In this document: piece after piece, positions 1 through 64,000 of the stretch | How the letters are laid out: each line of letters starts with the position of its first letter | Numbering within the stretch: position 1 is the first letter of the stretch | NCBI RefSeq assembly: GCF_046119375.1 | Contig: NW_027362761.1 | Coordinates: 1,155,742,001-1,155,806,000, forward strand | DNA length: 64,000 nt | Reading direction: 5' to 3' | From: Phyllobates terribilis | Taxonomy: Eukaryota | The notes under the pieces: model-generated | What the model was told of the DNA's origin: nothing | The model's database searches: none | The model's input: the letters and a program-made list of their open reading frames with translations, nothing else | Program-made: the position numbers and the translations under genes

Positions 1-336
1 TCCCAAAGCAGAAAAAAAACTATCCACTGATCTGAAGCATGTATCACTAGGTTGCAAAGAAAAGGCCCAGTCCTGAGGCTCTTTGCGCAAAAGTGACATT
101 ATGAACCCTATGCGCTGGGATTCATCCCCAGAGGACTTGGGTCTCAAACGAAAATACAATAAGCAAGCATTTTTAAATGAAAAAAATTCTCGGTGTTCAC
201 CAAAAAATAAATCCGGCAAACATACCTTAGGCTCCAAGAAATGTGCTCCAGGATAGTTACTCACGTGCTGACGGAGCTCGGCCACCTCCAGAGAGAGTCC
301 CTGCAGGCGATGAGCCAAATCCTGAACCGACACCAT
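1..336 (-). CDS. gag: Ty3/Gypsy (Tf1/sushi-like) Gag N-terminus, runs off window start
   Basis: Manual translation from ATG at 336: MVSVQDLAHRLQGLSLEVAELRQHV...EPKVCLPDLFFGEHREFFSFKNACLLYFRLRPKSSGDESQRIGFIMSLLRKEPQDWAFSL..., 112 codons with no stop. Resembles sushi/PEG10/RTL-type gag. Not in the ORF track because it lacks a stop in the window. Confidence 0.85.
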   Translation of the reverse strand, partial: MVSVQDLAHRLQGLSLEVAELRQHVSNYPGAHFLEPKVCLPDLFFGEHREFFSFKNACLLYFRLRPKSSGDESQRIGFIMSLLRKEPQDWAFSLQPSDTCFRSVDSFFSALG

Positions 337-373
337 GATGGAACAGAAAAATCTTTCCTTAGAGAATTTGCAG

Positions 374-382
374 GCTGGACTT
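374..382 (-). promoter_or_regulatory. Self-priming-type primer binding site (AAGTCCAGC on element strand)
   Basis: Lies 2 nt after the LTR end, no tRNA 3'-end match; exact complement GCTGGACTT occurs in the LTR (plus 710-718) about 25 nt downstream of a TATTTAA box (plus ~744-750). Confidence 0.65.
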
Positions 383-384
383 AC

Positions 385-2064
385 TGTTATGTTCTGCTAC
401 CAGAGCTAAGGAAAGAGAGGAGATCTGTCCCTACGATAGAACTCAGCTGAATCCCTACGATGTAACAGGGAACCTGATCCTGCGATCAGACCTGCTAAAG
501 TCCTAAGCTAGTCTGTACGGAGACCTATAGATGTGGGGAAGGAATCCCTACAAGTACTAAGGACTGGGAGGAAAATGGGACACCTCCTAACAGAAACAGT
601 AGCAGACAGACAAACAAACAAAATATAAAGAACAAAGAGGTCCGTAGACCAAGCAAACTAACAGAGTTAGATACAGAGCACAGGCTAGCTAGAAAGTAGT
701 TATACAATGAAGTCCAGCAAAGCCAGAAGGGCGGAGCAGGATTAAATAGGCCAACAAGGTCATGTGACTGTAGCACCCCGGGGACTCGGCTGCTACAGGA
801 GTATTGCACCTCAAACCAGAGGTGTGGTATTCCACTCCCGGGTAAGGATGGAGTGTGGGACAGAGCTCAGATAGCTGCTTGCACTACACTCACCCCATTT
901 CCGGGGGACAGAACAACGGTACTCCCACCAGATAGTTGTGCAGGTACGACAGCGTCTGTCCCTGGCTGGAGTGGGGGGGGGGGAGGAACATCCCAGTAGT
1001 GTAGGAGCAGATAGGGGAGGGACTCTGGGCATTGGTAGGAGCCCATTGGGTGCTAGTCACCTGGGCTCGGGTGTCAGAGGGAGTATATAAGGTGGGCACC
1101 ATCTTGGATTAGGGAGTCGAGTCTGAGGAGAAGCTGAGGGAGAGTTCAGCCAGAGAGGGCTGACAGGGAGCTGTGGCTCCGTCTGGGCCCAGCTCCAGAG
1201 CCAGGCCTGAAGCAGAGAGACGCAGAGAAAGGCCCAGAGACGAAAGCATAGAGGGAACCCTGAGATCCCACGAGAGAACCAAAACGGGTGAAGGGTTGGC
1301 AGAGAAGGGTACCGGATCCCAAACTGGTGGAGGTCAATCATCCTTAGCCAGGAACCGGAGGTCGTGGTCAAGCTTTGGCACGACCCCTCGCCACATCCAC
1401 CAGGAAGGTACGCCACATAGGGTCAGGAAAGCCGGAGAGAGGTTTTGCCCCATAAGGCCCGAGGAAGCCGGACATAGGTGGGTCCCTGGTGAGGACGGCC
1501 AGTAGGAAGGAAGAGAGGGGAGCTCTGGACCACGCTCTGGAATCGCCTGGGAGTTGGCCGAGTCCCTGACCTGGTGGACGCAGCACGGCTCGGGTGGTCC
1601 TACTGTGCACAAGGATCTGATAAAGAACTGTGAGTAAAGCTTTTGAAACTGCACTTCCCGCCTCTGTGTTCCTGCCGTCACACCTGCACCCTCAGTACTG
1701 GGACACCCGCACCATCACTCCCATCATCATCTCTAACAGATCTGCCCTGAGGCCATACTCCTCCCGTGGGGAGTCATCTCATTCTCAGCTGCACAAACAA
1801 CACCGGCCTCAGCGGACTGCCGTGCAGCGGCGGTCCCGTGACCGCAATCCACGGGTGGCATAGTCGAACATTCTAACATCTACTGCTATAGACTGCCACT
1901 CAGTTTGACTCCCTGGGCACGGACCGGGTCACCGCCACGAGACTACTACCCCCATCTGATCCGGCTCCGGGTAAGCCCCCGTGCGCGCGATGCCGCGCGA
2001 CGCAGCAGGCCCAGGGGCGCGTCATGACCAGCAAAGGAAAAAACCTAAGAGCAAGGTTCTAACA
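385..2064 (-). mobile_element. 5' LTR (~420 bp) of the sushi-like Gypsy element, split by a nested solo LTR at 769-2024
   Basis: TGTTA...TAACA termini; homologous (reverse complement) to solo LTR 43821-44252; directly upstream of gag. Confidence 0.85.
769..2024 (+). mobile_element. Solo LTR, Gypsy tRNA-Ser-primed lineage
   Basis: TGTAGCACCCC...GGCGCGTCA; 4-bp TSD TGAC (765-768 / 2025-2028); TATA-like TATATAA ~1084; AGTAAA ~1635. Confidence 0.9.
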
Positions 2065-3680
2065 GCTGCTCCGTCTTGCGTGGCGGCGGTTGCGGGCGCA
2101 CCATCGGGGCTGTCAGCCTGGTCAGCGACGTCGGGCTGTTGCTGCAACATCTTGGCGCCCCCCTAGTGAACCGTGGCCTACCTTCCTTCTGTAGGCCGCA
2201 GCTCCGCAGGCGGACCTTGCGTCGCTTACGTTCCACATCAGAGCGTTCGCTTGGGCTTCCTGCCAGGACCTGACGCTGCGTCAGTGCGTGGGGCGTGTCC
2301 TCGACTTCGCGCGCTTTCAGCGGTTATGCCCTCTAGTTTTCCCACGGTTACGCCCTTCTTCTCGCATGGCGACCGGAAAGATGGCGGCCAATGGCGGGAA
2401 ACTCCAGAAAATGGCGGGAAAAGCTTCACCACTGTGAGTTTTTTACAGTTTCTTAAGGCGCACAGTACCCGGTGGCAACGGGCACAACTCCTTCTGTTGT
2501 CGCGAGCACGCAATCCTGTTCGTGACGCCAGTGAGAGAGATGTGGCACCCAGGGGATGGGGACTACTCGGCGCCCGGGCCTTAATGCCTGGCCTTGGGGG
2601 ATGTCGCAGTGGTCGGCTCCGGGGCCCGTACCCTGGGGTCTCTCTTAAAAAAAAGGGGTTAAATGGAAAATGAAAGTTCGTGACGCCACCTGTGGTGTCT
2701 GGTGAGGACCACCAGCGCTGCGGCAGTCCACTGAGGCCGGTGTTACGGCAGCTATGATGGGGTAGCTCCCCACAGGTGGAGCTAGGCCTCAGGGCAGCGG
2801 TGTTCGGTAAGGTGCACTATATGGCGGTGACCCAGCCAGGTCCAAGGAAAAAATGGGAGACACACTCACGTTTGGCTTCAGTACCTTTTTACTGGTGGAG
2901 TTGCGGTACCGCCCGGAGCACTGTAGGATGAGGGGTGCACTGCAGGTCTCTCCCCAGTGAGCAGGTATAGGGCCTCCTGTATCCTTGCCGCTTGTGTAGT
3001 TTATGGCCTGTCTGAAACTAGGTCTAACTTAGTCCTTGTGTTGCGCCGGCTGACCTGGTGTTAGGGCCTTTTGCTGAAGAGCACGCTCCTGGTATGGCGG
3101 AGCCTCCGTGCCTCCTGGTCCTGTTACGTGTCAGCTCCTGGGCTATCCTGAGACCTGAAGTCTTCCAGGAAAGATTCGGTTGTTTTCCACAGAGGGTATA
3201 CTGCTCTGCAGACTCGGAGCCGGTGTCCGGTATATTTCTGGAGTGAGCTTATGAAGCTTCTCGGTCCCCGATGCTACTGTTCCACTAGCCTTCGGCCTAC
3301 TCTGGGCCCTCACTAGGCTATTCACACTGGCAGTAAGCTGGCTGCCTCTTCTGCCGCTCTTTAGAGCATCGGCAACGCTCCTAGCTGTCTCTCTCTGAGC
3401 TGCTTGCAGCAGACTCCAAACAACTCCTCTCAGCAGAAACCTGCTGAGTCACTAACCTTCTGTGTCTCAGCAGAGACTCCTGACTGGACTCACTCCTTAG
3501 ACAACTGACTGAACTTCCTCTCTTCCTGCCTCCACCCTCCTTTATATATTCACTAAAGGGCTCCCTCTGGTGGTTCTGAGGTAGGGTGGAGGTGTGTGTA
3601 TGCTCTGAGGGCCTCTTGTGGAGAAAACCTGAAATGCACCCCCCTTTGGTCTCTGACTCCATGCAGAGCAGGGCGTCACA
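2065..3680 (-). mobile_element. Gypsy element 5' end: LTR 2541-3680, PBS, leader and first 28 codons of a probable gag (ATG 2150), interrupted by the sushi-like element
   Basis: TGTGACGCCC...GGGTGCCACA LTR, PBS 10 nt downstream, GCCAAGATG start; inserted into the left arm of hAT copy 1 (3681 matches 22739 onward in copy 2). Confidence 0.85.
2512..2530 (-). promoter_or_regulatory. PBS complementary to tRNA-Ser(CGA) 3' end
   Basis: Plus strand AATCCTGTTCGTGACGCCA matches the 3' end (with CCA) of vertebrate tRNA-Ser(CGA) as recalled; not database-checked. Confidence 0.8.
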
Positions 3681-4030
3681 ATTGCAGTCCTTTTAAGGAC
3701 TAGGTTACAGCATTTCCTACGACTTTTATCAGGCAGGTCTGTGCTCTTAAATAGATAGGTTGGGAGTAAAGACTAATTGTAATTGCAGTCCTTTTCAGGA
3801 CTAAGTTACATCAGTTCCTATCAGTTTTTGCAAGGCAGGTCTGTACCAGTGCTGTGCAAGTTTTTTTCACAGCATTTGGCTAAATCTAGCAAAGCTAATC
3901 CTTTTTGGCCTATTGCAGAGTGTGTTAGTCAGTGGAGTAGCCTATCTGTGTTGCAAGCTACACCACCTGTGTATAGAATACCAATTTTTTTACTGCACCT
4001 AGTGAAGTAAAACCTTTTGGGCATAGCATC

Positions 4031-5638
4031 ATTCTATTAGTCCATCTATACTGACCTCCATCAGTTTGCAAATTGAATATAATTTTTTTCAGCATCTAGC
4101 TCTGAAAAAATATTTGGGCTTCTAGCAGTGTGTGGGACTTGGTCTATTAGTCCATCTATACTGACCTCCATCAGGTTGCAAATTGAATATAATTTTTTTC
4201 TGCATCTAGCTCTGAAAAAATATTTGGGCTTCTAGTAGTGTGTGGGACTTGGTCTATTAGTCCATCTATACTGACCTCCATCAGGTTGCAAATTGAATAT
4301 AATTTTTTTCTGCATCTAGCTCTGAAAAAATATTTGGCCATCTAGCAGTGTGTGGGACTTGTTCTATTAGTCCATCTATACTGACCTCCATCAGGTTGCA
4401 AATTAAAAATAATTTTTATCTGCATCTAGCTCTGAAAAAATATTTGGGCTTCTAGCAGTGTGTGGGACTTGTTCTATTATTCCATCTATACTGACCTCCA
4501 TCAGGTTGCAAATTGAATATAATTTTTTTCTGCATCTAGCTCTGAAAAAATATTTGGGCTTCTAGCAGTGTGTGGGACTTGGTCTATTAGTCCATCTATA
4601 CTAACCTCCATCAGGTTGCAAATTGAATATAATTTTTTTCTGCATCTAGCTCTGAAAAAATATTTGGCCTTCTAGCAGTGTGTGGGACTTGTTCTATTAG
4701 TCCATCTATACTGACCTCCATCAGGTTGCAAATTAAAAATATTTTTTATCTGCATCTAGCTCTGAAAAAATATTTGGGCTTCTAGCAGTGTGTGGGACTT
4801 GTTCTATTAGTCCATCTATACTGACCTCCATCAGGTTGCAAATTGAATATAATTTTTTTCTGCATCTAGCTCTGAAAAAATATTTGGGCTTCTAGCAGTG
4901 TGTGGGACTTGGTCTATTAGTCCATCTATACTGACCTCCATCAGGTTGCAAATTGAATATAATTTTTTTCTGCATCTAGCTCTGAAAAAATATTTGGCCT
5001 TCTAGCAGTGCGTGGGACTTGTTCTATTATTCCATCTATACTGACCTCCATCAGGTTGCAAATTAAAAATAATTTTTACTTGCATCAAGCTCTGAAAAAA
5101 TATTTGGGCTTCTAGCAGTGTGTGGGACTTGTTCTATTAGTCCATCTATACTGACCTCCATCAGGTTGCAAATTGAATATAATTTTTTTCTGCATCTAGC
5201 TCTGAAAAAATATTTGGGCTTCTAGCAGTGTGTGGGACTTGGTCTATTAGTCCATCTATACTGACCTCCATCAGGTTGAAAATTAAAAATTATTTTTATC
5301 TGCATCTAGCTCTGAAAAAATATTTGGCCTTCTAGCAGTGTGTGGGACTTGTTCTATTAGTCCATCTATACTGACCTCCATCTGGTTGCAAATTAAAAAT
5401 AATTTTTATCTGCATCTAGCTCTGAAAAAATATTTGGCCTTCTAGCAGTGTGTGGGACTTGTTCTATTAGTCCATCTATACTGACCTCCATCAGGTTGCA
5501 AATTCAAAATAATTTTTTGTCTGCATCTAGCTCTGAAAAAATATTTGGCCTTCTAGCAGTGTGTGGGACTTGTTCTATTAGTCCATCTATACTGACCTCC
5601 ATCAGGTTGCAAATTGAATATAATTTTTTTCTGCATCT
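4031..5638 (+). repeat. 110-bp tandem array (~14.6 units) upstream of hAT transposase
   Basis: TCTATTAGTCCATCTATACTGACC recurs at 4033, 4143, 4253, 4363... with period 110. Confidence 0.97.
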
Positions 5639-5755
5639 AACCCAGACGATAGTTTTGGCCTAATACCACAGTTTGGCCACTCAGCTCTGCTCGGTTCCCA
5701 TCCATTGTTTTTTTGTGCAAACAACTCCAGAGTTGTGAATTAGTTAACCACCAAA

Positions 5756-8700
5756 ATGAGTGGAAAAAGGCCTGCTGCTGGTGGAAAGGGGAATAGGCGT
5801 GTTGGGAAGGGGAAAAAAGGTTGTGTCCGTGGGGTAGGTGTTAAAGCAACACTAACATCTGCAGAAGAAAGACCATCTTCCAGCCAAACTAAAATGTCTA
5901 CTTCTTTTAGCGGACAATGTGATAAGATCCCTTTCTTACGGCCACGCCAATCGCTACAAATTCCAGATGAGGCACAAAAACAGCAGGTGCTTCAACGGAT
6001 ATCAATCTCCAGCTGCCCGTCTGAGTATGAGGTAGAACAGATGGTTGAGTCTGCAGAGCTGTTTACTCATACTATAGCCTGGGAATCAGAGGTCGGCTCC
6101 AGCGCTTCTGTGAATCCAGACGAGGAAATGATCTGCACTGATGCCCAGAATCTTTATGAGTCGGATCCAGGACCAGACGCAGAAGGTTCTGAACATAATG
6201 TAGACCCTCATTCCCAAACTGTAACTCCTGTTGGTGGAGACAATGAGGAAGACGATGATGAGACTCAAATACCTGATTGGAGTGACAACTTTAGTTTTTT
6301 CTCAGGGCAGGAACAGGTTGGCTCTGAGGACGACGGGTGTGATAACACACAGGGTGATGAATATGAGGTTGGAGATTCCACTTACTGTCAACCCACAGTC
6401 AGCCAAGAGATGAGGTCAGCAGAGGAGGTGGAGGAGGATGCTAGTGACGACGAGGTCAGGTTGCGCCTTCCTGGACAGAGACATAGTACTGGAAGCACGT
6501 CAACAACTGCATCCTCAAACACAACTCTGCCTCTCACCACAAGTCGTGGTGGCTCTTCAGGTCGCATGGGTGCTAAGCCTTGCATAGCCTGGGCATTTTT
6601 TCAGATCGATAAAGATGACCCAACTCGTGCTACCTGTAACATTTGTCAACAAAAGCTAAGTAGAGGCCAAAAAATACATAGTTTGAGTACTTCATGCATG
6701 AACCGGCACATGGACATGAAGCATAAGTTGCAGTGGGAAGCTCACTGTGCTACAATGCGGCCTAGCCGGCCGGGCCAACCGCCATCTGCCCCATCTTGTG
6801 CATCTACGGCCTCTTCATCCTCTGTGACTCTGGGGACAGCAGTCACACCTGTTTTGGGACGCAAACCTGCCACCTCTTTACCCGCAACAGCCAGCCTGAT
6901 TGGCAGGTCATCATTTTCTTTGGAGGTGGTAACACCAGCTGGTGTTGAGCGCTGTCCGACATCGATAGCACCACCTTTGGATCAAGGCAACCTAACATGT
7001 CCGCCTGCATCTTCCTCACAGACCGGCAGTTTGCCGGAGACACCCTTATCAACCCCGTCTAAGCACAACAGCCAGCCCTCAGTCCCTCAGATGTGGACAA
7101 GTAAAAGACCATTTCCTCCTAGCCATGAGAAAGCTAAGAGGTTGAATTTCACCATCTGCAAGCTCTTGGCTACAGAAATGCTGCCTTTCCGCCTGGTGGA
7201 CACAGAGGATTTTCGAGACCTTATGTCCGTCGCAGTGCCCCAGTACCAGATGCCCAGTCGGCACTACTTCTCAAAGAAAGGTGTGCCTGCGCTCCACCAG
7301 CATGTCGCACACAACATCACCGCTTCTTTGAGAAACTCTGTGTGTGACAGGGTGCATTTCACCACAGACACTTGGACGAGTAGGCATGGACAGGGGCGTT
7401 ACATGTCACTGACTGGGCACTGGGTAACTATGGTGACAGCAGGACAAGGGGCTGCTGTCCAAGTCTTGCCGTCCCCACGAGTTGTGCGTCAATCCTCTTT
7501 ATGTCAAAGTTCCTCCACTGCTTCTGCCTCCTCAACCTCCTCTCGGTCCTCCACCTGCACCCAAAGCCTGTCTGGTCATGCCACAAGCTTTCCAACTGCG
7601 CAGAAGGGATCCTGCACACCTCCTTACTATGCTGGCAGTAGGGCTCAACGTCATCAGGTGGTTTTTACTTTGAAATGTCTGGGAAATGTGAGTCACACAG
7701 CTGAGGAGTTGTGGTCAACTCTGGAGAACCAATTTCATGAATGGTTGTCTCCACTGGACCTGAAACCAGGGAAGGCCGTGTGCGACAATGCTGCAAAACT
7801 GGGTGCGGCCCTTCGCCGGGGCAATGTCACACACGTGCCTTGTATGGCTCACGTGTTGAACCTGGTTGTCCAGCAATTTTTAGCCCACTATCCCGGACTA
7901 GATGGCCTTCTGCAGAGGGCACGGTCGCTGTGTGCTCACTTCCGCCGTTCGCATCCCGCAGCTCAGCGACTTACATCTCTACAGAAGTCGTTGGGCCTGC
8001 CACTTCACAGGCTAAAATGCGATGTGCCTACCCGGTGGAATTCAACTCTGCACATGTTGCAGCGACTGTGGCAGCACCGACAAGCCCTGGTGCAATACGT
8101 TCTGACGTATAGCCTGGGCCAACGAGATCCAGAGGTGGGGCAAAACACGCTGGAGGAGTGGTCTCAGATCAGGGACCTATGCACCCTTCTGCACAGTTTT
8201 GAAATGGCGACGAAGATGTTTAGTGCTGACGATGCCATTATCAGCATGACTATTCCGGTGATTTACATGCTGGAGCACATGTTAAACAGAATTCGGAGTC
8301 AGGTGGTGGCACAAGAGGAGGTGGAGGAAGTAGAGGAGGAGGAGTTGTATGCGGAAGGGCTAACATCTGCAAGGTCCAGACGGTCGGCAGCACCAAGGCG
8401 GCAGGCATGTGAGGGTGGGGGAGATGGTTTTACCAGGGCGCATGGTAGCAGCCAAACTAGTGAGGAAGGTGCAGGAGCCCAGGAAGAAGTGGAGGACGAA
8501 CTGATGGAAGACTCATCAGATGAGGGAGACCTTGATCACATTTCTGTTGTGCGAGGTTGGGGGGAGAGGACAGAGGAAGGAAGCATGATTGTTACCTCGC
8601 CACCAACACAACAGGGACTTGGTGCTCCTGGATGCGCAAGACACATGAGTGCCTTCTTGCTGCACTACCTGCAACATGACCCTCGAATTGTGAGAATTAG

Positions 8701-9352
8701 AAATAATCCTGACTACTGGGCTGCCACACTGTTAGATCCCCGGTACAAAATTAAATTTGCAGAAATTATTCCTGCCATAGAAAGGGATGCACGCATGCAG
8801 GAGTATCAGCAGAGACTGTTGCAGAATCTTACATGTGCTTTTCCACAAAACACCAGTGGTGCACGTAGTGAATCTCACAGTTCCAACTTGCCAACCGTGG
8901 GACCGTCGAGTGTTCAGCACTCAAACCGTAACAGAAACACAGTATCTGCTGGTAACATCAATTTTGCGGAATCATTTCACCACTTTTTTAGCCCATCCTT
9001 TGCAAGGCCACAGGAGACAAGAAGTCTGACACATAGTCAACGCCTAGAGACAATGGTACAGGAGTATCTCCAAGTAAACATTGAAGCCATGACTGTGTCA
9101 CTGGACCCTTGCTCTTTTTGGGCTTCCAATCTGGATAAATGGCCGGAGCTCGCCACTTACGCCTTGGAGATCTTGTCATGCCCCGCAGCCAGCGTTCTGT
9201 CTGAACGTGTGTTCAGCGCTGCTGGTGGTGTGCTGACAGATAAGAGCACGCGGCTTTCCACTGATAATGTAGACAGACTCACGTTCATAAAGATGAACAA
9301 ATCATGGATCCGAAACGACTTTTCTACCCCTGTGTCATCCTGGGGAGACTAA
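5756..9352 (+). CDS. hAT (Ac/ZBED-like) transposase, 1198 aa, open frame
   Basis: BED finger (AWAFF...CNIC...RHMDMKH), catalytic motifs FTTDTWTS, CDNA, CMAH, TRWNST, SERVFS, and C-terminal dimerization domain WPELATYALEILSCPAAS. Confidence 0.95.
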   Translation: MSGKRPAAGGKGNRRVGKGKKGCVRGVGVKATLTSAEERPSSSQTKMSTSFSGQCDKIPFLRPRQSLQIPDEAQKQQVLQRISISSCPSEYEVEQMVESAELFTHTIAWESEVGSSASVNPDEEMICTDAQNLYESDPGPDAEGSEHNVDPHSQTVTPVGGDNEEDDDETQIPDWSDNFSFFSGQEQVGSEDDGCDNTQGDEYEVGDSTYCQPTVSQEMRSAEEVEEDASDDEVRLRLPGQRHSTGSTSTTASSNTTLPLTTSRGGSSGRMGAKPCIAWAFFQIDKDDPTRATCNICQQKLSRGQKIHSLSTSCMNRHMDMKHKLQWEAHCATMRPSRPGQPPSAPSCASTASSSSVTLGTAVTPVLGRKPATSLPATASLIGRSSFSLEVVTPAGVERCPTSIAPPLDQGNLTCPPASSSQTGSLPETPLSTPSKHNSQPSVPQMWTSKRPFPPSHEKAKRLNFTICKLLATEMLPFRLVDTEDFRDLMSVAVPQYQMPSRHYFSKKGVPALHQHVAHNITASLRNSVCDRVHFTTDTWTSRHGQGRYMSLTGHWVTMVTAGQGAAVQVLPSPRVVRQSSLCQSSSTASASSTSSRSSTCTQSLSGHATSFPTAQKGSCTPPYYAGSRAQRHQVVFTLKCLGNVSHTAEELWSTLENQFHEWLSPLDLKPGKAVCDNAAKLGAALRRGNVTHVPCMAHVLNLVVQQFLAHYPGLDGLLQRARSLCAHFRRSHPAAQRLTSLQKSLGLPLHRLKCDVPTRWNSTLHMLQRLWQHRQALVQYVLTYSLGQRDPEVGQNTLEEWSQIRDLCTLLHSFEMATKMFSADDAIISMTIPVIYMLEHMLNRIRSQVVAQEEVEEVEEEELYAEGLTSARSRRSAAPRRQACEGGGDGFTRAHGSSQTSEEGAGAQEEVEDELMEDSSDEGDLDHISVVRGWGERTEEGSMIVTSPPTQQGLGAPGCARHMSAFLLHYLQHDPRIVRIRNNPDYWAATLLDPRYKIKFAEIIPAIERDARMQEYQQRLLQNLTCAFPQNTSGARSESHSSNLPTVGPSSVQHSNRNRNTVSAGNINFAESFHHFFSPSFARPQETRSLTHSQRLETMVQEYLQVNIEAMTVSLDPCSFWASNLDKWPELATYALEILSCPAASVLSERVFSAAGGVLTDKSTRLSTDNVDRLTFIKMNKSWIRNDFSTPVSSWGD

Positions 9353-9400
9353 AAGCTTGATGATTGGTTGAAATCACCTCACCAACCATTTTAAGCTTTC

Positions 9401-9780
9401 AAATTACTAATCATGTTTATCTGTATGTTGGCTGGAAAATAATTTGGGCTTTGTAGCAGTGTGCAGTACTGATTCTATTAGGCCATCTATACTAAGCTCC
9501 ACCAAATTTAAAATTACTAATCATGTTTATCTGTATCTTGGCTGGAAAATAATTTGGGCTTTGTAGCAGTGTGCAGTACTGATTCTATTAGGCCATTTAT
9601 ACTAAGCTCCACCAGATTTAAAATTACTAATCATGTTTATCTGTATCTTGGCTGGAAAATAATTTGGGCTTTGTAGCAGTGTGCAGTACTGATTCTATTA
9701 GGCCATCTATACTAAGCTCCACCAGATTTAAAATTAATAATAATTTTTAGCTGCATCTAGCCTGGAAAATAATTTTGGGG
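9401..9780 (+). repeat. Diverged 110-bp repeat variant (~3.4 units) downstream of transposase
   Basis: TCATGTTTAT at 9411, 9521, 9631; shares TTTGGGCT..TAGCAGTGTG and TTCTATTAG.CCATCTATACT with the upstream array. Confidence 0.9.
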
Positions 9781-9784
9781 CTCC

Positions 9785-9897
9785 GAGATGCGCAAGACAC
9801 ATAAGTGCCTTCTTGCTGCACTACCTGTAACATGACCCTCAGATTGTCAGAATTCGAAGTAATCCTGACTACTGGGTTGCCACACTCTTAGATCCCC
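9785..9897 (+). pseudogene. Diverged duplicate fragment of hAT transposase (paralogous to 8630-8742); continues at 11273-11345 (paralogous to ~8830-8900)
   Basis: GATGCGCAAGACACAT..GTGCCTTCTTGCTGCACTACCTG and ACATGTGCTTTTCCACAAAACACCAGTGG repeated with mismatches. Confidence 0.85.
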
Positions 9898-9899
9898 CA

Positions 9900-11272
9900 C
9901 ACTCTTCGATCAACCTTTTCATTTTAATAAAGACCAAAAAAATGGTCATTTTTGAAATTATAAGCATTAGCAGGTTATTAGAAACTGAAATCAAACAGTT
10001 TTCAACTCAAAACTTTATTCTAGGTTATGTTACATTTGCACATAGGACCCCTTGTTCGAAAGGAGCTTCTGAACTCTCTCATCCATTGAATTTGTCAGGT
10101 TTTGGATGGTTTCTGCTTCAATTGTTTTGCATGAGGACAGAATACCCTCCCAGAGCTGTTGCTTAGATGTGAACTGCCTCCCGCCATCATAGACACTCCT
10201 TTTGATGATGCTCCAGAGGTTCTGAATGGGGTAGAGGTCAGGGGAGCATGGGGGTCACACCATAAGTTTGTCCCCTTTTATGCCCATATCAGCCAGAGAT
10301 GCAGATGTGTTATGTGCAGCATGGGACGGTGCATTATCATGCATGAAAATGATGTTGCTGTGGAATACACGGTTCTTCTTCTTGAACCATGGCAGGAAGT
10401 GCTCTGTTTGAGAAACTCCACATACATTATGGAGTTCATCTTTACCCCTTCAGGGATCCTAAAGGGGCCGACAATCTCTCTCCCCATGATTCCAGCCCAA
10501 AACATTACTCCACCTCCTCCTTGTTGGCGCTGTAGCCGTGTTTGCATGGGGTGTCCATCAACCAGCTATCCTCCACTCCATCCATCTGGACCATCGAGCG
10601 TTGCACGGCACTCATCCGTGAACAAAACAGTTTGGAAGTCACTCTTCATGTATTGTTTGGCCCACTGGAGCCCTTTCTGCTTGTGTGCAGTGGATAGAGG
10701 AGGTCGACAGGATGACGTACGCACAGCTGCAAACCTCTGAAGGACCCTGGATCATGTTGTTCGGGGGACGTTGGAGGCACCAGCAGCTTCAAAAACTTGT
10801 CTGCTGCTATGACAAGGCTTTTTTGCCGCTGCTCTTTTAACCTGACGTAATTGCCTGTAGGAAAGAGTCCTCAATTTGCCCTTATCAGCACGCACACGTG
10901 TGTACTGTGAATCAGCTACATACTTCTTGATTGCCAAGACTCTTCATCCTGATCATCGCACAATGTTGATTGTAGTCATGCCTTGACCTAAACACTCCAC
11001 AATTTGTTGCTTCTCAGCAGCCGACACATCCTTTTCCTTTCCCATTTTGGCAGAAAATGTAGGCTGCTTAATAATGTGGGACAGCCTTCTTAAGTAGTCT
11101 TGCCTTTCATTGGACACACCTGCCAAACTAATTAGCACAGGTGTCTGCAATTGCTTACAGTGATATAAAGAGCCCTGACACACATCACCATCAATGAGTT
11201 TAACTGACAAACAAACAAATTCTTCCCTTATCACTCCTAAACACTTTTTGCATAATAATTTGGAACACAGTG
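9900..11272 (-). mobile_element. Tc1-family element with disrupted DD34E transposase (~11045-10030), one TIR retained
   Basis: Fragments MGKEKDVSAAEKQQIVECL, VLFTDE, GGGGVMFWAG, MHDNAPSH; stops and frameshifts; TIR CACTGTGTTCCAAATTATTATGC ends at 11272 followed by TA. Confidence 0.9.
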
Positions 11273-11345
11273 TACATGTGCTTTTCCACAAAACACCAGT
11301 GGTTCACGTAGTGAATCTTACAGTTCTAACTTTCCAACCGTGGTC

Positions 11346-13145
11346 TGTATGGAGTTGTTCAATAAAGGGCCCAAAATTAAGATAACATAGACGGGAGAGG
11401 TCTCAATGAATAGGAATTCCTAAGAATTTGATACCCTGTGAGGGCCAGGCAAAGGGAAAGTTGGACTGGATGGAATCCTGTATGGATTTGGGGAGGGAGA
11501 CATCGAGGGCCTCAGACTTCGCTGCATTGATTTTAAAATTTGACCATGTAACAAAGTGATCTATTTCAGCCATAACAGCAGGGATGGATATATGTGATTG
11601 AGTGATATATACTAGGACATCATCAGCAAATAGAGAGCACTTGTACTCGGTGCCTCCCACCTCAATCCACCTAATATTGGGGTTATGGCGAATTGATGAG
11701 AGCAGGTGCTCCGTGACTAGGATGTATAAGAGAGGGGACAGAGGACATCCCTGCCTTGTCCCATTGGTGATTATGAAAGGTGATGAAAATGTTCTGACGC
11801 GCCCCCTGGGCATTGGGACATCCGGAGCCGGACCCTTTTTGGTGGATGCTGGTGGTTGTAGTCTCCGTGGCGGCGACCCGGTTCCGTGGCTCAGGGTGGT
11901 CACACCAGTGGCGGAACTATTTATGTGGTTTTGATGTTTAAATGTCCGACTACGCCACCCGTGGATTGCGGTCAGAGTGAACCGCCGCTGCAGGGCAGAC
12001 CGCTGGGGCTGGTGTTGTGGGTGCAGCAGAGCGTAGCCTCAGGGCAGTGTATGCGGAGGATGGGGGTGATGGTGCAGGGCAGCAGCAGTAACGACACGGA
12101 GTCAGTGATGCAGTCCAAGGCCTTTACTCACAGTTCTTATTATCCAGACCACTTCTGCAGGTAACGGCTGCCCACGTCTTACTGTGCTCACCAGGTGAGG
12201 GGCTCAGACAACTCCCAGATAACTTTGGAGCGCTTCACAGGAACCCCTTTGTGTGTCCTTTGTCTGGCCTTTCTTACCAACCCTTCTGTCCGGCTGCCTC
12301 GGGCCTCCTCTTGGTAAACTTGGCGCCAGTTTCCCTGACCCTATGTGCTGCCCTCCTAGCGGGTGTAGCGAGGGGCTGCGCCACATAAAATGTCACAGCC
12401 TCCGGTTCCTAGCTGAGGGTCGTTTCCCGCCTCCACTAGTTTCGGGGACCGGTCTCCCCCTTTGGCCTGAGCCCTCCACGCAGGTGGATTCGGGCGTGCG
12501 GTGGCGACTCGCCCGTCCACACCCCTGGGATCCCTTCGTTCCTCGTTCCTGGAGCCTTCTCCGCTCCTCTTCCTTCCTTCTCCCTCTTCCAGGCCTGGGC
12601 CTCTGTTACTAGGCCCGCCTCCGGAGCAGAGCTCATGCAGAGTCCCTGCTCCCTGTCACTTCTGCTCAGACTTCTCTGCACTGAACTAAGATGGTGCCCA
12701 CCTTTTATACTCCCTTCTCAATGCACCCAGGAACTGATTCCTCCCTGCTCCTGCACTACAGGGTTCCCCTTCCTCAGTGTTCCCTCCCCCCACTCCAGCC
12801 AGGGAAAAGGACTGTCGTGCCCATCTCAGGGGCATATTGGTCGCCCTGCCCCACGGCAATGTGGTGTAATGCATGCAGGTGTCGGGTCCTGATCCACACT
12901 CCATCCTTACCTGAGAGTGAGATATCACACCTCTGGGTGAGGTGCAATACCTCTGTAGCAACCGAGCCCTCGGGGTGCTACAGTTCCATTCATCTTCAGC
13001 CTAGGTGACGTATTGCGATACAGGGCCGTGATTTTGGCTATAAAAGGGTGCCCTAGACCCCTACCCCAAGCTTTTTAAGAGAATAATATATGGCGTGCCA
13101 GGAGACTCTATGGAATGCTTTCTCAGCATCCAACGAGAGTATCTA
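11346..13145 (-). pseudogene. L1-clade LINE reverse transcriptase fragment interrupted by a solo LTR
   Basis: LSLDAEKAFHRVSW (~13095-13140), GHPFIAKITALY...MNGT|FSSPF, GTRQGCPLSPLLY, LFADD; the frame is continuous across the LTR. Confidence 0.9.
11795..12982 (-). mobile_element. Solo LTR, same subfamily as 769-2024
   Basis: TGTAGCACCCCG...GGCGCGTCA on minus strand; TSD GTTC (11791-11794 / 12983-12986). Confidence 0.92.
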
Positions 13146-13339
13146 ATTACAAATTTTTAACTGCATTTAGCCCAGGAAATACTTTGTGCCTAGTAGCAGT
13201 GTCTGCTAGTCAGCAGATTATCTCAGCTGTTAAGCAAGCTACACCACCTGTAGTTTTGACACTTAATTTTTTCAAAGGAAATGCTTCGGGACCACGGGAT
13301 ACTCAGTGAAGAGCATCAGGAGGCACCCCAAGGCATAGG

Positions 13340-13523
13340 GGCTGGGACTGGCGGTAGGACGCCTTGCGGTGGACAGCCGAGCTCGTTCCTTATGAAAGCT
13401 TTTTAACTGCAGCAGCTTTAGTGGACGCTACTGGAGCTGGAATTACGCGGCTGCTGGCATGAGACTTGCCCTTCAATAGATCCTTGTAAATGGATTTAAA
13501 GTGTATTCATTCAAATTAGAGAG
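13340..13523 (-). pseudogene. 18S rRNA gene fragment inside hAT right arm
   Basis: Reverse complement contains degenerate GAGGGCAAGTCTGGTGCCAGCAGCCGCGGTAATTCCAGCTCC...AAAGTTGCTGCAGTTAAAAAGCT, the universal 18S segment; core 13396-13523. Confidence 0.9.
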
Positions 13524-13981
13524 ACAATTTAAATTAAAAAGCTTAGAGCTGCCTCCACCACAGGGGGGCTCTCTCGACCCACCAGCGGACAGGCACCAGT
13601 ATTGGGAGAGGGGGGCTGGCCGTCAGGGTTCACCGCGGCTCTGGCACAAACCCGGCGACACGGAGGTGGCACGGGCAGGAGCGGATTGAACGTGTCGGCT
13701 TCTCACTTTTTGGATTTTAGAAGGGCATGACATGCCTATATCTGTGTCTCCCCCTCCTTTTACTCCTCCACCTCTTTTCTTTTCGCATGACTATATGTAC
13801 TTGTCACTTTTCCATGTGTTAGTTATGTCTTCTGAGCAGTTTGTCAGCTTTTGGACACCTTTGAAGGTGTTTTCTATGTGTTTCTATGTGTTTTTGTTTG
13901 CCTGCCATTGGTTTTAACGGTGTTCGAAGGTGTTCGACGAACCGAACCGAACTCGAACACTACGGGGGTGGCTCAACACTA

Positions 13982-14432
13982 ATTTTAATATAAAATAATG
14001 AGAAGAAATACTAAGAAATTAAGTCTTAACCAAGAGAAGGAAGGCACAATCATTATAAACAGCTTGTACTGAGAATAATATATACATAAACATAGAAGAA
14101 TAATAATAACGATGATAATAATAGTAATAATAATAATGATAATAAAATAACTGAGAATATGCATAAACATAGAATAATCATAATACAAATATAATTAAGA
14201 ATATATAAAAACATAACAATAGTAATAAAATAACTGAGAATATAAATAACATATAATAATAATAATGACGATGATGATAAAATAACTGAAAATAATAATA
14301 ATAATAATAACTGAGAATACTCAGAACATGGAATCATAATATAACTGAGAATATACATAAACATATAATAATAACAATAATAATAATAATAATAGAATCA
14401 TAAAAATAATAACTGACAATACACAGAACATG

Positions 14433-14465
<33 letters not shown>

Positions 14466-15100
14466 AATAACAGAATATACATAAACATATAATAACATTA
14501 TATGTTTATGCATATTCTGTTATTGTATTATTATTCCATGTTCTGTGAATACTCAGTTATTATTTTTATTATTCTATTATTATTGTTATTATATGTATAT
14601 GTATATTCTCAGTTATATTATTATTATTCTATGTTTATATCTATTCTTAGTTATTTTATTCTTCTTATTATTATTATATGTTATGTATATTCTCAGTTAT
14701 ATTATTATTATTCTGTTTATATCTATTCTTAGTTATTTCATTATTCTTATTATTCTTATTATTATATGTTATGTATATTAACAGTTATATTATTATTATT
14801 ATATTATTAATAGAATAACTGAGAATAAACATAAACAGACTAATAATATAAATATTAATAATAATAACTGAGAATACACAGAACATATGATAAGAATAAA
14901 ATAACAGAATATACATGTAATAATATTACTACTAATAATAAATGAGAATACCCATAGACATGGAATAATAATAAAATAATTGAAAATATACATAAACAAG
15001 GAACAGCAATAATAATATAACTGAATATACACAAAACATGAAAATAAATAATAGTAACAACAATAATAAAAGAAAAAACAAAACATTGAAAAATGTGACA
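13982..15100. repeat. AT-rich degenerate minisatellite with orientation flips
   Basis: ATAACTGAGAATATACATAAACAT(AAT)n units; reverse-complement block at ~14500-14790. Confidence 0.85.
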
Positions 15101-15691
15101 AACTTCTATTATGCCTGCATTGCTTTTATGGCAATTTGGCTAAATTTGCATTGTATCCCATTCACTATACTGGAGAGTGGAGACACATACATAATAGCTA
15201 CCCCTCTTCTAAAATTAGGAGACAGTCCTGTTCTTAAAATTGTGGCAGATGCAGTAACTTTCACATCGATGACTTGAATTTCCAAAATTAGAAAAACATG
15301 GCTGCTTAATTCCAAAAATTCCCCGCACCTGTCCACGGGCTGCGTGTGGGATTCCTATTCCGTCCCATTCACTGCAGTAGAGCTGAGGTTACTCTTCCAG
15401 ACACAGCCGTACAATACATACACAATGCTTTTCTAATCCTAGACATTCCCTACTATAAACCTACAAAGTGTTTTTTCTGTGCAATATTTTCTCCAGCACA
15501 AATCACCACCACTAGATGGCAGTAGGAAACACAGTTTTTCATTATTTTTTCTCTTGTGCGTTCTGAACTTGTGTCCATTATTCCCTGTTGGTTACATAGG
15601 CACTAATCTATTTTTCAGCGCTGCACAGACATTACCAGCCGTCACATTAATTCATTTCCACGTTATAATATCTTTTATTACAGTTATATAT

Positions 15692-15956
15692 GACTGGATG
15701 TTGGCTCGCCTGACCTGAGCAAGGATCACATCGCAATCCTCAGACTGGATATCGGCTCTCCTGACCTGAGCAAGGATCCCATCGCAATTGTTGGACTGGC
15801 TGTCTGCTCTCCTGTCCTGAGCAAGGATCTCATCGCAATCCTCGGACTGGCAGTCGGCTCTCCTCACCAGAACTTGATGGCATGTATTTCTGTGCAGCTG
15901 TCACGCCAGGTGAGGAGAGCCGATGTCCAGTCCGAGAATTGCGATGGGATCCTTGT
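15692..15956. repeat. 51-bp tandem repeat (~3.5 units) plus one inverted unit
   Basis: TGACCTGAGCAAGGATC at 15711, 15762, 15813; inverted copy ~15908-15956. Confidence 0.85.
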
Positions 15957-16431
15957 GCGAGTAATACGGCCGTCTATCTGCACCCTAACGAGGGAAATCG
16001 GAAGTGAAGAGCGACCCATTGGGACTGCATCAACAAAGGGCCCACATACACCTGTCACCGTCCTCAATGTGTGACTCTGGTATCATTTATATAGTAGATC
16101 GGAAAGGAGCATTATCTATGAAATGGAATTGCTGCCATCTAGTGTCTTCTTCATCACAGCACATTTTCTGTTTAGGTTATATTTTTTTATTTTAGTATAT
16201 TTGCAATAAGTTCTGCGTTTCTTGCAGCTATAGTTTCTCTTTACTATTAAATCCTATTTGGATGTAGGTAAAGTTTTGAGCGCTGAGCTGCTGATGTCCG
16301 GCTCTCAGTCTGGGTTAGATAAAAATCACACATGCAATGTCGTCCACATCACCCGCACACCTGCATACCTATGATTCCTGTGGAATTTTCAGTATAGACA
16401 GTCATGCATGCACTTGCGCGTCATCACAGTA

Positions 16432-16876
16432 TAAGGCCTCAGTCACATGTCCGTTTTCTCGTACGAGTGCTATCTATGTTTTTCAGAAAGCCTATGTGGC
16501 TGTTCACATGTCCGGGATTTAGTGCGAACCGAGTGGTCGGTGTAAAACTGCGGAGACATGTCTGATCTTGATCCGAGTATAGGATCAAAATTGCCAATGA
16601 ATGGATCCATGAAAAATATCGGAAAGCACTTGGATACCTTTTGAGTGCGGTCCGATTTTTACAGACTTTTTTTTTACAGATTTTTATTAGATAGGAGATG
16701 GAAAAACTTTTTTTTCACATGCAAGAAAAATTTATAAAAATTTGCCAAACTATGATAAAACTCAAATGATATTTTAAGGAAATTGATGAAAATCACTGAT
16801 GAACTCTGGGACGTTTAACTCGTATGTAAAAAAAAAAACAAAAAAAAAACAAACTGGAGAATGAATGTGTCCTAAG
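16432..16876. mobile_element. MITE, probable PIF/Harbinger type
   Basis: TAAGGCCTCAGTCACA start with degenerate inverted end ...GAATGTGTCCTAA; assignment inferred from termini. Confidence 0.45.
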
Positions 16877-16900
16877 TTGAGCAGTAAAAAAAAACATATT

Positions 16901-17352
16901 TTAATGGAAATAAGTCAACAGGTTTTTACTCCCCCATCTGAGAGCAGCATGATGTAGGGGCAGAGACCCTGATCGCTTACTGGGTTGCTTGCAGTAGTTT
17001 TTATAAAAATCATTCATTGTTTCCTCTGCTGTAGATCTGGCAGAGGTCTGAATGCTGAGTTCTGTATAACTCCGCCCACACCACTGATTGGCAGCTTCCT
17101 GTGTACACTTTGCATAGGCAGAAAGCTGCCAATCAGTATCAGGGGCGGAGTTATGCACAGCTCATGAATATCGAGGACTACCTGGCAGCAGGTTTACTAG
17201 TCCTCTAGTGATAATCTTCTGTTCATAAAACAATGATTTCATCAAAATTGCAGCAAGCAACCCAGTTAGTGACACATCACTGGAATCAGGGTTTACACAT
17301 TATGCCGCTCTCAGAATAGGTGGCAAAAACCTGGCAATAGATTCTCTTTAAC
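16901..17352. mobile_element. MITE, probable Kolobok/T2 type
   Basis: TTAA-flanked degenerate TIRs (...CAACAGGTTTT / AAAACCTGGCAATAGATTCTCTTTAA) with internal palindromes. Confidence 0.5.
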
Positions 17353-18405
17353 CCCTTTCTGAAGTGGGGTGTAATAATACATATCTGCGCCCTTGGCCTA
17401 TGGGACCACATACTTATTAGTACAACCTGGCGATCGTGCCCGCACAGAGGCTGTGCTGGCACGATCGCCGCCGGGTGTCAGCTGATTGTCACAGCTGACA
17501 CCCGGTGCTATGTGCTAGGAGCAGTCCCACACCGCTCCCTGCACATTAACCCCTGAAATTCTGTGATCGAAGTCGATCACAGCATTCCAGGAGCAAGTGG
17601 AGGTAAGCGCTGCTTACTTACCTCCTCTCCGGTGTCCCGCGCTGTCTGTGCTGGGTCCCGGGGGTTGTCATGGTGAACCGATGTCGTCATGACAACATCC
17701 AGGTCACCAGACAGCAGGAAGTTACTTTGATCATGCGCAGTGCACGATCAAAGTAACTTCTGCCTGTGCAGTGCTGACAGGCTGCATAGCATAGGGATGC
17801 TGCTGCATTCTTGTGCAATACAGGCGATCAGACTGCAAAAAGTGAAAGTAACTAAGTGTAAAAGTGTAAAAGTTCAAAAAGTATCAGAAAGTGGAAAAAA
17901 AAATTGTAAAAATATTAAAAAAAATGAAAAAAAAATCCCCAAAAGATAAAAGTATACTGTACCCATGAATAAATATTATTCTGAAAAAAATAAATAAATA
18001 AAAGTACACATATTTGGTATCGTCATGTCCGGAATGACCTGACCTATAAAACTGTCCCACTAGTTAACCTCTTTAGTGAACACGGTAAAAAAAAAAAAAA
18101 AAAGAACTAAAAAATGATGCTTTATCATCATACCACCAAACAAAAAATGGAATAAAACACGATCAAAAAGACGAATGTAAATAAAAATGGTACCGCTGAA
18201 AACGTCATCTTGTCCTGCAAAAAACAAGCCGCCATACAGCTCCATCAGCTAAAAAATAAAAAAGTTATAGCTCTCAGAATAAAGTGATACAAAAAAATAA
18301 TTTTTTCTATAAAATAGTTTTTATTGTGAAAAAGCGCCAAAACATAAAAAAATGTAGTATCGCTGTAAACGTACTGACCCAAAGAATAAAGCTGCCTTAT
18401 CAATT
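17349..18405 (+). mobile_element. Fragment of non-autonomous piggyBac-like element
   Basis: Begins TTAACCCCTT; long AT-rich body; no second end found. Confidence 0.4.
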
Positions 18406-19733
18406 TTACAGGAACATGGTCTGATCATACCACATTTCCTGGGCAGGGGAGGAAGTGTGGCGCCCCTGCGGGTCCAGTCGCCACAGAGGTACTGCATCTC
18501 ACCCAGAGGTGTGGTACCCCACTCTCAGGTAAGGAGGGAGCACTACCCGAGACCCACACACCTGCATCCAACACTACACCAGTCCAGACCTGCAGGCGGG
18601 GCAAGATGCATTTGTCCACTGCTGAGCCCTGCCCCTGGCTGGAAGGGGGGGGACCAAGAGACGGGGAACAATGTAGTGGGTGTGGGTGGACAAAGCAGAT
18701 CAGTGGAGCACAGACAGGAAGGGTATAAAAGTCAGAGAGAAACATCTAGAAGGGTTCAGTCCTGCTCAGGAGAGCAGTGCAAAAGGGTCCATTCTCCTGG
18801 CTCCAGTGCTTGGAGCAGGAGTTCAGTTGAGAGAGAGGAGTCGGGCCCAGAGAGAGGCCCAGGAGAAGGAAAGAGAGGAGCAGTGAGGAGGGCTCCAGGA
18901 GAGACAGAGGGGATCCCAGGGGCACAGCGAGCGCAGAGGCCACCTGTGCGCCCGAATCAACACTGACGTGGAGGGATCAGGCCGCGGAGAGGGGACCGGC
19001 CCCTAAACTAGTTGAGAACAACCAGGCTCAGCTAGACAACCGGAGGCTGCTGCATTTTCAAGGTGTTGCAGCCAAAACCCACAATTATATAGCCGAAAAG
19101 GTTGCCGCATAGGGTCCAGGGGACTGAGAGCACGTCGCCCGACAAGGCCCGAGGCCACTGGCTTGGGACACTGATTGTGAGGCGCAGGGCAGGAGGGTGA
19201 GAGCCAGCGCAGTGAGACGACCGGGAAAGGCACATAGAACGGGGTCCCTTTTAAGTGCTCCTGAGGTACCTGAGAGATTGCTGGTTCCCTACCCCGGTGG
19301 ACATAGGACGACGAGGGCGGTCATTACCGGCTGCATCGGTGACCTGCCTTAAACTGTGAGTAAAGCCTGAAGACTGCACCCCACTGAATCCTTGACTCAT
19401 TACTGCGCCACCAGCCCTGCACTACACTGCACAGCAACATCTACCTCATCAAATCATCAACTACACTGCCCTGGAGCTAAGCTCTGCCTGTGGAGAGCTG
19501 AACCAACTCTGCTGCGTCACCACCAGCTCCAGAGGATCTGCACCGCAGCGGCAGCCCCATATAGCCGCATACCACAGGTGGCGTCACGAACATTATCTCT
19601 AAAAACTTTATTCCCCTTTTACTTTCCCTTTAATTGACCGCCCTGGGTCACGGACCGGGTCACTGTCACCGTGATATACCCCAGCACCGACCCGGCTACC
19701 GAGTACCCCACGGCCCAGGGGGTACGTCAAACT

Positions 19734-19751
19734 TGGCGTCAGGAACAGGAT
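19734..19751 (+). promoter_or_regulatory. PBS, tRNA-Ser(CGA) type (1 mismatch)
   Basis: TGGCGTCAGGAACAGGAT 4 nt after the LTR end. Confidence 0.8.
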
Positions 19752-20249
19752 GAACCGACCCGTTACACCGGGTCCTGTGTGCCACAAAGACTGTGTATAA
19801 CTGGATAAACTGCAGCCATTACTGTAGCACATGCGGAGTTAATGATATGTGTCCCATCGTGGGCGGAGCCTCAGAAACGGTGCCAAAATAGGCCTCTCCC
19901 ACTTGTATAGACTGTACCAGAGTTATCTGTCACTCAGGCTGAAAGGTGCCAGCCTTCTCCTTTGCATCAGACTGAAGGGGGAGATTGTCGCCTCCCCCTG
20001 CAGAGGGCTGTGTGATCCCATCTATCCATCTGCTGCAGCCCTGTGCTGTGTGATCCATCCACCCATCCGACAATCCCAGCTGCTGCAGCTCTGTGAATAC
20101 AACACAAGTGTGAGAAGCTGTGCAGCAAGAGTGCAGCTGTACAGTGAACAGCAGAGCAGTCTCGGTGACCGACTGTGCAAGGAGCGACGACATAAGCATC
20201 CGGAGTGGTGAGTCCTACCCCGGCAAGGGTGAACTAGGGGGGGAGAAAG

Positions 20250-20543
20250 ATGCCCAACTTAGGCGAAGCTCCAGCAGAGGGCTCCCCCGCAGCTCCCATA
20301 ATGCCACTGTCTATGCCATACATCCCAGGAGCGGCCTGGTTACCACAATACTCAGGAGAGAGGGGGTGGTACGTGCGTTATGTGCAAAAGGCGAGCTCTG
20401 AGGACATGCCCCTGACTTCTGGTGTTGCTGACCCTGGCCGTCCACAAGGAGCTTCTGCTCCGGCTGCAGATAAGTACCCCGGAGAGAGTAACCTACACCC
20501 GCCACCGTGGAGAACGTGGGTGGAACGCACTACATGTGCATAG
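20250..20543 (+). pseudogene. Deletion-junction ORF: gag-like N-terminus fused to C-terminal strand of a cold-shock domain ORF
   Basis: MPYIPGAAWLPQYSGE (PNMA-type gag-like, from recall) runs into GERGWYVRYVQKASSEDMP, 9/19 identical to GEHGWYALDVHRVFKEDAP of the 58105-59457 protein. Confidence 0.6.
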
Positions 20544-23090
20544 GGTGGTGGAGGAGGAGAGCGTACCCCTACCATCTATGACTGATGAACCGGCTGCGCC
20601 ATCTAGTGGTGGACAAATGTTCCCCTGGAGGGGACACCACTACTGAACTGTTCACTTAAAAGTTAAAAACTGTATATAGTTACCCAGAAGGGTATTGATA
20701 ATCCTTTAAAGAGTTAAAAAAAAGTTTTTGTTTGTTTAGTGTACCCGGTTAAGGTACAAAGACTTATAGGTTGTGGACATTGAACAGCCAAAAAACTTTA
20801 TTTGTATATAGTTAGCACTTCTTAAGGTGCTTCCTGTTGGTTTTCTAAAGACCACTGAACAAAAACCCGTTGGCCAAAGACGTGGTCCAACAAGTGGATC
20901 ACCTATGCCCTGCAGCCACGCCCAGGGTCTACGCTGGGAGTTTTCGAACGGGTCCCTCATGTTGCACCTTTACCAGTGAGATGGATACCCGGTTAAGGAT
21001 CTCACTGTAGCCTGTTGAAAAGTGTTTTATGTGAAAAAATAAAGAAAAATGTTATTAAAAGTGGTTTTATAATGTTTTATATAATGATAGAAACATGTAA
21101 CATTCAAGGAAAGTGCATCCCATAAAGGGAAGAAAAAGTTGTATATTGTTCTTCTATGTGATGCATCTAAAAATTTTGTATGTCTTTAAAATACCTTGTT
21201 TTTACTCTGTTCCAGCCCGCGGACGTGCTGTGTTTAACGGGGGGGGGGAGGGGGGTATGTGGTGCCCCTGCGGGTCCAGTCACCACTGAGGTACTGCATC
21301 TCACCCAGAGGTGTGGTACCCCACTCTCAGGTAAGGAGGGAGAACTACCCGGGACCCACACACCTGCATCCAACACTACACTACTCCAGACCAGCAGAAG
21401 GGTCAAGATGCATTTGTCCACTGCTGAGCCCTGCCCCTGGCTGGAAGGGGGGGAACCAAGAGAGGGGGAACCATTTAGTGGGTGTGGGTGGAGGAAGCAG
21501 TTCAGTGGAGCACAGACAGGAAGGCTATAAAAGACAGAGAGAAACATCTAGAAGGGTCCAGTCCTGCTCAGGAGAGCAGTGCAGAAGGGTCCACGCTCCT
21601 GGCTCCAGTGCTTGGAGCAGGAGTTCAGTTGAGAGAAAGGAGTTGTCCCCAGAGAGAGGCCCAGGAGAAGGAAAGAGAGCAGCAGTAAGGAGGGCTCCAG
21701 GAGAGACAGAGGGGATCCCAGGGGCACGGCGAGTGCAGAGGCCATCCGTGCGCCCGAATCAATGCTGACGTGGAGGGATCAGGCTGCAGAGAGGGGACCG
21801 GCCCCTAAATTAGTGGAGAACAACCAGGCTCAGCTAGACAACCGGAGGCTGCTGCATTTTCAAGATGTTGCAGCCAAAATCCACAATTATATCGCCGAAA
21901 AGGTGGCCGCATAGTGTCCAGGGGACTGAGAGCACGTGGCCCGACAAGGCCCGAGGCCACTGGCTTCGGACATTAATTGTGAGGCGCAGGGCAAGAGGGC
22001 GAGAGCCAGCGCAGTGAGATGACCGGAAAAGGCACATAGAACGGGGTCCCTTTTAAGTGCTCCTGAGGTACCTCAGAGATTACTGGATCCCTACTCCGGT
22101 GGACACAGGACGACGGCCATTACCGGCTGCAGCGGTGACCTGGAACTGCCTTGAACTGTGAGTAAAGATGAAGACTAGAGATGAGCGTTGTTCTACTCGA
22201 ACTGTTCGCCAATCTCAAATTCGAGCTGTTTTGGGCGGTGTTTGAGCCGGTCGGCGAACACGAACAATTTGAGAAAAATTCGGCTGTTCGAGGTTATGTT
22301 CGATAACTGTTCGTGCACCAAAATCATAACTGGATTTTTTCTCAGTAATGATGAAAATTAATGTTAATACGCAGTTTGAGTGTACAGCGGGGCGGGGGGA
22401 GGGGCAGGGGATGGATCTCTGCAGGAACAATGAAGATCTCCATTTTTTTTTCTCTTTCCCGCATTTGCAGTGGGGAGGTGCAATCTGTCAGCCTATCAGC
22501 AGCGCACACACGGAGCAAAGTGCTTTTTTTCACACAAGCAAGGGCATGTGTGATTGGCAGTGTATGTCACATGTCCTTGCCCTATAAGACCAAGCCATTT
22601 TCCCCGTCGCCACCATTTTCTCACTGCTGCAGCTGCGTGTTAGACGGCACCGCTGTTGCTGTGTGCGCTATACCTTGTTAATTTCAAGCCAATTTTCGCA
22701 CAAATATACAGATAGCTTGGGAGTAGGGAATAGTTGTGATTGCAGTCCTTTTAAGGACTAGGTTACAGCATTTCCTACGACTTTTATCAAGCAGGTCTGT
22801 GCTCTTAAATAGATAGATTGTGGGAGTAAAGACTAATTGTAATTGGAGTCCTTTTCAGGACTAGGTTACATCAGTTCCTATCAGTTTTTGCCAGGCAGGT
22901 CTGTGCCAGTGCTGTGCAAGTTTTTTTCACAGCATTTGGCTGAATCTAGCAAAGCTAATCCTTTTTAGCCTATTGCAGAGTGTGTTAGTCAGTGGAGTAG
23001 CCTATCTGTGTTGCAAGATATACCACCTGTGTATAGAATACCAATTTTTTTACTGCACCTAGTGAAGTAAAATCTTTTGGGCATAGCATC

Positions 23091-24588
23091 ATTCTATTAG
23101 TCCATCTATACTGACCTCCATCAGGTTGCAAACTGAATATAATTTTTTTCTGCATCTAGCTCTGAAAAAATATTTGGGCTTCTAGCAGTGTGTGGGACTT
23201 GTTCTATTAGTCCTTCTATACTGACCTCCAGCAGGTTGCAAATTGAATATAATTTTTTTCTGCATCTAACTCTGAAAAAATATTTGGGCTTCTAGCGGTG
23301 TGTGGGACTTGGTCTATTAGTCCATCTATACTGACCTCCATCAGGTTGCAAATTAAAAATAATTTTTTTCTGCATCTAGCTCTGAAAAAATATTTGGGCT
23401 TCTAGCAGTGTGTGGGACTTGGTCTATTAGTCCATCTATACTGACCTCCATCAGGTTGCAAATTAAAAATAATTTTTTTCTTCATTTATCTCTGAAAAAA
23501 TATTTGGGCTTCTAGCAGCGTGTGGGACTTGTTCTATTAGTCCATCTATACTGACCTCCATCAGGTTGCAAATTAAAAATAATTTTTTTCTGCATCTAGC
23601 TCTGAAAAAATATTTGGGCTTCTAGCAGTGTGTGGGACTTGGTCTATTAGTCCATCTATACTGACCTCCATCAGGTTGCTAATTGAATAAAAAAATTTTC
23701 TGCATCTAGCTCTGAAAAAATATTTGGGCTTCTAGCGGTGTGTGGGACTTGGTCTATTAGTCCATCTATACTGACCTCCATCAGGTTGCAAATTGAATAA
23801 AAAAAATTTCTGCATCTAGCTCTGAAAAAATATTTGGGCTTCTAGCGGTGTGTGGGACTTGGTCTATTAGTCCATCTATACTGACCTCCATCAGGTTGCA
23901 AATTAAAAATAATTTTTTTCTTCATTTATCTCTGAAAAAATATTTGGGCTTCTAGCAGCGTGTGGGACTTGTTCTATTAGTCCATCTATACTGACCTCCA
24001 TCAGGTTGCAAATTAAAAATAATTTTTTTCTGCATCTAGCTCTGAAAAAATATTTGGACTTCTAGCAGTGTGTGGGACTTGGTCTATTAGTCCATCTATA
24101 CTGACCTCCATCAGGTTGCAAATTGAATAAAAAAAATTTCTGCATCTAGCTCTGAAAAAATATTTGGGCTTCTAGCGGTGTGTGGGACTTGGTCTATTAG
24201 TCCATCTATACTGACCTCCATCAGGTTGCAAATTAAAAATAATTTTTTTCTGCATCTAGCTCTGAAAAAATATTTGGGCTTCTAGCAGTGTGTGGGACTT
24301 GGTCTATTAGTCCATCTATACTGACCTCCATCAGGTTGCAAATTAAAAATAATTTTTTTCTGCATCTAGCTCTGAAAAAATATTTGGGCTTCTAGCTGTG
24401 TGTGGGACTTGGTCTATTAGTCCATCTATACTGACCTCCATCAGGTTGCAAATTGAATAAAAAAATTTTCTGCATCTAGCTCTGAAAAAATATTTGGGCT
24501 TCTAGCGGTGTGTGGGACTTGGTCTATTAGTCCATCTATACTGACCTCCATCAGGTTGCAAATTAAAAATAATTTTTTTCTGCATCTA
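23091..24588 (+). repeat. 110-bp tandem array (~13.6 units)
   Basis: Period 110 from 23091 to 24521. Confidence 0.97.
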
Positions 24589-24704
24589 ACCCAGCCAATA
24601 GTTTTGGCCTAATACCACAGTTTGGCCACTCAGCTCTGCTCGGTTACCATCCATTGTTTTTTTGTGCAAACAACTCCAGAGTTGTGAATTAGTTAACCAC
24701 CAAA

Positions 24705-27700
24705 ATGAGTGGAAAAAGGCCTGCTGCTGGTGGAAAGGGGAATAGGCGTGTTGGGAAGGGGAAAAAAGGTTGTGTCCGTGGGGTAGGTGCAGAAGAAAGA
24801 CCATCTTCCAGCCAAACTAAAATGTCTACTTCTTTTAGCGGACAATGTGATAAGATCCCTTTCTTACGGCCACGCCAATCGCTACAAATTCCAGATGAGG
24901 CACAAAAACAGCAGGTGCTTCAACGGATATCAAGTGCTCCTTTAAGTGGGCTCTCCTCCACATCAACTTCAACATCACAAATACTCCAGTCCTCAAAGGT
25001 GTCACCCAAATCGCACTTGCTTCCTCACAGCTCCCAAATCTCCAGCTGCCCGTCTGAGTATGAGGTAGAACAGATGGTTGAGTCTGCAGAGCTGTTTACT
25101 CATACTATAGCCTGGGAATCAGAGGTCGACTCCAGCGCTTCTGTGAATCCAGACGAGGAAATGATCTGCACTGATGCCCAGAATCTTTATGAGTCGGATC
25201 CAGGACCAGACGCAGAAGGTTCTGACCATAATGTAGACCCTCATTCCCAAACTGTAACTCCTGTTGGTGGAGACAATGAGGAAGACGATGATAAGACTCA
25301 AATACCTGATTGGAGCGACAACTTTAGTTTTTGTCAGGGCAGGAACAGGTTGGCTCTGAGGACGACGGGTGTGATAACGCACAGGGTGATGATGATGAGG
25401 TCGGAGATCCCACTTACTGTCAACCCACAGTCAGCCAAGAGATGAGGTCAGCAGAGGAGGTGGAGGAAGATGCTAGTGACGACGAGGTCAGGTTGCGCCT
25501 TCCTGGACAGAGACGTAGTACTGGAAGCACGTCAACAACTGCATCCTCAAACACAACTCTGCCTCTCACCACAAGTCGTGGTGGCTCTTCAGGTCGCATG
25601 GGTGCTAAGCCTTGCATAGCCTGGGCATTTTTTCAGATCGATAAAGATGACCCAACTCGTGTTATCTGTAACATTTGTCAGCAAAAGCTAAGTAGAGGCC
25701 AAAAAATACATAGTTTGAGTACTTCATGCATGAACCGGCACATGGACATGAAGCATAAGTTGCAGTGGGAAGCTCAGTGTGCTACAATGCGGCCTAGCCG
25801 GCCGGGCCAACCACCGTCTGCCATATCTTGTGCATCCGCGGCCTCTTCATCCTCTGTGACTGGGGGGACAGCAGTCACACCTGTTTTGGGGCGCAGACCT
25901 GCCACCTCTTTACCCGCAACAGCCAGCGTGATTGGCAGGTCATCATTTTCTTTGGAGGTGGTAACACCAGCTGGTCTTGAGCGCTGTCCGACATCGATAG
26001 CACCACCTTTGGATCAAGGCAACCTAACATGTCCGCCTGCATCTTCCTCACAGACCGGCAGTTTGCCGGGGACACCCTTATCAACCCCGTCTAAGCACAA
26101 TAGCCAGCCCTCGGTCCCTCAGATGTGGACAAGTAAAAGACCATTTCCTCCTAGCCATGAGAAAGCTAAGAGGTTGAATTTCACCATCTGCAAGCTCTTG
26201 GCTACAGAAATGCTGCCTTTCCGCCTGGTGGACACAGAGGATTTTCGAGACCTTATGTCCGTCGCAGTGCCCCAGTACCAGATGCCCAGTCGGCACTACT
26301 TCTCAAAGAAAGGTGTGCCTGTGCTCCACCAGCATGTCGCACACAACATCACCGCTTCTTTGAGAAACTCTGTGTGTGACAGGGTGCATTTCACCACAGA
26401 CACTTGGACGAGTAGGCATGGACAGGGGCGTTACATGTCGCTGACTGGGCACTGGGTAACTATGGTGACAGCAGGACAAGGGGCTGCTGTCCAAGTCTTG
26501 CCGTCCCCACGAGTTGTGCGTCAATCCTCTTTATGTCAAAGTTCCTCCACTGCTTCTGCCTCCTCAACCTCCTCTCGGTCTTCCACCTGCACCCAAAGCC
26601 TGTCTGGTCATGCCACAAGCTTTCTAACTGCGCAGAAGGGATCCTGCACACCTCCTTACTATGCTGGGAGTAGGGCTCAACGTCATCAGGCGGTTTTTAC
26701 ATTGAAATGTCTGGGAAATGTGAGTCACACAGCTGAGGAGTTGTGGTCAGCTCTGGAGAACCAATTTCATGAATGGTTGTCTCCACTGGACCTGAAACCA
26801 GGGAAGGCCGTGTGCGACAATGCTGCAAACCTGGGTGCGGCCCTTCGCCGGGGCAATGTCACACACGTGCCTTGTATGGCTCACGTGTTGAACCTGGTTG
26901 TCCAGCAATTTTTAGCCCACTATCCTAGACTAGATGGCCTTCTGCAGAGGGCACGGTCGCTGTGTGCTCACTTCCGCCGTTCGCATCCCGCAGCTCAGCG
27001 ACTTACATCTCTACAGAAGTCGTTGGGCCTGCCACTTCACCGGCTAAAATGCGATGTGCCTACCCGGTGGAATTCAACTCTGCACATGTTGCAGCGACTG
27101 TGGCAGCACCGACAAGCCCTGGTGCAATACGTTCTGACGTATAGCCTGGGCCAACGAGATTCAGAGGTGGGGCAAATCACGCTGGAGGAGTGGTCTCAGA
27201 TCAGGGACCTATGCACCCTTCTGCACAGTTTTGAAATGGCGACGAAGATGTTTAGTGCTGACGATGCCATTATCAGCATGACTATTCCGGTGATTTACAT
27301 GCTGGAGCACATGTTAAACAGAATTCGGAGTCAGGTGGTGGCACAAGAGGAGGTGGAGGAAGTAGAGGAGGAGGAGTTGTATGCGGAAGGGCTAACATCT
27401 GCAAGGTCCAGACGGTCGGCAGCACCAAGGCGGCAGGCATGTGAGGGTGGGGGAGATGATTTTACCAGGGCGCATGGTAGCAGCCAAACTAGTGAGGAAG
27501 GTGCAGGAGCCCAGGAAGAAGTGGAGGACGAACTGATGGAAGACTCATCAGATGAGGGAGACCTTGATCACATTTCTGTTGTGCGAGGTTGGGGGGAGAG
27601 GACAGAGGAAGGAAGCATGATTGTTACCTCGCCACCAACACAACAGGGACTTGGTGCTCCTGGATGCGCAACACACATGAGTGCCTTCTTGCTGCACTAC

Positions 27701-28383
27701 CTGCAACATGACCCTCGAATTGTGAGAATTAGAAATAATCCTGACTACTGGGTTGCCACACTGTTAGGTCCCCGGTACAAAAGTAAATTTGCAGAAATTA
27801 TTCCTGCCATAGAAAGGGATGCACGCATGCAGGAGTATCAGCAGAGACTGTTGCAGAATCTTACATGTGCTTTTCCACAAAATACCAGTGGTGCACGTAG
27901 TGAATCTCACAGTTCCAACTTGCCAACCGTGGGACCGTCAAGTGTTCAGCACTCAAACCGTAACAGAACCACAGTATCTGCTGGTAACATCAATTTTGCG
28001 GAATCATTTCACCACTTTTTTTAGCCCATCCTTTGCAAGGCCACAGGAGACAAGAAGTCTGACACATAGTCAACGCCTAGAGACGATGGTACAGGAGTAT
28101 CTCCAAGTAAACATTGAAGCCACGACTGTGTCACTGGACCCTTGCTCTTTTTGGGCTTCCAATCTGGATAAATGGCCGGAGCTAGCCACTTACGCCTTGG
28201 AGATCTTGTCATGCCCCGCAGCCAGCGTTCTGTCTGAACGTGTGTTCAGCGCTGCTGGTGGTGTGCTGACATAAGCGCACCCGGCTCTCCACTGATAATG
28301 TAGACAGACTCACGTTCATAAAGATGAACAAATCATGGATCCGAAACGACTTTTCTACCCCTGTGTCATCCTGGGGAGAGTAA
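24705..28383 (+). pseudogene. hAT transposase, frameshifted (three ORF pieces)
   Basis: Near-identical to 5756-9352; -1 in a T-run at ~25330, +1 in a T-run at ~28020, 2-bp deletion giving TAA at 28272-28274. Confidence 0.92.
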
Positions 28384-28711
28384 AAGCTTGATGATTGGTT
28401 AAAATCACCCTACCAACCGTTTTAAGCTTTCAAATTACTAATCATGTTTATCTGTATCTTGACTGGAAAATAATTTGGGCTTTGTAGCAGTGTGCAGCAC
28501 TGATCCTATTAGGCCATCTATAATAAGCTTCACCAGATTTAAAATTAAAAATAATTTTTAGCTGCATCTAGCCCGGAAAATAATTTTGGGGGTCCGAGAT
28601 GCGCAAGACACATAAGTGCCTTCTTGCTGCACTACCTGCAGCATGACCCTCATATTGTCAGAATTCGAAGTAATCATGACTACTGGGTTGCCACACTCTT
28701 AGATCCCCCAA

Positions 28712-30082
28712 ACTTTTCGATCAACCTTTTCATTTTAATAAAGACCAAAAAAATGGTCATTTTTGAAATTATAAGCATTAGCAGGTTGTTAGAAACTGAA
28801 ATCAAACAGTTTTCAACTCAAAACTTTATTGTAGGTGATGTTACATTTTCACATAGGACCCCTTGTTCGAAAGGAGCTTCTGAACTCTCTCGTCCATTGA
28901 ATTTGTCAGGTTTTGGATGGTTTCTGCTTCAATTGTTTTGCATGAGGACAGAATACCCTCCCAGAGCTGTTGCTTAGATGTGAACTGCCTCCCGCCATCA
29001 TAGACACTCCTTTTAATGATGCTCCAAAGGTTCTGAATGGGGTAGAGGTCAGGGGAGCATGGGGGTCACACCATAAGTTTGTCCCCTTTTATGCCCATAT
29101 CAGCCAGAGATGCAGATGTTTTATGTGCAGCATGAGATGGTGCATTATCATGCAGAAAAATGATCTTGCTGTGAAATACACGGTTCTTCTTCTTGAACCA
29201 TGGCAGGAAGTGCTGTTTGAGAAAATCCACATACATTATGGAGTTCATCTTTAGCGCCTTCAGGGATCCTAAAGGGGCCGACAATCTCTCTCCCCATGAT
29301 TCCAGCCCAAAACATTACTCCACCTCCTCCTTGTTGGCGCTGTAGCCGTGTTTGCGTGGGGTGTCCATCAACCAGCCATCCTCCACTCCATTCATCTGGA
29401 CCATCGAGCGCTGCACGGCACTCATCCATGAACAAAACAGTTTTGAAATCAGTCTTCATGTATTGTTTGGCCCACTGGAGCCCTTTCTGCTTGTGTGCAG
29501 TGGATAGAGAAGGTCGACAGGATGGCGTATGCACAGCTGCAAACCTCTGAAGGACCCTGCATCTTGTAGTTCGGGGGACGTTGGAGGCACAAGCAGCTTC
29601 AAAAACTTGTCTGCTGCTATGACAAGGCTTTTTTGCCGTTGCTCTTTCAACCTGACGTAATTGCCTGTAGGAAAGAGTCCTCAATTTGCCCTTATCAGCA
29701 CGCACACGTGTGTACTGTGAATCAGCTACATACTTCTTGATTGCCAAGACACTTCATCCTGATCATCGCACAATGTTGATTGTAGTCATGCCTTGACCTA
29801 AACACTCCACAATTTGTTGCTTCTCAGCAGCCGACACATCCTTTTTCTTTCCCATTTTGGCAGAAAATGTAGGCTGCTTAATAATGTGAGAGAGCCTTCT
29901 TAAGTAGTCTTGCCTTTCATTGGACACACCTGCCAAACTAATTAGCACAGGTGTCTGCAATTGCTTACAGTGATATAAAGAGCCCTGACACACATCACCA
30001 TCAATGAGTTTAACTGACAAACAAACAAATTCTTCCCTTATCACTCCTAAACACTTTTTGCATAATAATTTGGAACGCGGTG
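28712..30082 (-). mobile_element. Tc1 remnant (copy of 9900-11272)
   Basis: Collinear with copy 1; ORF 29148-29747 is Tc1 transposase. Confidence 0.9.
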
Positions 30083-30154
30083 TACATGTGCTTTTCCACA
30101 AAACACCAGTGGTTCACGTAGTGAATCTTACAGTTCTAACTTGCCAACCGTGGT

Positions 30155-31975
30155 CTGTATGGAATTGTTCAATAAAGGGCCCAAAATTAAGATAACATAG
30201 ATGGGAGAGGTCTCTATGAATAGGAATTCCTAAGTATTTGATACCCTGTGAGGGCCAGGCAAAGGGAAAGTTGGACTGGATGGAATCCTATATGGATTTA
30301 GGGAGGGAGACATCGAGGGCCTCAGACTTCGCTGCATTGATTTTAAAATTTTACCATGTAACAAAGTGATCTATTTCAGCCATAACAGCAGGGATGGATA
30401 TATGTGATTGAGTGATATATACTAGGACATCATCAGCAAATAGAGAGCACTTGTACTCGGTGCCTCCCACCTCAATCCACCTAATATTGGGGTTATGGCG
30501 AATTGATGAGAGCAGGTGCTCCGTCACTAGGATGTATAAGAGAGGGGACAGAGGACATCCCTGCCTTGTCCCATTGGTGATTGTGAAAATGTTCTGACGC
30601 ACCCCCTGGGCCTTGGGACACCCGGAGCCGGACCCTTTTTGGTGGATGCTGGTGGTTGTAGTCTTCGTGGCGGCAATCCGGTTCCGTGGCTCAGGGCGGT
30701 CAAACCAGTGGCGGAACTATTTATGTGGTTTTGATGTTTAAATGTCCGACTACGCCACCCGTGGATTGCGGTCAGAGTGAACCGCCGCTACAGGGCAGAC
30801 CGCTAAGGCTGGTGTTGTGGGTGCAGCAGAGCGTAGCATAACTCCCCACGGGAGGAGTATAGCCTCAGGGCAGTGTATGCGGAGGATGGGGGTGATGGTG
30901 CAGGGCAGCAGCAGTAACGACTCGGAGTCAGTGATGCAGTTCAGGGCCTTTACTCACAGTTCTTATTATCCAGACCACGTCTGCAGGTAACGGCTGCCCA
31001 CGTCGTACTGTGCTCACCAGGTGAGGGGCTCAGACAACTCCCAGATAACTTTGGAGCGCTTCACAGGACCCCCTTTGTGTGTCCTTTGTCTGGCCTTTCT
31101 TACCAACACTTCTGTCCGGCTGCCTCGGGCCTCCTCTTGGTAAACTTGGCGCCAGTTTCCCTGACCCTATGTGGTGCCTTCCTAGCGGGTGGAGCAAGGG
31201 GCTGCGCCACATAAAATGTCAGAGCCTCCGGTTTCTAGCTGAGGGTCGTTTCCTGCCTCCACTAGTTCGGGGACCGGTCTCCCCCTTTGGCCTGACCCCT
31301 CCACGCAGGTGGATTCGGGTGTGCGGTGGCGACTCGCCCGTCCGCACCCCTGGGATCCCTTCATTCCTCGTTCCTGGAGCCTTCTCCGCTCCTCTTCCTT
31401 CCTTCTCCCTCTTGCAGGCCTGGGCCTCTGTTACTAGGCCCGCCTCCGGAGCAGAGCTCATGCAGAGCCCCTGCTCCCTGCCACTTCTGCTCAGACTTCT
31501 CTGCACTGAACTAAGATGGTGCCCACCTTTTATACTCCCTTCTCAATGCACCCAGGAACTGCTTCCTCCCTGCTCCTGCACTACAGGGTTCCCCTTCCTC
31601 AGTGTTCCCTCCCCCCACTCCAGCCAGGGACAGGGACTGTCGTGCCCATCTCAGGGGCATATTGGTCGCCCTGCCCCACGGCAATGTGGTGTAATGCATG
31701 CAGGTGTCGGGTCCTGATCCACACTCCATCCTTACCTGAGAGTGAGATATCACACCTCTGGGTGAGGTGCAATACGTCTGTAGCAACCGAGCCCTCAGGG
31801 TGCTACAGTTCCATTTATCTTCAGCCTAGGTGACGTATTGCGATACAGGGCCGTGATTTTGGCTATAAAAGGGTCCCCTAGACCCCTACCCCAAGCTCTT
31901 TAAGAGAATCATATATGGCGTGCCAGGAGACTCTATGGAATGCTTTCTCAGCATCCAACGAGAGTATCTAATTAC
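30155..31975 (-). pseudogene. L1 RT fragment with solo LTR 30595-31807 (TSD GTTC), copy of 11346-13145
   Basis: Same junctions as in copy 1. Confidence 0.9.
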
Positions 31976-32164
31976 AAATTTTTAACTGCATCTAGCCCAG
32001 GAAATACTTTGTGCCTAGTAGCAGTGTCTGCTAGTCAGCGGATTATCCCGGCTGTTAAGCAAGCTACACCACCTGTAGTTTAGACACTTAATTTTTTCAA
32101 AGGAAATGCTTCGGGACCATGGGATACTTAGTGAAGAGCATCAGGAGGCACCCCAAGGCATAGG

Positions 32165-32348
32165 GGCTGGGACTGGCAGTAGGATGCCTTGCGGTGGACA
32201 GCCGAGCTCGATCCTTATAAAAGCTTTTTAACTGCAGCAGCTTTAGTGGACGCTACTGGAGCTGGAATTACGCGGCTGCTGGCATGAGACTTGCCCTCCA
32301 ATAGATCCTTGTAAATGGATTTAAAGTGTATTCATTCAAATTAGAGAG
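32165..32348 (-). pseudogene. 18S rRNA fragment (copy of 13340-13523)
   Basis: Same 18S segment. Confidence 0.9.
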
Positions 32349-33976
32349 ACAATTTAAATTAAAAAGCTTAGAGCTGCCTCCACCACAGGGGGGCTCGCTC
32401 GACCCACCAGCGGACAGGCACCAGTATTGGGAGAGGGGGGCTGGCCGTCAGGGTTCACCGCGGCTCTGGCACAAACCCGGCGACACGGAGGTGGCACGGG
32501 CAGGAGCGGACTGGCCGTGTCGGCTTCTCACTTTTTGGATTTTAGAAGGGCATGACATGCCTATATCTGTGTCTCCCCCTCCTTTTACTCCTCCACCTCT
32601 TTTATTTTCGCATGACTATATGTACTTGTCACTTTTCCATGTGTTAGTTATGTCTTCTGAGCAGTTTGTCAGCTTTTGGACACCTTTGAAGGTGTTTTCT
32701 ATGTGTTTCTATGTGTTTTTGTTTGCCTGCCATTGGTTTTAGCGGTGTTCGAAGGTGTTCGACGAACAGTTCGACGAACAGTTCGGCGAACACACGGGTG
32801 TTCGACGAACCGAACCGAACTCGAACACTACGGGGGTGGCTCAACACTAATGAAGACTGCACCCCACTGTGTCCTTGACTCATTACTGCGCCACCAGCCC
32901 TGCACTACACTGCACAGCAACATCTACCTCATCAAATCATCAACTACACTGCCCTGGAGCTAAGCTCTGCCTGTGGAGAGCTGAACCAACTCTGCTGCAT
33001 CACCATCAGCTCCAGAGGATCTGCACCGCAGCGGCGGCCCCATATAGCCGCATACCACAGGTGGCGTCACGAACATTATTTCTAAAAACTTTATTCCCAT
33101 TTTACTTTCCCTTTAATTGACCAGCCTGGGTCATGGACCGGGTCACCGCCACCGTGGCATCTCCCAGCATCGACCGGCCCGGCTACCGAGTACCCCACGG
33201 CCCAGGGGGCGCGTCATAGAAGCAAAAGAGGTAAAGCATTTCCCTGCCTGTTTTTAAACAATGTTTTACTTCAAAGAAAGAATTATTTGTGATTCCATGA
33301 TGTAATGTCTGTATTCTCTTTTGCTTCCTCCCCTGCCCAGGAGATGTGGTATGATCAGACCATGTTCCTGTACAGTCAGACACGGCCATTACACAGTACA
33401 CAGTCGGGGCACATTTATAAGATTATCTCAGCACAGGAACATTTAAACACATCCTATTGTGGAAATTATTATAAGATCTATTGATTAAAATGAACTTTTG
33501 TTTGTGGGAAAACCCCTTTAAGTTGCACATACCCTTAAGGTGTTTTTTTTTTTCTTACCATTGCACTACTTCTTCCCCTGGAGGGTAGACATCAAATGAA
33601 TGGAGTCATTTGATGAACAGCAGAGCATTAATGTGTTTCTTAGGAAGAGGAGCATACATAGAAATCACGGGGCCCATAACAAGTGACCGTATTAGGTCCT
33701 TCCCCACCCAAAAAAATTCTGCAAATATGTGGGGTAGTACACACGATTCACACAAAGTATGTGGGGTCACGGCACATAGGCTCAGTCACAGAAGAACATA
33801 CCTTGCAATTTTTAAACACAGGGAGAGGGACATGTATTACAGCACATAGTGTTCTCACCAACTTGCAATATGCCTTTCACAACCCTTATACAGTATGATA
33901 TCCCCCAAAATGGCCCCCAAAATGATACCCCGCAGTGAATTCCCCCACATAACTTTGCCCCTACTGTACTGTACTG

Positions 33977-34091
33977 CCGTGTGCATGATTTGCGACTGTT
34001 TGACAGCTTTAATACATGTGAGGAATGCTTAAGAAACAAGCATTCCTCACATGTATTAAAGCTGTTAAGCAGTCGCAAATCATGCACACGG
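33977..34091. repeat. Near-perfect inverted repeat (~54-bp arms, 7-nt loop)
   Basis: CCGTGTGCATGATTTGCGACTG...GGAATGCTT-AAGAAAC-AAGCATTCC...CAGTCGCAAATCATGCACACGG. Confidence 0.9.
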
Positions 34092-34155
34092 GAGTGATTC
34101 AAACAAAACATTGAGCACGCTGAAGGGTTAACCGAACATACTCGCTCATCACTAG

Positions 34156-34376
34156 TTATAAAGCCATTTCTAAAGCTTTGGGACTCCAGCGAACCACAGT
34201 GAGAGCAATTATCCACAAATGGCGAAACAGTAGTGCCAGGAGTGGCAGGCCGACCAAAATTACCCCAAGAGCGCAGTGACGACTCATTCAAGAGGTCACA
34301 AAAGACTCCACAACAACATCCAAAGAACTGCAAGCCTCACTTGCCTCAGTTAAGGTCAGTGTTCATGAGTCCACCA
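34156..34376 (+). pseudogene. Tc1 transposase N-terminal fragment
   Basis: YKAISKALGLQRTTVRAIIHKW...RSGRPTKITPR...TTTSKELQASL. Confidence 0.85.
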
Positions 34377-34784
34377 GGGGACGAGGTTCAGGAACTGGCC
34401 ACACACAGATCAGGGGATGAGGTTGAGGCACTGGCTACACACTGACCAGGTGTCGAGGTTCATGCACTGTATGAACAAGGACCAGGATAGCACGTTCATT
34501 CTCAGGCCCCACAAGGACCAGGGGTTCGAGTTCAGGACCTAACCACACAAGGATCAGGGGACCTGACAACTCACTAGTAGCACACTCAAACTAACTAATA
34601 AATGCACGTTGCTTAGGCACCTGCGCATGCAATAGGCGTGCCACCGGGAAGTATGGAGCGCACAAAACAAGGAAGCAGGGAGCACGCGGGGGACCACGCC
34701 GCACGACCGGGGCAGTGAATATGCCGGCCTCCCTGCGTAGAGGGGGAGTGGGTACCATGCAGGGCCACCGGCAATAGCGTTACA
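34377..34784 (-). mobile_element. Truncated LTR-like fragment
   Basis: Ends GCGTTACA on plus strand; short internal tandem repeats; no TSD. Confidence 0.35.
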
Positions 34785-35761
34785 TCAGCCACATGCTGCC
34801 ATCATTCAGTAGTAAAACCTAGTGATCAGAGCAGAGGTAGCAGTTGTATGTTCAGACATAAAGTAACACTTTTCTTCCAGTGCTCCAGTGAATTAGGCAG
34901 TCTTGAGAAAACCCAAGGTCACCTGTTTGAATGACTTAAACTGAACACATACAGTCCAAGAGGAGACACATTTCTGGACATATCATTGGTGCAACCTGTG
35001 CGACCGCACAGGTGCCCGAGAGGTTAAGGGGCCCATCTCTACCTCCAAAGAAGATGGAATTGTGCATTATAATCAGCAAAGGGCCCGTATAAAAATGGCC
35101 ACTACTCCTGATCTCGGAGTTATTCAATTTATTGAGTTACCTCATAGAGGACACTGTCACCTTATAACAAATAAAAAAAGAATTCTAAAAGGCAAATGCT
35201 TTAAATTAAGGATGAACTGCTCAAACTAATGGAATAAAGAGAGGTTCTTCAGTAGTCTCAAAGTAACAGGACATCCTCAAAAAGAACAAGGATATTAAAA
35301 ATGTCATTAACCCACCCTGACCTGAGTAGTCTCGAAAGTTTTCCATTTATTGCCACCTTTTCATTTAGACATTAAAATGTATCAACCACTGAGGACCTTC
35401 AAATTTTAATATTTTTCTATCTACTGGCAAAGATATATTTTTCCCATGTGACACCACCCACAACTCACATTCATAAGGGAACAAAATCTGCAGTATAGAT
35501 TGACAAATGGTCACTTTACCACTGCCTCTAATAGCGAGCCTGCAGACAAGGAGGCCCACCGCTACAAAAAATACTGTTTTTTATTTTCTGTTATAACAAT
35601 GTAAAATGTTGTGCTCCTTTCTATCCATGTCTCACAATTACTGGTACATTGGCACAACAATGAGATTTTCTGGTGGACAATGAATACAGCAATCTATGGC
35701 TGGCATCCAAAGTTCACTTTTGTTGGTGTCTATAATGGGTAAGACACTCTGAGTTACCACT

Positions 35762-36154
35762 TTAAGGAGGTTATCCAGTGAAAACAAGATATGACTTATA
35801 CACAGGATAGCTGACAACTTGCTGATCAGTGGGAGTCTGACTGCTGCGACCGGCACCAATCGACAGATCAGGAAATTTTATCCTTGATAGAGAACTTCTA
35901 TCCCCATTACAAAATGGCATGACAGGATGGACGCTTGACTACCGCTCCTTTCATTCTTTTTTGGGGCTGCCCAAAATTCAGAGGGTTGCATTCCGCAGCA
36001 CCATAGGGAAGGAATGGAGCTGCAGATGAGCATGTGCAATATTCTAATGGGGATAAAAGTTCAGCATTCTGCTGGTAAGTCAACCACTGATCAACAAGTT
36101 ATCACCTTTCCTGTGGATAGGGTAAACCTTTTTTTCACTGGACAACCCATTTAA
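35762..36154. mobile_element. Kolobok/T2-type MITE
   Basis: TTAAGGAGGTTATCCAGTG ... CACTGGACAACCCATTTAA inverted termini. Confidence 0.7.
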
Positions 36155-36169
36155 CTTTAATAAAGGTAT

Positions 36170-36761
36170 TGTCACGGGTGTGTCAGGTTTGACAGACTGT
36201 CATTCTGGATCTGGCTGTAGAAGGTCTCTTCGCTTGGCCTTGCAGACACCTTCTTGATCTTTTCATCATCACTACCTCTCTAGGACCCAGCTGTGATCTC
36301 CACTTTCTGCTGCTAATTAACACACCCTTGCTGGATCTTTAAAGACACTCAGTTTCTCCAGAGAATCGCTGGTGATAGAGTAAATTCCTCTGTTCAGGTC
36401 TCGAGTTCTAGCAGTCGGTTAGATTCTTCTTGGAGTTCCTTTGTGGATTGTAGTCGTGTGATCTCTCTGGTGTCTTCTTAAGCTAAGTGCATTCCTTTGT
36501 CTGTTTACCTGTTTGTCTTTAGTTGCAGTTGGGCTGACTAGTGCTCACCCCTCCCCCTCCATACCTATGGTCTAACTCTAGGGTCAGCCAGGGCTAATGT
36601 GTCCTGCTCAACGATAGGTGCGAAACCTATTTAGGGATAATAGGGGAGTCAGGGTGTTGTTAGATCTGCTTAGGGTTCTCCACTCTCCCTTTCCCTAGTT
36701 GCTGGGCTTCCCCCCTTTTCCCATCATCATACGCTTGGTCCTTCCCATACCTAGCATGACA
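36170..36761 (+). mobile_element. Solo LTR (592 bp), Gypsy
   Basis: TGTCA...TGACA; 5-bp TSD GGTAT. Confidence 0.9.
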
Positions 36762-37870
36762 GGTATAGAGCATTTCAATGCGGATTGGTGCCCATTCTTT
36801 ATTTTGCTAGGGACCTATTACTTCTGTGTGCAACATATGGGAAGTACCAGATGTCTTTCACTGTCAATTTCCCTGAAAAACACCATTCATTCATTCTAGA
36901 TGACTGACATGACTGGCATTAGTAAATCACCAACATTGTGTACAAACATAACTCAATCCCAAATCTCTTAGTATCGATTGTTAGGTATTTTCAAGGTTAT
37001 TTGTCCATGTTGTTATTTCCTGGTGCACTTCCATCTTCAAGTTTGCAGTTTATGTTATTCAATCCAATGAAACATTCTTGAGTTTCACAAACATTCAACC
37101 TCCAGCCAGAGTAACCATTAGGGATAAGAATCTTTGGGGTTATTTGGGGTTTTTCTAATGTGCAATCTAAGTCCCACACGGATTATAACTTGGGATTTTT
37201 TTTTATCTTGGACAATTCGCACCATACTAGAGGCTACATGAGAAGGAAGTAGCAATGAAATGTTGATTCAGAAAATCCAAACACAAATGATTTCTGTCAC
37301 CATGGAGAAAATACTTTGAATTCTTTTATGTGCACCGTAGTCTTTAGTAAAGGTGCAAAAGTTAAATCACCTGGTAAATGCTTAAGAAAAGAAGTGGATC
37401 CAGTGCTTAGAAATGCAGAATCCAAAAAGACGAAATGAAATCTGCAATTTGAACATGTTTTTGTAAGACACAGATATAATTTGATACATGTTATGACATT
37501 ATGTTTTTAATAATGTTGAAGTCTCTTCAGGTGAGTATAATAGCAAAAATAAGATTTATGGTTTTGTAAAGTCAACACGCTAGAGAAAGGAGGAGGGCTA
37601 ATCACGAAATGTTGTGTGCTTCTCATGGAATGACACCCAAATATGTAATGTCATATATGACATGAGGCCAAACACTGGAAAGGAAGTCAGTGAACGCGAG
37701 ATATCGCAGGTTATATTCAATGCTGAACTTCAGGAAAATCTACGCTCACACGTCAGTCCATTTTGGAACTTCTCATCTTGTTAAGCAGGAACTGCAATGT
37801 GACTATCTTCTAAATAAAGAGAAGCCTATGAGAAATATCAAGTTCTCAGGAATATTATCTATGGGGATAT

Positions 37871-38065
37871 AATAATAATAATCTTTTTATTTATAGAGGA
37901 CCAACAGTGCTTTACAATTCAGACAATTTACAGACATACAGACATTATCATCACTGTCCCCACTGGGTCTCACAATCTAGATTCCCTATCAGTATGTCTT
38001 TGGAGATTGGGAGGAAACCGGAGAACCCGGAGGAAACCCAAACAAACACGGGGAGAACATACAAA
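37871..38065 (-). mobile_element. 5'-truncated V-SINE-like element
   Basis: Reverse-complement match to 47285-47477; (AAT)n tail. Confidence 0.8.
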
Positions 38066-38132
38066 CTCCTTGCAGTTTCTGACGTCAGAAAGATGTCGGC
38101 TTCTGAACCGCAACATTTTTCCTGCTGGTGAA

Positions 38133-39177
38133 TGTAATCTCTGTGTTTGTTTTGTTGTGGGTTTAAGGATTACAGGAATAAAGATGGTCATGGATGATCC
38201 CGGGAGGCACACTTACAATAGATGACTAGATCGTACGGTACGCATAGGCTGCCATTGTTCTCTGCAGCACAGGTCCTGTTTATACCGGATGATGCGCTGC
38301 TGTTAATTATAATGTTTTGGGCAAGCCAAAAGATCATTTCACTCAACAAGCAAGCGTTTTGCTCATATGTTGGGTGATCGGCAGCCTTTTCAGTTCCTGG
38401 AGATAAGAGGCCAGCGCGCCAAGCCTGAGCAGTTTTTGGCACCAAGCAGCAGAGAAGAGGAGACGTGTTCTCTGCGTGCTGAGAAGCCCCGCGTGGCAGG
38501 CCTAAGCCAGAGGCCTGTGAGGTGCCACAGCCAGGCGCTGGTGTAAGAGCTCCAGATCCCTCACAGATGTGACCCGAGTGCTGTGCCTGCTGAGGAGACT
38601 CGGAGCCTGCTTGCGGTGCTGAGTGAGTTCGCGGAACCCGACGTCGCCCACCGACAAACGAGGTCTGGACCCCTCTACCCAAGGCTTGAGAGATTGCCTC
38701 CAACAGCAAAGAAGAGAGGAGTTGAGAGACGGCTGTCCCAGGAAAGTCACGCTAGTGAAAGCAGAGAGGAGCTGCATACGTGAACAGGGCCGTCACTTCT
38801 ACTGTTCACTCACGGTACCGGGGCCAATTGGGTATAGGTACTCAGGTTGGGAGGGGAACGGTTGGGGTTAAAGGAGCTCAACGGGATCTAATTGAATTTG
38901 TCCGGAAAAGACTTTCGGCCTAGCGGGAATAACCGGTGACCCCCGCTAGGGCCATATGCAGAGTTAAAGAACTCACGTGGTGTCCCCCATGACTGAGGGC
39001 ACCACATTACTTTGAGAGACTTCGTATCTTGCTAATATTTCAAATTACTGTTCATTACCCTTGTTGCCAATCCCTTGTTCAGAATACCTGTTATATATAT
39101 ATATAAACTGTTTATATTCATCTCTGACTGTTCTCGCCTTGTGTCTCTGTGCGTTGCATTCCGGCACCTGCATTACA
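38133..39177 (+). mobile_element. Probable solo LTR
   Basis: TGTAAT...ATTACA termini and LTR-like 3' end; no TSD found, so left boundary uncertain. Confidence 0.45.
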
Positions 39178-40899
39178 GCAGCTTCAGCCGCGATTCTATG
39201 ACTGAAAGCCGGAGGTTGAAAGTGCAGCAGTTACAAGGTTTAAGAACACTATTGACCTCCAGATTAACCACATATCTGCTGTGTAAGAAAGTAGAGTGAT
39301 TTATACAATAGGTATGTGCTGTGAAGCAATTGTCAGTGGATACTTCCATCTAGTGGCTAGAGACAATAGAGGTAGGAACCAAAAAGGACATAGGAACTGA
39401 AAGGAGGAGAACTGTTTGAACGTGAGGAAATTAGAAGCTGGATGTACAGAGGAACATGTGAGCCAAAGCAGGAGCTCAGTCATCACCTAGACTTGTAACA
39501 AGTCACATGTGGAGCAAGGACTGTACTGGCTTAGAGCCAAACCCTAGGGGAGCATGGCCGCAAGCGCATTACCATCATCTGTAGTTTATGAGCTGAAGGG
39601 CTCAGAACCTTCTCGGAGAATAATGAATTCTGCTTGCCGAGGATGAAGGGAAGGGACCTTGTGAGTGTAAGGCCTGGTTAAAGGGACCTTGATAATGTGA
39701 GTGGAAGGCCTAGTTAAAGGGATGGGACCTCAATAGTGTGAGTGGAGAGAGACGTGAGTGGTCACTTTGGGTTTGAAGACACGGGAACAGGTCGGTGACA
39801 GGAGGAACTGTTTGCGGTCTACAGTGTGGGACTTGCTGCAGTACGTATCGTGGCTCCTTTTAGGGCCTTGAATGGTAATCATTATCAGAAACTAAAGCAG
39901 CCAGAAGGCCTCTACAGAAGCAGGTGGGACTCTTGACGGTTGGTAGTCTCATGCAGGGTCAGACTGGGGTGTCTGGGGACCACATGGGGAAATGATCCTA
40001 GGGGCCCACCTTACAGCTATATGCAAATATCTGTTAGCCGTTATCCCCATTATAGTGGAGCGACGACTGTAAAACACAGGCAGCTCTTGCACATCTACTG
40101 CGTGCCACCATAACTGAGATGTACAATTATGGTAGTTTGCATTAAAGGATTCTTTGATGAAAACAAGTTATCACCGATCCACAGGTTAGGTAGGTAATAA
40201 CTTATTGATCGGTGGAATCCAACCATTGGTAATCTCACCGATCGAAAGAATGGGGAACTTTTATCCCTGACAGGGCACTTTTATCCCCATTTTAAAATGG
40301 AGCAGCAGGTGGGATGTCTGACCGCAACCTCATTCATCCTCTTTGGGGCTTCCAGAAAAAGTCAAGTGCAGCTACTTAGAGAATGAATGGATCAGTCGTC
40401 GAGTCGTACATGCTGCTCCATACTAATGGGGATAAAGGTTGTACATTCTGCAGATCGGTGCAGGTCCCAGCAGTTGGACCCCCACCAATCAATAACTTAT
40501 CACTTATCCTTTGGCCACGTTCACACGTTCAGTATTTAATATCAGTATCAGTATTTGTCAGCCAAACCAGGAGTGGAACAGCGGAAAAGTGTCATAGAAA
40601 CACGTGCACCACTTCTGCTTTTATCACCCACTCCTGGTTTGGGCTTACAAATACTGATGTAAAATCCTGACCAAATACTGAACATGTGAACATGGTCTTA
40701 GGATAAACGATTACTTATTTTCACTGTAAAACCTCTGTAACTGCATATTTGCTACTGTGTAATAGCCACAGGACAGGGAGGGGTTAAACATTCAAGTATT
40801 TGATCTCTATTGGAAATAAAGAATCTTCCCCTTATTGATATCAGAAAGAACAAATGACCGCCATACAGAACACAATCCACTCTACCAAAACCAATAATA

Positions 40900-42290
40900 C
40901 CACATACAAGGAACAAATACATCCACACCGTGACTTGATCACATATTATCACCACACAGTGACCAAATAATACCACATACAGGGAATAAATATTATCACA
41001 CCATGACCAGATCACATATTGCCACCACATAGTGACTGAATAATACCACATACAAGGAACAAATACCATCACACTATGACCAGATCACATATCACCATAT
41101 AGTGACTGAATAATACCACATACAGGGAATAAATACATCACACCATGACCAGATCACATATCACCATATAGTGACTGAATAATACCACATACAGGGAATA
41201 AATACATCACACCATGACCAGATCACATATCACCATATAGTGACTGAATAATACCACATACAGGGAATAAATACGTCACACCATGACCAGATCACATATT
41301 GCCACCACATAGTGACTGAATAATACCACATACAAGGAACAAATACCATCACACTATGACCAGATCACATATCACCACATAGTGACTGAATAATACCACA
41401 TACATGGACTAAATACGTCACATCATGACCAGATCACATATTACCACCACATAGTGACCGTATAATACCACATACAGAGGATAAATACCATCACACCATG
41501 ACCAGATCACATATTACCACCACATAGTGACTGAATAATACCACATACAGGGGATAAATACCGTCACACCATGACCAGATCACATATTTCCATCACACAG
41601 TGACTGAATAATACCACATACAGGGGAAAAATACCATCACACCATGATCAGATCACATATTACCACCACATAGTGACTGAATAATGCCACATACAGGGGA
41701 TAAATACCGTCACACCATGACCAGATAACATATTACCACCACATAGTGACAGAACATTACCACATACAGGGGATAAATACCGTTACACCATGACCAGATC
41801 ACATATTACCATCACATTGTGACTGAATAATACCATATACAGGAGATAAATATCATCACACCATGACCAGATCACATATTACCACCAAATAGTGACTGAA
41901 TAATACCATATACCGCATAATACCACATACCAAATAATAACACATAAATACCATCACACCATGGCCAGATCACATATTACCACCACATAGTGACTGAATA
42001 TTACCACATACAGGGGATAAATACCGTCACACCATGACCAGATCACATATTATCACCACATAGTGACTGAATAATACCACATACAAGTGATAAATACCGC
42101 CACACCATGACCAGATCACATATTTCTACCATATAGTGACTGAATAATACCACATACAGGGGATAAATACTATCCCACCATGGCCAGATCACATATTACC
42201 ACCACATAGTGACTGAATAATACCACATACAGGGGACAAATACCGCCACACCATGATCAGAACACATATTACCACCACATAGTGACAGAA
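40900..42290 (+). repeat. ~70-bp tandem minisatellite
   Basis: AGTGACTGAATAATACCACATAC at 41031, 41101, 41170, 41239... Confidence 0.95.
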
Positions 42291-42344
42291 TACTACAATA
42301 CTGATCATTAGTAAAAACCACAATACTAATAACACTAATATTTC

Positions 42345-43110
42345 CACTAGTGACATTATACACATGAGCGCTGTATATAGTTTCAGTGCACAGGTAATAC
42401 ATTGATCACTCGTGACAGTATACACAGGAGTTTTCTATATAGTGTATGGTGTACAGGTAATACACTGACCACTAGTGACATTTTACACAGGAGCTCTGTA
42501 TATAATGTCAGTGTACAGGTCACATAGTGACCACCAGTAACATTATACACAGGAGCCCTGTGTATAGTGTCAGTGAACAGGTAATACAGTGATCACTAGT
42601 GATATTATACACAAGAGCCCTGTATATAGTGTCAGTGCACAAGTAATACAGTGATCACCAGTGACATTATACATAGTAGCTCTGTATATTGTTTCAGTGC
42701 ACAGGTAATACAGTGATCACTAGTGACATTACAGTATGTACAGAGCTCCACTGCATAATGTCACTGGGGATCACTGCATTACCTGTACACTATACACAGA
42801 GCTCATGTGTATATAGTAAACAGGTAATACTGTGATCACCAGTGACATTATGCACAGATGCCCTGTATATAGTGTCAGTGTACAGGTAATACAGTGATCA
42901 CTAGTGACATTACACACAGGAGCTCTGTATATAGTGTCAGTGTGTGTGTATAGGTAATACAGTGATCACTAGTGACATTATACACAGGAGCTCTTTAGAT
43001 GTTACAGTATATAGTGTACAGGTAATACAGGGATCACCAGTGACATTATACACAGGAGCCCTGTATATAATATATAGAGTAAGTGTACAGGTAACACACT
43101 GACTCACCGG
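42345..43110 (+). repeat. ~62-bp tandem minisatellite
   Basis: CTAGTGACATTATACACAGGAGCTCTGTATATAGTGTCAGTGTACAGGTAATACAGTGATCA-like units. Confidence 0.9.
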
Positions 43111-43539
43111 TGACTTCTCTATTTGAAATCCTTTATTTTCACTTTTCTTCTTCTTCTGGCACAGACTGCCATCACTTTTTTCCAGCCAGGACTCATCTCT
43201 GCAGAAAATAACACAGAGTTATCAATAGCTGATCACATCTAGAGCACATTCTATACTTTATTCCCCCCAACTTCTACACTACATTATATGAAGAAAAGAG
43301 GCGACATATTGCCACCCTCCACAGTAACAGGGCCTCCCTTTTGTTCCCACCATGGAAAACATTATCCTCAAAAGTAAATTAAATTACGGCAGTAATAATG
43401 TCCCCTGAGTGGCCCCCACAGTAATTATGTCCCCCACTTGCCACCATAAACCAATAATGTATGTTCCTCATCCTGACCCCCATATAGTAATTATTTCACC
43501 CCTTTATTTAAGAAGGTCCCCATCCTGGACCCCTTCGTC

Positions 43540-44460
43540 CATTTTATTGAGGTCCACATCCTGGGCCCCTTTATTTAATAATGTCCCCGTTTTGAACCCC
43601 TTTATTTAATGTCCCCATCCTAGACCCCTATGTTGCCCTGTCCTGGGCCCTATGTCCACTTTAATAAGGTTCCCATTCTGGGCCCCTTTATTTAGTAATG
43701 TCCCCATCTTGGGCCCCTTTATTTAATGTCCCCATGCTAGTCCCCTATGTTGCCCCACCCTGGACCCCTATGTCCACTTTAATAGTGTCCCCATCCAGTG
43801 CCCCTTTATTTAATAGTGTCTATTAGAACCTTCCTGTTTGTTTTTTCCATCTTGTGTTTTGCGGTCACGTGACCATCTGCCTTTATATTCCAGCTCCGCC
43901 CTTTTGGCTGTGCTGGACTTCAGTGTTTGACTGTTTTGCTAGCCAGGTGCTTCTGTGCCTTTCTCTGTCAGTTCGCTTGGTCCTTCTGGGACCCCTAGTA
44001 CCTTTTTGTCAGTTTATCTTTTTATGTTTTGCAACAACTTCTGTTAGGAGGTGTCCCATTTTTGTCCCAGTCCTTAGTTCTTTTAGGAACCCCTCCCTTT
44101 ATGCTATAGGTCTCCGTTCAGACTAGCTGAGGACTAAGGCGGGTCTGTTCGCTAGGAACAGGCAGCCCGCTACATCGTAGGGATTCAGCTTAGTCTTAAT
44201 GTAGGGACAGCTTTCCCCTATCTTTCCTTAGTTCATGTTGCAGATCATAACAGTGTCCCCATCATGGGCCCCTTTATTTAATAGTGTCCCCATCCTGGGC
44301 CCCTTTATTTAATAGTGCACCCATCCTGGGCCACTATGTCCACCTTAATAAGATCCCCATCATAGGCTCCTTTATTTAATGTCCCCATCCTAAGCCCCTT
44401 TGTCACCCCGTCCTGGGCTACTATGTTGCCCTCAGCCTCCTGAGCCTCTATGTCAGCCCT
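43540..44460 (+). repeat. GTCCCCATCCTGGGCCCCTTTATTTAATA minisatellite interrupted by a solo LTR
   Basis: Degenerate 25-30 bp units on both sides of the LTR. Confidence 0.85.
43821..44252 (+). mobile_element. Solo LTR (432 bp), sushi-like family of 385-2064
   Basis: 5-bp TSD GTGTC; retains TTTATA box followed by GCTGGACTTC. Confidence 0.9.
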
Positions 44461-44589
44461 TATATCCACTACCATACCCAATCACAGAGGGGGGGGGATA
44501 AAAAAAATATATTCTCACCTTCCTGTGACCCCCGGCATCCTTCGGGCTTCATATTCGGCGTGGTCATTAAAATTGATGCCAACTACAGC

Positions 44590-45131
44590 TGTGACAGGTC
44601 GCTCTGCTCTCTGACAGGTCACGCACTGACGTCACATAGCAGTAAGATTGAAAGGCATTCGGCTTATCAAAGGCCGCGACCAGATGTATCTTTGATATTA
44701 TTGTACAATAATACTAAAGTTCGTAAACAGGTTTATGTCCTATATACCATTTGTGAACTCTGACAGACAGTGGTTATCTGTGTTAGAAAAAGTTAGGGAT
44801 ATCTATTCGATGACTAGCCTATCGGTGTCGTACTTCTTAGTGCGGTAGTGCCAGATTTATTATTTTATAGGGAAGTGTTTAGGGTAACAGGTAGAGAGTT
44901 AGGGACAGACGGTAACCATTAGGTCAAGGGGAAAACAGCAGGAAGTGGATTGTATTGTTTTTAATTGTCATTAATTTATGAATTTCCATCTAATTGATTT
45001 TGCACCTTGTCTTGGTAAACTTATATAAAGTTAATAAATAACAACTTGTTTCACTGTATCACCGAGTCTGGGTTCTCTGAGGCGCTGCATTCTCATACCT
45101 CTTTACGGCAGGTATGTTTGGGGACATGACA
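44590..45131 (+). mobile_element. Probable LTR remnant
   Basis: AATAAA ~45034 then ends ...GGGACATGACA; left boundary unclear. Confidence 0.35.
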
Positions 45132-45867
45132 GCCTCCTTTTAAGTGAATAGAGATCCTTTATTTACGTAAGTGTACCATCAGTCTACAAGGAAGCAAGAC
45201 ATCAAAAGGTACATTGAAAAAAGAGAAAGTAAAAATAAGTATTCATACAAGGGCAATTACTTAGCTTCAATACTCTCATTGGAAACTCTTTAAGGGGAAC
45301 TTCCCCTAGGGGTGAGCTACGTTTTATACCCTGTATTTCATCATGTGCCATAACAAGCAGAAAACCTCTAGGATGTAACAAGGTACAGACCAAATTGCTA
45401 CATTCTATGTAATGAAATCCAAGAAAATAGAAAAGACACTATGCAAGAAAATTGTCACCTCCCGATAAAAATATTGTCATTTTTATTCGAAGTTCAAATA
45501 AGAAATATATATATGTACATATATGTATATACAGAAAACCCATAACACAAACAGGGATGAGAACAGTTAATAGCGCTCACAACTGTGTGATAATGCCAGT
45601 CAGTGTCAGACCAAATATTGGCTTCTTTGACTAAACACCAAGTTATCTTCCCAACAGGGATCTTTTCATTTCACCCTATATGCCGGATTTGGTATCTATA
45701 ACACCCTTACTAGGCGCATCCTCTTTTCTCTCAAGAACTTTTTTTTCTCCTCTCGGAATTGGAATTTCATATATGAACTTGGTGTAGTGTTATTATCTAT
45801 TTAATCTTTTATTGATATTCTACTGTGATTTATGGTATTCAAGGAGTAGTGAACGTTTCTACCTATA

Positions 45868-47190
45868 CAAGTGGCTTGCGAAAGTATTCACCCCCTTGGA
45901 TTTTTACCTATTTTGTTACATTACAACCTATGTGTAAATATTTTTGTAATCCGATTTGTATGTGCGGCATCAGCACTAAATATTCAAAGTTGGTGACGTG
46001 AAGTGAGAAAAATATAGGCATCAATTAAATTTATGGGATCAATAACTAACAATTGGCATGTGCATATGTATTCACCCCTTTTGCGATGAAGCCCCTAAAA
46101 ATTACCTTCATAAGTCACATGCTTAGTGAAAATATGTCCCCCTGTCTGCAATCTAAGTGTCACATGGTCAGTCAGTATATTCACACCTTTTCTGAAAGGC
46201 CACAGAGGGTGCAACACCATTAAGCAACAGGCACCATGAAGACCAAGGAGATCTCCAAACAAGTCAGGGACAAAGTTGTTGAGAAGCACAAGTCAGGATT
46301 GGGTTATAAAAAATATCCCAACCTCTGATGATCCCCGGAGCACCATCAAATCAAATATCATCAAATGGAAAGAACATGGTACCACAACAAACTTGCCATG
46401 AGAGGGCCGCCCGCCAAATCGCTCAGCCCGGACAAGAAGGGCATTAATCAGAGAGGCATCACAGAGACCAAAGGTAACCCTGAAGGAGCTGCAGATTTCC
46501 CAAGCAGAGACTAGAGTATCTGTCCATACGACCACAATAAGCCGTAAACTCCATAGAGGTGGCCTTTATGGAAGAGTGGGCAGAAAAAAGCATTTACTTA
46601 CACACAAAAATTGTAAGGCTTATTTTGTGTTTGCCAAAAGACATGTGGGAGACTCCCCAAATGTATTGAGGAAGGTGCTGTGGTCAGATGAGATCAGAAT
46701 TAAACTTTTTGTCCACAAAGGTAAATGCCATGTCTGGCGCCAAACCAACACAGCTCATCACTTCAAGAATACCATTCCCACATTGAAACATGGTGGTGGC
46801 AGCATCATGCTGTGGGGATGATTTTCAGCAGCAAGGACAGGGAAAATAGTCTCGAGGGTAAGATAGCTGGCACAAAAAGGTTTTGAGGAGTGGGCAAAAA
46901 TGCTAGCTGCAAGATGTGGAAAGCTCATTGAGACTTATCCAAAGTGAACTGCAGTTATAACTGCCGCAAAAGGAGGCTCTACAAAGTACTGACTTTAGGG
47001 GGTGAATACACATGCCATGCCAATTTTTAGTTATTTTATCCCATAAATGTAATTTATGTCTATATTTTTCTCACTTCACTTCACCAACTTAGATTATTTA
47101 GTGCTGATACATCACACACACATTGGATTACAAAAATAACACAGGTTTTAAAGTAACAAAATAGGTAAAAAGCCAAAGGGGTGTTATTTT
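45868..47190 (+). mobile_element. Decayed Tc1 element with internal deletion
   Basis: TA-flanked TIR start with inverted match ~47150-47190; MKTKEISKQVRDKVVEKHKSG at 46236; VLWSDE and [11 protein letters not shown] fragments. Confidence 0.88.
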
Positions 47191-47212
47191 CTGGTTGCTT
47201 AGTTATATTATA

Positions 47213-47477
47213 GGGCAGCACAGTGGCTCAGTGGTTAGTACTGCAGCCTTTTAGCGCTGGGGTCCTGGGTTCAAATCTCACCAAGGACAACATCTCCAAG
47301 GAGTTTGTATGTTCTCCTCATGTTTGAGTGGGTTTCCTCTGGGTTCACCAGTTTCCTCACACACTCCAAAGACATACTGATAGGGACTTTAGATTGTGCC
47401 CATTGGGGCACAGTGCAGATAATGACTGTAAAGCGCTGTGGAATTAATGGCGCTATATAAGTGAGTAAAATAAAAAT
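47213..47477 (+). mobile_element. tRNA-derived V-SINE-like element
   Basis: A box TGGCTCAGTGG (47224), B box GGTTCAAATC (47268), V-domain-like GGAGTTTGTATGTTCTCC...CTCCAAAGACAT, LINE-type tail. Confidence 0.85.
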
Positions 47478-47664
47478 ACAATTTTATATCCATATTTTAT
47501 TGTAATTTATTTAATTTGAGGGGAAATGTAAGGTCTCATATGCATTTAAATATCTTTCATGTTGGTCATATAATATCATCTCTGGTCATGTGGTTTTGAT
47601 AATTGCAGTTCAAACACATACATACATATATGTATATATACGTGTATGTGTATATATATATATA

Positions 47665-49269
<1,605 letters not shown>

Positions 49270-49349
49270 TATAGAGTGTTCTTAGTGTCAGGGAGCTACA
49301 TTTCATTGATGCTACTTGTATCATCTATTCACAGATGTAATGCTCTATT

Positions 49350-49682
49350 ATGAAAGAGAAAATTCTCCTATCACTCCATGCCCTTGGTAGACGTGCACTT
49401 TCCCAACATGAAGATGATCCAAAACACATGTCTAAGGCCACTCTTGCATTTCTGAAGAAGAACAGGGTGAAATTGTTCAGTAGCCAAGTGTCTCCTGATC
49501 TGAACCCAATCGAACACCGATGGGGAATTCTGAAGAGACAAGTTGTCATCCAAAATCCAGGCTCTAAAAGAGGTCGTTCTTGCAGAGTGGAAAAATATGT
49601 TGTAATATATTGTCAACTTTTTTATTCCAAGCGTAGAAGACTTGGTGCTATCCTTAAAAGTCATGGAGGTCATACAAAATAG
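49350..49682 (+). pseudogene. Tc1 transposase C-terminal fragment
   Basis: HEDDPKH...SPDLNPIEHRWGILKR. Confidence 0.8.
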
Positions 49683-51532
49683 TAAATGTAATTTTTGATG
49701 TGGGTTGTATTCTTGTTAGCATCAACTAATTCCCCCACACACAATATGATCCCACACACAGTATAATGCCTGCACAGCCCCCCACACACAGAGTGAGCCT
49801 CCACCCACAGCATGATGGTTCCACAGCCTACCCACATAGTACGATCCTCCATAACTCCTCACACACAGTATGATAGCCGCTCATTAGTCTCCACACAGTA
49901 TAATGCCCCCACACATATAGTATGATGCCTCACAGTCTCCCTACAAGTACTAATTATTGAAATTAAAAATAAACATCATATACCCGCCTAACCTCAGATC
50001 CTAAGGAGTCCTTTGGCATTGTAAGAGTCATGGTGTGGGCGTACCGACGTGGTGACTTCATCGTACTGGGGGACACACATGAAATCACCAAATAGCTCTA
50101 CTTCTTTGAAGTCCTGTGTGCCACCCAGCTGCTCTGTAGCCCACAGGCCTAAATCAACCTGCGACCTAGAGAAGGTAGAGCAGCGAGACCTCTGCTCTAC
50201 CATGAGATTTAACTCTATCGGCATGCTGTACACACCGATACAGTAATAGGTGGTGGTCGCTCCTGGTGGGCTTCTATAAGTGCGTGGACCCAAGGCAACC
50301 ACTCTTTTGTCCGCCCAAGGCAACCGCCCCCCCCACCCCCCACCCCCGTAGCTAATCTACTGTGTCCATATGATCCAAACATAGAAACTGTCAAACAACA
50401 TCTCAAACATGGTTGACTTTTTGTAGACGATGATGATGTATCTTCATCATATAAAATGATAGTTCATTGTTAATTTCCCCACGTTCGCTGTGGTTAATAT
50501 TTTTAGTTGCCAAACCAAATGATGCAAACTTTATAGAAGACACATAAATAAAGGATAGACCGTTTGGAAAAGGGCTACTGCTTAAATGAGTTGAGGAGAC
50601 ACTGTATTACAAGACATAAAAGCAGCATGAATCTGCTACAGCAAGAAGGTGACACATTGCCATGAATGCCGATTTTGTCCAATAAAGGCAATAATGCTCC
50701 ATCTATATTTTCATTTATTGTTGTTTGTCACATCCAGTCACTTTGAGATGACATTTTTCTTGACACCACATCTTCATGGCACTTTAACAACAGAAAATCT
50801 TGCAGATAAACAGGTTAGTTTTGGATAAGACTGTTCACTATTAATTCTTTCATTTACTGCATATTGTGCAGTTGTCGTCCCGGTAAATACATACTTTGCT
50901 TTCAGTTTTACACAGCGTGTACTGCTTTCTTTGTTCATGCGCTCATGATATTATTTCTTCTTCCCCCAGAATATTTTCATGTGTTTCTGTCTGGAAGGTA
51001 TTTTCCCTAAAGTTTCTAGTATGACATAGTATATAATATATCAGTTACCGACACTCCCTGACCAATCTACACAAGGACAAAGACCATTCTGTCTTCAATT
51101 TAAATAGAGATGTAGGTAGCAACACATGGGTCACACTCCATTAAAATGACAATATTTGTGAATATTTATGAATGAGAATGATTACAGTTTGGCCAAATAT
51201 TTCAAATATATGATAGATTCTAGAGATGATTGAATTTGCCAGCTTCAAAGTTTCCCAAAAATTCAATTTGCGGCTAATCAATTTGCCATGAATCACAATA
51301 CTGCAATTGCCCAGGAAAGATGTGTGTAACACTCTGAGGTCTCATGGGATTGTATGGAACCATTTTCAAGCTCTTTAACACAAACATGGCCTTAGCAATA
51401 TCCATGCGACTTCACCATATCTGACTATGGGCAAATGGATTACAAGAGATGGGATAACCAGAGCTGGTTATCTCCGGAGGCTTTTTCTAAAGCTTTACGA
51501 ATAGATAGTAGTCAATTATTACATACTAAAAG

Positions 51533-52203
51533 TGTCACGACTTGTTGGGTATCCCGGCGTCAGATGCTCCTACCCTGTTCCTAATGCTAGGGGTGCCCTA
51601 GCTGGCCATGTTCCCCGGATTACTTGTGAAGGTGAAGACGCCGGGGCCACGTACCTTGTCTGATCTCCTCAATCCGCCCTCAGTCTGTTCCCTTCCCCCA
51701 TCCCAGGGAAGAGAGGAGTAGTAGTGTATGGCAGTACACAAACCACACTAACAAGGTAATACAAACAGAGCTAAAGGAAAATATCAATCACACAAATATA
51801 TGCACACAAACAACAGAGGTTAACACTGGGAAGTGGAGGATGGGAAAGAAACCAAGATAGGAGAAGAATAGGATTAACACGCAACCTAAACCACACAACA
51901 GTCTAAGCTGAAATCCACCAAACGCCTTCTCAAATAACCACTCTCCGCCACACTCCTAGAACCATGCAGCATAAGCTAGCTCTGGCAATGATAGCCCGCC
52001 AAAGCCAAGAATACATAGGAGCTGGGAGTGGCTAAATGAAGGTAAGCTTCCAGGAGCTCACAATTGAGCAGATTAACCCCTGCACTGCTAAAAGAAACCT
52101 ACACAGTTTAATATGAAGGAGAAAAGCTTCTAATGAGTTCAGGAGTGGGAGGAATCAACTGTGCAGTCTTCCGGCTCCTCTCTGTTGCGGTAAACCAGTG
52201 ACA
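51533..52203 (-). mobile_element. Solo LTR (671 bp)
   Basis: TGTCAC...GTGACA; 5-bp TSD AAAAG; strand inferred from base composition. Confidence 0.88.
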
Positions 52204-52539
52204 AAAAGAATGAATAAGGTCTATGATAGATTTATTTTTTTAATTTCTGCATAATCCCATGTCAGACAGTATAAAACACATTATATATTGAAATTGGTAT
52301 TTATTGGTTGATGACCCAGGTTTATAAGATAAAGCCTCAATTCTAACTAAAGTGTATTTGACCGATATGGTAGTGCAAGGTAATTTTTGGAAAAGAAAAA
52401 AAGATAATGGTGATTAGTTGAAAAATGCTGTAAAGCCGGGGAATTATAAATGTGATAGCTGCTCATTTTATTCCAAGTTTCTTCCTAAGAAATGTCTTAA
52501 CGTAGGTGGGAAGTTTTTTTAAGGGATTTTATTACCTGT

Positions 52540-52819
52540 CAAACTAGTTTTGTTGTTTGTGATTCTCTGTCCGTGCTCTTATTGTTATATTGGAAAAACA
52601 ATTAGACTATTATATGTGCGTTTCGCTCTAGTTCACACTGGAAAAGGCTGTACTACATTAATTAACATTGTTCATGACTGTCAAGGAGCTGACAGTACAA
52701 GATTGTCCTTTGCTGGATTGATGAGGGTTGACCATTTAGCCGATGGCTCACGGAGACTCAATAAATTATTAAAGATGGAGAATAGAATTATTAGCAAATG
52801 TAATGCCATTGGACCTTAA
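52540..52819 (+). pseudogene. Penelope-like element GIY-YIG endonuclease remnant
   Basis: LFVILCPCSYCYIGKTIRLLYVRF matches the Penelope VVYxxxCPCxxxYVGxTxR pattern. Confidence 0.75.
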
Positions 52820-53080
52820 ATGAAAAAAAAAAAAAGATTTAGCAGTTTTCTTATAAAAAGTATGTTTTTATTTCCTATTGACATCTCAAATATATTGTAT
52901 TTATAGGCATATTCTATATAAAAACATTCCCTATACATTCTTGTATCTTAATGCATTTTATTATTCCTAGAGGATTTTTGTGAGGTTTGGTATTTTTTAT
53001 ATTTGAAAAACTATCACTGCTATGGGAATGTCATGTGATCGCTTGCTATTTAAGCTAGATGCGAGTGTTAGTCCATTGGA

Positions 53081-53116
53081 GCCTTGAGGAAGCATGTGTT
53101 CATGCGAAACATGCTG
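53081..53116 (+). ncRNA. Degenerate minimal hammerhead ribozyme motif
   Basis: TTGAGGA + stem II GCATG-TGTT-CATGC + GAAAC + ATGC, about 260 nt after the GIY-YIG remnant; stem I pairing not evident. Confidence 0.45.
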
Positions 53117-54079
53117 ATTTGGGTACCGTATGCTTGGTACTGTCCATATATTATTAGTTTAAAATAAAATGTGCATGTTTCACAGAATGAGTGCCGCTAC
53201 ATTCTATTTTAGGTTTATGGATGTTTGTGGCTGTCTATTGGAAGTGGCAGTAACTGCACACTGTAGAATAGGATGTGGTGCAGGAGATGTCTACCCTGTA
53301 ATGGCAGCCCATATCAGCAGCCTATAGTATATCTATAAAACACAGTGGACAGGCAGGAGATGTGTGGCTGGCATGGATGTCAATTGGCAGTGGCAGTGGC
53401 TTAAGCCCTGCTATGTGTAATAAAAATGCTCATCTGCTATGAGCGCCAGCCACTGGGCGGCGCTCATAGCAGATCGGCTATGACAACCGCAGGGGTCTCC
53501 TGTCATGCCAACCCTTCGGCAACCCTAGATCATGTGACAAACGCGCCAATGGGTGGGACTAGTGATGTCCTTCCAGCGAGGCCATGTTAAATGCCACTGT
53601 TGGAGTTTGACATTGGCATCATGCTTCACCCATGGCTGTTAACATGTTAAATGCCGCTGTCAAACTCCAACAGCTGTCATGTGCCGGAAAAGATGAGGGC
53701 ACCAGAGCCCACATCAAAGGAGGGAGATATCCTTGGACGTACCTATACGTCCAAGGTCGTTAATGGGTTAAGTGAATGGAAATTGACACTGATCCATGAC
53801 TGATTCATTTTGACAAATTTAAGGTTTTCCACACTTGCGGATGATAATCTGGTACTTTTGGGTGTGACAAGGCCACCTGCTATGGTGAATACCCTTTCTG
53901 ACAGTACACTGGAAGCTGGACAGGAAGTACATCCATGACAAACTGGGCCAGTTCTTGTCCCTTGACCAATTTGCTGGTCCTGAAGTCCATGGGGTCAGGA
54001 CTCGGGGTACATGCCAGAGAAAGAACATAGTCCAGGTATGACGAAGCCTGGCTGCACGTGTTTGTTTAGTGAAAGATGT

Positions 54080-55450
54080 CAGGTTGGGACAGTGCTAGAT
54101 AACATATCTAGTCTATTATGATATATTTACTGTGATCGCTGCTACTGTCTCAGCTAGCGTGATATAATTATGGCTCCAATTAAGCATTGAATTTCAGCGG
54201 GTTGCAATGCCGCAAAAGAGGCAGTGCTCAGGCAGACTACTGTTATTGCAAAGCCTGTAAGGTGGGCTTTATCACTTAAGAACAGTTGAAATGCCCAGAA
54301 ACTTTTCTAGCCATAGTCATCAATTTCCTTAAGCGGGTATATTTCTTTAAGACATTTTGCACAATTAAATTCAGGATGTGCGATGTGCAGGTAGCATGAG
54401 TTATTTTACCCAGCTGTAAGGCAGCCAAAATATTCCGGGCATTGTCGCTCATGACAGTGCCCAGTTACCATCGATGGGGAGACATCCAACATGAGATTTG
54501 CTGCTCGATACACAGTAACAACTTGTCTGTCTATAACTTTTGTCATACATGCCTACGAGCTGTAAAACTGCTTGGCCGTGCTGTACTTTACATGAGTGAA
54601 AGAATTGAGGGTTGGGGTTAGATGTCATGCTGTACTCTGTTGCTGTTGAAGATGGATTTATGTTTTTTGAGGAAGATTCGGAGAAGGTGTAGAAGGAGGT
54701 AAATAACCGCCACCTAGTGATGAAACCAGATGTAGTGCTCAACTGTGGAGGCTTCACCAGCTGTCCAAATTACGGTGGTGCATCGCTATTACTTAAAACA
54801 TTCACCCAGTGGGTGGTGAAAGACATGTACAATATATGTCCATAGTTGCTGCTCAATTTGTCTAAGATGCAGTGCACATAGATAAGTCTAAGCAGTGGTC
54901 CACATTCTCCTGTCTGTAAAAGCATAGAATGGGCACCGCTTTCTGTGAGAAATAATGGCAGTGGTGTATCGTCCAGCGATTATGAGTGCATGAAAAGAGT
55001 CTTGAAAGGCAGCCAACTCCACTAAATGGTATGGCAGGGACTGGACCAACAGTAACTAGACCAAGTGGGAATTTAGTTGGCAAACGAGTGGAAGACTGGG
55101 AGCATATGCCTAGCTCCTCGACACTCAATCAGGGATGGATATCTGGCAGTGTGACGGAGAAGAAGGAGTAGTAGTTGTCGTATGACAAGCAGTAGATGTG
55201 GATGATATGACAACGTTGATAATGATGACATCGATGATCAAGTACGACTTAAGGATGCGGCCTGGCTAGAAGAAAGACGGGCGTGAAGAGAAGGGTTGAG
55301 AGGACAAATAGAGCCTAGCTCAGATTGCTGGTCAGCTGAAGTTCCTAGTCTACAGGAGCCTGGATGTCCACAGCTTATTTTCCTGCTGCAGAGACTGCAG
55401 ACTGCCAAAGATTCATCTGTCACCAACGTGGAAAAGAATTCCCACACCGA
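54080..55450 (-). pseudogene. Old, heavily decayed hAT transposase of a different subfamily
   Basis: BED-like MWEFFSTLVTDESLAVCSLCSRKISCG; YMSFTTHWVN; SDNARNILAAL...HILNLIVQ; many stops. Confidence 0.75.
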
Positions 55451-57533
55451 AAATGCCCATATGTAGGACTTGCCACCACCACGACCAGACCTTTAGGGCA
55501 CTGTTGAGTCTCTGCCACCAACAACACATGTAGCAACACCTGCTCCCCAGTCCCTAGTTGACCGCAGGAGAAACAGATTTTGGCCACACAATGCCCTTGC
55601 TGTTTATCAGCAAGGCCGACACCTTTTTCTGATTACATCACCTCCCTGACACCCCAATCTGGTCTTGTGCAACACACCATCATCATTATCATCATCCCTG
55701 ACTCAGCTGGCAGTTGCCTCTGTGTGTGAAATGTCCTGAGTTCATTGCCACCTTCCCTCCACCCCTGCTTGATTTCTACCTCTAGATTTGCCCTACTTCA
55801 GAGTGCTACTACCCCTGACAGTGCCCCTACCCCACTGGCCAAACAAAGCCACCAACGCAGCTAAGTGTTTGAATAGTTTCCTTCATGTCTTCAGCCCCAC
55901 ATCATCTGAGTACAAAGGCTGACTGTTCATCTCATACAGTAAATCAACTGTAAGAAGTTGTTGTGAAATGTCTTCTTTAGCCTCCGGGGTGTTATTGATT
56001 ATTCTTATTCTTATTATTATTTTATTTATTTTTAAAGCACCATTGATTCCAGGGTGCTGTACATTTGAAGAGGGTTTACATAAATACATATATAAAATAG
56101 AGTAAACTAACATTGCCGAGATGGTACATAGGGGGAGCGGACGCTGCCCTCACGGGTTTACAATCTAAGGGGTATTGGGGCAGATGGTAGTGAGTTGGCA
56201 GTGAGATTATTTCAGGCTGTAGATGTGACACCCGATAGTCCTCCCTGGGAAATGGGGTTACTCGGAGCCGGGTCAGTGTAGGTGTTACGGGGGATGCAGT
56301 CGTGGCCTAGACCCGTTCCTTGCCCAGGGCAGTCACATAAAAGATAGATGTAATGGGCTTTCAATTAAGAGTGGTATTTTTCGACTACGCCACCTGCGGT
56401 TTCCGGTGATGGGCACCGGCGCTGCTTCAGTCCTCTGAGGCCGGTGTTACGGGCAGCTAAGATGGGACGGCTCCCCACAGGCGGAGCAGGCCTCAGGGCA
56501 GTGTGAGAAGTGATGGTGGGTGCAGTGCCGCGCAGGAAATAATGAGCTGAGACGGTGTATGAAGTCATCCGGGTCTTTACTCTACTCACTTGGGATGATC
56601 TTTCAGCCACAAAGCTTCTCTCTGCTACTCGCGGTGTACTGCGGCCACCGGGAAGGGGGTTCAGCACTTTTCAGGTAGATCAGGAGCACCTGTCGAGACC
56701 CCGCTGGTGTGTGTTCCTCTCCTTGGTAGGTTGTTCTCCCACTAAGTCTTCTCCTGACTGTGTGTGGTACGAACGTGGTGTAAGGCCGGGTCCCACTGGA
56801 TAAACGCAGTGTAAGAGATACAGGTGGCGTAGGCCACTCCGTCCGTATCCCCTTGGGATCCACTAAGCCTCCGGGCTTTTCCGACTGAGACGTGAAGTGA
56901 CAAAGTCAGATATCGGGGGCTGTTCACCCCTCTTGCAGCAGGAATCCCTCTGACTAGGCCAGAGTAAAGAATACAGGTGGCGTAGGCCGCTCCGTCCGTT
57001 TCTCCCTGGGATCCTTTTGCCTGTGGAGCCTATCTCCTCTGCTCCCCTCCAGGCCTTCTTAGGTAAGGACCTTGACCGGGTAGAGACAGTGGTTAACTCT
57101 GACCCACTCCCCGTCTCAAGACCAGAGAACGAGGACCGTGTATCTCCAGTCGGCTGCGGCCTTATGCTGGACTCTGGCGGGTGACTACAATCAGAGACGA
57201 AGACCACAATCACAGACGAAGATCACAATCAAAGACCTTGAACCTAAGATGGCCGTAGATTAAATATGAAACAATATGTGTTTCCTAAAAGTGTGTCCAC
57301 CACCCTCACCCACTACATGGTTCCCCCTATCTTTTGGTTCCCCCCATCCCCTCTATCCCAGGCCGGGGCAGCACCCTGGTGCATTTAGGCCCCCTACAGG
57401 ACAGGAGTGGTGTAGTGTTGAGTGGTGAAGTGGTGTCCTGAGAGATGCTCCATCCTTACCTGGAAGAGGAGATACCACACCTCAAACTGAGGTGCAGTAC
57501 CCCTGTGTAGACTGAACCCTCAGGGGCGCCACA

Positions 57534-57542
57534 TTCCCCCCC
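57534..57542 (-). promoter_or_regulatory. Polypurine tract
   Basis: GGGGGGGAA on element strand abutting the 3' LTR. Confidence 0.85.
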
Positions 57543-57671
57543 GGTGAAACACAGCACGTCCGCGGGCTGCAACAGAGTAAAGAGTTGGTACAGACATTCA
57601 ATTTTTAAAAGTTTTTGTAAACATGAAAAATTCTTCCCTTTATGGGAGGTTAGGACACTTTTAACGTTGCA

Positions 57672-57709
<38 letters not shown>

Positions 57710-58104
57710 AATATAGAAAACATCAAAGAGACATTATGCATGTATGGAAGACATTATGCATATATGGAAGACATTCAGGAGACATTATGCAAGCAGACAG
57801 TTCTGTAGAAAATACGGTAGAAAGTGTCAGTTCCCTCAACGTAGGCCCTGGGGTGGCTGCAGGGCCTGAAGATCCCGAGTTGGACCTCCAGTAGAGCCAC
57901 TCCAGACCGGTTTTGCTTCTGAGGTCTGAGGTAGAAGTGGTTTTGCATAAAACCAATAGGGAGCACCTAAATAGATGCAAAACTATATACAAGAATGAGT
58001 CTGTCTTCTGCCAGTGTCCGCAGGGACAAATGTCTCTCTTAACAGAAATCCGGGAAAAACAAGGAACAGTTTAAATGAAGGGGAGATTCATCTCCCGGGG
58101 TTGC

Positions 58105-59457
58105 TTAAAAGTGGTATCCCCACCGGGAAAATGGCTCATCTTTCCCGACGGAGCCTGACCGGTCCTCTGTGGGCAGGTGAGTGGGGGCATCCTCCTTAAA
58201 TACCCTGTGGACGTCCAGGGCATACCACCCATGCTCCCCATGGTGGCGGGTGTAGAACACCAAATCGCCCGGGTAGAGGTTCCGGCCAGGGTGGCCCAGC
58301 TCCAGCCGCTGCTCCACGTCCCGCCGGTTCACAAACACGTCCCGGTCGAACTGTGGGCTGCGGATGAAGCCCCATCCTGCCACCTGGTGGAAGCACACAA
58401 TGGCGCCTTCTTCCCGGGGGCTTGGACGAGTGGCCTCCGCCTGACGGGCCTGCGCTTTTGCAGCCTTGGCGCGCACCTCCAGGCGCTCGCAGCGGACCCG
58501 CTTCTCCCGTCGCTCCTTTTCAAACTGGAGGAGTTCCTTTCGGCACGTCTCCTCCCGCCTCCGCGTTTCGGCTTTGGTTTCCCGGGGGAAGCCCATCAGG
58601 TCGCCCCCCCGGTTATCCCAGGCAAACTCCTCTGCCGCCGGGCAAGCGACTGATGGCGCGGGCAGCAGCAGTAACGGGGGTTGCTGCGTGTGCTCTGTGG
58701 ATGTGGCCCAGTCCGGGTTGGGGCAGGTGGACACCCAGGTCAATGCAGGCACTTCCGGTTCGGGGGTCGAGAGGCATAACAGGTCCCCGACTGTGGCGGT
58801 GGCTTGGGCCTCGGCCTCTGGAGCCAGGAGCTGTTCCCACACAACGGCGCCCGGGGATAGGGGTGCCGGCAGGAGGCTTAGGAGGGCTTCGGTGCGTTCC
58901 GCGCCCAGGATAGGGGTTTTTGCCTTACCCGCACTTGGGCTGCACGGGGCCTCCTGGGCTTCCTCCGCCTGGGCTGGAGCCTCACTTGTTAGGTGCGACA
59001 AGCTCTGGCGGCGGTCCCGGATCCTTCGCAACACATCCTCCCTCCACTCTGCGGTGGCCAGTCGCTGGGCCTCTGCGACCTTCCGGGTCAGGTCCTGCGA
59101 TTCACCACGGAGGAACTCGGCCTCCTCCGCGGTCAGGTGGATTCCTTCCATACCGAGGGAAATAGCAGCAGGTGGGCCAGCGACGGGGGACTTCTCCTTT
59201 GCTTCTTCCATCTTGGCTGCTGGGTGCGGTCTCTTTCTCCTCCTTCTTTTGGGGCGGCTCCAGGGCGGCTGGCTGACGGGCACTCCTTGGGACGCCCCAT
59301 CCGTCTTGACGGACACTACTATGCGGACTGTCTCTGATGGAGGGGGCGGTCTGCTCTTTTGGCGCCATTGTGGAGCCAGGCCCACGATGGGAGGACTTTG
59401 GTTGCTGTTGCTTTTGCACATAATGGCGTCCGTTCTTTTTGGGCTGCGCCACTTCAA
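58105..59457 (-). CDS. Coiled-coil plus cold-shock domain (OB-fold) protein, up to 450 aa; start codon uncertain (first ATG ~59421, or GCCAAGATGG at MEEAKEK)
   Basis: ~58201-58415: EGAIVCFHQVAGWGFIRSPQFDRDVFVNRRDV...LYPGDLVFY...GEHGWYALDVHR has RNP1-like GWGFI and RNP2-like DVFV motifs at CSD spacing; two charged helical stretches upstream. Confidence 0.8.
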   Translation of the reverse strand: MKWRSPKRTDAIMCKSNSNQSPPIVGLAPQWRQKSRPPPPSETVRIVVSVKTDGASQGVPVSQPPWSRPKRRRRKRPHPAAKMEEAKEKSPVAGPPAAISLGMEGIHLTAEEAEFLRGESQDLTRKVAEAQRLATAEWREDVLRRIRDRRQSLSHLTSEAPAQAEEAQEAPCSPSAGKAKTPILGAERTEALLSLLPAPLSPGAVVWEQLLAPEAEAQATATVGDLLCLSTPEPEVPALTWVSTCPNPDWATSTEHTQQPPLLLLPAPSVACPAAEEFAWDNRGGDLMGFPRETKAETRRREETCRKELLQFEKERREKRVRCERLEVRAKAAKAQARQAEATRPSPREEGAIVCFHQVAGWGFIRSPQFDRDVFVNRRDVEQRLELGHPGRNLYPGDLVFYTRHHGEHGWYALDVHRVFKEDAPTHLPTEDRSGSVGKDEPFSRWGYHF

Positions 59458-59542
59458 GTGTGAAATGACAGTCTTTTTGTGTAAAGGCGCACAGTACCCG
59501 TCGGCAATGGGGGTTATTCTTTTCCGTTGCTGCGGGCACGCG

Positions 59543-59560
59543 ATCCTGCCGACTACGCCA
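59543..59560 (-). promoter_or_regulatory. PBS complementary to tRNA-Ser(AGA/TGA) 3' end
   Basis: Plus strand ATCCTGCCGACTACGCCA, 18 nt, 4 nt from the LTR end. Confidence 0.88.
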
Positions 59561-62500
59561 AGTTTGTGACACCCGATAGCCCTCCCTTGGAAATGGGGTT
59601 ACTCGGAGCCGGGTCAGTGTAGGTGTTACGGGGGATGCAGTCGTGGCCTAGACCCGTTCCGTGCCCAGGGCAGTCACATAAAAGATAGATGTAATGGGCT
59701 TTCAATTAAGAGTGGTATTTTTCGACTACGCCACCTGCGGTTTCCGGTGATGGGCACCGGCGCTGCTTCAGTCCTCTGAGGCCGGTGTTATGGTCAGCTA
59801 AGATGGGACGGCTCCCCACAGGCGGAGCAGGCCTCAGGGCAGTGTGAGAAGTGATGGTGGGTGCAGTGCCGCGCAGGAAATAATGAGCTGAGACGGTGTA
59901 TGAAGTCATCCGGGTCTTTACTCACTTGGGATGATCTTTCAGCCGCAATGCTTCTCTCTGCTACTCGCGGTGTACTGCGGCCACCGAGAAGGGGGTTCAG
60001 CACTTTCCAGGTAGATCAGTAGCACCTGTCGAGACCCCGCTGGTGTGTGTTCCTCTCCTTGGTAGGTTGTTCTCCCACTAAGTCTTCTCCTGACTGTGCG
60101 TGGTACGAACGTGGTGTAAGGCCGGGTCCCACTGGATAAACGCAGTGTAAGAGATACAGGTGGCGTAGGCCGCTCCATCCGTATCCCCTTGGGATCCACT
60201 AAGCCTCCGGGCTTTTCCGACTGAGACGTGAAGTGACAAAGTCAGATATCGGGGGCCGGTCACCCCTCTTGCAGCAGGAATCCCTCTGACTAGGCCAGAG
60301 TAAAGAATACAGGTGGCGTAGGCCGCTCCGTCCGTATCCCCCTGGGATCCTTTTGCCTGTGGAGCCTATCTCCTCTGCTCCCCTCCAGGCCTTCTTAGGT
60401 AAGGACCTTGACCGGGTAGAGACAGTGGTTAACTCTGACCCACTCCCCGTCTCAAGACCAGAGAACGAGGACCGTGTATCTCCAGTCGGCTGCGGCCTTA
60501 TGCTGGACTCTGGCGGGTGACTACAATCAGAGACGAAGACCACAATCACAGACGAAGATCACAATCAAAGACCTTGAACCTAAGATGGCCGTAGATTAAA
60601 TATGAAACAATATGTGTTTCCTAAAAGTGTGTCCACCACCCTCACCCACTACATGGTTCCCCCTATCTTTTGGTTCCCCCCATCCCCTCTATCCCAGGCC
60701 GGGGCAGCACCCTGGTGCATTTAGGCCCCCTACAGGACAGGAGTGGTGTAGTGTTGAGTGGTGAAGTGGTGTCCTGAGGGATGCTCCATCCTTACCTGGA
60801 AGAGGAGATACCACACCTCAAACTGAGGTGCAGTACCCCTGTGGTGACTGAACCCTCAGGGGCGCCACATAGACTTTACTGAAGAGATGTGTTTTCACTT
60901 TGCATCTGAAGATTTAATTGTGGAAGACAATTGGATGTGCTGAGGCACTGAATTTCAAAGGATGAGGAATGCTCGGGAAAAATCTTGGAGGCGATCGGAA
61001 GAGGAACGTACGAGGTAAGAGAGAAGGAAATTTTGTGAGGACTAGAAATTACATGGTGGAAGGTATTGGGAGATTTGTGGAGGAGACAGATTATGGATAG
61101 CCTTGTAAATCATTGTTAGAAGCTTAAACAGAATTTGTTGGAAAATTGGAAGCCAGAAAAGAGATGGGCAGAACTGGAGGAATAGAGAGGAGAGAGGTGG
61201 ATTAGTCGGGCACCAAAGTTAAGGATGGACTGGAGAGGTACGAGAGTTAGTTGGGAGGCCACAGAGGAGGATATTGCAGTAGTTGTGGTGAGAGATAATG
61301 AGCGCGGCACTAATATTTTAGTAGATTTAGGGTTGAGGAAAGGATGAATTCTGGAATTTTTTTTGAGTTGGAGGCAGCATGAGGTGTTAAGGACTTGTAG
61401 TTTGAAGGACAGGGCAGAGTCAAGAATTACTCTGAAGTGATGGACTTGTAAAATAGTGTAAAGTGTGATGTCATTTCCTGTGATAGATAGATCAGTTAGG
61501 GGGTTTGAGTGAGATGGAGGAAGGATGATGAGTTTAGTTTTGTTCACTGAGTTTTAGAAAGCGTGATGAAAAGGAGGATATGGCTGATAGACACTCTGGG
61601 ATTTTGGACAGCAGAGAGGTGACATCTGAGTCAAAGAGGTAGATCTGAGTGTCATCAGCATATAGATGGTACTCGAAGCAATGGGACTATCCCAGACCAA
61701 AGGTATAACTTGAGAAGTGTAGGGGTCCCAGGATAGAGCCTTGAGAGGCACCAACAGAGCGGGATGAGGAGGTAGTATGGGAATGGGAGATGCTAAGTGT
61801 GCGGTTAGTGAGGTATGAGGAGATCCAGGAGAGGTCAAGATCTTTGAAGGGAAGACAGGATCTGTAGCAGGAGGGAATGGGGAAATGTGGGAAAAACAGA
61901 TAACACATCTAGGTGAAGGAGTACAGAGTATTGTCTGTTAGGTTTGGTAGTTAAAAAGGCATTTGAAACTTTGGTTAAGGCAGTTTCAGTGAAGTGGTAG
62001 GGATGGAAGCCGGGTTATAGGTAGTTGAAGAGTGTGTTGGATGAGAGGTGGGAGGAAAGTTCAATGTGAACATGTTCAAAGAATTTTGGGGTGTAAGGGA
62101 GTGGGAATATGGGGCGATGGCTGAACATAGGGATTGGGTCAAGGGATGGCTTTTTCAGGCTTTTTTTACACAAGAGGTTAATGATGAGTTGAAGAGATGG
62201 GTAATGGCTAGGATAAGCAGGATGGTGAGGTTGGGGAGGAGGTGGGAAGGGATAGAGTCAAGCGCACAAGTGGTGAGGTGTGATTTGCAGTGAAAAATAG
62301 AAAACTTTTCTTCACTAATGGTGGGAAAGAAGGTTATGGGAGAAGGACAAAGGTCTGTTATGCAGAGGGGTTGTGGTGGTTGAACATTAAAACTTTTTCT
62401 AATGTGTTCGATCTTGTTTTTGATATGTGCGTCAAGGTCTTCTGCTGAAATAAGGGGAGGGGGACGGTGGACGGAGGAGAGAATTAAAAGTGTTGAATAA

Positions 62501-63102
62501 CTGACTTGAGCTTGAGAATTTCTTGCTTGAATGTGATTGATGGAATTCAAAGTCTGCAATTTAGAAGATTAACTGTTGTGGCGGAGGAAGAAGTGGACTA
62601 TGAGAGGTAACATATCTTATATTACTCTCTCTGCTTCTTCCCCACTGTTATGCTTGCCGGAGGCAAAGAAGGCCAATTGTGACCTGCGTTTGGTAGGAGT
62701 ACTGTCTGAACAGCTGGTACCAGAGGCGGTGGTAGTGCTGCTAGCAGCTCCCACATTTTTAGACGTGGTATGAGGGTTTTTTCTTCCACACTATCTCATC
62801 CATTGCTATTGTTATTTTTTCTTTTACTGTACATTTTTTTTACAGAAGTAGAATTAAAATTTCCAAAAACATTATTCAACCCTTGACATACAGGACTGCA
62901 TAAGAAATGATAGGTAGTAGGTAAATACACTTGACGACCAGAAAGCCCAATGCAGCAACAGCTAGTAGCATTGGATTGCATGTACGGGTCTCAAATTTGC
63001 CTACTTTAATGGAACCTCTCCCATCGGATAAAGCTATTAACTTGCAAATATAGGACTAATATGCAGGTTAATACCATTAGAAAGGTGTTTGGCCAATGTA
63101 TT

Positions 63103-64000
63103 TGTGGCGCCCTGCTGCTCATGGGTGCCACAGAACCCAGTAGGGTGCATGGATGGATTTCTCCACAAGAGGCCCTCACACATTCACACACCTCCACCCT
63201 ACCACCTCAGACCACCAGAGGGAGCCCCTGTTAGGGATATAAATACTGGAGGGTAGAATTAGGTAGTCAGAGTGTGCTGACGCTAAGAAATCAGTGAAGA
63301 AGCAGCACGCAGGCTGCTGTGCTTAGACGAGCCAAGGCCTACAGCACGAGTTGAAGCCTAGTGAGGGCCCTGAGTGTGGCCGAAGGCTAGAGGGGAGAGG
63401 AAGCAACGAGGGGGCAGAGGAGCGTACCAGGCGCACCCCGAACTATACACCGGACACCGGGTCCGTGCCTACGGGGCCCCTTTATACCCAGTAGTGACCA
63501 CCGGATACCTGGAGGACTACAAGTCCCAGGTTGACCAACATTGACTACCGTACCAGGGCTAGGAGTCACGGAGGCCCCAGCGACCAGGGAGAGTGATCTC
63601 CAAGAGAAGGCCCTACCACCGGGTCAGCAGGTGCAAGAGAGAGAGACAGTAATAAAGCCAGGCCTAGCTCCAGGTAGGTCAGAAGCTTAGCAAGTGAAAG
63701 CAAGGGATCAGGAGGCCCTATACCCGCTAACTGGGGAGAGTCCAGAAGTGCACCCTGCGTACCGAGTACCCTGGACTATACCTGCATCTACACCAGTAAA
63801 GGTACCGAAGCGAACCCCCGTGTGAGTGTCTGTCATTTCTCCCTGAACCGTCCTGGCCGTCTCTCACCTGTTCCACCATCCATTCTACCACGCTGCCCTG
63901 AGGCCCGCTCCACCTGTGGGGAGCCGTTCCATCATAAGGTGCCCTAACATCTGCCTCAGAGGACTGTCGTAGCGCTGGTAATCCTTACCAGGCACCGCAG
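63103..64000 (+). mobile_element. LTR of the same Gypsy lineage, runs off window end
   Basis: TGTGGCGCCC start; TATAAA ~63238; CAGTAAAG ~63794; GCTGCCCTGAGGCCCGCTCCACCTGTGGGGAGC block shared with other LTRs. Confidence 0.8.

Follow-up and report, generated by a model that had tools for sequence, protein, structure and literature searches.

Why do the LTRs of one retrotransposon lineage carry, well inside their 3' ends, what looks like the beginning of a tRNA-Ser PBS? The question was raised by a stretch of 64,000 nucleotides of the Phyllobates terribilis genome (hereafter, the window), for which it had been predicted that all eight LTRs whose 3' ends are present share such a motif, that its type co-varies with that of the true PBS, and that it is either maintained for tRNA binding or regenerated during reverse transcription.

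Internal motifs and insertions in the window

All eight motifs were found at the predicted coordinates and strands (Table 1), as matches of 11-14 nt to the tRNA complement, the one at 1856 with a single G>A change; about 0.05 exact 11-mers would be expected in the window by chance. The presence of the motif in every one of these LTRs was thus confirmed, but the LTRs derive from only five independent insertions. The motifs at 11957 and 30757 belong to a single solo LTR (TSD GAAC) that is present in two copies of a hAT transposon, whereas those at 19579 and 33062, like those at 56392 and 59733, lie in the two LTRs of one element. The distance from motif start to LTR end measured 148-169 nt, not the predicted 135-160 bp, and the CCAC(A/G)-GG context assigned to all eight fails at 56392 and 59733, where the sequence reads CCGCAGG. 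Each of the three visible PBSs is of the same type as its own internal motif, as had been noted. The type called Ser(AGA) is written here as Ser(AGA/TGA), since in this genome tRNA genes of both kinds, Ser(AGA) and Ser(TGA), share its 3' end. The window copies of these Ty3/gypsy elements are non-autonomous or solo LTRs; the element bounded by the LTRs at 56224..57533 and 59565..60869 has one long ORF, of 438 aa.

Table 1. Features of the LTR insertions in the window; pseudoknot strands are predicted.
Feature	Position	Strand	Remarks
Solo LTR	769..2024	+	TSD TGAC; holds site 1856-1866
Internal Ser(AGA/TGA) site	1856..1866	+	one G>A change; receptor 1849-1855, loop 1762-1769
True PBS, Ser(CGA)	2513..2530	-	18 nt; 10 nt past LTR end 2541
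5' LTR	2541..3680	-	holds site 2676-2688
Internal Ser(CGA) site	2676..2688	-	13-nt match; receptor 2689-2695, loop 2770-2777
Internal Ser(AGA/TGA) site	11946..11957	-	in passenger solo LTR 11795-12982; hairpin loop lost
5' LTR of Ser(CGA) element with split 3' LTR	18456..19729	+	
Internal Ser(CGA) site, 5' LTR	19579..19592	+	14-nt match; receptor 19572-19578, loop 19486-19493
True PBS, Ser(CGA)	19734..19751	+	1 mismatch
3' LTR, partner of 18456-19729	21258..33216	+	interrupted by hAT transposon 22176-32849, 8-bp TSD
Internal Ser(AGA/TGA) site	30746..30757	-	in duplicate passenger solo LTR 30595-31807; receptor 30758-30764, loop 30846-30853
Internal Ser(CGA) site, 3' LTR	33062..33075	+	receptor 33055-33061, loop 32969-32976
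3' LTR, partner of 59565-60869	56224..57533	-	98% identical to partner; behind polypurine tract
Internal Ser(AGA/TGA) site, 3' LTR	56382..56392	-	receptor 56393-56399, loop 56475-56482
438-aa ORF	58108..59421	-	weak cold-shock-domain match (E 2.7e-4)
True PBS, Ser(AGA/TGA)	59543..59560	-	18 nt
5' LTR, non-autonomous element	59565..60869	-	TSD TCTA
Internal tRNA-Ser(AGA/TGA) 3'-end complement, 5' LTR	59723..59733	-	11-nt exact match
Pseudoknot receptor strand	59734..59740	-	predicted; immediately 5' of motif 59723-59733
8-nt hairpin loop	59816..59823	-	predicted; complement of receptor 59734-59740
AGTAAA, putative poly(A) signal	59917..59922	-	189 nt upstream of motif 59723-59733

Agreement of the internal site with the true PBS

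Genome-wide, internal site and PBS agreed in Ser type in 58,444 of the 58,448 pairs scored with exact patterns (4,117 CGA/CGA and 54,327 AGA/AGA, with 3 and 1 discordant). Three of the discordant pairs come from chimeric elements that combine unlike LTRs and have an AGA-type 3' LTR of their own; the fourth is a PBS-only switch present as a single copy. When loci were picked by their PBS only, 57 of 60 were concordant, none was discordant and 3 were unscored. The match is 9-13 nt long, takes in CCA and discriminator together with the greater part or the whole of the 7-nt acceptor strand, and ends abruptly: when 25 AGA loci were aligned by their upstream helix, 24-25 of them matched at positions 1-10 and none at positions 15-16. 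It is retained across Ser lineages although the neighbouring 3' linker is unalignable. Compared with the tRNA genes of this genome, the PBSs match at 18/18 (Ser), 18/18 (Leu) and 17/18 (Thr) positions.

A tree of LTRs from which the motif had been excluded (61 lineages, after removal of 12 of 73 as chimeric, deleted or long-branch) placed two joint type changes, and monophyly of the AGA type was rejected (AU p=0.0013). Monophyly was not rejected when the upstream and tail segments were tested apart (p=0.90 and 0.37), and the second Ser switch can be mimicked by recombination. From one LTR comparison 14 passenger copies were left out. Looking for one more internal type in the surroundings of the Ser LTR motif gave 7,289 matches; its candidacy as a replicating subfamily was dropped, as most of 30 loci among the matches listed proved to be one passenger solo LTR with identical flanks.

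The co-variation extends to other primers. A sister family with a Thr-type PBS has its own 12-nt internal copy in 26 of 28 loci, as do 17 of 18 PBS-bearing loci in a second Thr set (two loci are common to both); its RT is about 39% identical to those of the Ser families. Of 29 Leu loci, 15, from some Gmr1-like families, carry an internal copy and 12 lack it, including at least one entire Gmr1-like family, and therefore the site is not universally needed. This Leu set leaves out 21 tandem loci (L338-L358) and counts separately two loci with tandem PBS repeats. Some of the site-less Leu families have a PBS identical to that of site-bearing ones. No tRNA gene was found inside two tandem loci, no Thr or Leu tRNA gene in 200 kb around tRNA genes, and no additional PBS family in a noisy library-free scan. 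The number of independent events is small: the Ser type switched twice, and there are a single Thr family and several Leu families that are related to one another, with every case from the one genome.

The Ser and Thr elements fit Ty3/gypsy (Metaviridae) by TG...CA LTRs, short TSD, PBS, PPT and gag-pol order (PR-RT-RH-IN in pol). Nine of 11 element loci have 4-bp TSDs, a PPT and an 18-nt PBS. The Ser-family loci L110 and L104 carry gag followed by pol, with a weak protease match in L104 only, and IN follows RH in both, which excluded the window Ser families as Gmr1-like; the Thr-family locus L309 has the order RT-RH-IN. L361, a Leu family that carries the internal site, is Gmr1-like, with integrase upstream of RT and a SCAN-type gag. 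A PNMA-type gag was matched in the Thr family (E 1.6e-37) and weakly in the Ser families (E 5e-6 to 9e-6); PNMA has been placed under the Barthez lineage (PMC3670739). Barthez is the lineage from which the PNMA genes stem. Ser and Thr RTs came out as sisters (SH-aLRT 91-93) in trees built without a named Barthez reference, one of them carrying a long-branch warning. Further relatives, at 33-41% RT identity, came from 42 metagenome loci, the majority without LTRs: five with a Leu-type PBS and LTRs of about 280 bp had no internal copy (4 mismatches in 11 at best), nor did three others with a visible PBS within the sequence available for them. Relatives at 50-60% RT identity also exist. Viral contigs searched by RT and by Thr PBS yielded neither an RT relative nor a Thr PBS.

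Position in the LTR and a predicted pseudoknot

The internal site begins directly after a predicted hairpin-loop/receptor pseudoknot with compensatory changes. This fold was present in 99 of 119 LTRs, the Thr sequences among which were chosen by the motif itself, compared with 9/595 and 22/591 in controls. Of 59 sequences, one changing pair reads A-T in 32 and G-C in 25 and another C-G in 47 and A-T in 11, which amounts to only 1-3 events on the tree. The T of TGG is constant although its loop partner changes. The covarying helices are elaborate, one of them with five compensatory states. The earlier reading of the window had not mentioned a pseudoknot.

The position of the motif was judged from the AGTAAA hexamer, found in 65 of 73 lineages and followed 26-34 nt behind by a GT-rich element. 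The motif lies 170-220 nt downstream of this putative poly(A) signal and is therefore probably in U5. A looped poly(A) model of the HTLV kind would place the motif at the 3' end of the RNA; this model was rejected by inference from the GT-rich element directly behind the hexamer. Rfam covariance models run on 56200-60900 of the window and on 10 loci gave only weak, unrelated matches (E 0.3-5), and none as hammerhead, T-box or xrRNA. HDV-like and twister ribozymes, considered on topology, were set aside for want of Rfam support and of a conserved catalytic motif by eye.

Candidate functions of the internal site

Maintenance for tRNA binding, one of the two origins first proposed, is supported as the best reading of these patterns. 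The motif is a second acceptor-end match that keeps step with the PBS over four primer types, and we favour, by a modest degree, the view that it serves as a non-priming dock placed directly behind the predicted pseudoknot. Judged from sequence, such a dock for the acceptor end of the primer tRNA is likely maintained by selection. It would capture the primer tRNA against the predicted pseudoknot before reverse transcription, the tRNA duplex stacking on the pseudoknot helix and the stacked helix hindering extension by RT. The tRNA would then be handed over to the 18-nt PBS, whose predicted duplex is stronger (about -34 to -36 kcal/mol, versus -21 to -25 for the internal site). The two sites are 78-390 nt apart, and a predicted hairpin at the LTR end may draw them near each other. 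Since the dock probably lies in U5, it would occur once per genomic RNA; since both sites pair with one acceptor end, they would be mutually exclusive on one tRNA. Joint switching might arise from rare mis-priming combined with rare copying of tRNA or PBS sequence into the dock, after which selection would keep matched pairs. Capture and handover is one of several functions that may fit; the small number of independent events, the Leu loci that lack the site and the partial partner strands of the motif in cis count against it.

A tRNA-sensing switch is an alternative that we regard as unlikely. The bound tRNA would stay in place, displace a strand paired in cis and refold U5, much as a T-box does, with effects on translation, packaging or dimerisation, while another tRNA primes at the PBS. 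The elaborate covarying helices and a leader of more than 1 kb, judged by TATA position, would suit a switch, as would partial partner strands of the motif: upstream and 7-bp in Leu families, bulged and downstream in most AGA lineages (where the own motif was best in 24 of 36). The partner's position differs by family, however, and in CGA it is not specific (11/37); moreover, a pure sensor need not follow the primer isoacceptor, yet mismatched pairs fail to amplify. The same strands bear on a purely intramolecular role, taken up below.

That RT starts at both sites, the internal strand aiding transfer or being discarded, seems improbable. An 11-nt acceptor-stem PBS is enough in Drosophila gypsy, according to the available text of PMC1635307, and one copy (L177/L180), whose internal site was lengthened to all 18 nt in the 5' LTR only, might carry the trace of priming at the internal site. 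Against this, only 3 of about 77,900 perfect PBS 18-mers stand in internal context, and locus L178 retains a complete 3' LTR with its TSD. Of 30 loci, 8 showed read-through of tRNA past 18 nt at the downstream PBS; none did at an internal site. Of 17 LTRs changed right after CCACA, none terminates there with a TSD, and no LTR was found that ends at the internal CA with a TSD. Because no LTR ends there with a TSD, the internal site is not a productive second primer site, and alternative priming, as once suggested, is not borne out in so far as it would give integrated copies.

A role as decoy or target of the host's 3' tRNA fragments, which repress LTR elements via the PBS, is very improbable. 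The site complements the 3' part of such a fragment, and repression via 5' UTR sites can be seed-independent according to the accessible part of PMC12853362. Yet nothing in the site pairs with the 5' seed of the fragment, its binding is weaker than that of the PBS to be shielded, a one-to-one decoy on the same RNA would be weak, and its exact adjacency to the pseudoknot is left unexplained. Slightly less probable again is a purely intramolecular role, in which the motif would never bind tRNA and would keep the PBS free by competing for an anti-PBS strand within the element: the partial strands of AGA, Thr and Leu families would allow it, but a type-specific partner is absent in CGA, and duplexes formed in cis, at about -7 to -12 kcal/mol, are far weaker than the tRNA duplex.

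Least probable of all, and largely refuted already, is a fossil LTR/PBS junction or neutral by-product, inherited or regenerated in reverse transcription: one rewriting event from tRNA or PBS sequence (L177/L180) and the need for only two switches in the Ser group speak for it, but the match persists beside an unalignable linker and between RT lineages that are 39% identical and use different tRNAs, Leu families with an identical PBS lack the site, and passenger LTRs copied by DNA transposons gather changes in motif and loop. Regeneration in each cycle is contradicted by a young family that has inherited a position-11 deviation in both LTRs beside a perfect PBS. The CA-GG context that had suggested a fossil junction is the 3' strand of the covarying pseudoknot helix, and it changes to CAACGGG, ATTCGGG, GGCCGG or TAGAAAC in other families.

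The proposed dock resembles several known systems in part. In HIV-1, the primer activation signal and the A-rich loop lie in U5, upstream of the PBS, and have to match the primer tRNA, which means that a primer switch needs coordinated change, as it would here; those sites pair with the TPsiC arm or anticodon loop and avoid the CCA end, which is the part paired here. The bacterial T-box antiterminator is a structured RNA that holds the NCCA end of tRNA by pairing and helix stacking, as predicted here, although it uses a 4-nt pairing plus anticodon reading, whereas here 9-13 nt would invade the acceptor stem, with no Rfam match. Ty3, likewise a Ty3/gypsy element, has a bipartite PBS in which more than one genomic segment pairs with the primer tRNA; as far as the text of the sources available goes, these segments are separated by about 4,800 nt and bind different tRNA arms (PMC5371799, PMC4974528, PMC11381356). 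The internal site repeats PBS positions 1 to 9-13 and so addresses the same part of the tRNA close by, unlike the two-PBS systems of Ty3 and Drosophila gypsy, which upholds the distinction from Ty3 drawn in the original prediction (available portions of PMC5371799, PMC1635307). Drosophila gypsy also has a second, non-priming site, 11 nt for tRNA-Lys2 near the genome 3' end, but it pairs with the anticodon and TPsiC stems, and the accessible text reports neither co-switching nor a pseudoknot (PMC1635307). In Ty1, according to the part of PMC4974528 at hand, extra tRNA contacts near the PBS help primer packaging and initiation and efficient reverse transcription depends on a 5' pseudoknot, which recalls the arrangement here; its boxes pair with the TPsiC and D arms 3' of the PBS, and its pseudoknot links R to a region downstream of the PBS, with no adjoining duplicated acceptor-end site described there. 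A literature search, conducted without Repbase reports or the original Gmr1 and Barthez papers, returned no description of such an LTR-internal dock.

To our knowledge, HIV, Ty1, Ty3 and Drosophila gypsy are the only LTR elements for which the choice and loading of tRNA are understood in detail. The extra contacts in those four systems use other tRNA arms, whereas here the acceptor-end site is duplicated, and together with a covarying pseudoknot it recurs in Ser(CGA), Ser(AGA/TGA), Thr and Leu families, in more than 58,000 copies in one genome. More tentatively, several deep vertebrate Ty3/gypsy lineages (PNMA-gag and Gmr1-like) may share a previously undescribed U5 pseudoknot with a CCA-end trap, acting as a T-box-like gate on the start of RT, so that families would be locked to their primer and switch only at both sites. 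For annotators, a PBS-like motif inside the LTR can mislead boundary calling. As a short RNA module, the site offers tRNA binding, fold and effect on RT initiation that are testable in vitro, with matched, mismatched and site-less natural families as controls. The dock, if true, would account for why PBS-only switches do not spread.

Identity of the elements and their primers

The original prediction placed eight internal motifs in LTRs of the window, each a second match to the 3' end of the element's own primer tRNA, and all eight were found as claimed, where about 0.05 exact 11-mers are expected by chance. They represent five independent insertions (first five rows of the table), with 148-169 nt between LTR end and motif start. 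The motif-bearing 3' end of a ninth Ser-group LTR falls beyond the window. Both hAT copies contain 110-bp tandem arrays and the same passenger solo LTR, and the minisatellites (73 bp and 62 bp), AT-rich inverted repeats and 31/59-bp repeats bear no relation to the motif.

Features of the window, with related loci outside it
Feature	Position	Remarks
Solo LTR	769-2024	
5' LTR	2541-3680	with own PBS
One solo LTR in two hAT transposon copies	11795-12982 and 30595-31807	
Element	18456-33216	3' LTR split by a copy of that hAT transposon
Non-autonomous element	56224-60869	
Ninth Ser-group LTR	63355-64000 (+)	
Related hAT transposon copies (n=2)	~3681-13942 and 22176-32849	BED finger and hAT dimerisation domain
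ORF within hAT transposon	5747-9349	1,201 aa
Minisatellites, inverted and short repeats	40893-43069, 14080-15058, 43518-43820	
Cold-shock-like ORF	58108-59421 (-); remnant 20461-20562 (+)	also at L109, L113, L107 and ~55 other loci

The Ser elements are Ty3/gypsy, judging by their autonomous partners: the LTRs are about 1 kb long with TG...CA ends, the TSDs measure 4 bp, a PPT is present, the gag gives a weak PNMA match and pol is ordered RT-RH-IN. The nearest named pol relatives were anuran (best about 80% identity), followed by teleost ones. PNMA genes are placed under the Barthez lineage in the available text of one report (PMC3670739), and the Ser elements may belong to it. In the source genome (10.6 Gb), both Ser-type PBSs matched tRNA genes at 18/18 bases, one being Ser(CGA) and the other the 3' end common to Ser(AGA) and Ser(TGA) genes. 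The PBS behind the LTR end extends into further tRNA sequence in 8/30 loci and the internal site in none of the same 30; thus the downstream site is the priming site.

Several other features of these elements were observed. PBSs lengthened well past 18 nt by captured tRNA sequence occur at loci L148, L151, L156, L159, L160, L162, L166 and L171, reaching the TGA-type anticodon arm in L156. Across Ser families, the spacer from terminal CA to PBS is 3-10 nt (window 2531-2540 and 59561-59564, for example); overhangs of unequal length must therefore be trimmed, by integrase or at some other step. In both Ser types, the non-autonomous partners retain a single long ORF with a cold-shock-like domain at its end (Pfam CSD, E 1e-7 in L109 and 2.7e-4 in the window); these ORFs are mostly 52-100% identical by tblastn, with Atlas matches of only 0.76-0.78, and may encode an RNA chaperone that non-autonomous LTR elements bring along. 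A Ser(CGA) element (L104:2922-4262) has a weak dUTPase match (E 2.6e-4) between protease and RT, and a GT..AG joint omitting 438 nt over the gag/pol overlap (L105:2996-3435), present in contigs of 3/4 runs, possibly marks a spliced transcript.

Anatomy and co-variation of the internal site

Alignment of LTRs anchored on upstream sequence revealed that the match spans positions 1-11 (AGA) or 1-13 (CGA), with mostly CpG-type G>A mismatches, and then gives way to an unalignable A/T-rich linker. In tRNA structure, the 7-nt acceptor strand, the discriminator and CCA together make up eleven bases. A 6-7-nt receptor strand adjoins the motif on its 5' side and is complementary to a hairpin loop further upstream, giving a predicted pseudoknot. 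This pairing was found in 30/37 CGA, 34/36 AGA, 26/32 Thr (a set chosen by the motif itself) and 9/14 Leu LTRs, compared with 9/595 offset and 22/591 shuffled controls. Among 59 Ser lineages, one covarying pair reads A-T in 32, G-C in 25 and G-T in 2, and a second C-G in 47, A-T in 11 and T-G in 1, changes that amount to only 1-3 events on the tree; the enclosing helix shows five compensatory states. The remaining LTR is predicted to fold as a hairpin with the LTR end at its base, which would bring motif and PBS close. TATA boxes lie at about +135 in 7/8 autonomous-type Ser LTRs checked. The module is probably in U5, since the motif lies about 180-220 nt downstream of an AGTAAA hexamer that is followed by a GT-rich element. 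It matched no Rfam family.

In passenger LTRs inside other repeats, motif and loop are altered, and the copy at 11957 has lost the hairpin loop. Most of the loci L117-L144 are one variant-motif solo LTR amplified as a passenger, which also supplies most of the matches listed for a pattern with 7,289 matches.

The claimed co-variation of internal site and PBS was borne out genome-wide. Perfect PBSs numbered 8,117 (CGA) and 69,769 (AGA/TGA). Exact internal-site patterns followed by a PBS at a distance of 137-167 nt comprised 4,117 CGA/CGA, 54,327 AGA/AGA, 3 CGA/AGA and 1 AGA/CGA pairs; these 4 discordant pairs compare with about 7,650 expected under independence from the pair counts. The three CGA/AGA pairs are chimeras of unlike LTRs, each with an AGA-type 3' LTR of its own, and the AGA/CGA pair is a genuine PBS-only switch in one copy. 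Among 60 loci picked by PBS only, 57 were concordant, none discordant and 3 unscored. Because copies are not independent, LTR trees were built without the motif. Two type changes were obtained both with 101 rows and with 61/73 de-replicated lineages, where AGA monophyly was rejected (AU p=0.0013). Taken separately, the leader rejected it (p=0.02), whereas the upstream (p=0.90) and tail (p=0.37) parts did not. Two joint Ser-type switches are therefore likely, and recombination may lie behind the second.

Thr and Leu families

The best PNMA-profile matches in the genome belong to another family, with RT about 39% identical to the Ser families and a PBS matching, among the matches listed, a tRNA-Thr(TGT) gene at 17/18 bases. 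A 12-nt PBS copy lies 78-80 nt upstream in 26/28 and 17/18 PBS-bearing Thr loci, two loci being common to both sets. The Leu(AAG/TAG) PBS occurs 3,526 times. Among the 29 loci examined, a 9-11-nt copy is present in 15, at a distance of 180-390 nt upstream; another 2 contain tandem PBS repeats, and the other 12 lack an internal copy. Locus L361, with a copy, is Gmr1-like (SCAN gag, IN before RT); L371, likewise with IN before RT, lacks one, and so do five relatives from metagenomes, whose PBS is of Leu type. Present in Ser, Thr and some Leu elements and absent from other Leu-type ones, the site follows four primer types and is not an automatic by-product of the PBS. Leu-type elements L363 and L374 have 52-53-nt tandem repeats with a PBS in each, and on C1 a Leu-type element forms a 4.2-kb tandem array (L336-L358).

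Possible function of the internal site

From sequence comparison we infer strongly that selection maintains pairing of the site, on RNA, with the 3' end of the primer tRNA. The original prediction located the site correctly and explained it in part. We lean towards capture and handover of the primer tRNA: the short internal site would bind the tRNA end first, holding it stacked on the pseudoknot helix in a position hard for RT to extend, and the tRNA end would then shift to the nearby 18-nt PBS, favoured by 10-15 kcal/mol in predicted duplex energies. A tRNA-sensing switch seems unlikely. Auxiliary priming from the internal site is improbable: productive priming there would leave LTRs ending at the site, yet none of 17 LTRs altered immediately behind CCACA, all within one sub-lineage context, was a TSD-flanked LTR ending there (9 double substitutions, 7 small deletions and one truncated 3' LTR without TSD). 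The internal context was joined to a full PBS in only 3 copies. Locus L178 has lost from its 5' LTR the tail that separates the repeats, its 3' LTR and TSD being intact; L179 has no 3' LTR within reach; and L177 has the internal site extended to 18 nt in its 5' LTR alone, showing that the site can be rewritten from tRNA or PBS sequence, though rarely. The suggested regeneration in each cycle is excluded, because a young family (LTRs 99.8% identical) inherits a position-11 deviation beside a perfect PBS.

A decoy for tRFs is very doubtful, although seed-independent repression, reported in the available part of PMC12853362, weakens the seed argument against it. Even less probable is an in-cis competitor; the motif has partial in-cis partners in AGA, Thr and Leu families, and none specific to the CGA motif was found. 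Least probable of all is a fossil LTR/PBS junction, as the 'CA-GG' context is the receptor strand and reads quite differently in other families.

In the text available for the cited sources, Ty3 and Ty1 have multipartite PBSs, Ty1 requiring a 5' pseudoknot (PMC5371799, PMC4974528, PMC11381356), and in Drosophila gypsy a second site of 11 nt, near the genome 3' end, pairs with anticodon and TPsiC stems and is not needed for cDNA synthesis (PMC1635307). The extra site addresses another tRNA arm in these systems, whereas here the acceptor-end site is duplicated. HIV PAS and the T-box are further systems for comparison. The literature searched, with few subscription journals included, contained no description of such a site, though prior mention is possible; the 'two PBS' or 'additional PBS' reports found were unrelated in their accessible text. 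Judged by its sequence within one genome, the internal site is a real, selected cis-element, and would represent a new variant of the auxiliary tRNA-binding sites of LTR elements, with a predicted pseudoknot and repeated co-switching.

Follow-up and report, generated by a model that had tools for sequence, protein, structure and literature searches.

The short ORF at 20250-20543 of the 64-kb window (the whole stretch of Phyllobates terribilis DNA analyzed) begins like gag and ends like a cold-shock domain (CSD), which raises the question of what kind of retrotransposon produced it and where the CSD gene sat in the parent. According to the original prediction, one deletion at a GE-codon microhomology removed gag-pol and most of a CSD ORF from an LTR-gag-pol-CSD-LTR parent. 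The frame reads as it was quoted there, and it occupies an element, E1 (18456-33216), that is a non-autonomous Ty3/Gypsy LTR retrotransposon with a PNMA-type gag start.

E1 is preceded on the plus strand by a 4-bp target-site copy, GAAG (18452-18455), and opens with a 5' LTR with TG...CA ends (18456-19729), which blastn aligned to the split 3' LTR at 91.5% identity for one half and 93.7% for the other. This LTR is followed by a primer-binding site (PBS; 19734-19751) with one mismatch to a PBS at 2513-2530. A PBS motif search of the window gave five matches against 0.06 expected, and motif comparison bore out the earlier statement that the E1 site differs from that of a second element, E2 (we take them to be tRNA-Ser types, Ser-CGA in E1 and Ser-AGA/TGA in E2). 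The 5' leader (19752-20249) aligns weakly, at the corresponding position, with the element at 2030-2530 (E 0.13) and contains GGTGAGT near 20208, ~40 nt 5' of the gag ATG, a candidate splice donor by motif alone. Beyond the coding remnants, and still on the plus strand, a 3' untranslated block with motifs common to E2 (20647-21238) closes with a 22-nt motif (21213-21234) identical in E2, and a polypurine tract (PPT; 21239-21255) precedes the 3' LTR. The latter is in two parts (21258-22175, identified by blastn, and 32850-33216, 93.7% identical to 19368-19729), split by a later insertion of 10,674 bp (22176-32849) with an 8-bp target duplication and TAG...CTA ends, presumably hAT-like. A second GAAG stands at 33219-33222, two bases past the 3' LTR end at 33216; paired TG...CA LTRs and a target duplication are present in both E1 and E2, the duplication being exact in E2. 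The internal region of E1 measures 1.5 kb, its ORF holds no intact domain, and no pol similarity was found within the 64-kb window. LTR divergence of 0.055-0.071 corresponds to ~11-14 My at a rate of 2.5e-9, as used in the available text of 10.1101/2023.11.06.565769.

The surrounding window is repeat-rich animal DNA. Inverted 49-bp arms (98%) at 18407-18455 and 33324-33372 flank E1, marking a small inverted-repeat DNA element as the insertion site of E1. A third member of the family at 2030-3680 (minus strand) has an LTR, the PBS at 2513-2530 and a leader related to that of E2 (E 2e-9), with a probable gag start at 2150, after which it is truncated beside a solo LTR at ~770-2024. Solo LTRs of related subfamilies were located at about 770-2024, 11795-12982 (minus strand) and 30740-31812 (minus strand), the first two with 4-bp target duplications (TGAC and GAAC, respectively). 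A PBS-like motif recurs in all LTR types of the window, ~140-170 nt upstream of the LTR 3' end. It was found by motif search in E1 (19579-19592 and 33062-33075) and by eye near 1855, 2683, 11950, 56390 and 59730; its likeness to the element's own PBS is seen in E1, in E2 and in the 2030-3680 element. An open ORF of 1202 codons (5744-9352), which we take to resemble a hAT transposase, lies behind a 110-bp tandem array, and a broken second copy (24693-28274) lies inside the insertion that splits the E1 3' LTR.

The first 37 codons of the ORF (20250-20360, plus strand) had been assigned to gag from recall, and protein searches identified them as the gag start of a PNMA-type Ty3/Gypsy element. Residues 1-55 of the ORF returned three proteins from nine candidates, all with a PNMA-type Gag domain, and residues MPLSMPYIPGAAWLPQYSGE were 20/20 identical to the PNMA-type Ty3/Gypsy Gag of Dendrobates. 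The E1 gag start was 20/20 identical to P0009 and 21/21 to P0008, on both of which the PNMA Pfam domain scored over its cut-off (E 5e-8 and 8e-7 for P0009 and P0008), and the gene model P0007 carries RT and RNase H beside the same gag. A PDB sequence search with P0009 gave Arc matches only, all non-significant. In all three homologues MPLSMPYIPGAAWLPQYSGE is identical and then followed by SHTL, not RGWY; a gag that itself continues as GERGWYV is excluded, as homologues and contigs alike read on differently.

The remainder of the ORF was compared with the protein encoded near 58 kb (P0001), using a CSD profile built from eight frog database proteins only. The ungapped match GERGWYVRYVQKASSEDMP / GEHGWYALDVHRVFKEDAP between P0001 and the segment following gag (tail A, 20355-20474, plus strand; last beta-strand and C-terminal linker) was reproduced at 9/19 identities. 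Against the profile, tail A reached 8.3 bits (E 0.32) over the whole window, a score equaled in 2/20 shuffled windows, and within the 1.5-kb internal region its BLOSUM score was 44, a value that 300 shuffles did not approach, the highest of them scoring 28. By these sequence comparisons, the match of tail A to CSD is real but weak. A second remnant, overlooked previously, follows in a different frame (tail B, 20488-20646, plus strand; strands 4-5, C-terminus and stop), with a far stronger profile score of 33.5 bits (E 4e-9), 16/25 identical residues in the core against P0001 (tblastn E 8e-7) and a similar C-terminal end (FPWRGHHY-stop in tail B, FSRWGYHF-stop in P0001). Past the tail B stop the DNA is homologous to the E2 3' block, up to the identical 22-nt motif before the PPT. 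The positional counterpart of the P0001 end is tail B rather than tail A. The two tails are clearly different (7/12 identical in the core), and of the fold E1 retains no more than strand 5 in tail A and strands 4-5 in tail B.

The DNA of tail A aligns both to tail B and to E2, and 13/26 differences fall at third positions. Relative to E2, synonymous change outweighs replacement change in both tails; pN and pS were 0.35 and 0.84 for tail A over 19 codons and 0.20 and 0.61 for tail B over 25 codons (both without significance test). A count across selected rows gave 12/28 third-position differences, no clear excess (28 of the 40 listed, 191 in all). The E1 copy has a frame break at ~20484-20487 that is absent from some other copies.

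To resolve how these segments were joined, contigs of four coded public runs were aligned to 20100-20800 at 80% likeness, giving 730, 816, 654 and 15 records; of the loose ends 24 (out of 330) and of the pieces 32 (out of 2217) form the basis of the results. X1, X2 and X5 are DNA runs, and X13 may be RNA. The gag-to-tail-A junction was bridged in 3/3 DNA runs by diverged contigs (X1 record 3, X2 record 20 and X5 record 27, with 12-30 other letters each), which places E1 in an amplified subfamily. Gag continuing past the junction, which the original prediction suggested looking for, was found in the loose ends past 20360 of X5 (four contigs) and X13 (one), which read on as in P0007. Conversely, two contigs match tail A and differ upstream: X5 record 28 from 20356, with 292 unlike letters before it that are probably CSD, and X2 record 21 from 20354, with 27 unlike letters before it. 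The gag-type and tail-A-type contigs overlap by 5-7 nt at 20354/6-20360, for which the probability under a random join is about 0.005 or less (equal base frequencies), and the contig ends thereby demonstrate the proposed in-frame join at the GGAGAG (GE codons) microhomology (20355-20360, plus strand). At 20377 and 20379 the window is the exception: nearly all aligned copies have other letters there, encoding the residues found in P0001, which strengthens the identity of tail A.

Tail B was entered from an intact CSD in six X2 contigs and in X13 record 14, and from linker A in others, pointing to a second join near 20475-20480, which would lie at YPG codons between linker A and a second CSD copy (20475-20487, plus strand). 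In X13 record 14 (1525 nt), the 1132 letters preceding tail B include neither the gag start nor tail A among the matches listed. Among the contigs listed, those entering the 3' block from upstream come from a CSD stop (X5 at 20665, X13 records 14 and 16); pol was not recognized in any contig piece or loose end listed. Scans of contig collections in which frog DNA is not expected gave no complete copy and carry no weight for gene order: the 22-nt 3' motif had 0 matches in viral, metagenome and prokaryote genome contigs, and there were 0 confirmed matches for P0006, P0007 and P0009 in viral contigs or for P0009 in metagenomes. Overall, we read the E1 ORF as a mosaic of three parts joined at two points, and the single deletion originally proposed is not borne out, given the second join into a different CSD copy.

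The intact form of the CSD gene is found in E2 (56224-60870, minus strand), a complete LTR-PBS-CSD ORF-PPT-LTR element with 98% identical LTRs and the target duplication TCTA. Its LTRs differ by a K2P distance of 0.016, corresponding to ~3 My (rate 2.5e-9), and contain an internal 55-bp duplication (60143-60350 and 56807-57014). The single ORF (P0001; 58105-59598, minus strand, probable start 59211) runs open for 497 codons. E2 showed no similarity to gag or pol, and the possibility that its ORF begins with a gag start was rejected for lack of any gag similarity. P0001 is predicted to consist of a long helix, a disordered Pro-rich stretch, another long helix and a complete CSD, and the model of the whole protein (pTM 0.31) implies no packing of these parts. 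The domain model shows a five-stranded beta-barrel behind a long helix, with a mean pLDDT of 80.7 and mostly over 90 in the barrel, and matches CspA (TM-score 0.90 by target length), CRHSP-24 and Y-box CSDs. An ESM Atlas search gave a best score of 0.76, too low to be informative. The best PDB sequence matches were YB-1/YBX2 (E 3e-10), narrowly first; bacterial CSPs score just 3-6 bits lower, a margin too small to point to a donor of the CSD. RNP-1- and RNP-2-like aromatic motifs are recognizable on strands 2-3 in E2, where GWGFI and xVFV columns align with GYGFI and DVFV of YB-1, and are deleted from E1. Against Pfam PF00313 the P0001 domain scored 21.2 bits, below the cut-off of 27, which three of the seven frog homologues scanned pass.

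The same CSD type occurs in 11 divergent frog gene models from three dendrobatoid genera (P0003, P0004, P0061, P0062 and seven from one further search), eight of which are 30-55% identical to the E2 domain; homologues of window proteins were named from Dendrobates, Phyllobates, Ranitomeya and Anomaloglossus, as expected of a dendrobatoid host. Together with its presence in two divergent LTR subfamilies, where the CSD stop directly precedes the same 3' cis block, this upholds the proposal that the CSD gene is family-wide, and the database gene models probably also sit in LTR elements. None of the 11 models resembles the gag-pol proteins P0007-P0009, and a search for long CSD-pol fusions (8000 candidates scored) gave nine matches, none with gag/pol domains. 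The fusions of P0003, P0004, P0061 and P0062 to unrelated domains look like gene-model artefacts and were set aside. No tandem-CSD protein was found among seven frog homologues, each with one CSD stretch. Beyond the frog matches, proteins with several CSDs come next in similarity to the E2 protein (P0013, from a dinoflagellate transcriptome, and P0016-P0058); these matches probably reflect generic CSD similarity.

We consider it likely that E1 is an amplified non-autonomous member of a PNMA-Gag Ty3/Gypsy family, whose ORF is a scar of gag and captured CSD left by two template switches. Reverse transcriptase would first have switched from gag to CSD tail A at the GGAGAG microhomology and then from linker A to the second CSD copy near 20475, and the product, still equipped with LTRs, PBS, leader, 3' block and PPT, would have relied on a gag-pol helper for its copying in trans. 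The intact gene encodes a protein rich in helices, with a Y-box-like CSD at its C-terminus; judging from the structural model and by analogy, this protein would most likely bind the element's own RNA in packaging, protection or translation control. A collinear junction of the E1 type arises either by deletion in one RNA or by a template switch between two, and hence leaves gene order unfixed; the two placements of the CSD gene, following pol in the helper or confined to CSD-only satellites, are closely balanced, with a slight lean to the satellites.

With close to an even chance, CSD belongs to long-standing LTR-CSD-LTR satellites whose LTR, PBS and 3' signals are also those of CSD-less gag-pol helpers, and E1 arose by switching between co-packaged RNAs, taking its 3' end from one or more satellites and its 5' end from a helper. 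E2 is what such a satellite would look like, being complete, young and open in frame with no trace of gag or pol, and the tails of two CSD copies in E1, each with its own relatives, indicate that the E1 lineage joins different templates. The 1132 letters upstream of tail B in X13 record 14, free of a listed gag-start or tail-A match, agree with this arrangement. Poison-frog assemblies may lean the same way, a point of little weight. Single-ORF LTR elements are also known in Xenopus (1a11 and xretpos, in the available text of PMC4585706). However, satellites of this kind need a reason for a constrained ORF in a non-autonomous element and leave the origin of E2-type elements unexplained, and the CSD-less helper was not seen either.

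Somewhat below an even chance stands an autonomous LTR-gag-pol-CSD-LTR parent in which CSD occupies the env/ORF3 position and may be expressed by splicing, and from which E1 derives by internal deletion and E2-type elements by gag-pol deletions or as copies of subgenomic RNA. Such a parent gives E2-type elements an easy origin and most readily explains long-term protein constraint, which is expected of an autonomous lineage. It also agrees with the CSD stops of E1 and E2 running straight into the same 3' cis block and PPT, with listed contigs entering that block from the CSD stop, with the donor-like GGTGAGT just 5' of the gag ATG, and with a join that is in frame and collinear (gag 5', CSD 3'). 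Yet no pol was seen beside any CSD in the window or the listed contigs, E2 is without a gag or pol remnant, and none of the 11 CSD models resembles gag-pol, though separate ORFs would be annotated apart. The second CSD remnant in E1 also costs this parent the parsimony of a single deletion.

Nesting is an unlikely origin, whether of a CSD element inside a gag-pol element or of two CSD elements, fused by deletion at the DNA level, and so is a one-ORF parent with tandem CSDs. The window is full of nested insertions, the split 3' LTR of E1 among them, and tandem CSDs would account for two tails; E1, however, has one matching LTR pair with its target duplication, the seven frog homologues include no tandem-CSD protein, and microhomology joins that keep the frame are characteristic of template switching. 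It is very improbable that the ORF is plain gag debris whose 9/19 match arose by chance, as the window-wide profile result (E 0.32, with 2/20 shuffles as high) might allow, since 0/300 local shuffles reach the score, tail A DNA aligns to tail B and E2, there is a third-position excess (13/26) and other copies are nearer to P0001 than the window copy, so that contigs and shuffles have largely refuted this reading.

The gag-CSD junction itself is an ordinary deletion/recombination scar. Anuran Ty3/Gypsy (Metaviridae) types include Gmr1, Mag and Amn-san according to the main text of PMC4131045, and E1 resembles anuran Ty3/Gypsy elements in its TG...CA LTRs, tRNA PBS, PPT, 4-bp duplication and PNMA-type gag start; unlike them, it carries CSD remnants, and that main text does not contain the word "cold". 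E2 resembles Xenopus 1a11 and xretpos as an amphibian LTR element with one ORF, but 1a11 encodes a Gag-like protein and the E2 ORF has no gag similarity; "cold shock" is likewise absent from the available text of PMC4585706. The same holds for "cold shock" or "cold" in the available text of the frog retroelement papers checked, these two included, and the literature searched, which did not extend to Repbase or subscription journals, yielded no description of a CSD carried by a Gypsy element or by an amphibian LTR element, amphibian Gypsy elements included. Like internal-deletion derivatives of what we take to be the TRIM/LARD type, E1 kept its cis signals, lost coding capacity and was probably amplified in trans; its scar differs in recording a gene that is neither gag nor pol, together with two joins.

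A closer parallel is provided by bird endogenous retroviruses, 46 of which carry CSDs through several captures and in varied positions (available text of PMC12287698). There, as in the frog elements, a host-type CSD was captured by an LTR retroelement, although the bird carriers described in that text are Retroviridae and the frog carrier is a Gypsy lineage; unlike in those ERVs, the frog CSD ends a dedicated helix-rich ORF and also occurs alone between LTRs (E2). With the Y-box proteins YB-1/YBX2 the E2 CSD shares the fold and the longer loop before strand 4, and it differs in being ~26% identical in the structural match and C-terminal, behind long helices. YB-1 supports HIV RNA metabolism, as stated in the available text of PMC6040738.

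As a tentative and more doubtful extension, a Gypsy lineage may have captured a Y-box-like gene as a third, env-position ORF expressed from spliced RNA, where it would serve as an RNA chaperone or a mimic of germline mRNA masking, and then repeatedly shed recombining satellites, CSD-only ones such as E2 and gag-CSD scars such as E1; this may add to the Gypsy load of poison frogs, which in Oophaga pumilio is 1.0 Gb with high germline expression according to the available text of PMC6278860. Under either gene order the elements would represent something new, namely a predicted RNA-binding gene in the env position or a non-autonomous class with a CSD protein as its sole gene. CSD capture, for which the reports to date concern bird retroviruses, would thereby extend to Gypsy as a convergent case, and a constrained Y-box-like accessory gene across LTR subfamilies would give a testable lead to the success of Gypsy elements in poison frogs.

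Follow-up and report, generated by a model that had tools for sequence, protein, structure and literature searches.

Structure of the element and its protein

The window, that is, the whole stretch of 64,000 nucleotides of the Phyllobates terribilis genome analysed here, contains a complete LTR retroelement with TG...CA termini on its minus strand, to which the following coordinates refer unless stated otherwise. Its 5' LTR (59565..60869; 1305 nt, TGTG...CACA) and 3' LTR (56224..57533; 1310 nt) are 98.5% identical, with 20 mismatches over 1305 aligned bases and one 5-nt indel, and are bounded by the two copies of a 4-bp target site duplication (TSD), TAGA (56220..56223 and 60870..60873). The 18-nt primer binding site (PBS; 59543..59560), which we take to be of the tRNA-Ser type, starts 4 nt past the 5' LTR and is identical in an autonomous Gypsy element, referred to below as the helper. 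The polypurine tract (PPT) GGGGGGGAA (57534..57542) adjoins the 3' LTR. The LTR pair, TSD, PBS and PPT had been named in a preliminary description of this DNA. An 11-nt PBS-like repeat lies in U5 (59724..59734), 170 nt before the LTR end; family C and the helper have it too, at a distance of 158-175 nt from that end.

The interior between the LTRs comprises 2031 nt. Pfam identifies a cold-shock domain (CSD) alone; families of gag, RT and IN are absent from its matches, in agreement with the earlier reading of an interior of about 2 kb devoid of these genes. The interior includes a 20-mer upstream of the PPT that is diagnostic of the CSD elements (57550..57569) and a non-coding 3' block (57833..57991), a candidate cis element that is conserved at approximately 69-78% in divergent CSD families and has no match in the helper. 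A search of Rfam returned a single match at the level of chance (E value 0.91).

The single conserved ORF (58105..59421) encodes 438 amino acids plus a stop, starting from a conserved ATG at 59421; from stop to stop, the open frame extends over 497 codons. The frame of 450 codons described previously is indeed open; its start was revised, as that count begins at a TTG while the ATG conserved across subfamilies gives 438 residues. Approximately 60% of the protein is predicted to be disordered, largely outside three elements. These are helix 1 (aa 98-142; 58996..59130), with a hydrophobic pattern that by eye is heptad-like, the Arg/Glu-rich helix 2 (aa 283-330; 58432..58575), which continues into the third element, and the CSD itself; the two charged segments noted earlier before the CSD are thus both predicted as helices. 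Prediction of a helix-1 dimer gave a score of 0.02, the mark being 0.32, which speaks neither for nor against pairing. The start codon, the helices and the CSD are conserved across families at 31-45% identity. A frame of 374 codons on the plus strand (58445-59569) has no Pfam match, and its third codon positions coincide with those of the real frame, of which it is therefore a shadow. In profile comparisons with Gag and Pol of the helper, the probabilities (0.2% and 0.1%, respectively) indicate no homology. With a CSD as its only Pfam domain and nothing homologous to Gag or Pol of the helper, the element is not an autonomous member of the Ty3/Gypsy group (Metaviridae).

The cold-shock domain

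The C-terminal domain (aa 336-406; 58204..58416) is predicted to form a five-stranded OB barrel. The window sequence alone scores 21.4 bits against Pfam (E value 2.4e-4), below the curated cut-off of 27 bits, which is passed by four of nine relatives; L205 of family C scores 36.8 bits, and further copies reach up to 46. The predicted structure (pLDDT 87.5) matches CspA with a TM score of 0.90 and an rmsd of 1.9 (Foldseek), and CSD proteins occur throughout among the matches listed. Together, the model and the relatives above the cut-off bear out the CSD/OB fold proposed earlier. The top matches in the ESM Atlas, to be read as a lead only, are CSD clusters (scores 0.76-0.78). A search of the PDB with the single window CSD retrieved nothing meaningful; a profile of the element CSDs did give matches, with YBX1/YBX2 as the best solved structures.

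The profile scores are 41.3 for YBX1, 39.4 and 35.4 for bacterial Csp, 24.1 for CSDE1 and 23.1 for CARHSP1. In a tree of 31 rows and 72 columns, whose sole YBX row is a long-branch pseudogene, the element CSDs fall on one side of a 64/86 branch that was not starred. Derivation from a Y-box protein is only weakly favoured. A processed copy of a host gene was ruled out, as the ORF is multi-copy and LTR-flanked and, with the element profile, the CSDE1 domains of the host reach no more than 10.6 bits.

In YBX1, residues W65, F74, F85 and H87 have a stacking role in binding, and the ligands of CSDs include both RNA and ssDNA (PMC7498358). On alignment to YBX1, the equivalents of F74 and F85 are kept and the Y72 position is Trp. 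None of the 15 aligned sequences retains the aromatic residues equivalent to W65 and H87 (K/R/C/A/D and N/T/A, respectively, stand in their place), so that two of the four stacking residues of the RNP1/RNP2 aromatic surface are lost and the binding of ssRNA may be weakened or differ from the canonical mode. We infer that the protein may chaperone RNA. These replacements would also suit a fold repurposed for protein contacts, the protein attaching as adaptor or competitor to Gag of the helper or to a silencing factor of the host, with nucleic-acid binding secondary or lost, and the constraint on helix 2, which equals that on the CSD (see below), points in the same direction. However, the replacements are mainly basic or polar and thus suited to nucleic acid, and the RNP1 and RNP2 Phe positions, along with several Arg/Lys/His/Trp/Tyr surface positions, are nearly invariant. 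We consider a role mainly in protein contacts rather unlikely.

Copies, families and selection

The window element belongs to family A, one subfamily of a superfamily without gag and pol. When up to one mismatch is allowed, the 10.6-Gb genome has 37,169 sites of the pre-PPT 20-mer (control 1), compared to 32,070 sites for the autonomous Gypsy, while the exact 18-nt PBS is present at 69,769 sites (reversed-pattern control 0). At least 94 full-length matches with 77-100% identity were scored among 58,570 candidates. The same LTR lies 5' of the ORF in all 29 other loci examined and also 3' in 23 of them; a count of this kind had been proposed in the preliminary description. Of 493 family-A LTR-PBS junctions, the 14 inspected all run into the CSD ORF and none into gag. 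In family C, the LTR pairs of six of six copies are 99.2-99.9% alike, i.e., young; L205, a member of this family, is covered in 30 of 30 bins and in its flanks by contigs of three runs from one study, the run type being uncertain and RNA and DNA inseparable. In family D, the LTRs are unrelated and the TSD measures 5 bp; among solved structures, its CSD matches CspA of E. coli best. A full-length profile search found only two poison-frog proteins among the best 8000 candidates. Viral contigs contained neither a match to the PBS nor a relative of the protein, and metagenome contigs gave three short, weak matches.

Selection was measured by the Nei-Gojobori method in 22 intact ORFs that passed a motif filter, broken copies being dropped and pairs not being independent. 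Among young family-C copies, dN/dS is 0.04-0.08 for the CSD, 0.07-0.09 for helix 2, and 0.13-0.29 for helix 1; in family A, the values are 0.32 for the CSD and 0.28 for helix 2. Synonymous changes exceed non-synonymous ones in seven of seven pairs tested (Fisher p 8e-7 to 1e-24), and the CSD ORF frame alone is both stop-free and constrained. The comparison among copies that the preliminary description had proposed thus yields values far below 1 (0.04-0.09 in the helix 2-CSD part of family C), so that among young copies this part is under strong purifying selection and is not passive cargo. The protein, with its two helices and CSD, is almost certainly kept by selection during replication.

A functionless passenger or decayed remnant of gag or pol might be suspected from the sub-threshold Pfam score of the window copy and the extent of predicted disorder. 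This reading is largely refuted by the low dN/dS and the frame-specific constraint; the conservation of start, helices and CSD across families and the negative comparison with helper Gag and Pol also count against it, and we regard it as extremely improbable. Selection might instead act via the host, the protein serving in Y-box-like masking or titration of RNA in the germ line or damping the helper. The pol-less Xretpos of Xenopus reportedly has developmental activity (PMC4585706), and no solved structure matches in sequence better than YBX1/YBX2. Copies nevertheless decay after insertion, with internal stops in 43 of the 94 best full-length matches, and constraint between recent insertions of different lineages fits selection in the replication phase rather than fixed host genes. 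A function for the host or against the helper is improbable.

Relationship to an autonomous Gypsy element

The gag/pol-type element with the same PBS encodes RVT_1, RNase H, Integrase_H2C2, rve and a PNMA-like gag, has 4-bp TSDs, and lacks a CSD in 14 of 14 cases. Its LTR pairs are 98.2-99.9% alike, and hence young, in the 12 of these 14 with a clean pair. Contig C1 was sampled non-randomly, by taking its first 30 exact PBS sites, all within the initial 4 Mb; 16 of them lead to CSD-type sequence and 14 to gag/pol. A PNMA-gag Gypsy from the 30 best PF14893 loci was rejected as helper, having neither LTR nor PBS in common with the CSD elements.

Family C and the helper are 70-89% alike in the U5-PBS-leader region, reaching 89% over 469 nt (L207 versus L201). 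For family A, the similarity is 66% over 323 nt or is confined to short stretches; a close partner of this family was not found, the young helper being only 66-71% alike in U5. No coding DNA common to satellite and helper was found in families A and C. Judging from the shared PBS, U5/leader and TSD length, the CSD element is a non-autonomous Gypsy partner, the relationship being close in family C and distant in family A. The earlier proposal of mobilisation in trans is supported by the same sequence comparisons. An older chimeric relative in the window (18456..21495, plus strand; LTR segments 92% alike), which runs beyond the mapped 3' end, joins a helper-type gag start (20238-20399) to the tail of a CSD ORF (20482-20640). 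Together with L169, it is one of two chimeras with a helper 5' and a satellite 3' part, which fit template switching between co-packaged RNAs.

The U3 and the 3' block are conserved and satellite-specific, while U5 follows the helper. This pattern would suit a family-specific trans-activator (Rev/RRE- or Cer1 CERV-like), a nuclear protein that reads a signal in U3 or the 3' block found only in CSD elements and boosts transcription or export of satellite RNA. A basic NLS-like run at aa 56-64 of family A and the binding of ssDNA by CSDs (PMC7498358) are in keeping with such a role, and CERV is a precedent for an RNA-export protein of an LTR retrotransposon (PMC10309623). However, the basic run varies much from one family to another, and an activator that diffuses would benefit all copies alike, which makes it harder to keep dN/dS below 0.1 across separate lineages. 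A trans-activator is unlikely, although it is the alternative that we would take most seriously.

Proposed mechanism

The satellite RNA would bear the PBS of the helper and a helper-like U5/leader, through which it is very probably packaged, reverse-transcribed and integrated by the helper Gag-Pol. We propose that the protein, once translated, uses its CSD and Arg-rich helix to bind its own template RNA, and either protects this RNA or brings it to assembling helper particles, whereby intact copies would out-replicate those without the ORF. LINE-1 ORF1p likewise combines a helical segment with an RNA-binding fold, and a preference for its own RNA has been proposed; it differs in belonging to a non-LTR element with an RRM fold and an autonomous partner, ORF2, and the analogy is functional only. 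Binding of its own RNA is the most likely job of the protein, with a chance that approaches even. If the protein diffused freely, copies lacking the ORF could cheat; long ORF homology is nevertheless kept at 14 of the 16 CSD-type sites of the contig C1 sample, which favours action in cis. Such action could be mimicked if selection acted on a small number of master loci or in cells in which a single copy is expressed. The scheme as a whole, i.e., a protein-coding satellite of Gypsy (Ty3/Metaviridae) that is mobilised in trans and whose protein favours its own RNA, seems to us nearly as probable as not.

More tentatively, and with rather less confidence, these elements may form a long-lived satellite class, the LTR counterpart of helper-dependent viral satellites, in which a captured CSD was retooled on a charged helix to gain access in cis to helper particles, and which switches Gypsy helpers, swaps U5/leader sequences, matches or outnumbers its helper, and adds to the size of poison-frog genomes.

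Comparison with known elements

Oncogene-transducing defective retroviruses, TRIM/Cassandra, MaLR and ETn elements depend on helpers, keep LTR, PBS and PPT, and may contain host-derived sequence. Non-autonomous LTR elements normally shed coding sequence, and the cargo of those named is usually non-coding, Gag-derived or short-lived. In contrast, the frog satellite has a non-Gag protein that diversified under selection, down to about 30% identity. That one such protein is held at dN/dS below 0.1 means that a satellite can profit from encoding its own factor, and the pair offers a natural system for studying cis preference and satellite-helper competition in LTR retrotransposons.

The preliminary description knew of no CSD-encoding LTR retrotransposon, but CSDs in LTR retroelements are on record: 46 bird ERVs carry a pfam00313 CSD acquired in several captures, and the authors suggest a viral benefit (PMC12287698). 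Both are LTR retroelements with a CSD, but the bird elements are Retroviridae by their RT and vary in CSD position, and the passages describing them report no selection test (PMC12287698), whereas the frog element encodes the CSD protein alone, depends on a presumed Gypsy helper and exists in tens of thousands of copies, among which purifying selection was measured. A selection test now stands behind repeated CSD capture by retroelements. The 1A11, Xretpos and lambda-olt 2-1 elements of Xenopus laevis are LTR elements of a frog as well, each having a single ORF and lacking homology to pol; as described, they are set apart by a Gag-like protein in 1A11 and by copy numbers of tens to hundreds, in an account that does not mention a CSD (PMC4585706). 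Neither CSDs in LTR retroelements nor pol-less frog elements are thus new, as far as these accounts go. In Cer1 of C. elegans, too, an LTR retrotransposon has a protein besides Gag and Pol, CERV, that acts on element RNA; it differs in being made from a spliced mRNA of an autonomous element, and its abstract mentions no CSD (PMC10309623). In searches of the literature and of the main text of poison-frog genome papers, we found neither a description of this family nor a report of a selected, high-copy, CSD-only satellite with an identified helper.

Approximately 37,000 internal copies of 4.6-5 kb amount to 170-180 Mb, or 1.6-1.7% of the assembly, with solo LTRs uncounted, a sizeable repeat that RT-based annotation is unable to classify. 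In gene sets, the element ORFs have been taken up as 'uncharacterized' or 'CSD domain-containing' proteins.

Element structure and cold-shock domain

The element, on the reverse strand of the window, is bounded by a 5' LTR of 1305 nt (59565-60869) and a 3' LTR of 1310 nt (56224-57533), which differ in alignment by 20 mismatches and one 5-nt indel. It is complete as the preliminary description had it, with a TAGA target-site duplication (TSD), an 18-nt primer-binding site (PBS), which we take to be of the tRNA-Ser type, and a purine tract. The 2031-nt interior does hold a long open frame; the 450 codons first assigned to it need correction, since the frame is open over 497 codons and the start common to the subfamilies, the ATG at 59421, yields 438 aa.

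The cold-shock domain (CSD) proposed for the C-terminus is borne out by the predicted fold. Pfam matched the CSD alone, at 21.4 bits against a cut-off of 27 for the window copy, and the cut-off was passed by four of nine relatives. In an AlphaFold2 model built from a nine-sequence alignment (pLDDT 87.5), a long helix precedes a five-strand barrel, and every listed Foldseek match to this model is a CSD, with E. coli CspA at TM 0.90 and rmsd 1.9. The full-length model includes confident long helices at 98-142 and 283-330 together with the barrel, the remainder being of low confidence. Compared with YBX1, for which PMC7498358 gives the roles of residues in binding, F74 and F85 are kept and W stands in for Y72; neither W65 nor H87 is retained. 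The modelled fold is that of a CSD, and its binding surface is altered.

A profile of families A-C (A being the window element's subfamily, B and C more distant) scored 41.3 bits with YBX1, 39.4 and 35.4 with bacterial Csp, and 24.1 with CSDE1. In family D, the nearest solved match of the CSD is E. coli CspA (E value 7.5e-5), with YBX lower, and the base of the CSD tree is without support. Elsewhere in the genome, an intronless sequence broken by a LINE (L211; G000:C1:734443600-734449900) is, from its translation, presumably CSDE1-like, and locus L218 presumably a decayed Y-box-like CSD.

A probable Gypsy helper

The PBS 18-mer occurs at 69,769 sites genome-wide (control 0). Downstream of the first 30 sites on contig C1 lies CSD-type sequence in 16 and gag/pol in 14. 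The latter type is a Gypsy element (order RT, RNase H, integrase) with 4-bp TSDs and young LTRs, and none of the 14 copies examined contains a CSD. The pre-PPT motif of the CSD elements was found at 37,169 sites (<=1 mismatch; control 1) and the helper's own at 32,070, together 69,239 and near the PBS count, the mismatch settings being unequal. Satellite and helper have U5, PBS and leader in common, at up to 89% over 469 nt in family C and 66-71% in family A; sequence comparison revealed no common U3 or coding DNA. All 14 family-A junctions sampled run into the CSD ORF, and a contemporary helper of family A itself was not found. No homology of the ORF to helper Gag or Pol was found, and with the CSD as sole Pfam match the reported lack of gag, RT and integrase holds. 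The start context of the ORF is similar to repeated motifs of the helper leader.

We strongly infer that Gypsy Gag-Pol, supplied by the helper, copies the satellite RNA. Two chimeras, one in the window (18456-21495, forward strand) and one at locus L169, fuse a helper-type gag start to satellite 3' sequence, as would be expected of template switching between co-packaged RNAs.

Families and distribution

The CSD satellite is real, selected and abundant. In the 10.6-Gb genome, 94 full-length matches were scored at 77-100% identity, 51 of them free of internal stops in a sample that favours top-scoring matches, and the window element's LTR is present at all 29 other loci inspected. Families B and C, at 31-45% identity, still have the ORF's start, its CSD and its two helices, along with the PBS and pre-PPT motif. 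Judged by LTR divergence, family A is older, its pairs being 90.7-97.9% alike at 18 loci, which places the window copy with the youngest members; family C is very young (99.2-99.9% in 6/6).

Family D is described from one full copy, the pol-less CSD element L234 (L234:2495-6398; G000:C3:357748600-357757500). Its 816-nt LTRs are 98.5% alike and show no kinship to those of families A-C or the helper; it has a 5-bp TSD, a PBS of the same type and one 669-codon frame, partly inside the LTR, with a charged helix ahead of the CSD. The unrelated LTRs and 5-bp TSD suggest a helper change or a second capture. For the related L233 peptide, 150 matches were scored.

The named homologues listed, examined at the protein level outside P. 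terribilis, all belong to poison frogs (Phyllobates, Ranitomeya, Anomaloglossus). Three public gene models (P0002, P0003, P0111) fuse the element ORF with DNA-transposon transposase domains, and are probably annotation artefacts.

Pol-less LTR elements with a single ORF have been described in Xenopus (PMC4585706). The novelty initially supposed stands in part: a CSD inside an LTR element is not new, because 46 bird ERVs are reported to have CSDs through repeated capture (PMC12287698), and no description of a CSD-only satellite family was found in the literature searched, including poison-frog genome papers, Repbase and Dfam lying outside this scope.

Constraint and possible function

Nei-Gojobori dN/dS was calculated from 22 intact ORFs, broken copies being excluded. 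Among young family-C copies it is 0.04-0.08 in the CSD, 0.07-0.09 in helix 2, 0.13-0.29 in helix 1 and 0.4-0.5 in the linker; within family A, where post-insertion decay adds noise, it is 0.32 in the CSD and 0.28 in helix 2. Fisher p was <= 8e-7 in 7/7 pairs. Other frames contain stops and, the antisense frame using the same third codon positions excepted, give ratios of about 1 or above. Family-C copies have diverged by <1% since insertion, yet dS between copies reaches 1-2; therefore constraint acted during the lineages' replication. Passive cargo is a very improbable reading of the ORF, and a role serving the host an improbable one.

The protein would benefit the copy encoding it. Most simply, newly made protein would bind its own RNA and either shield it or guide it into helper particles, an account to which we give close to an even chance. 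A family-specific nuclear activator or exporter is a distinctly less probable alternative, and an adaptor that binds other proteins seems unlikely.

The first 45 codons (window 59287-59421) have a low dS of 0.2-0.7, against 1-2 or saturation in helix 2 and the CSD, which suggests an overlapping RNA or DNA signal, or recombination.

Neighbouring repeats

Diverged pieces of the same LTR superfamily (70-85%) at 795-1978, 2455-2797, 11947-12982, 30747-31800 and 63873-64000 of the window are probably solo LTRs or old copies. By eye, two near-identical long frames (5744-9352 and 24693-28024) are hAT-transposase-like, and a 110-bp tandem array (3922-5762 and 22982-24712) lies ahead of each. Also by eye, a Tc1-like transposase fragment is at 29148-29753 and a LINE RT fragment at 11403-12038.
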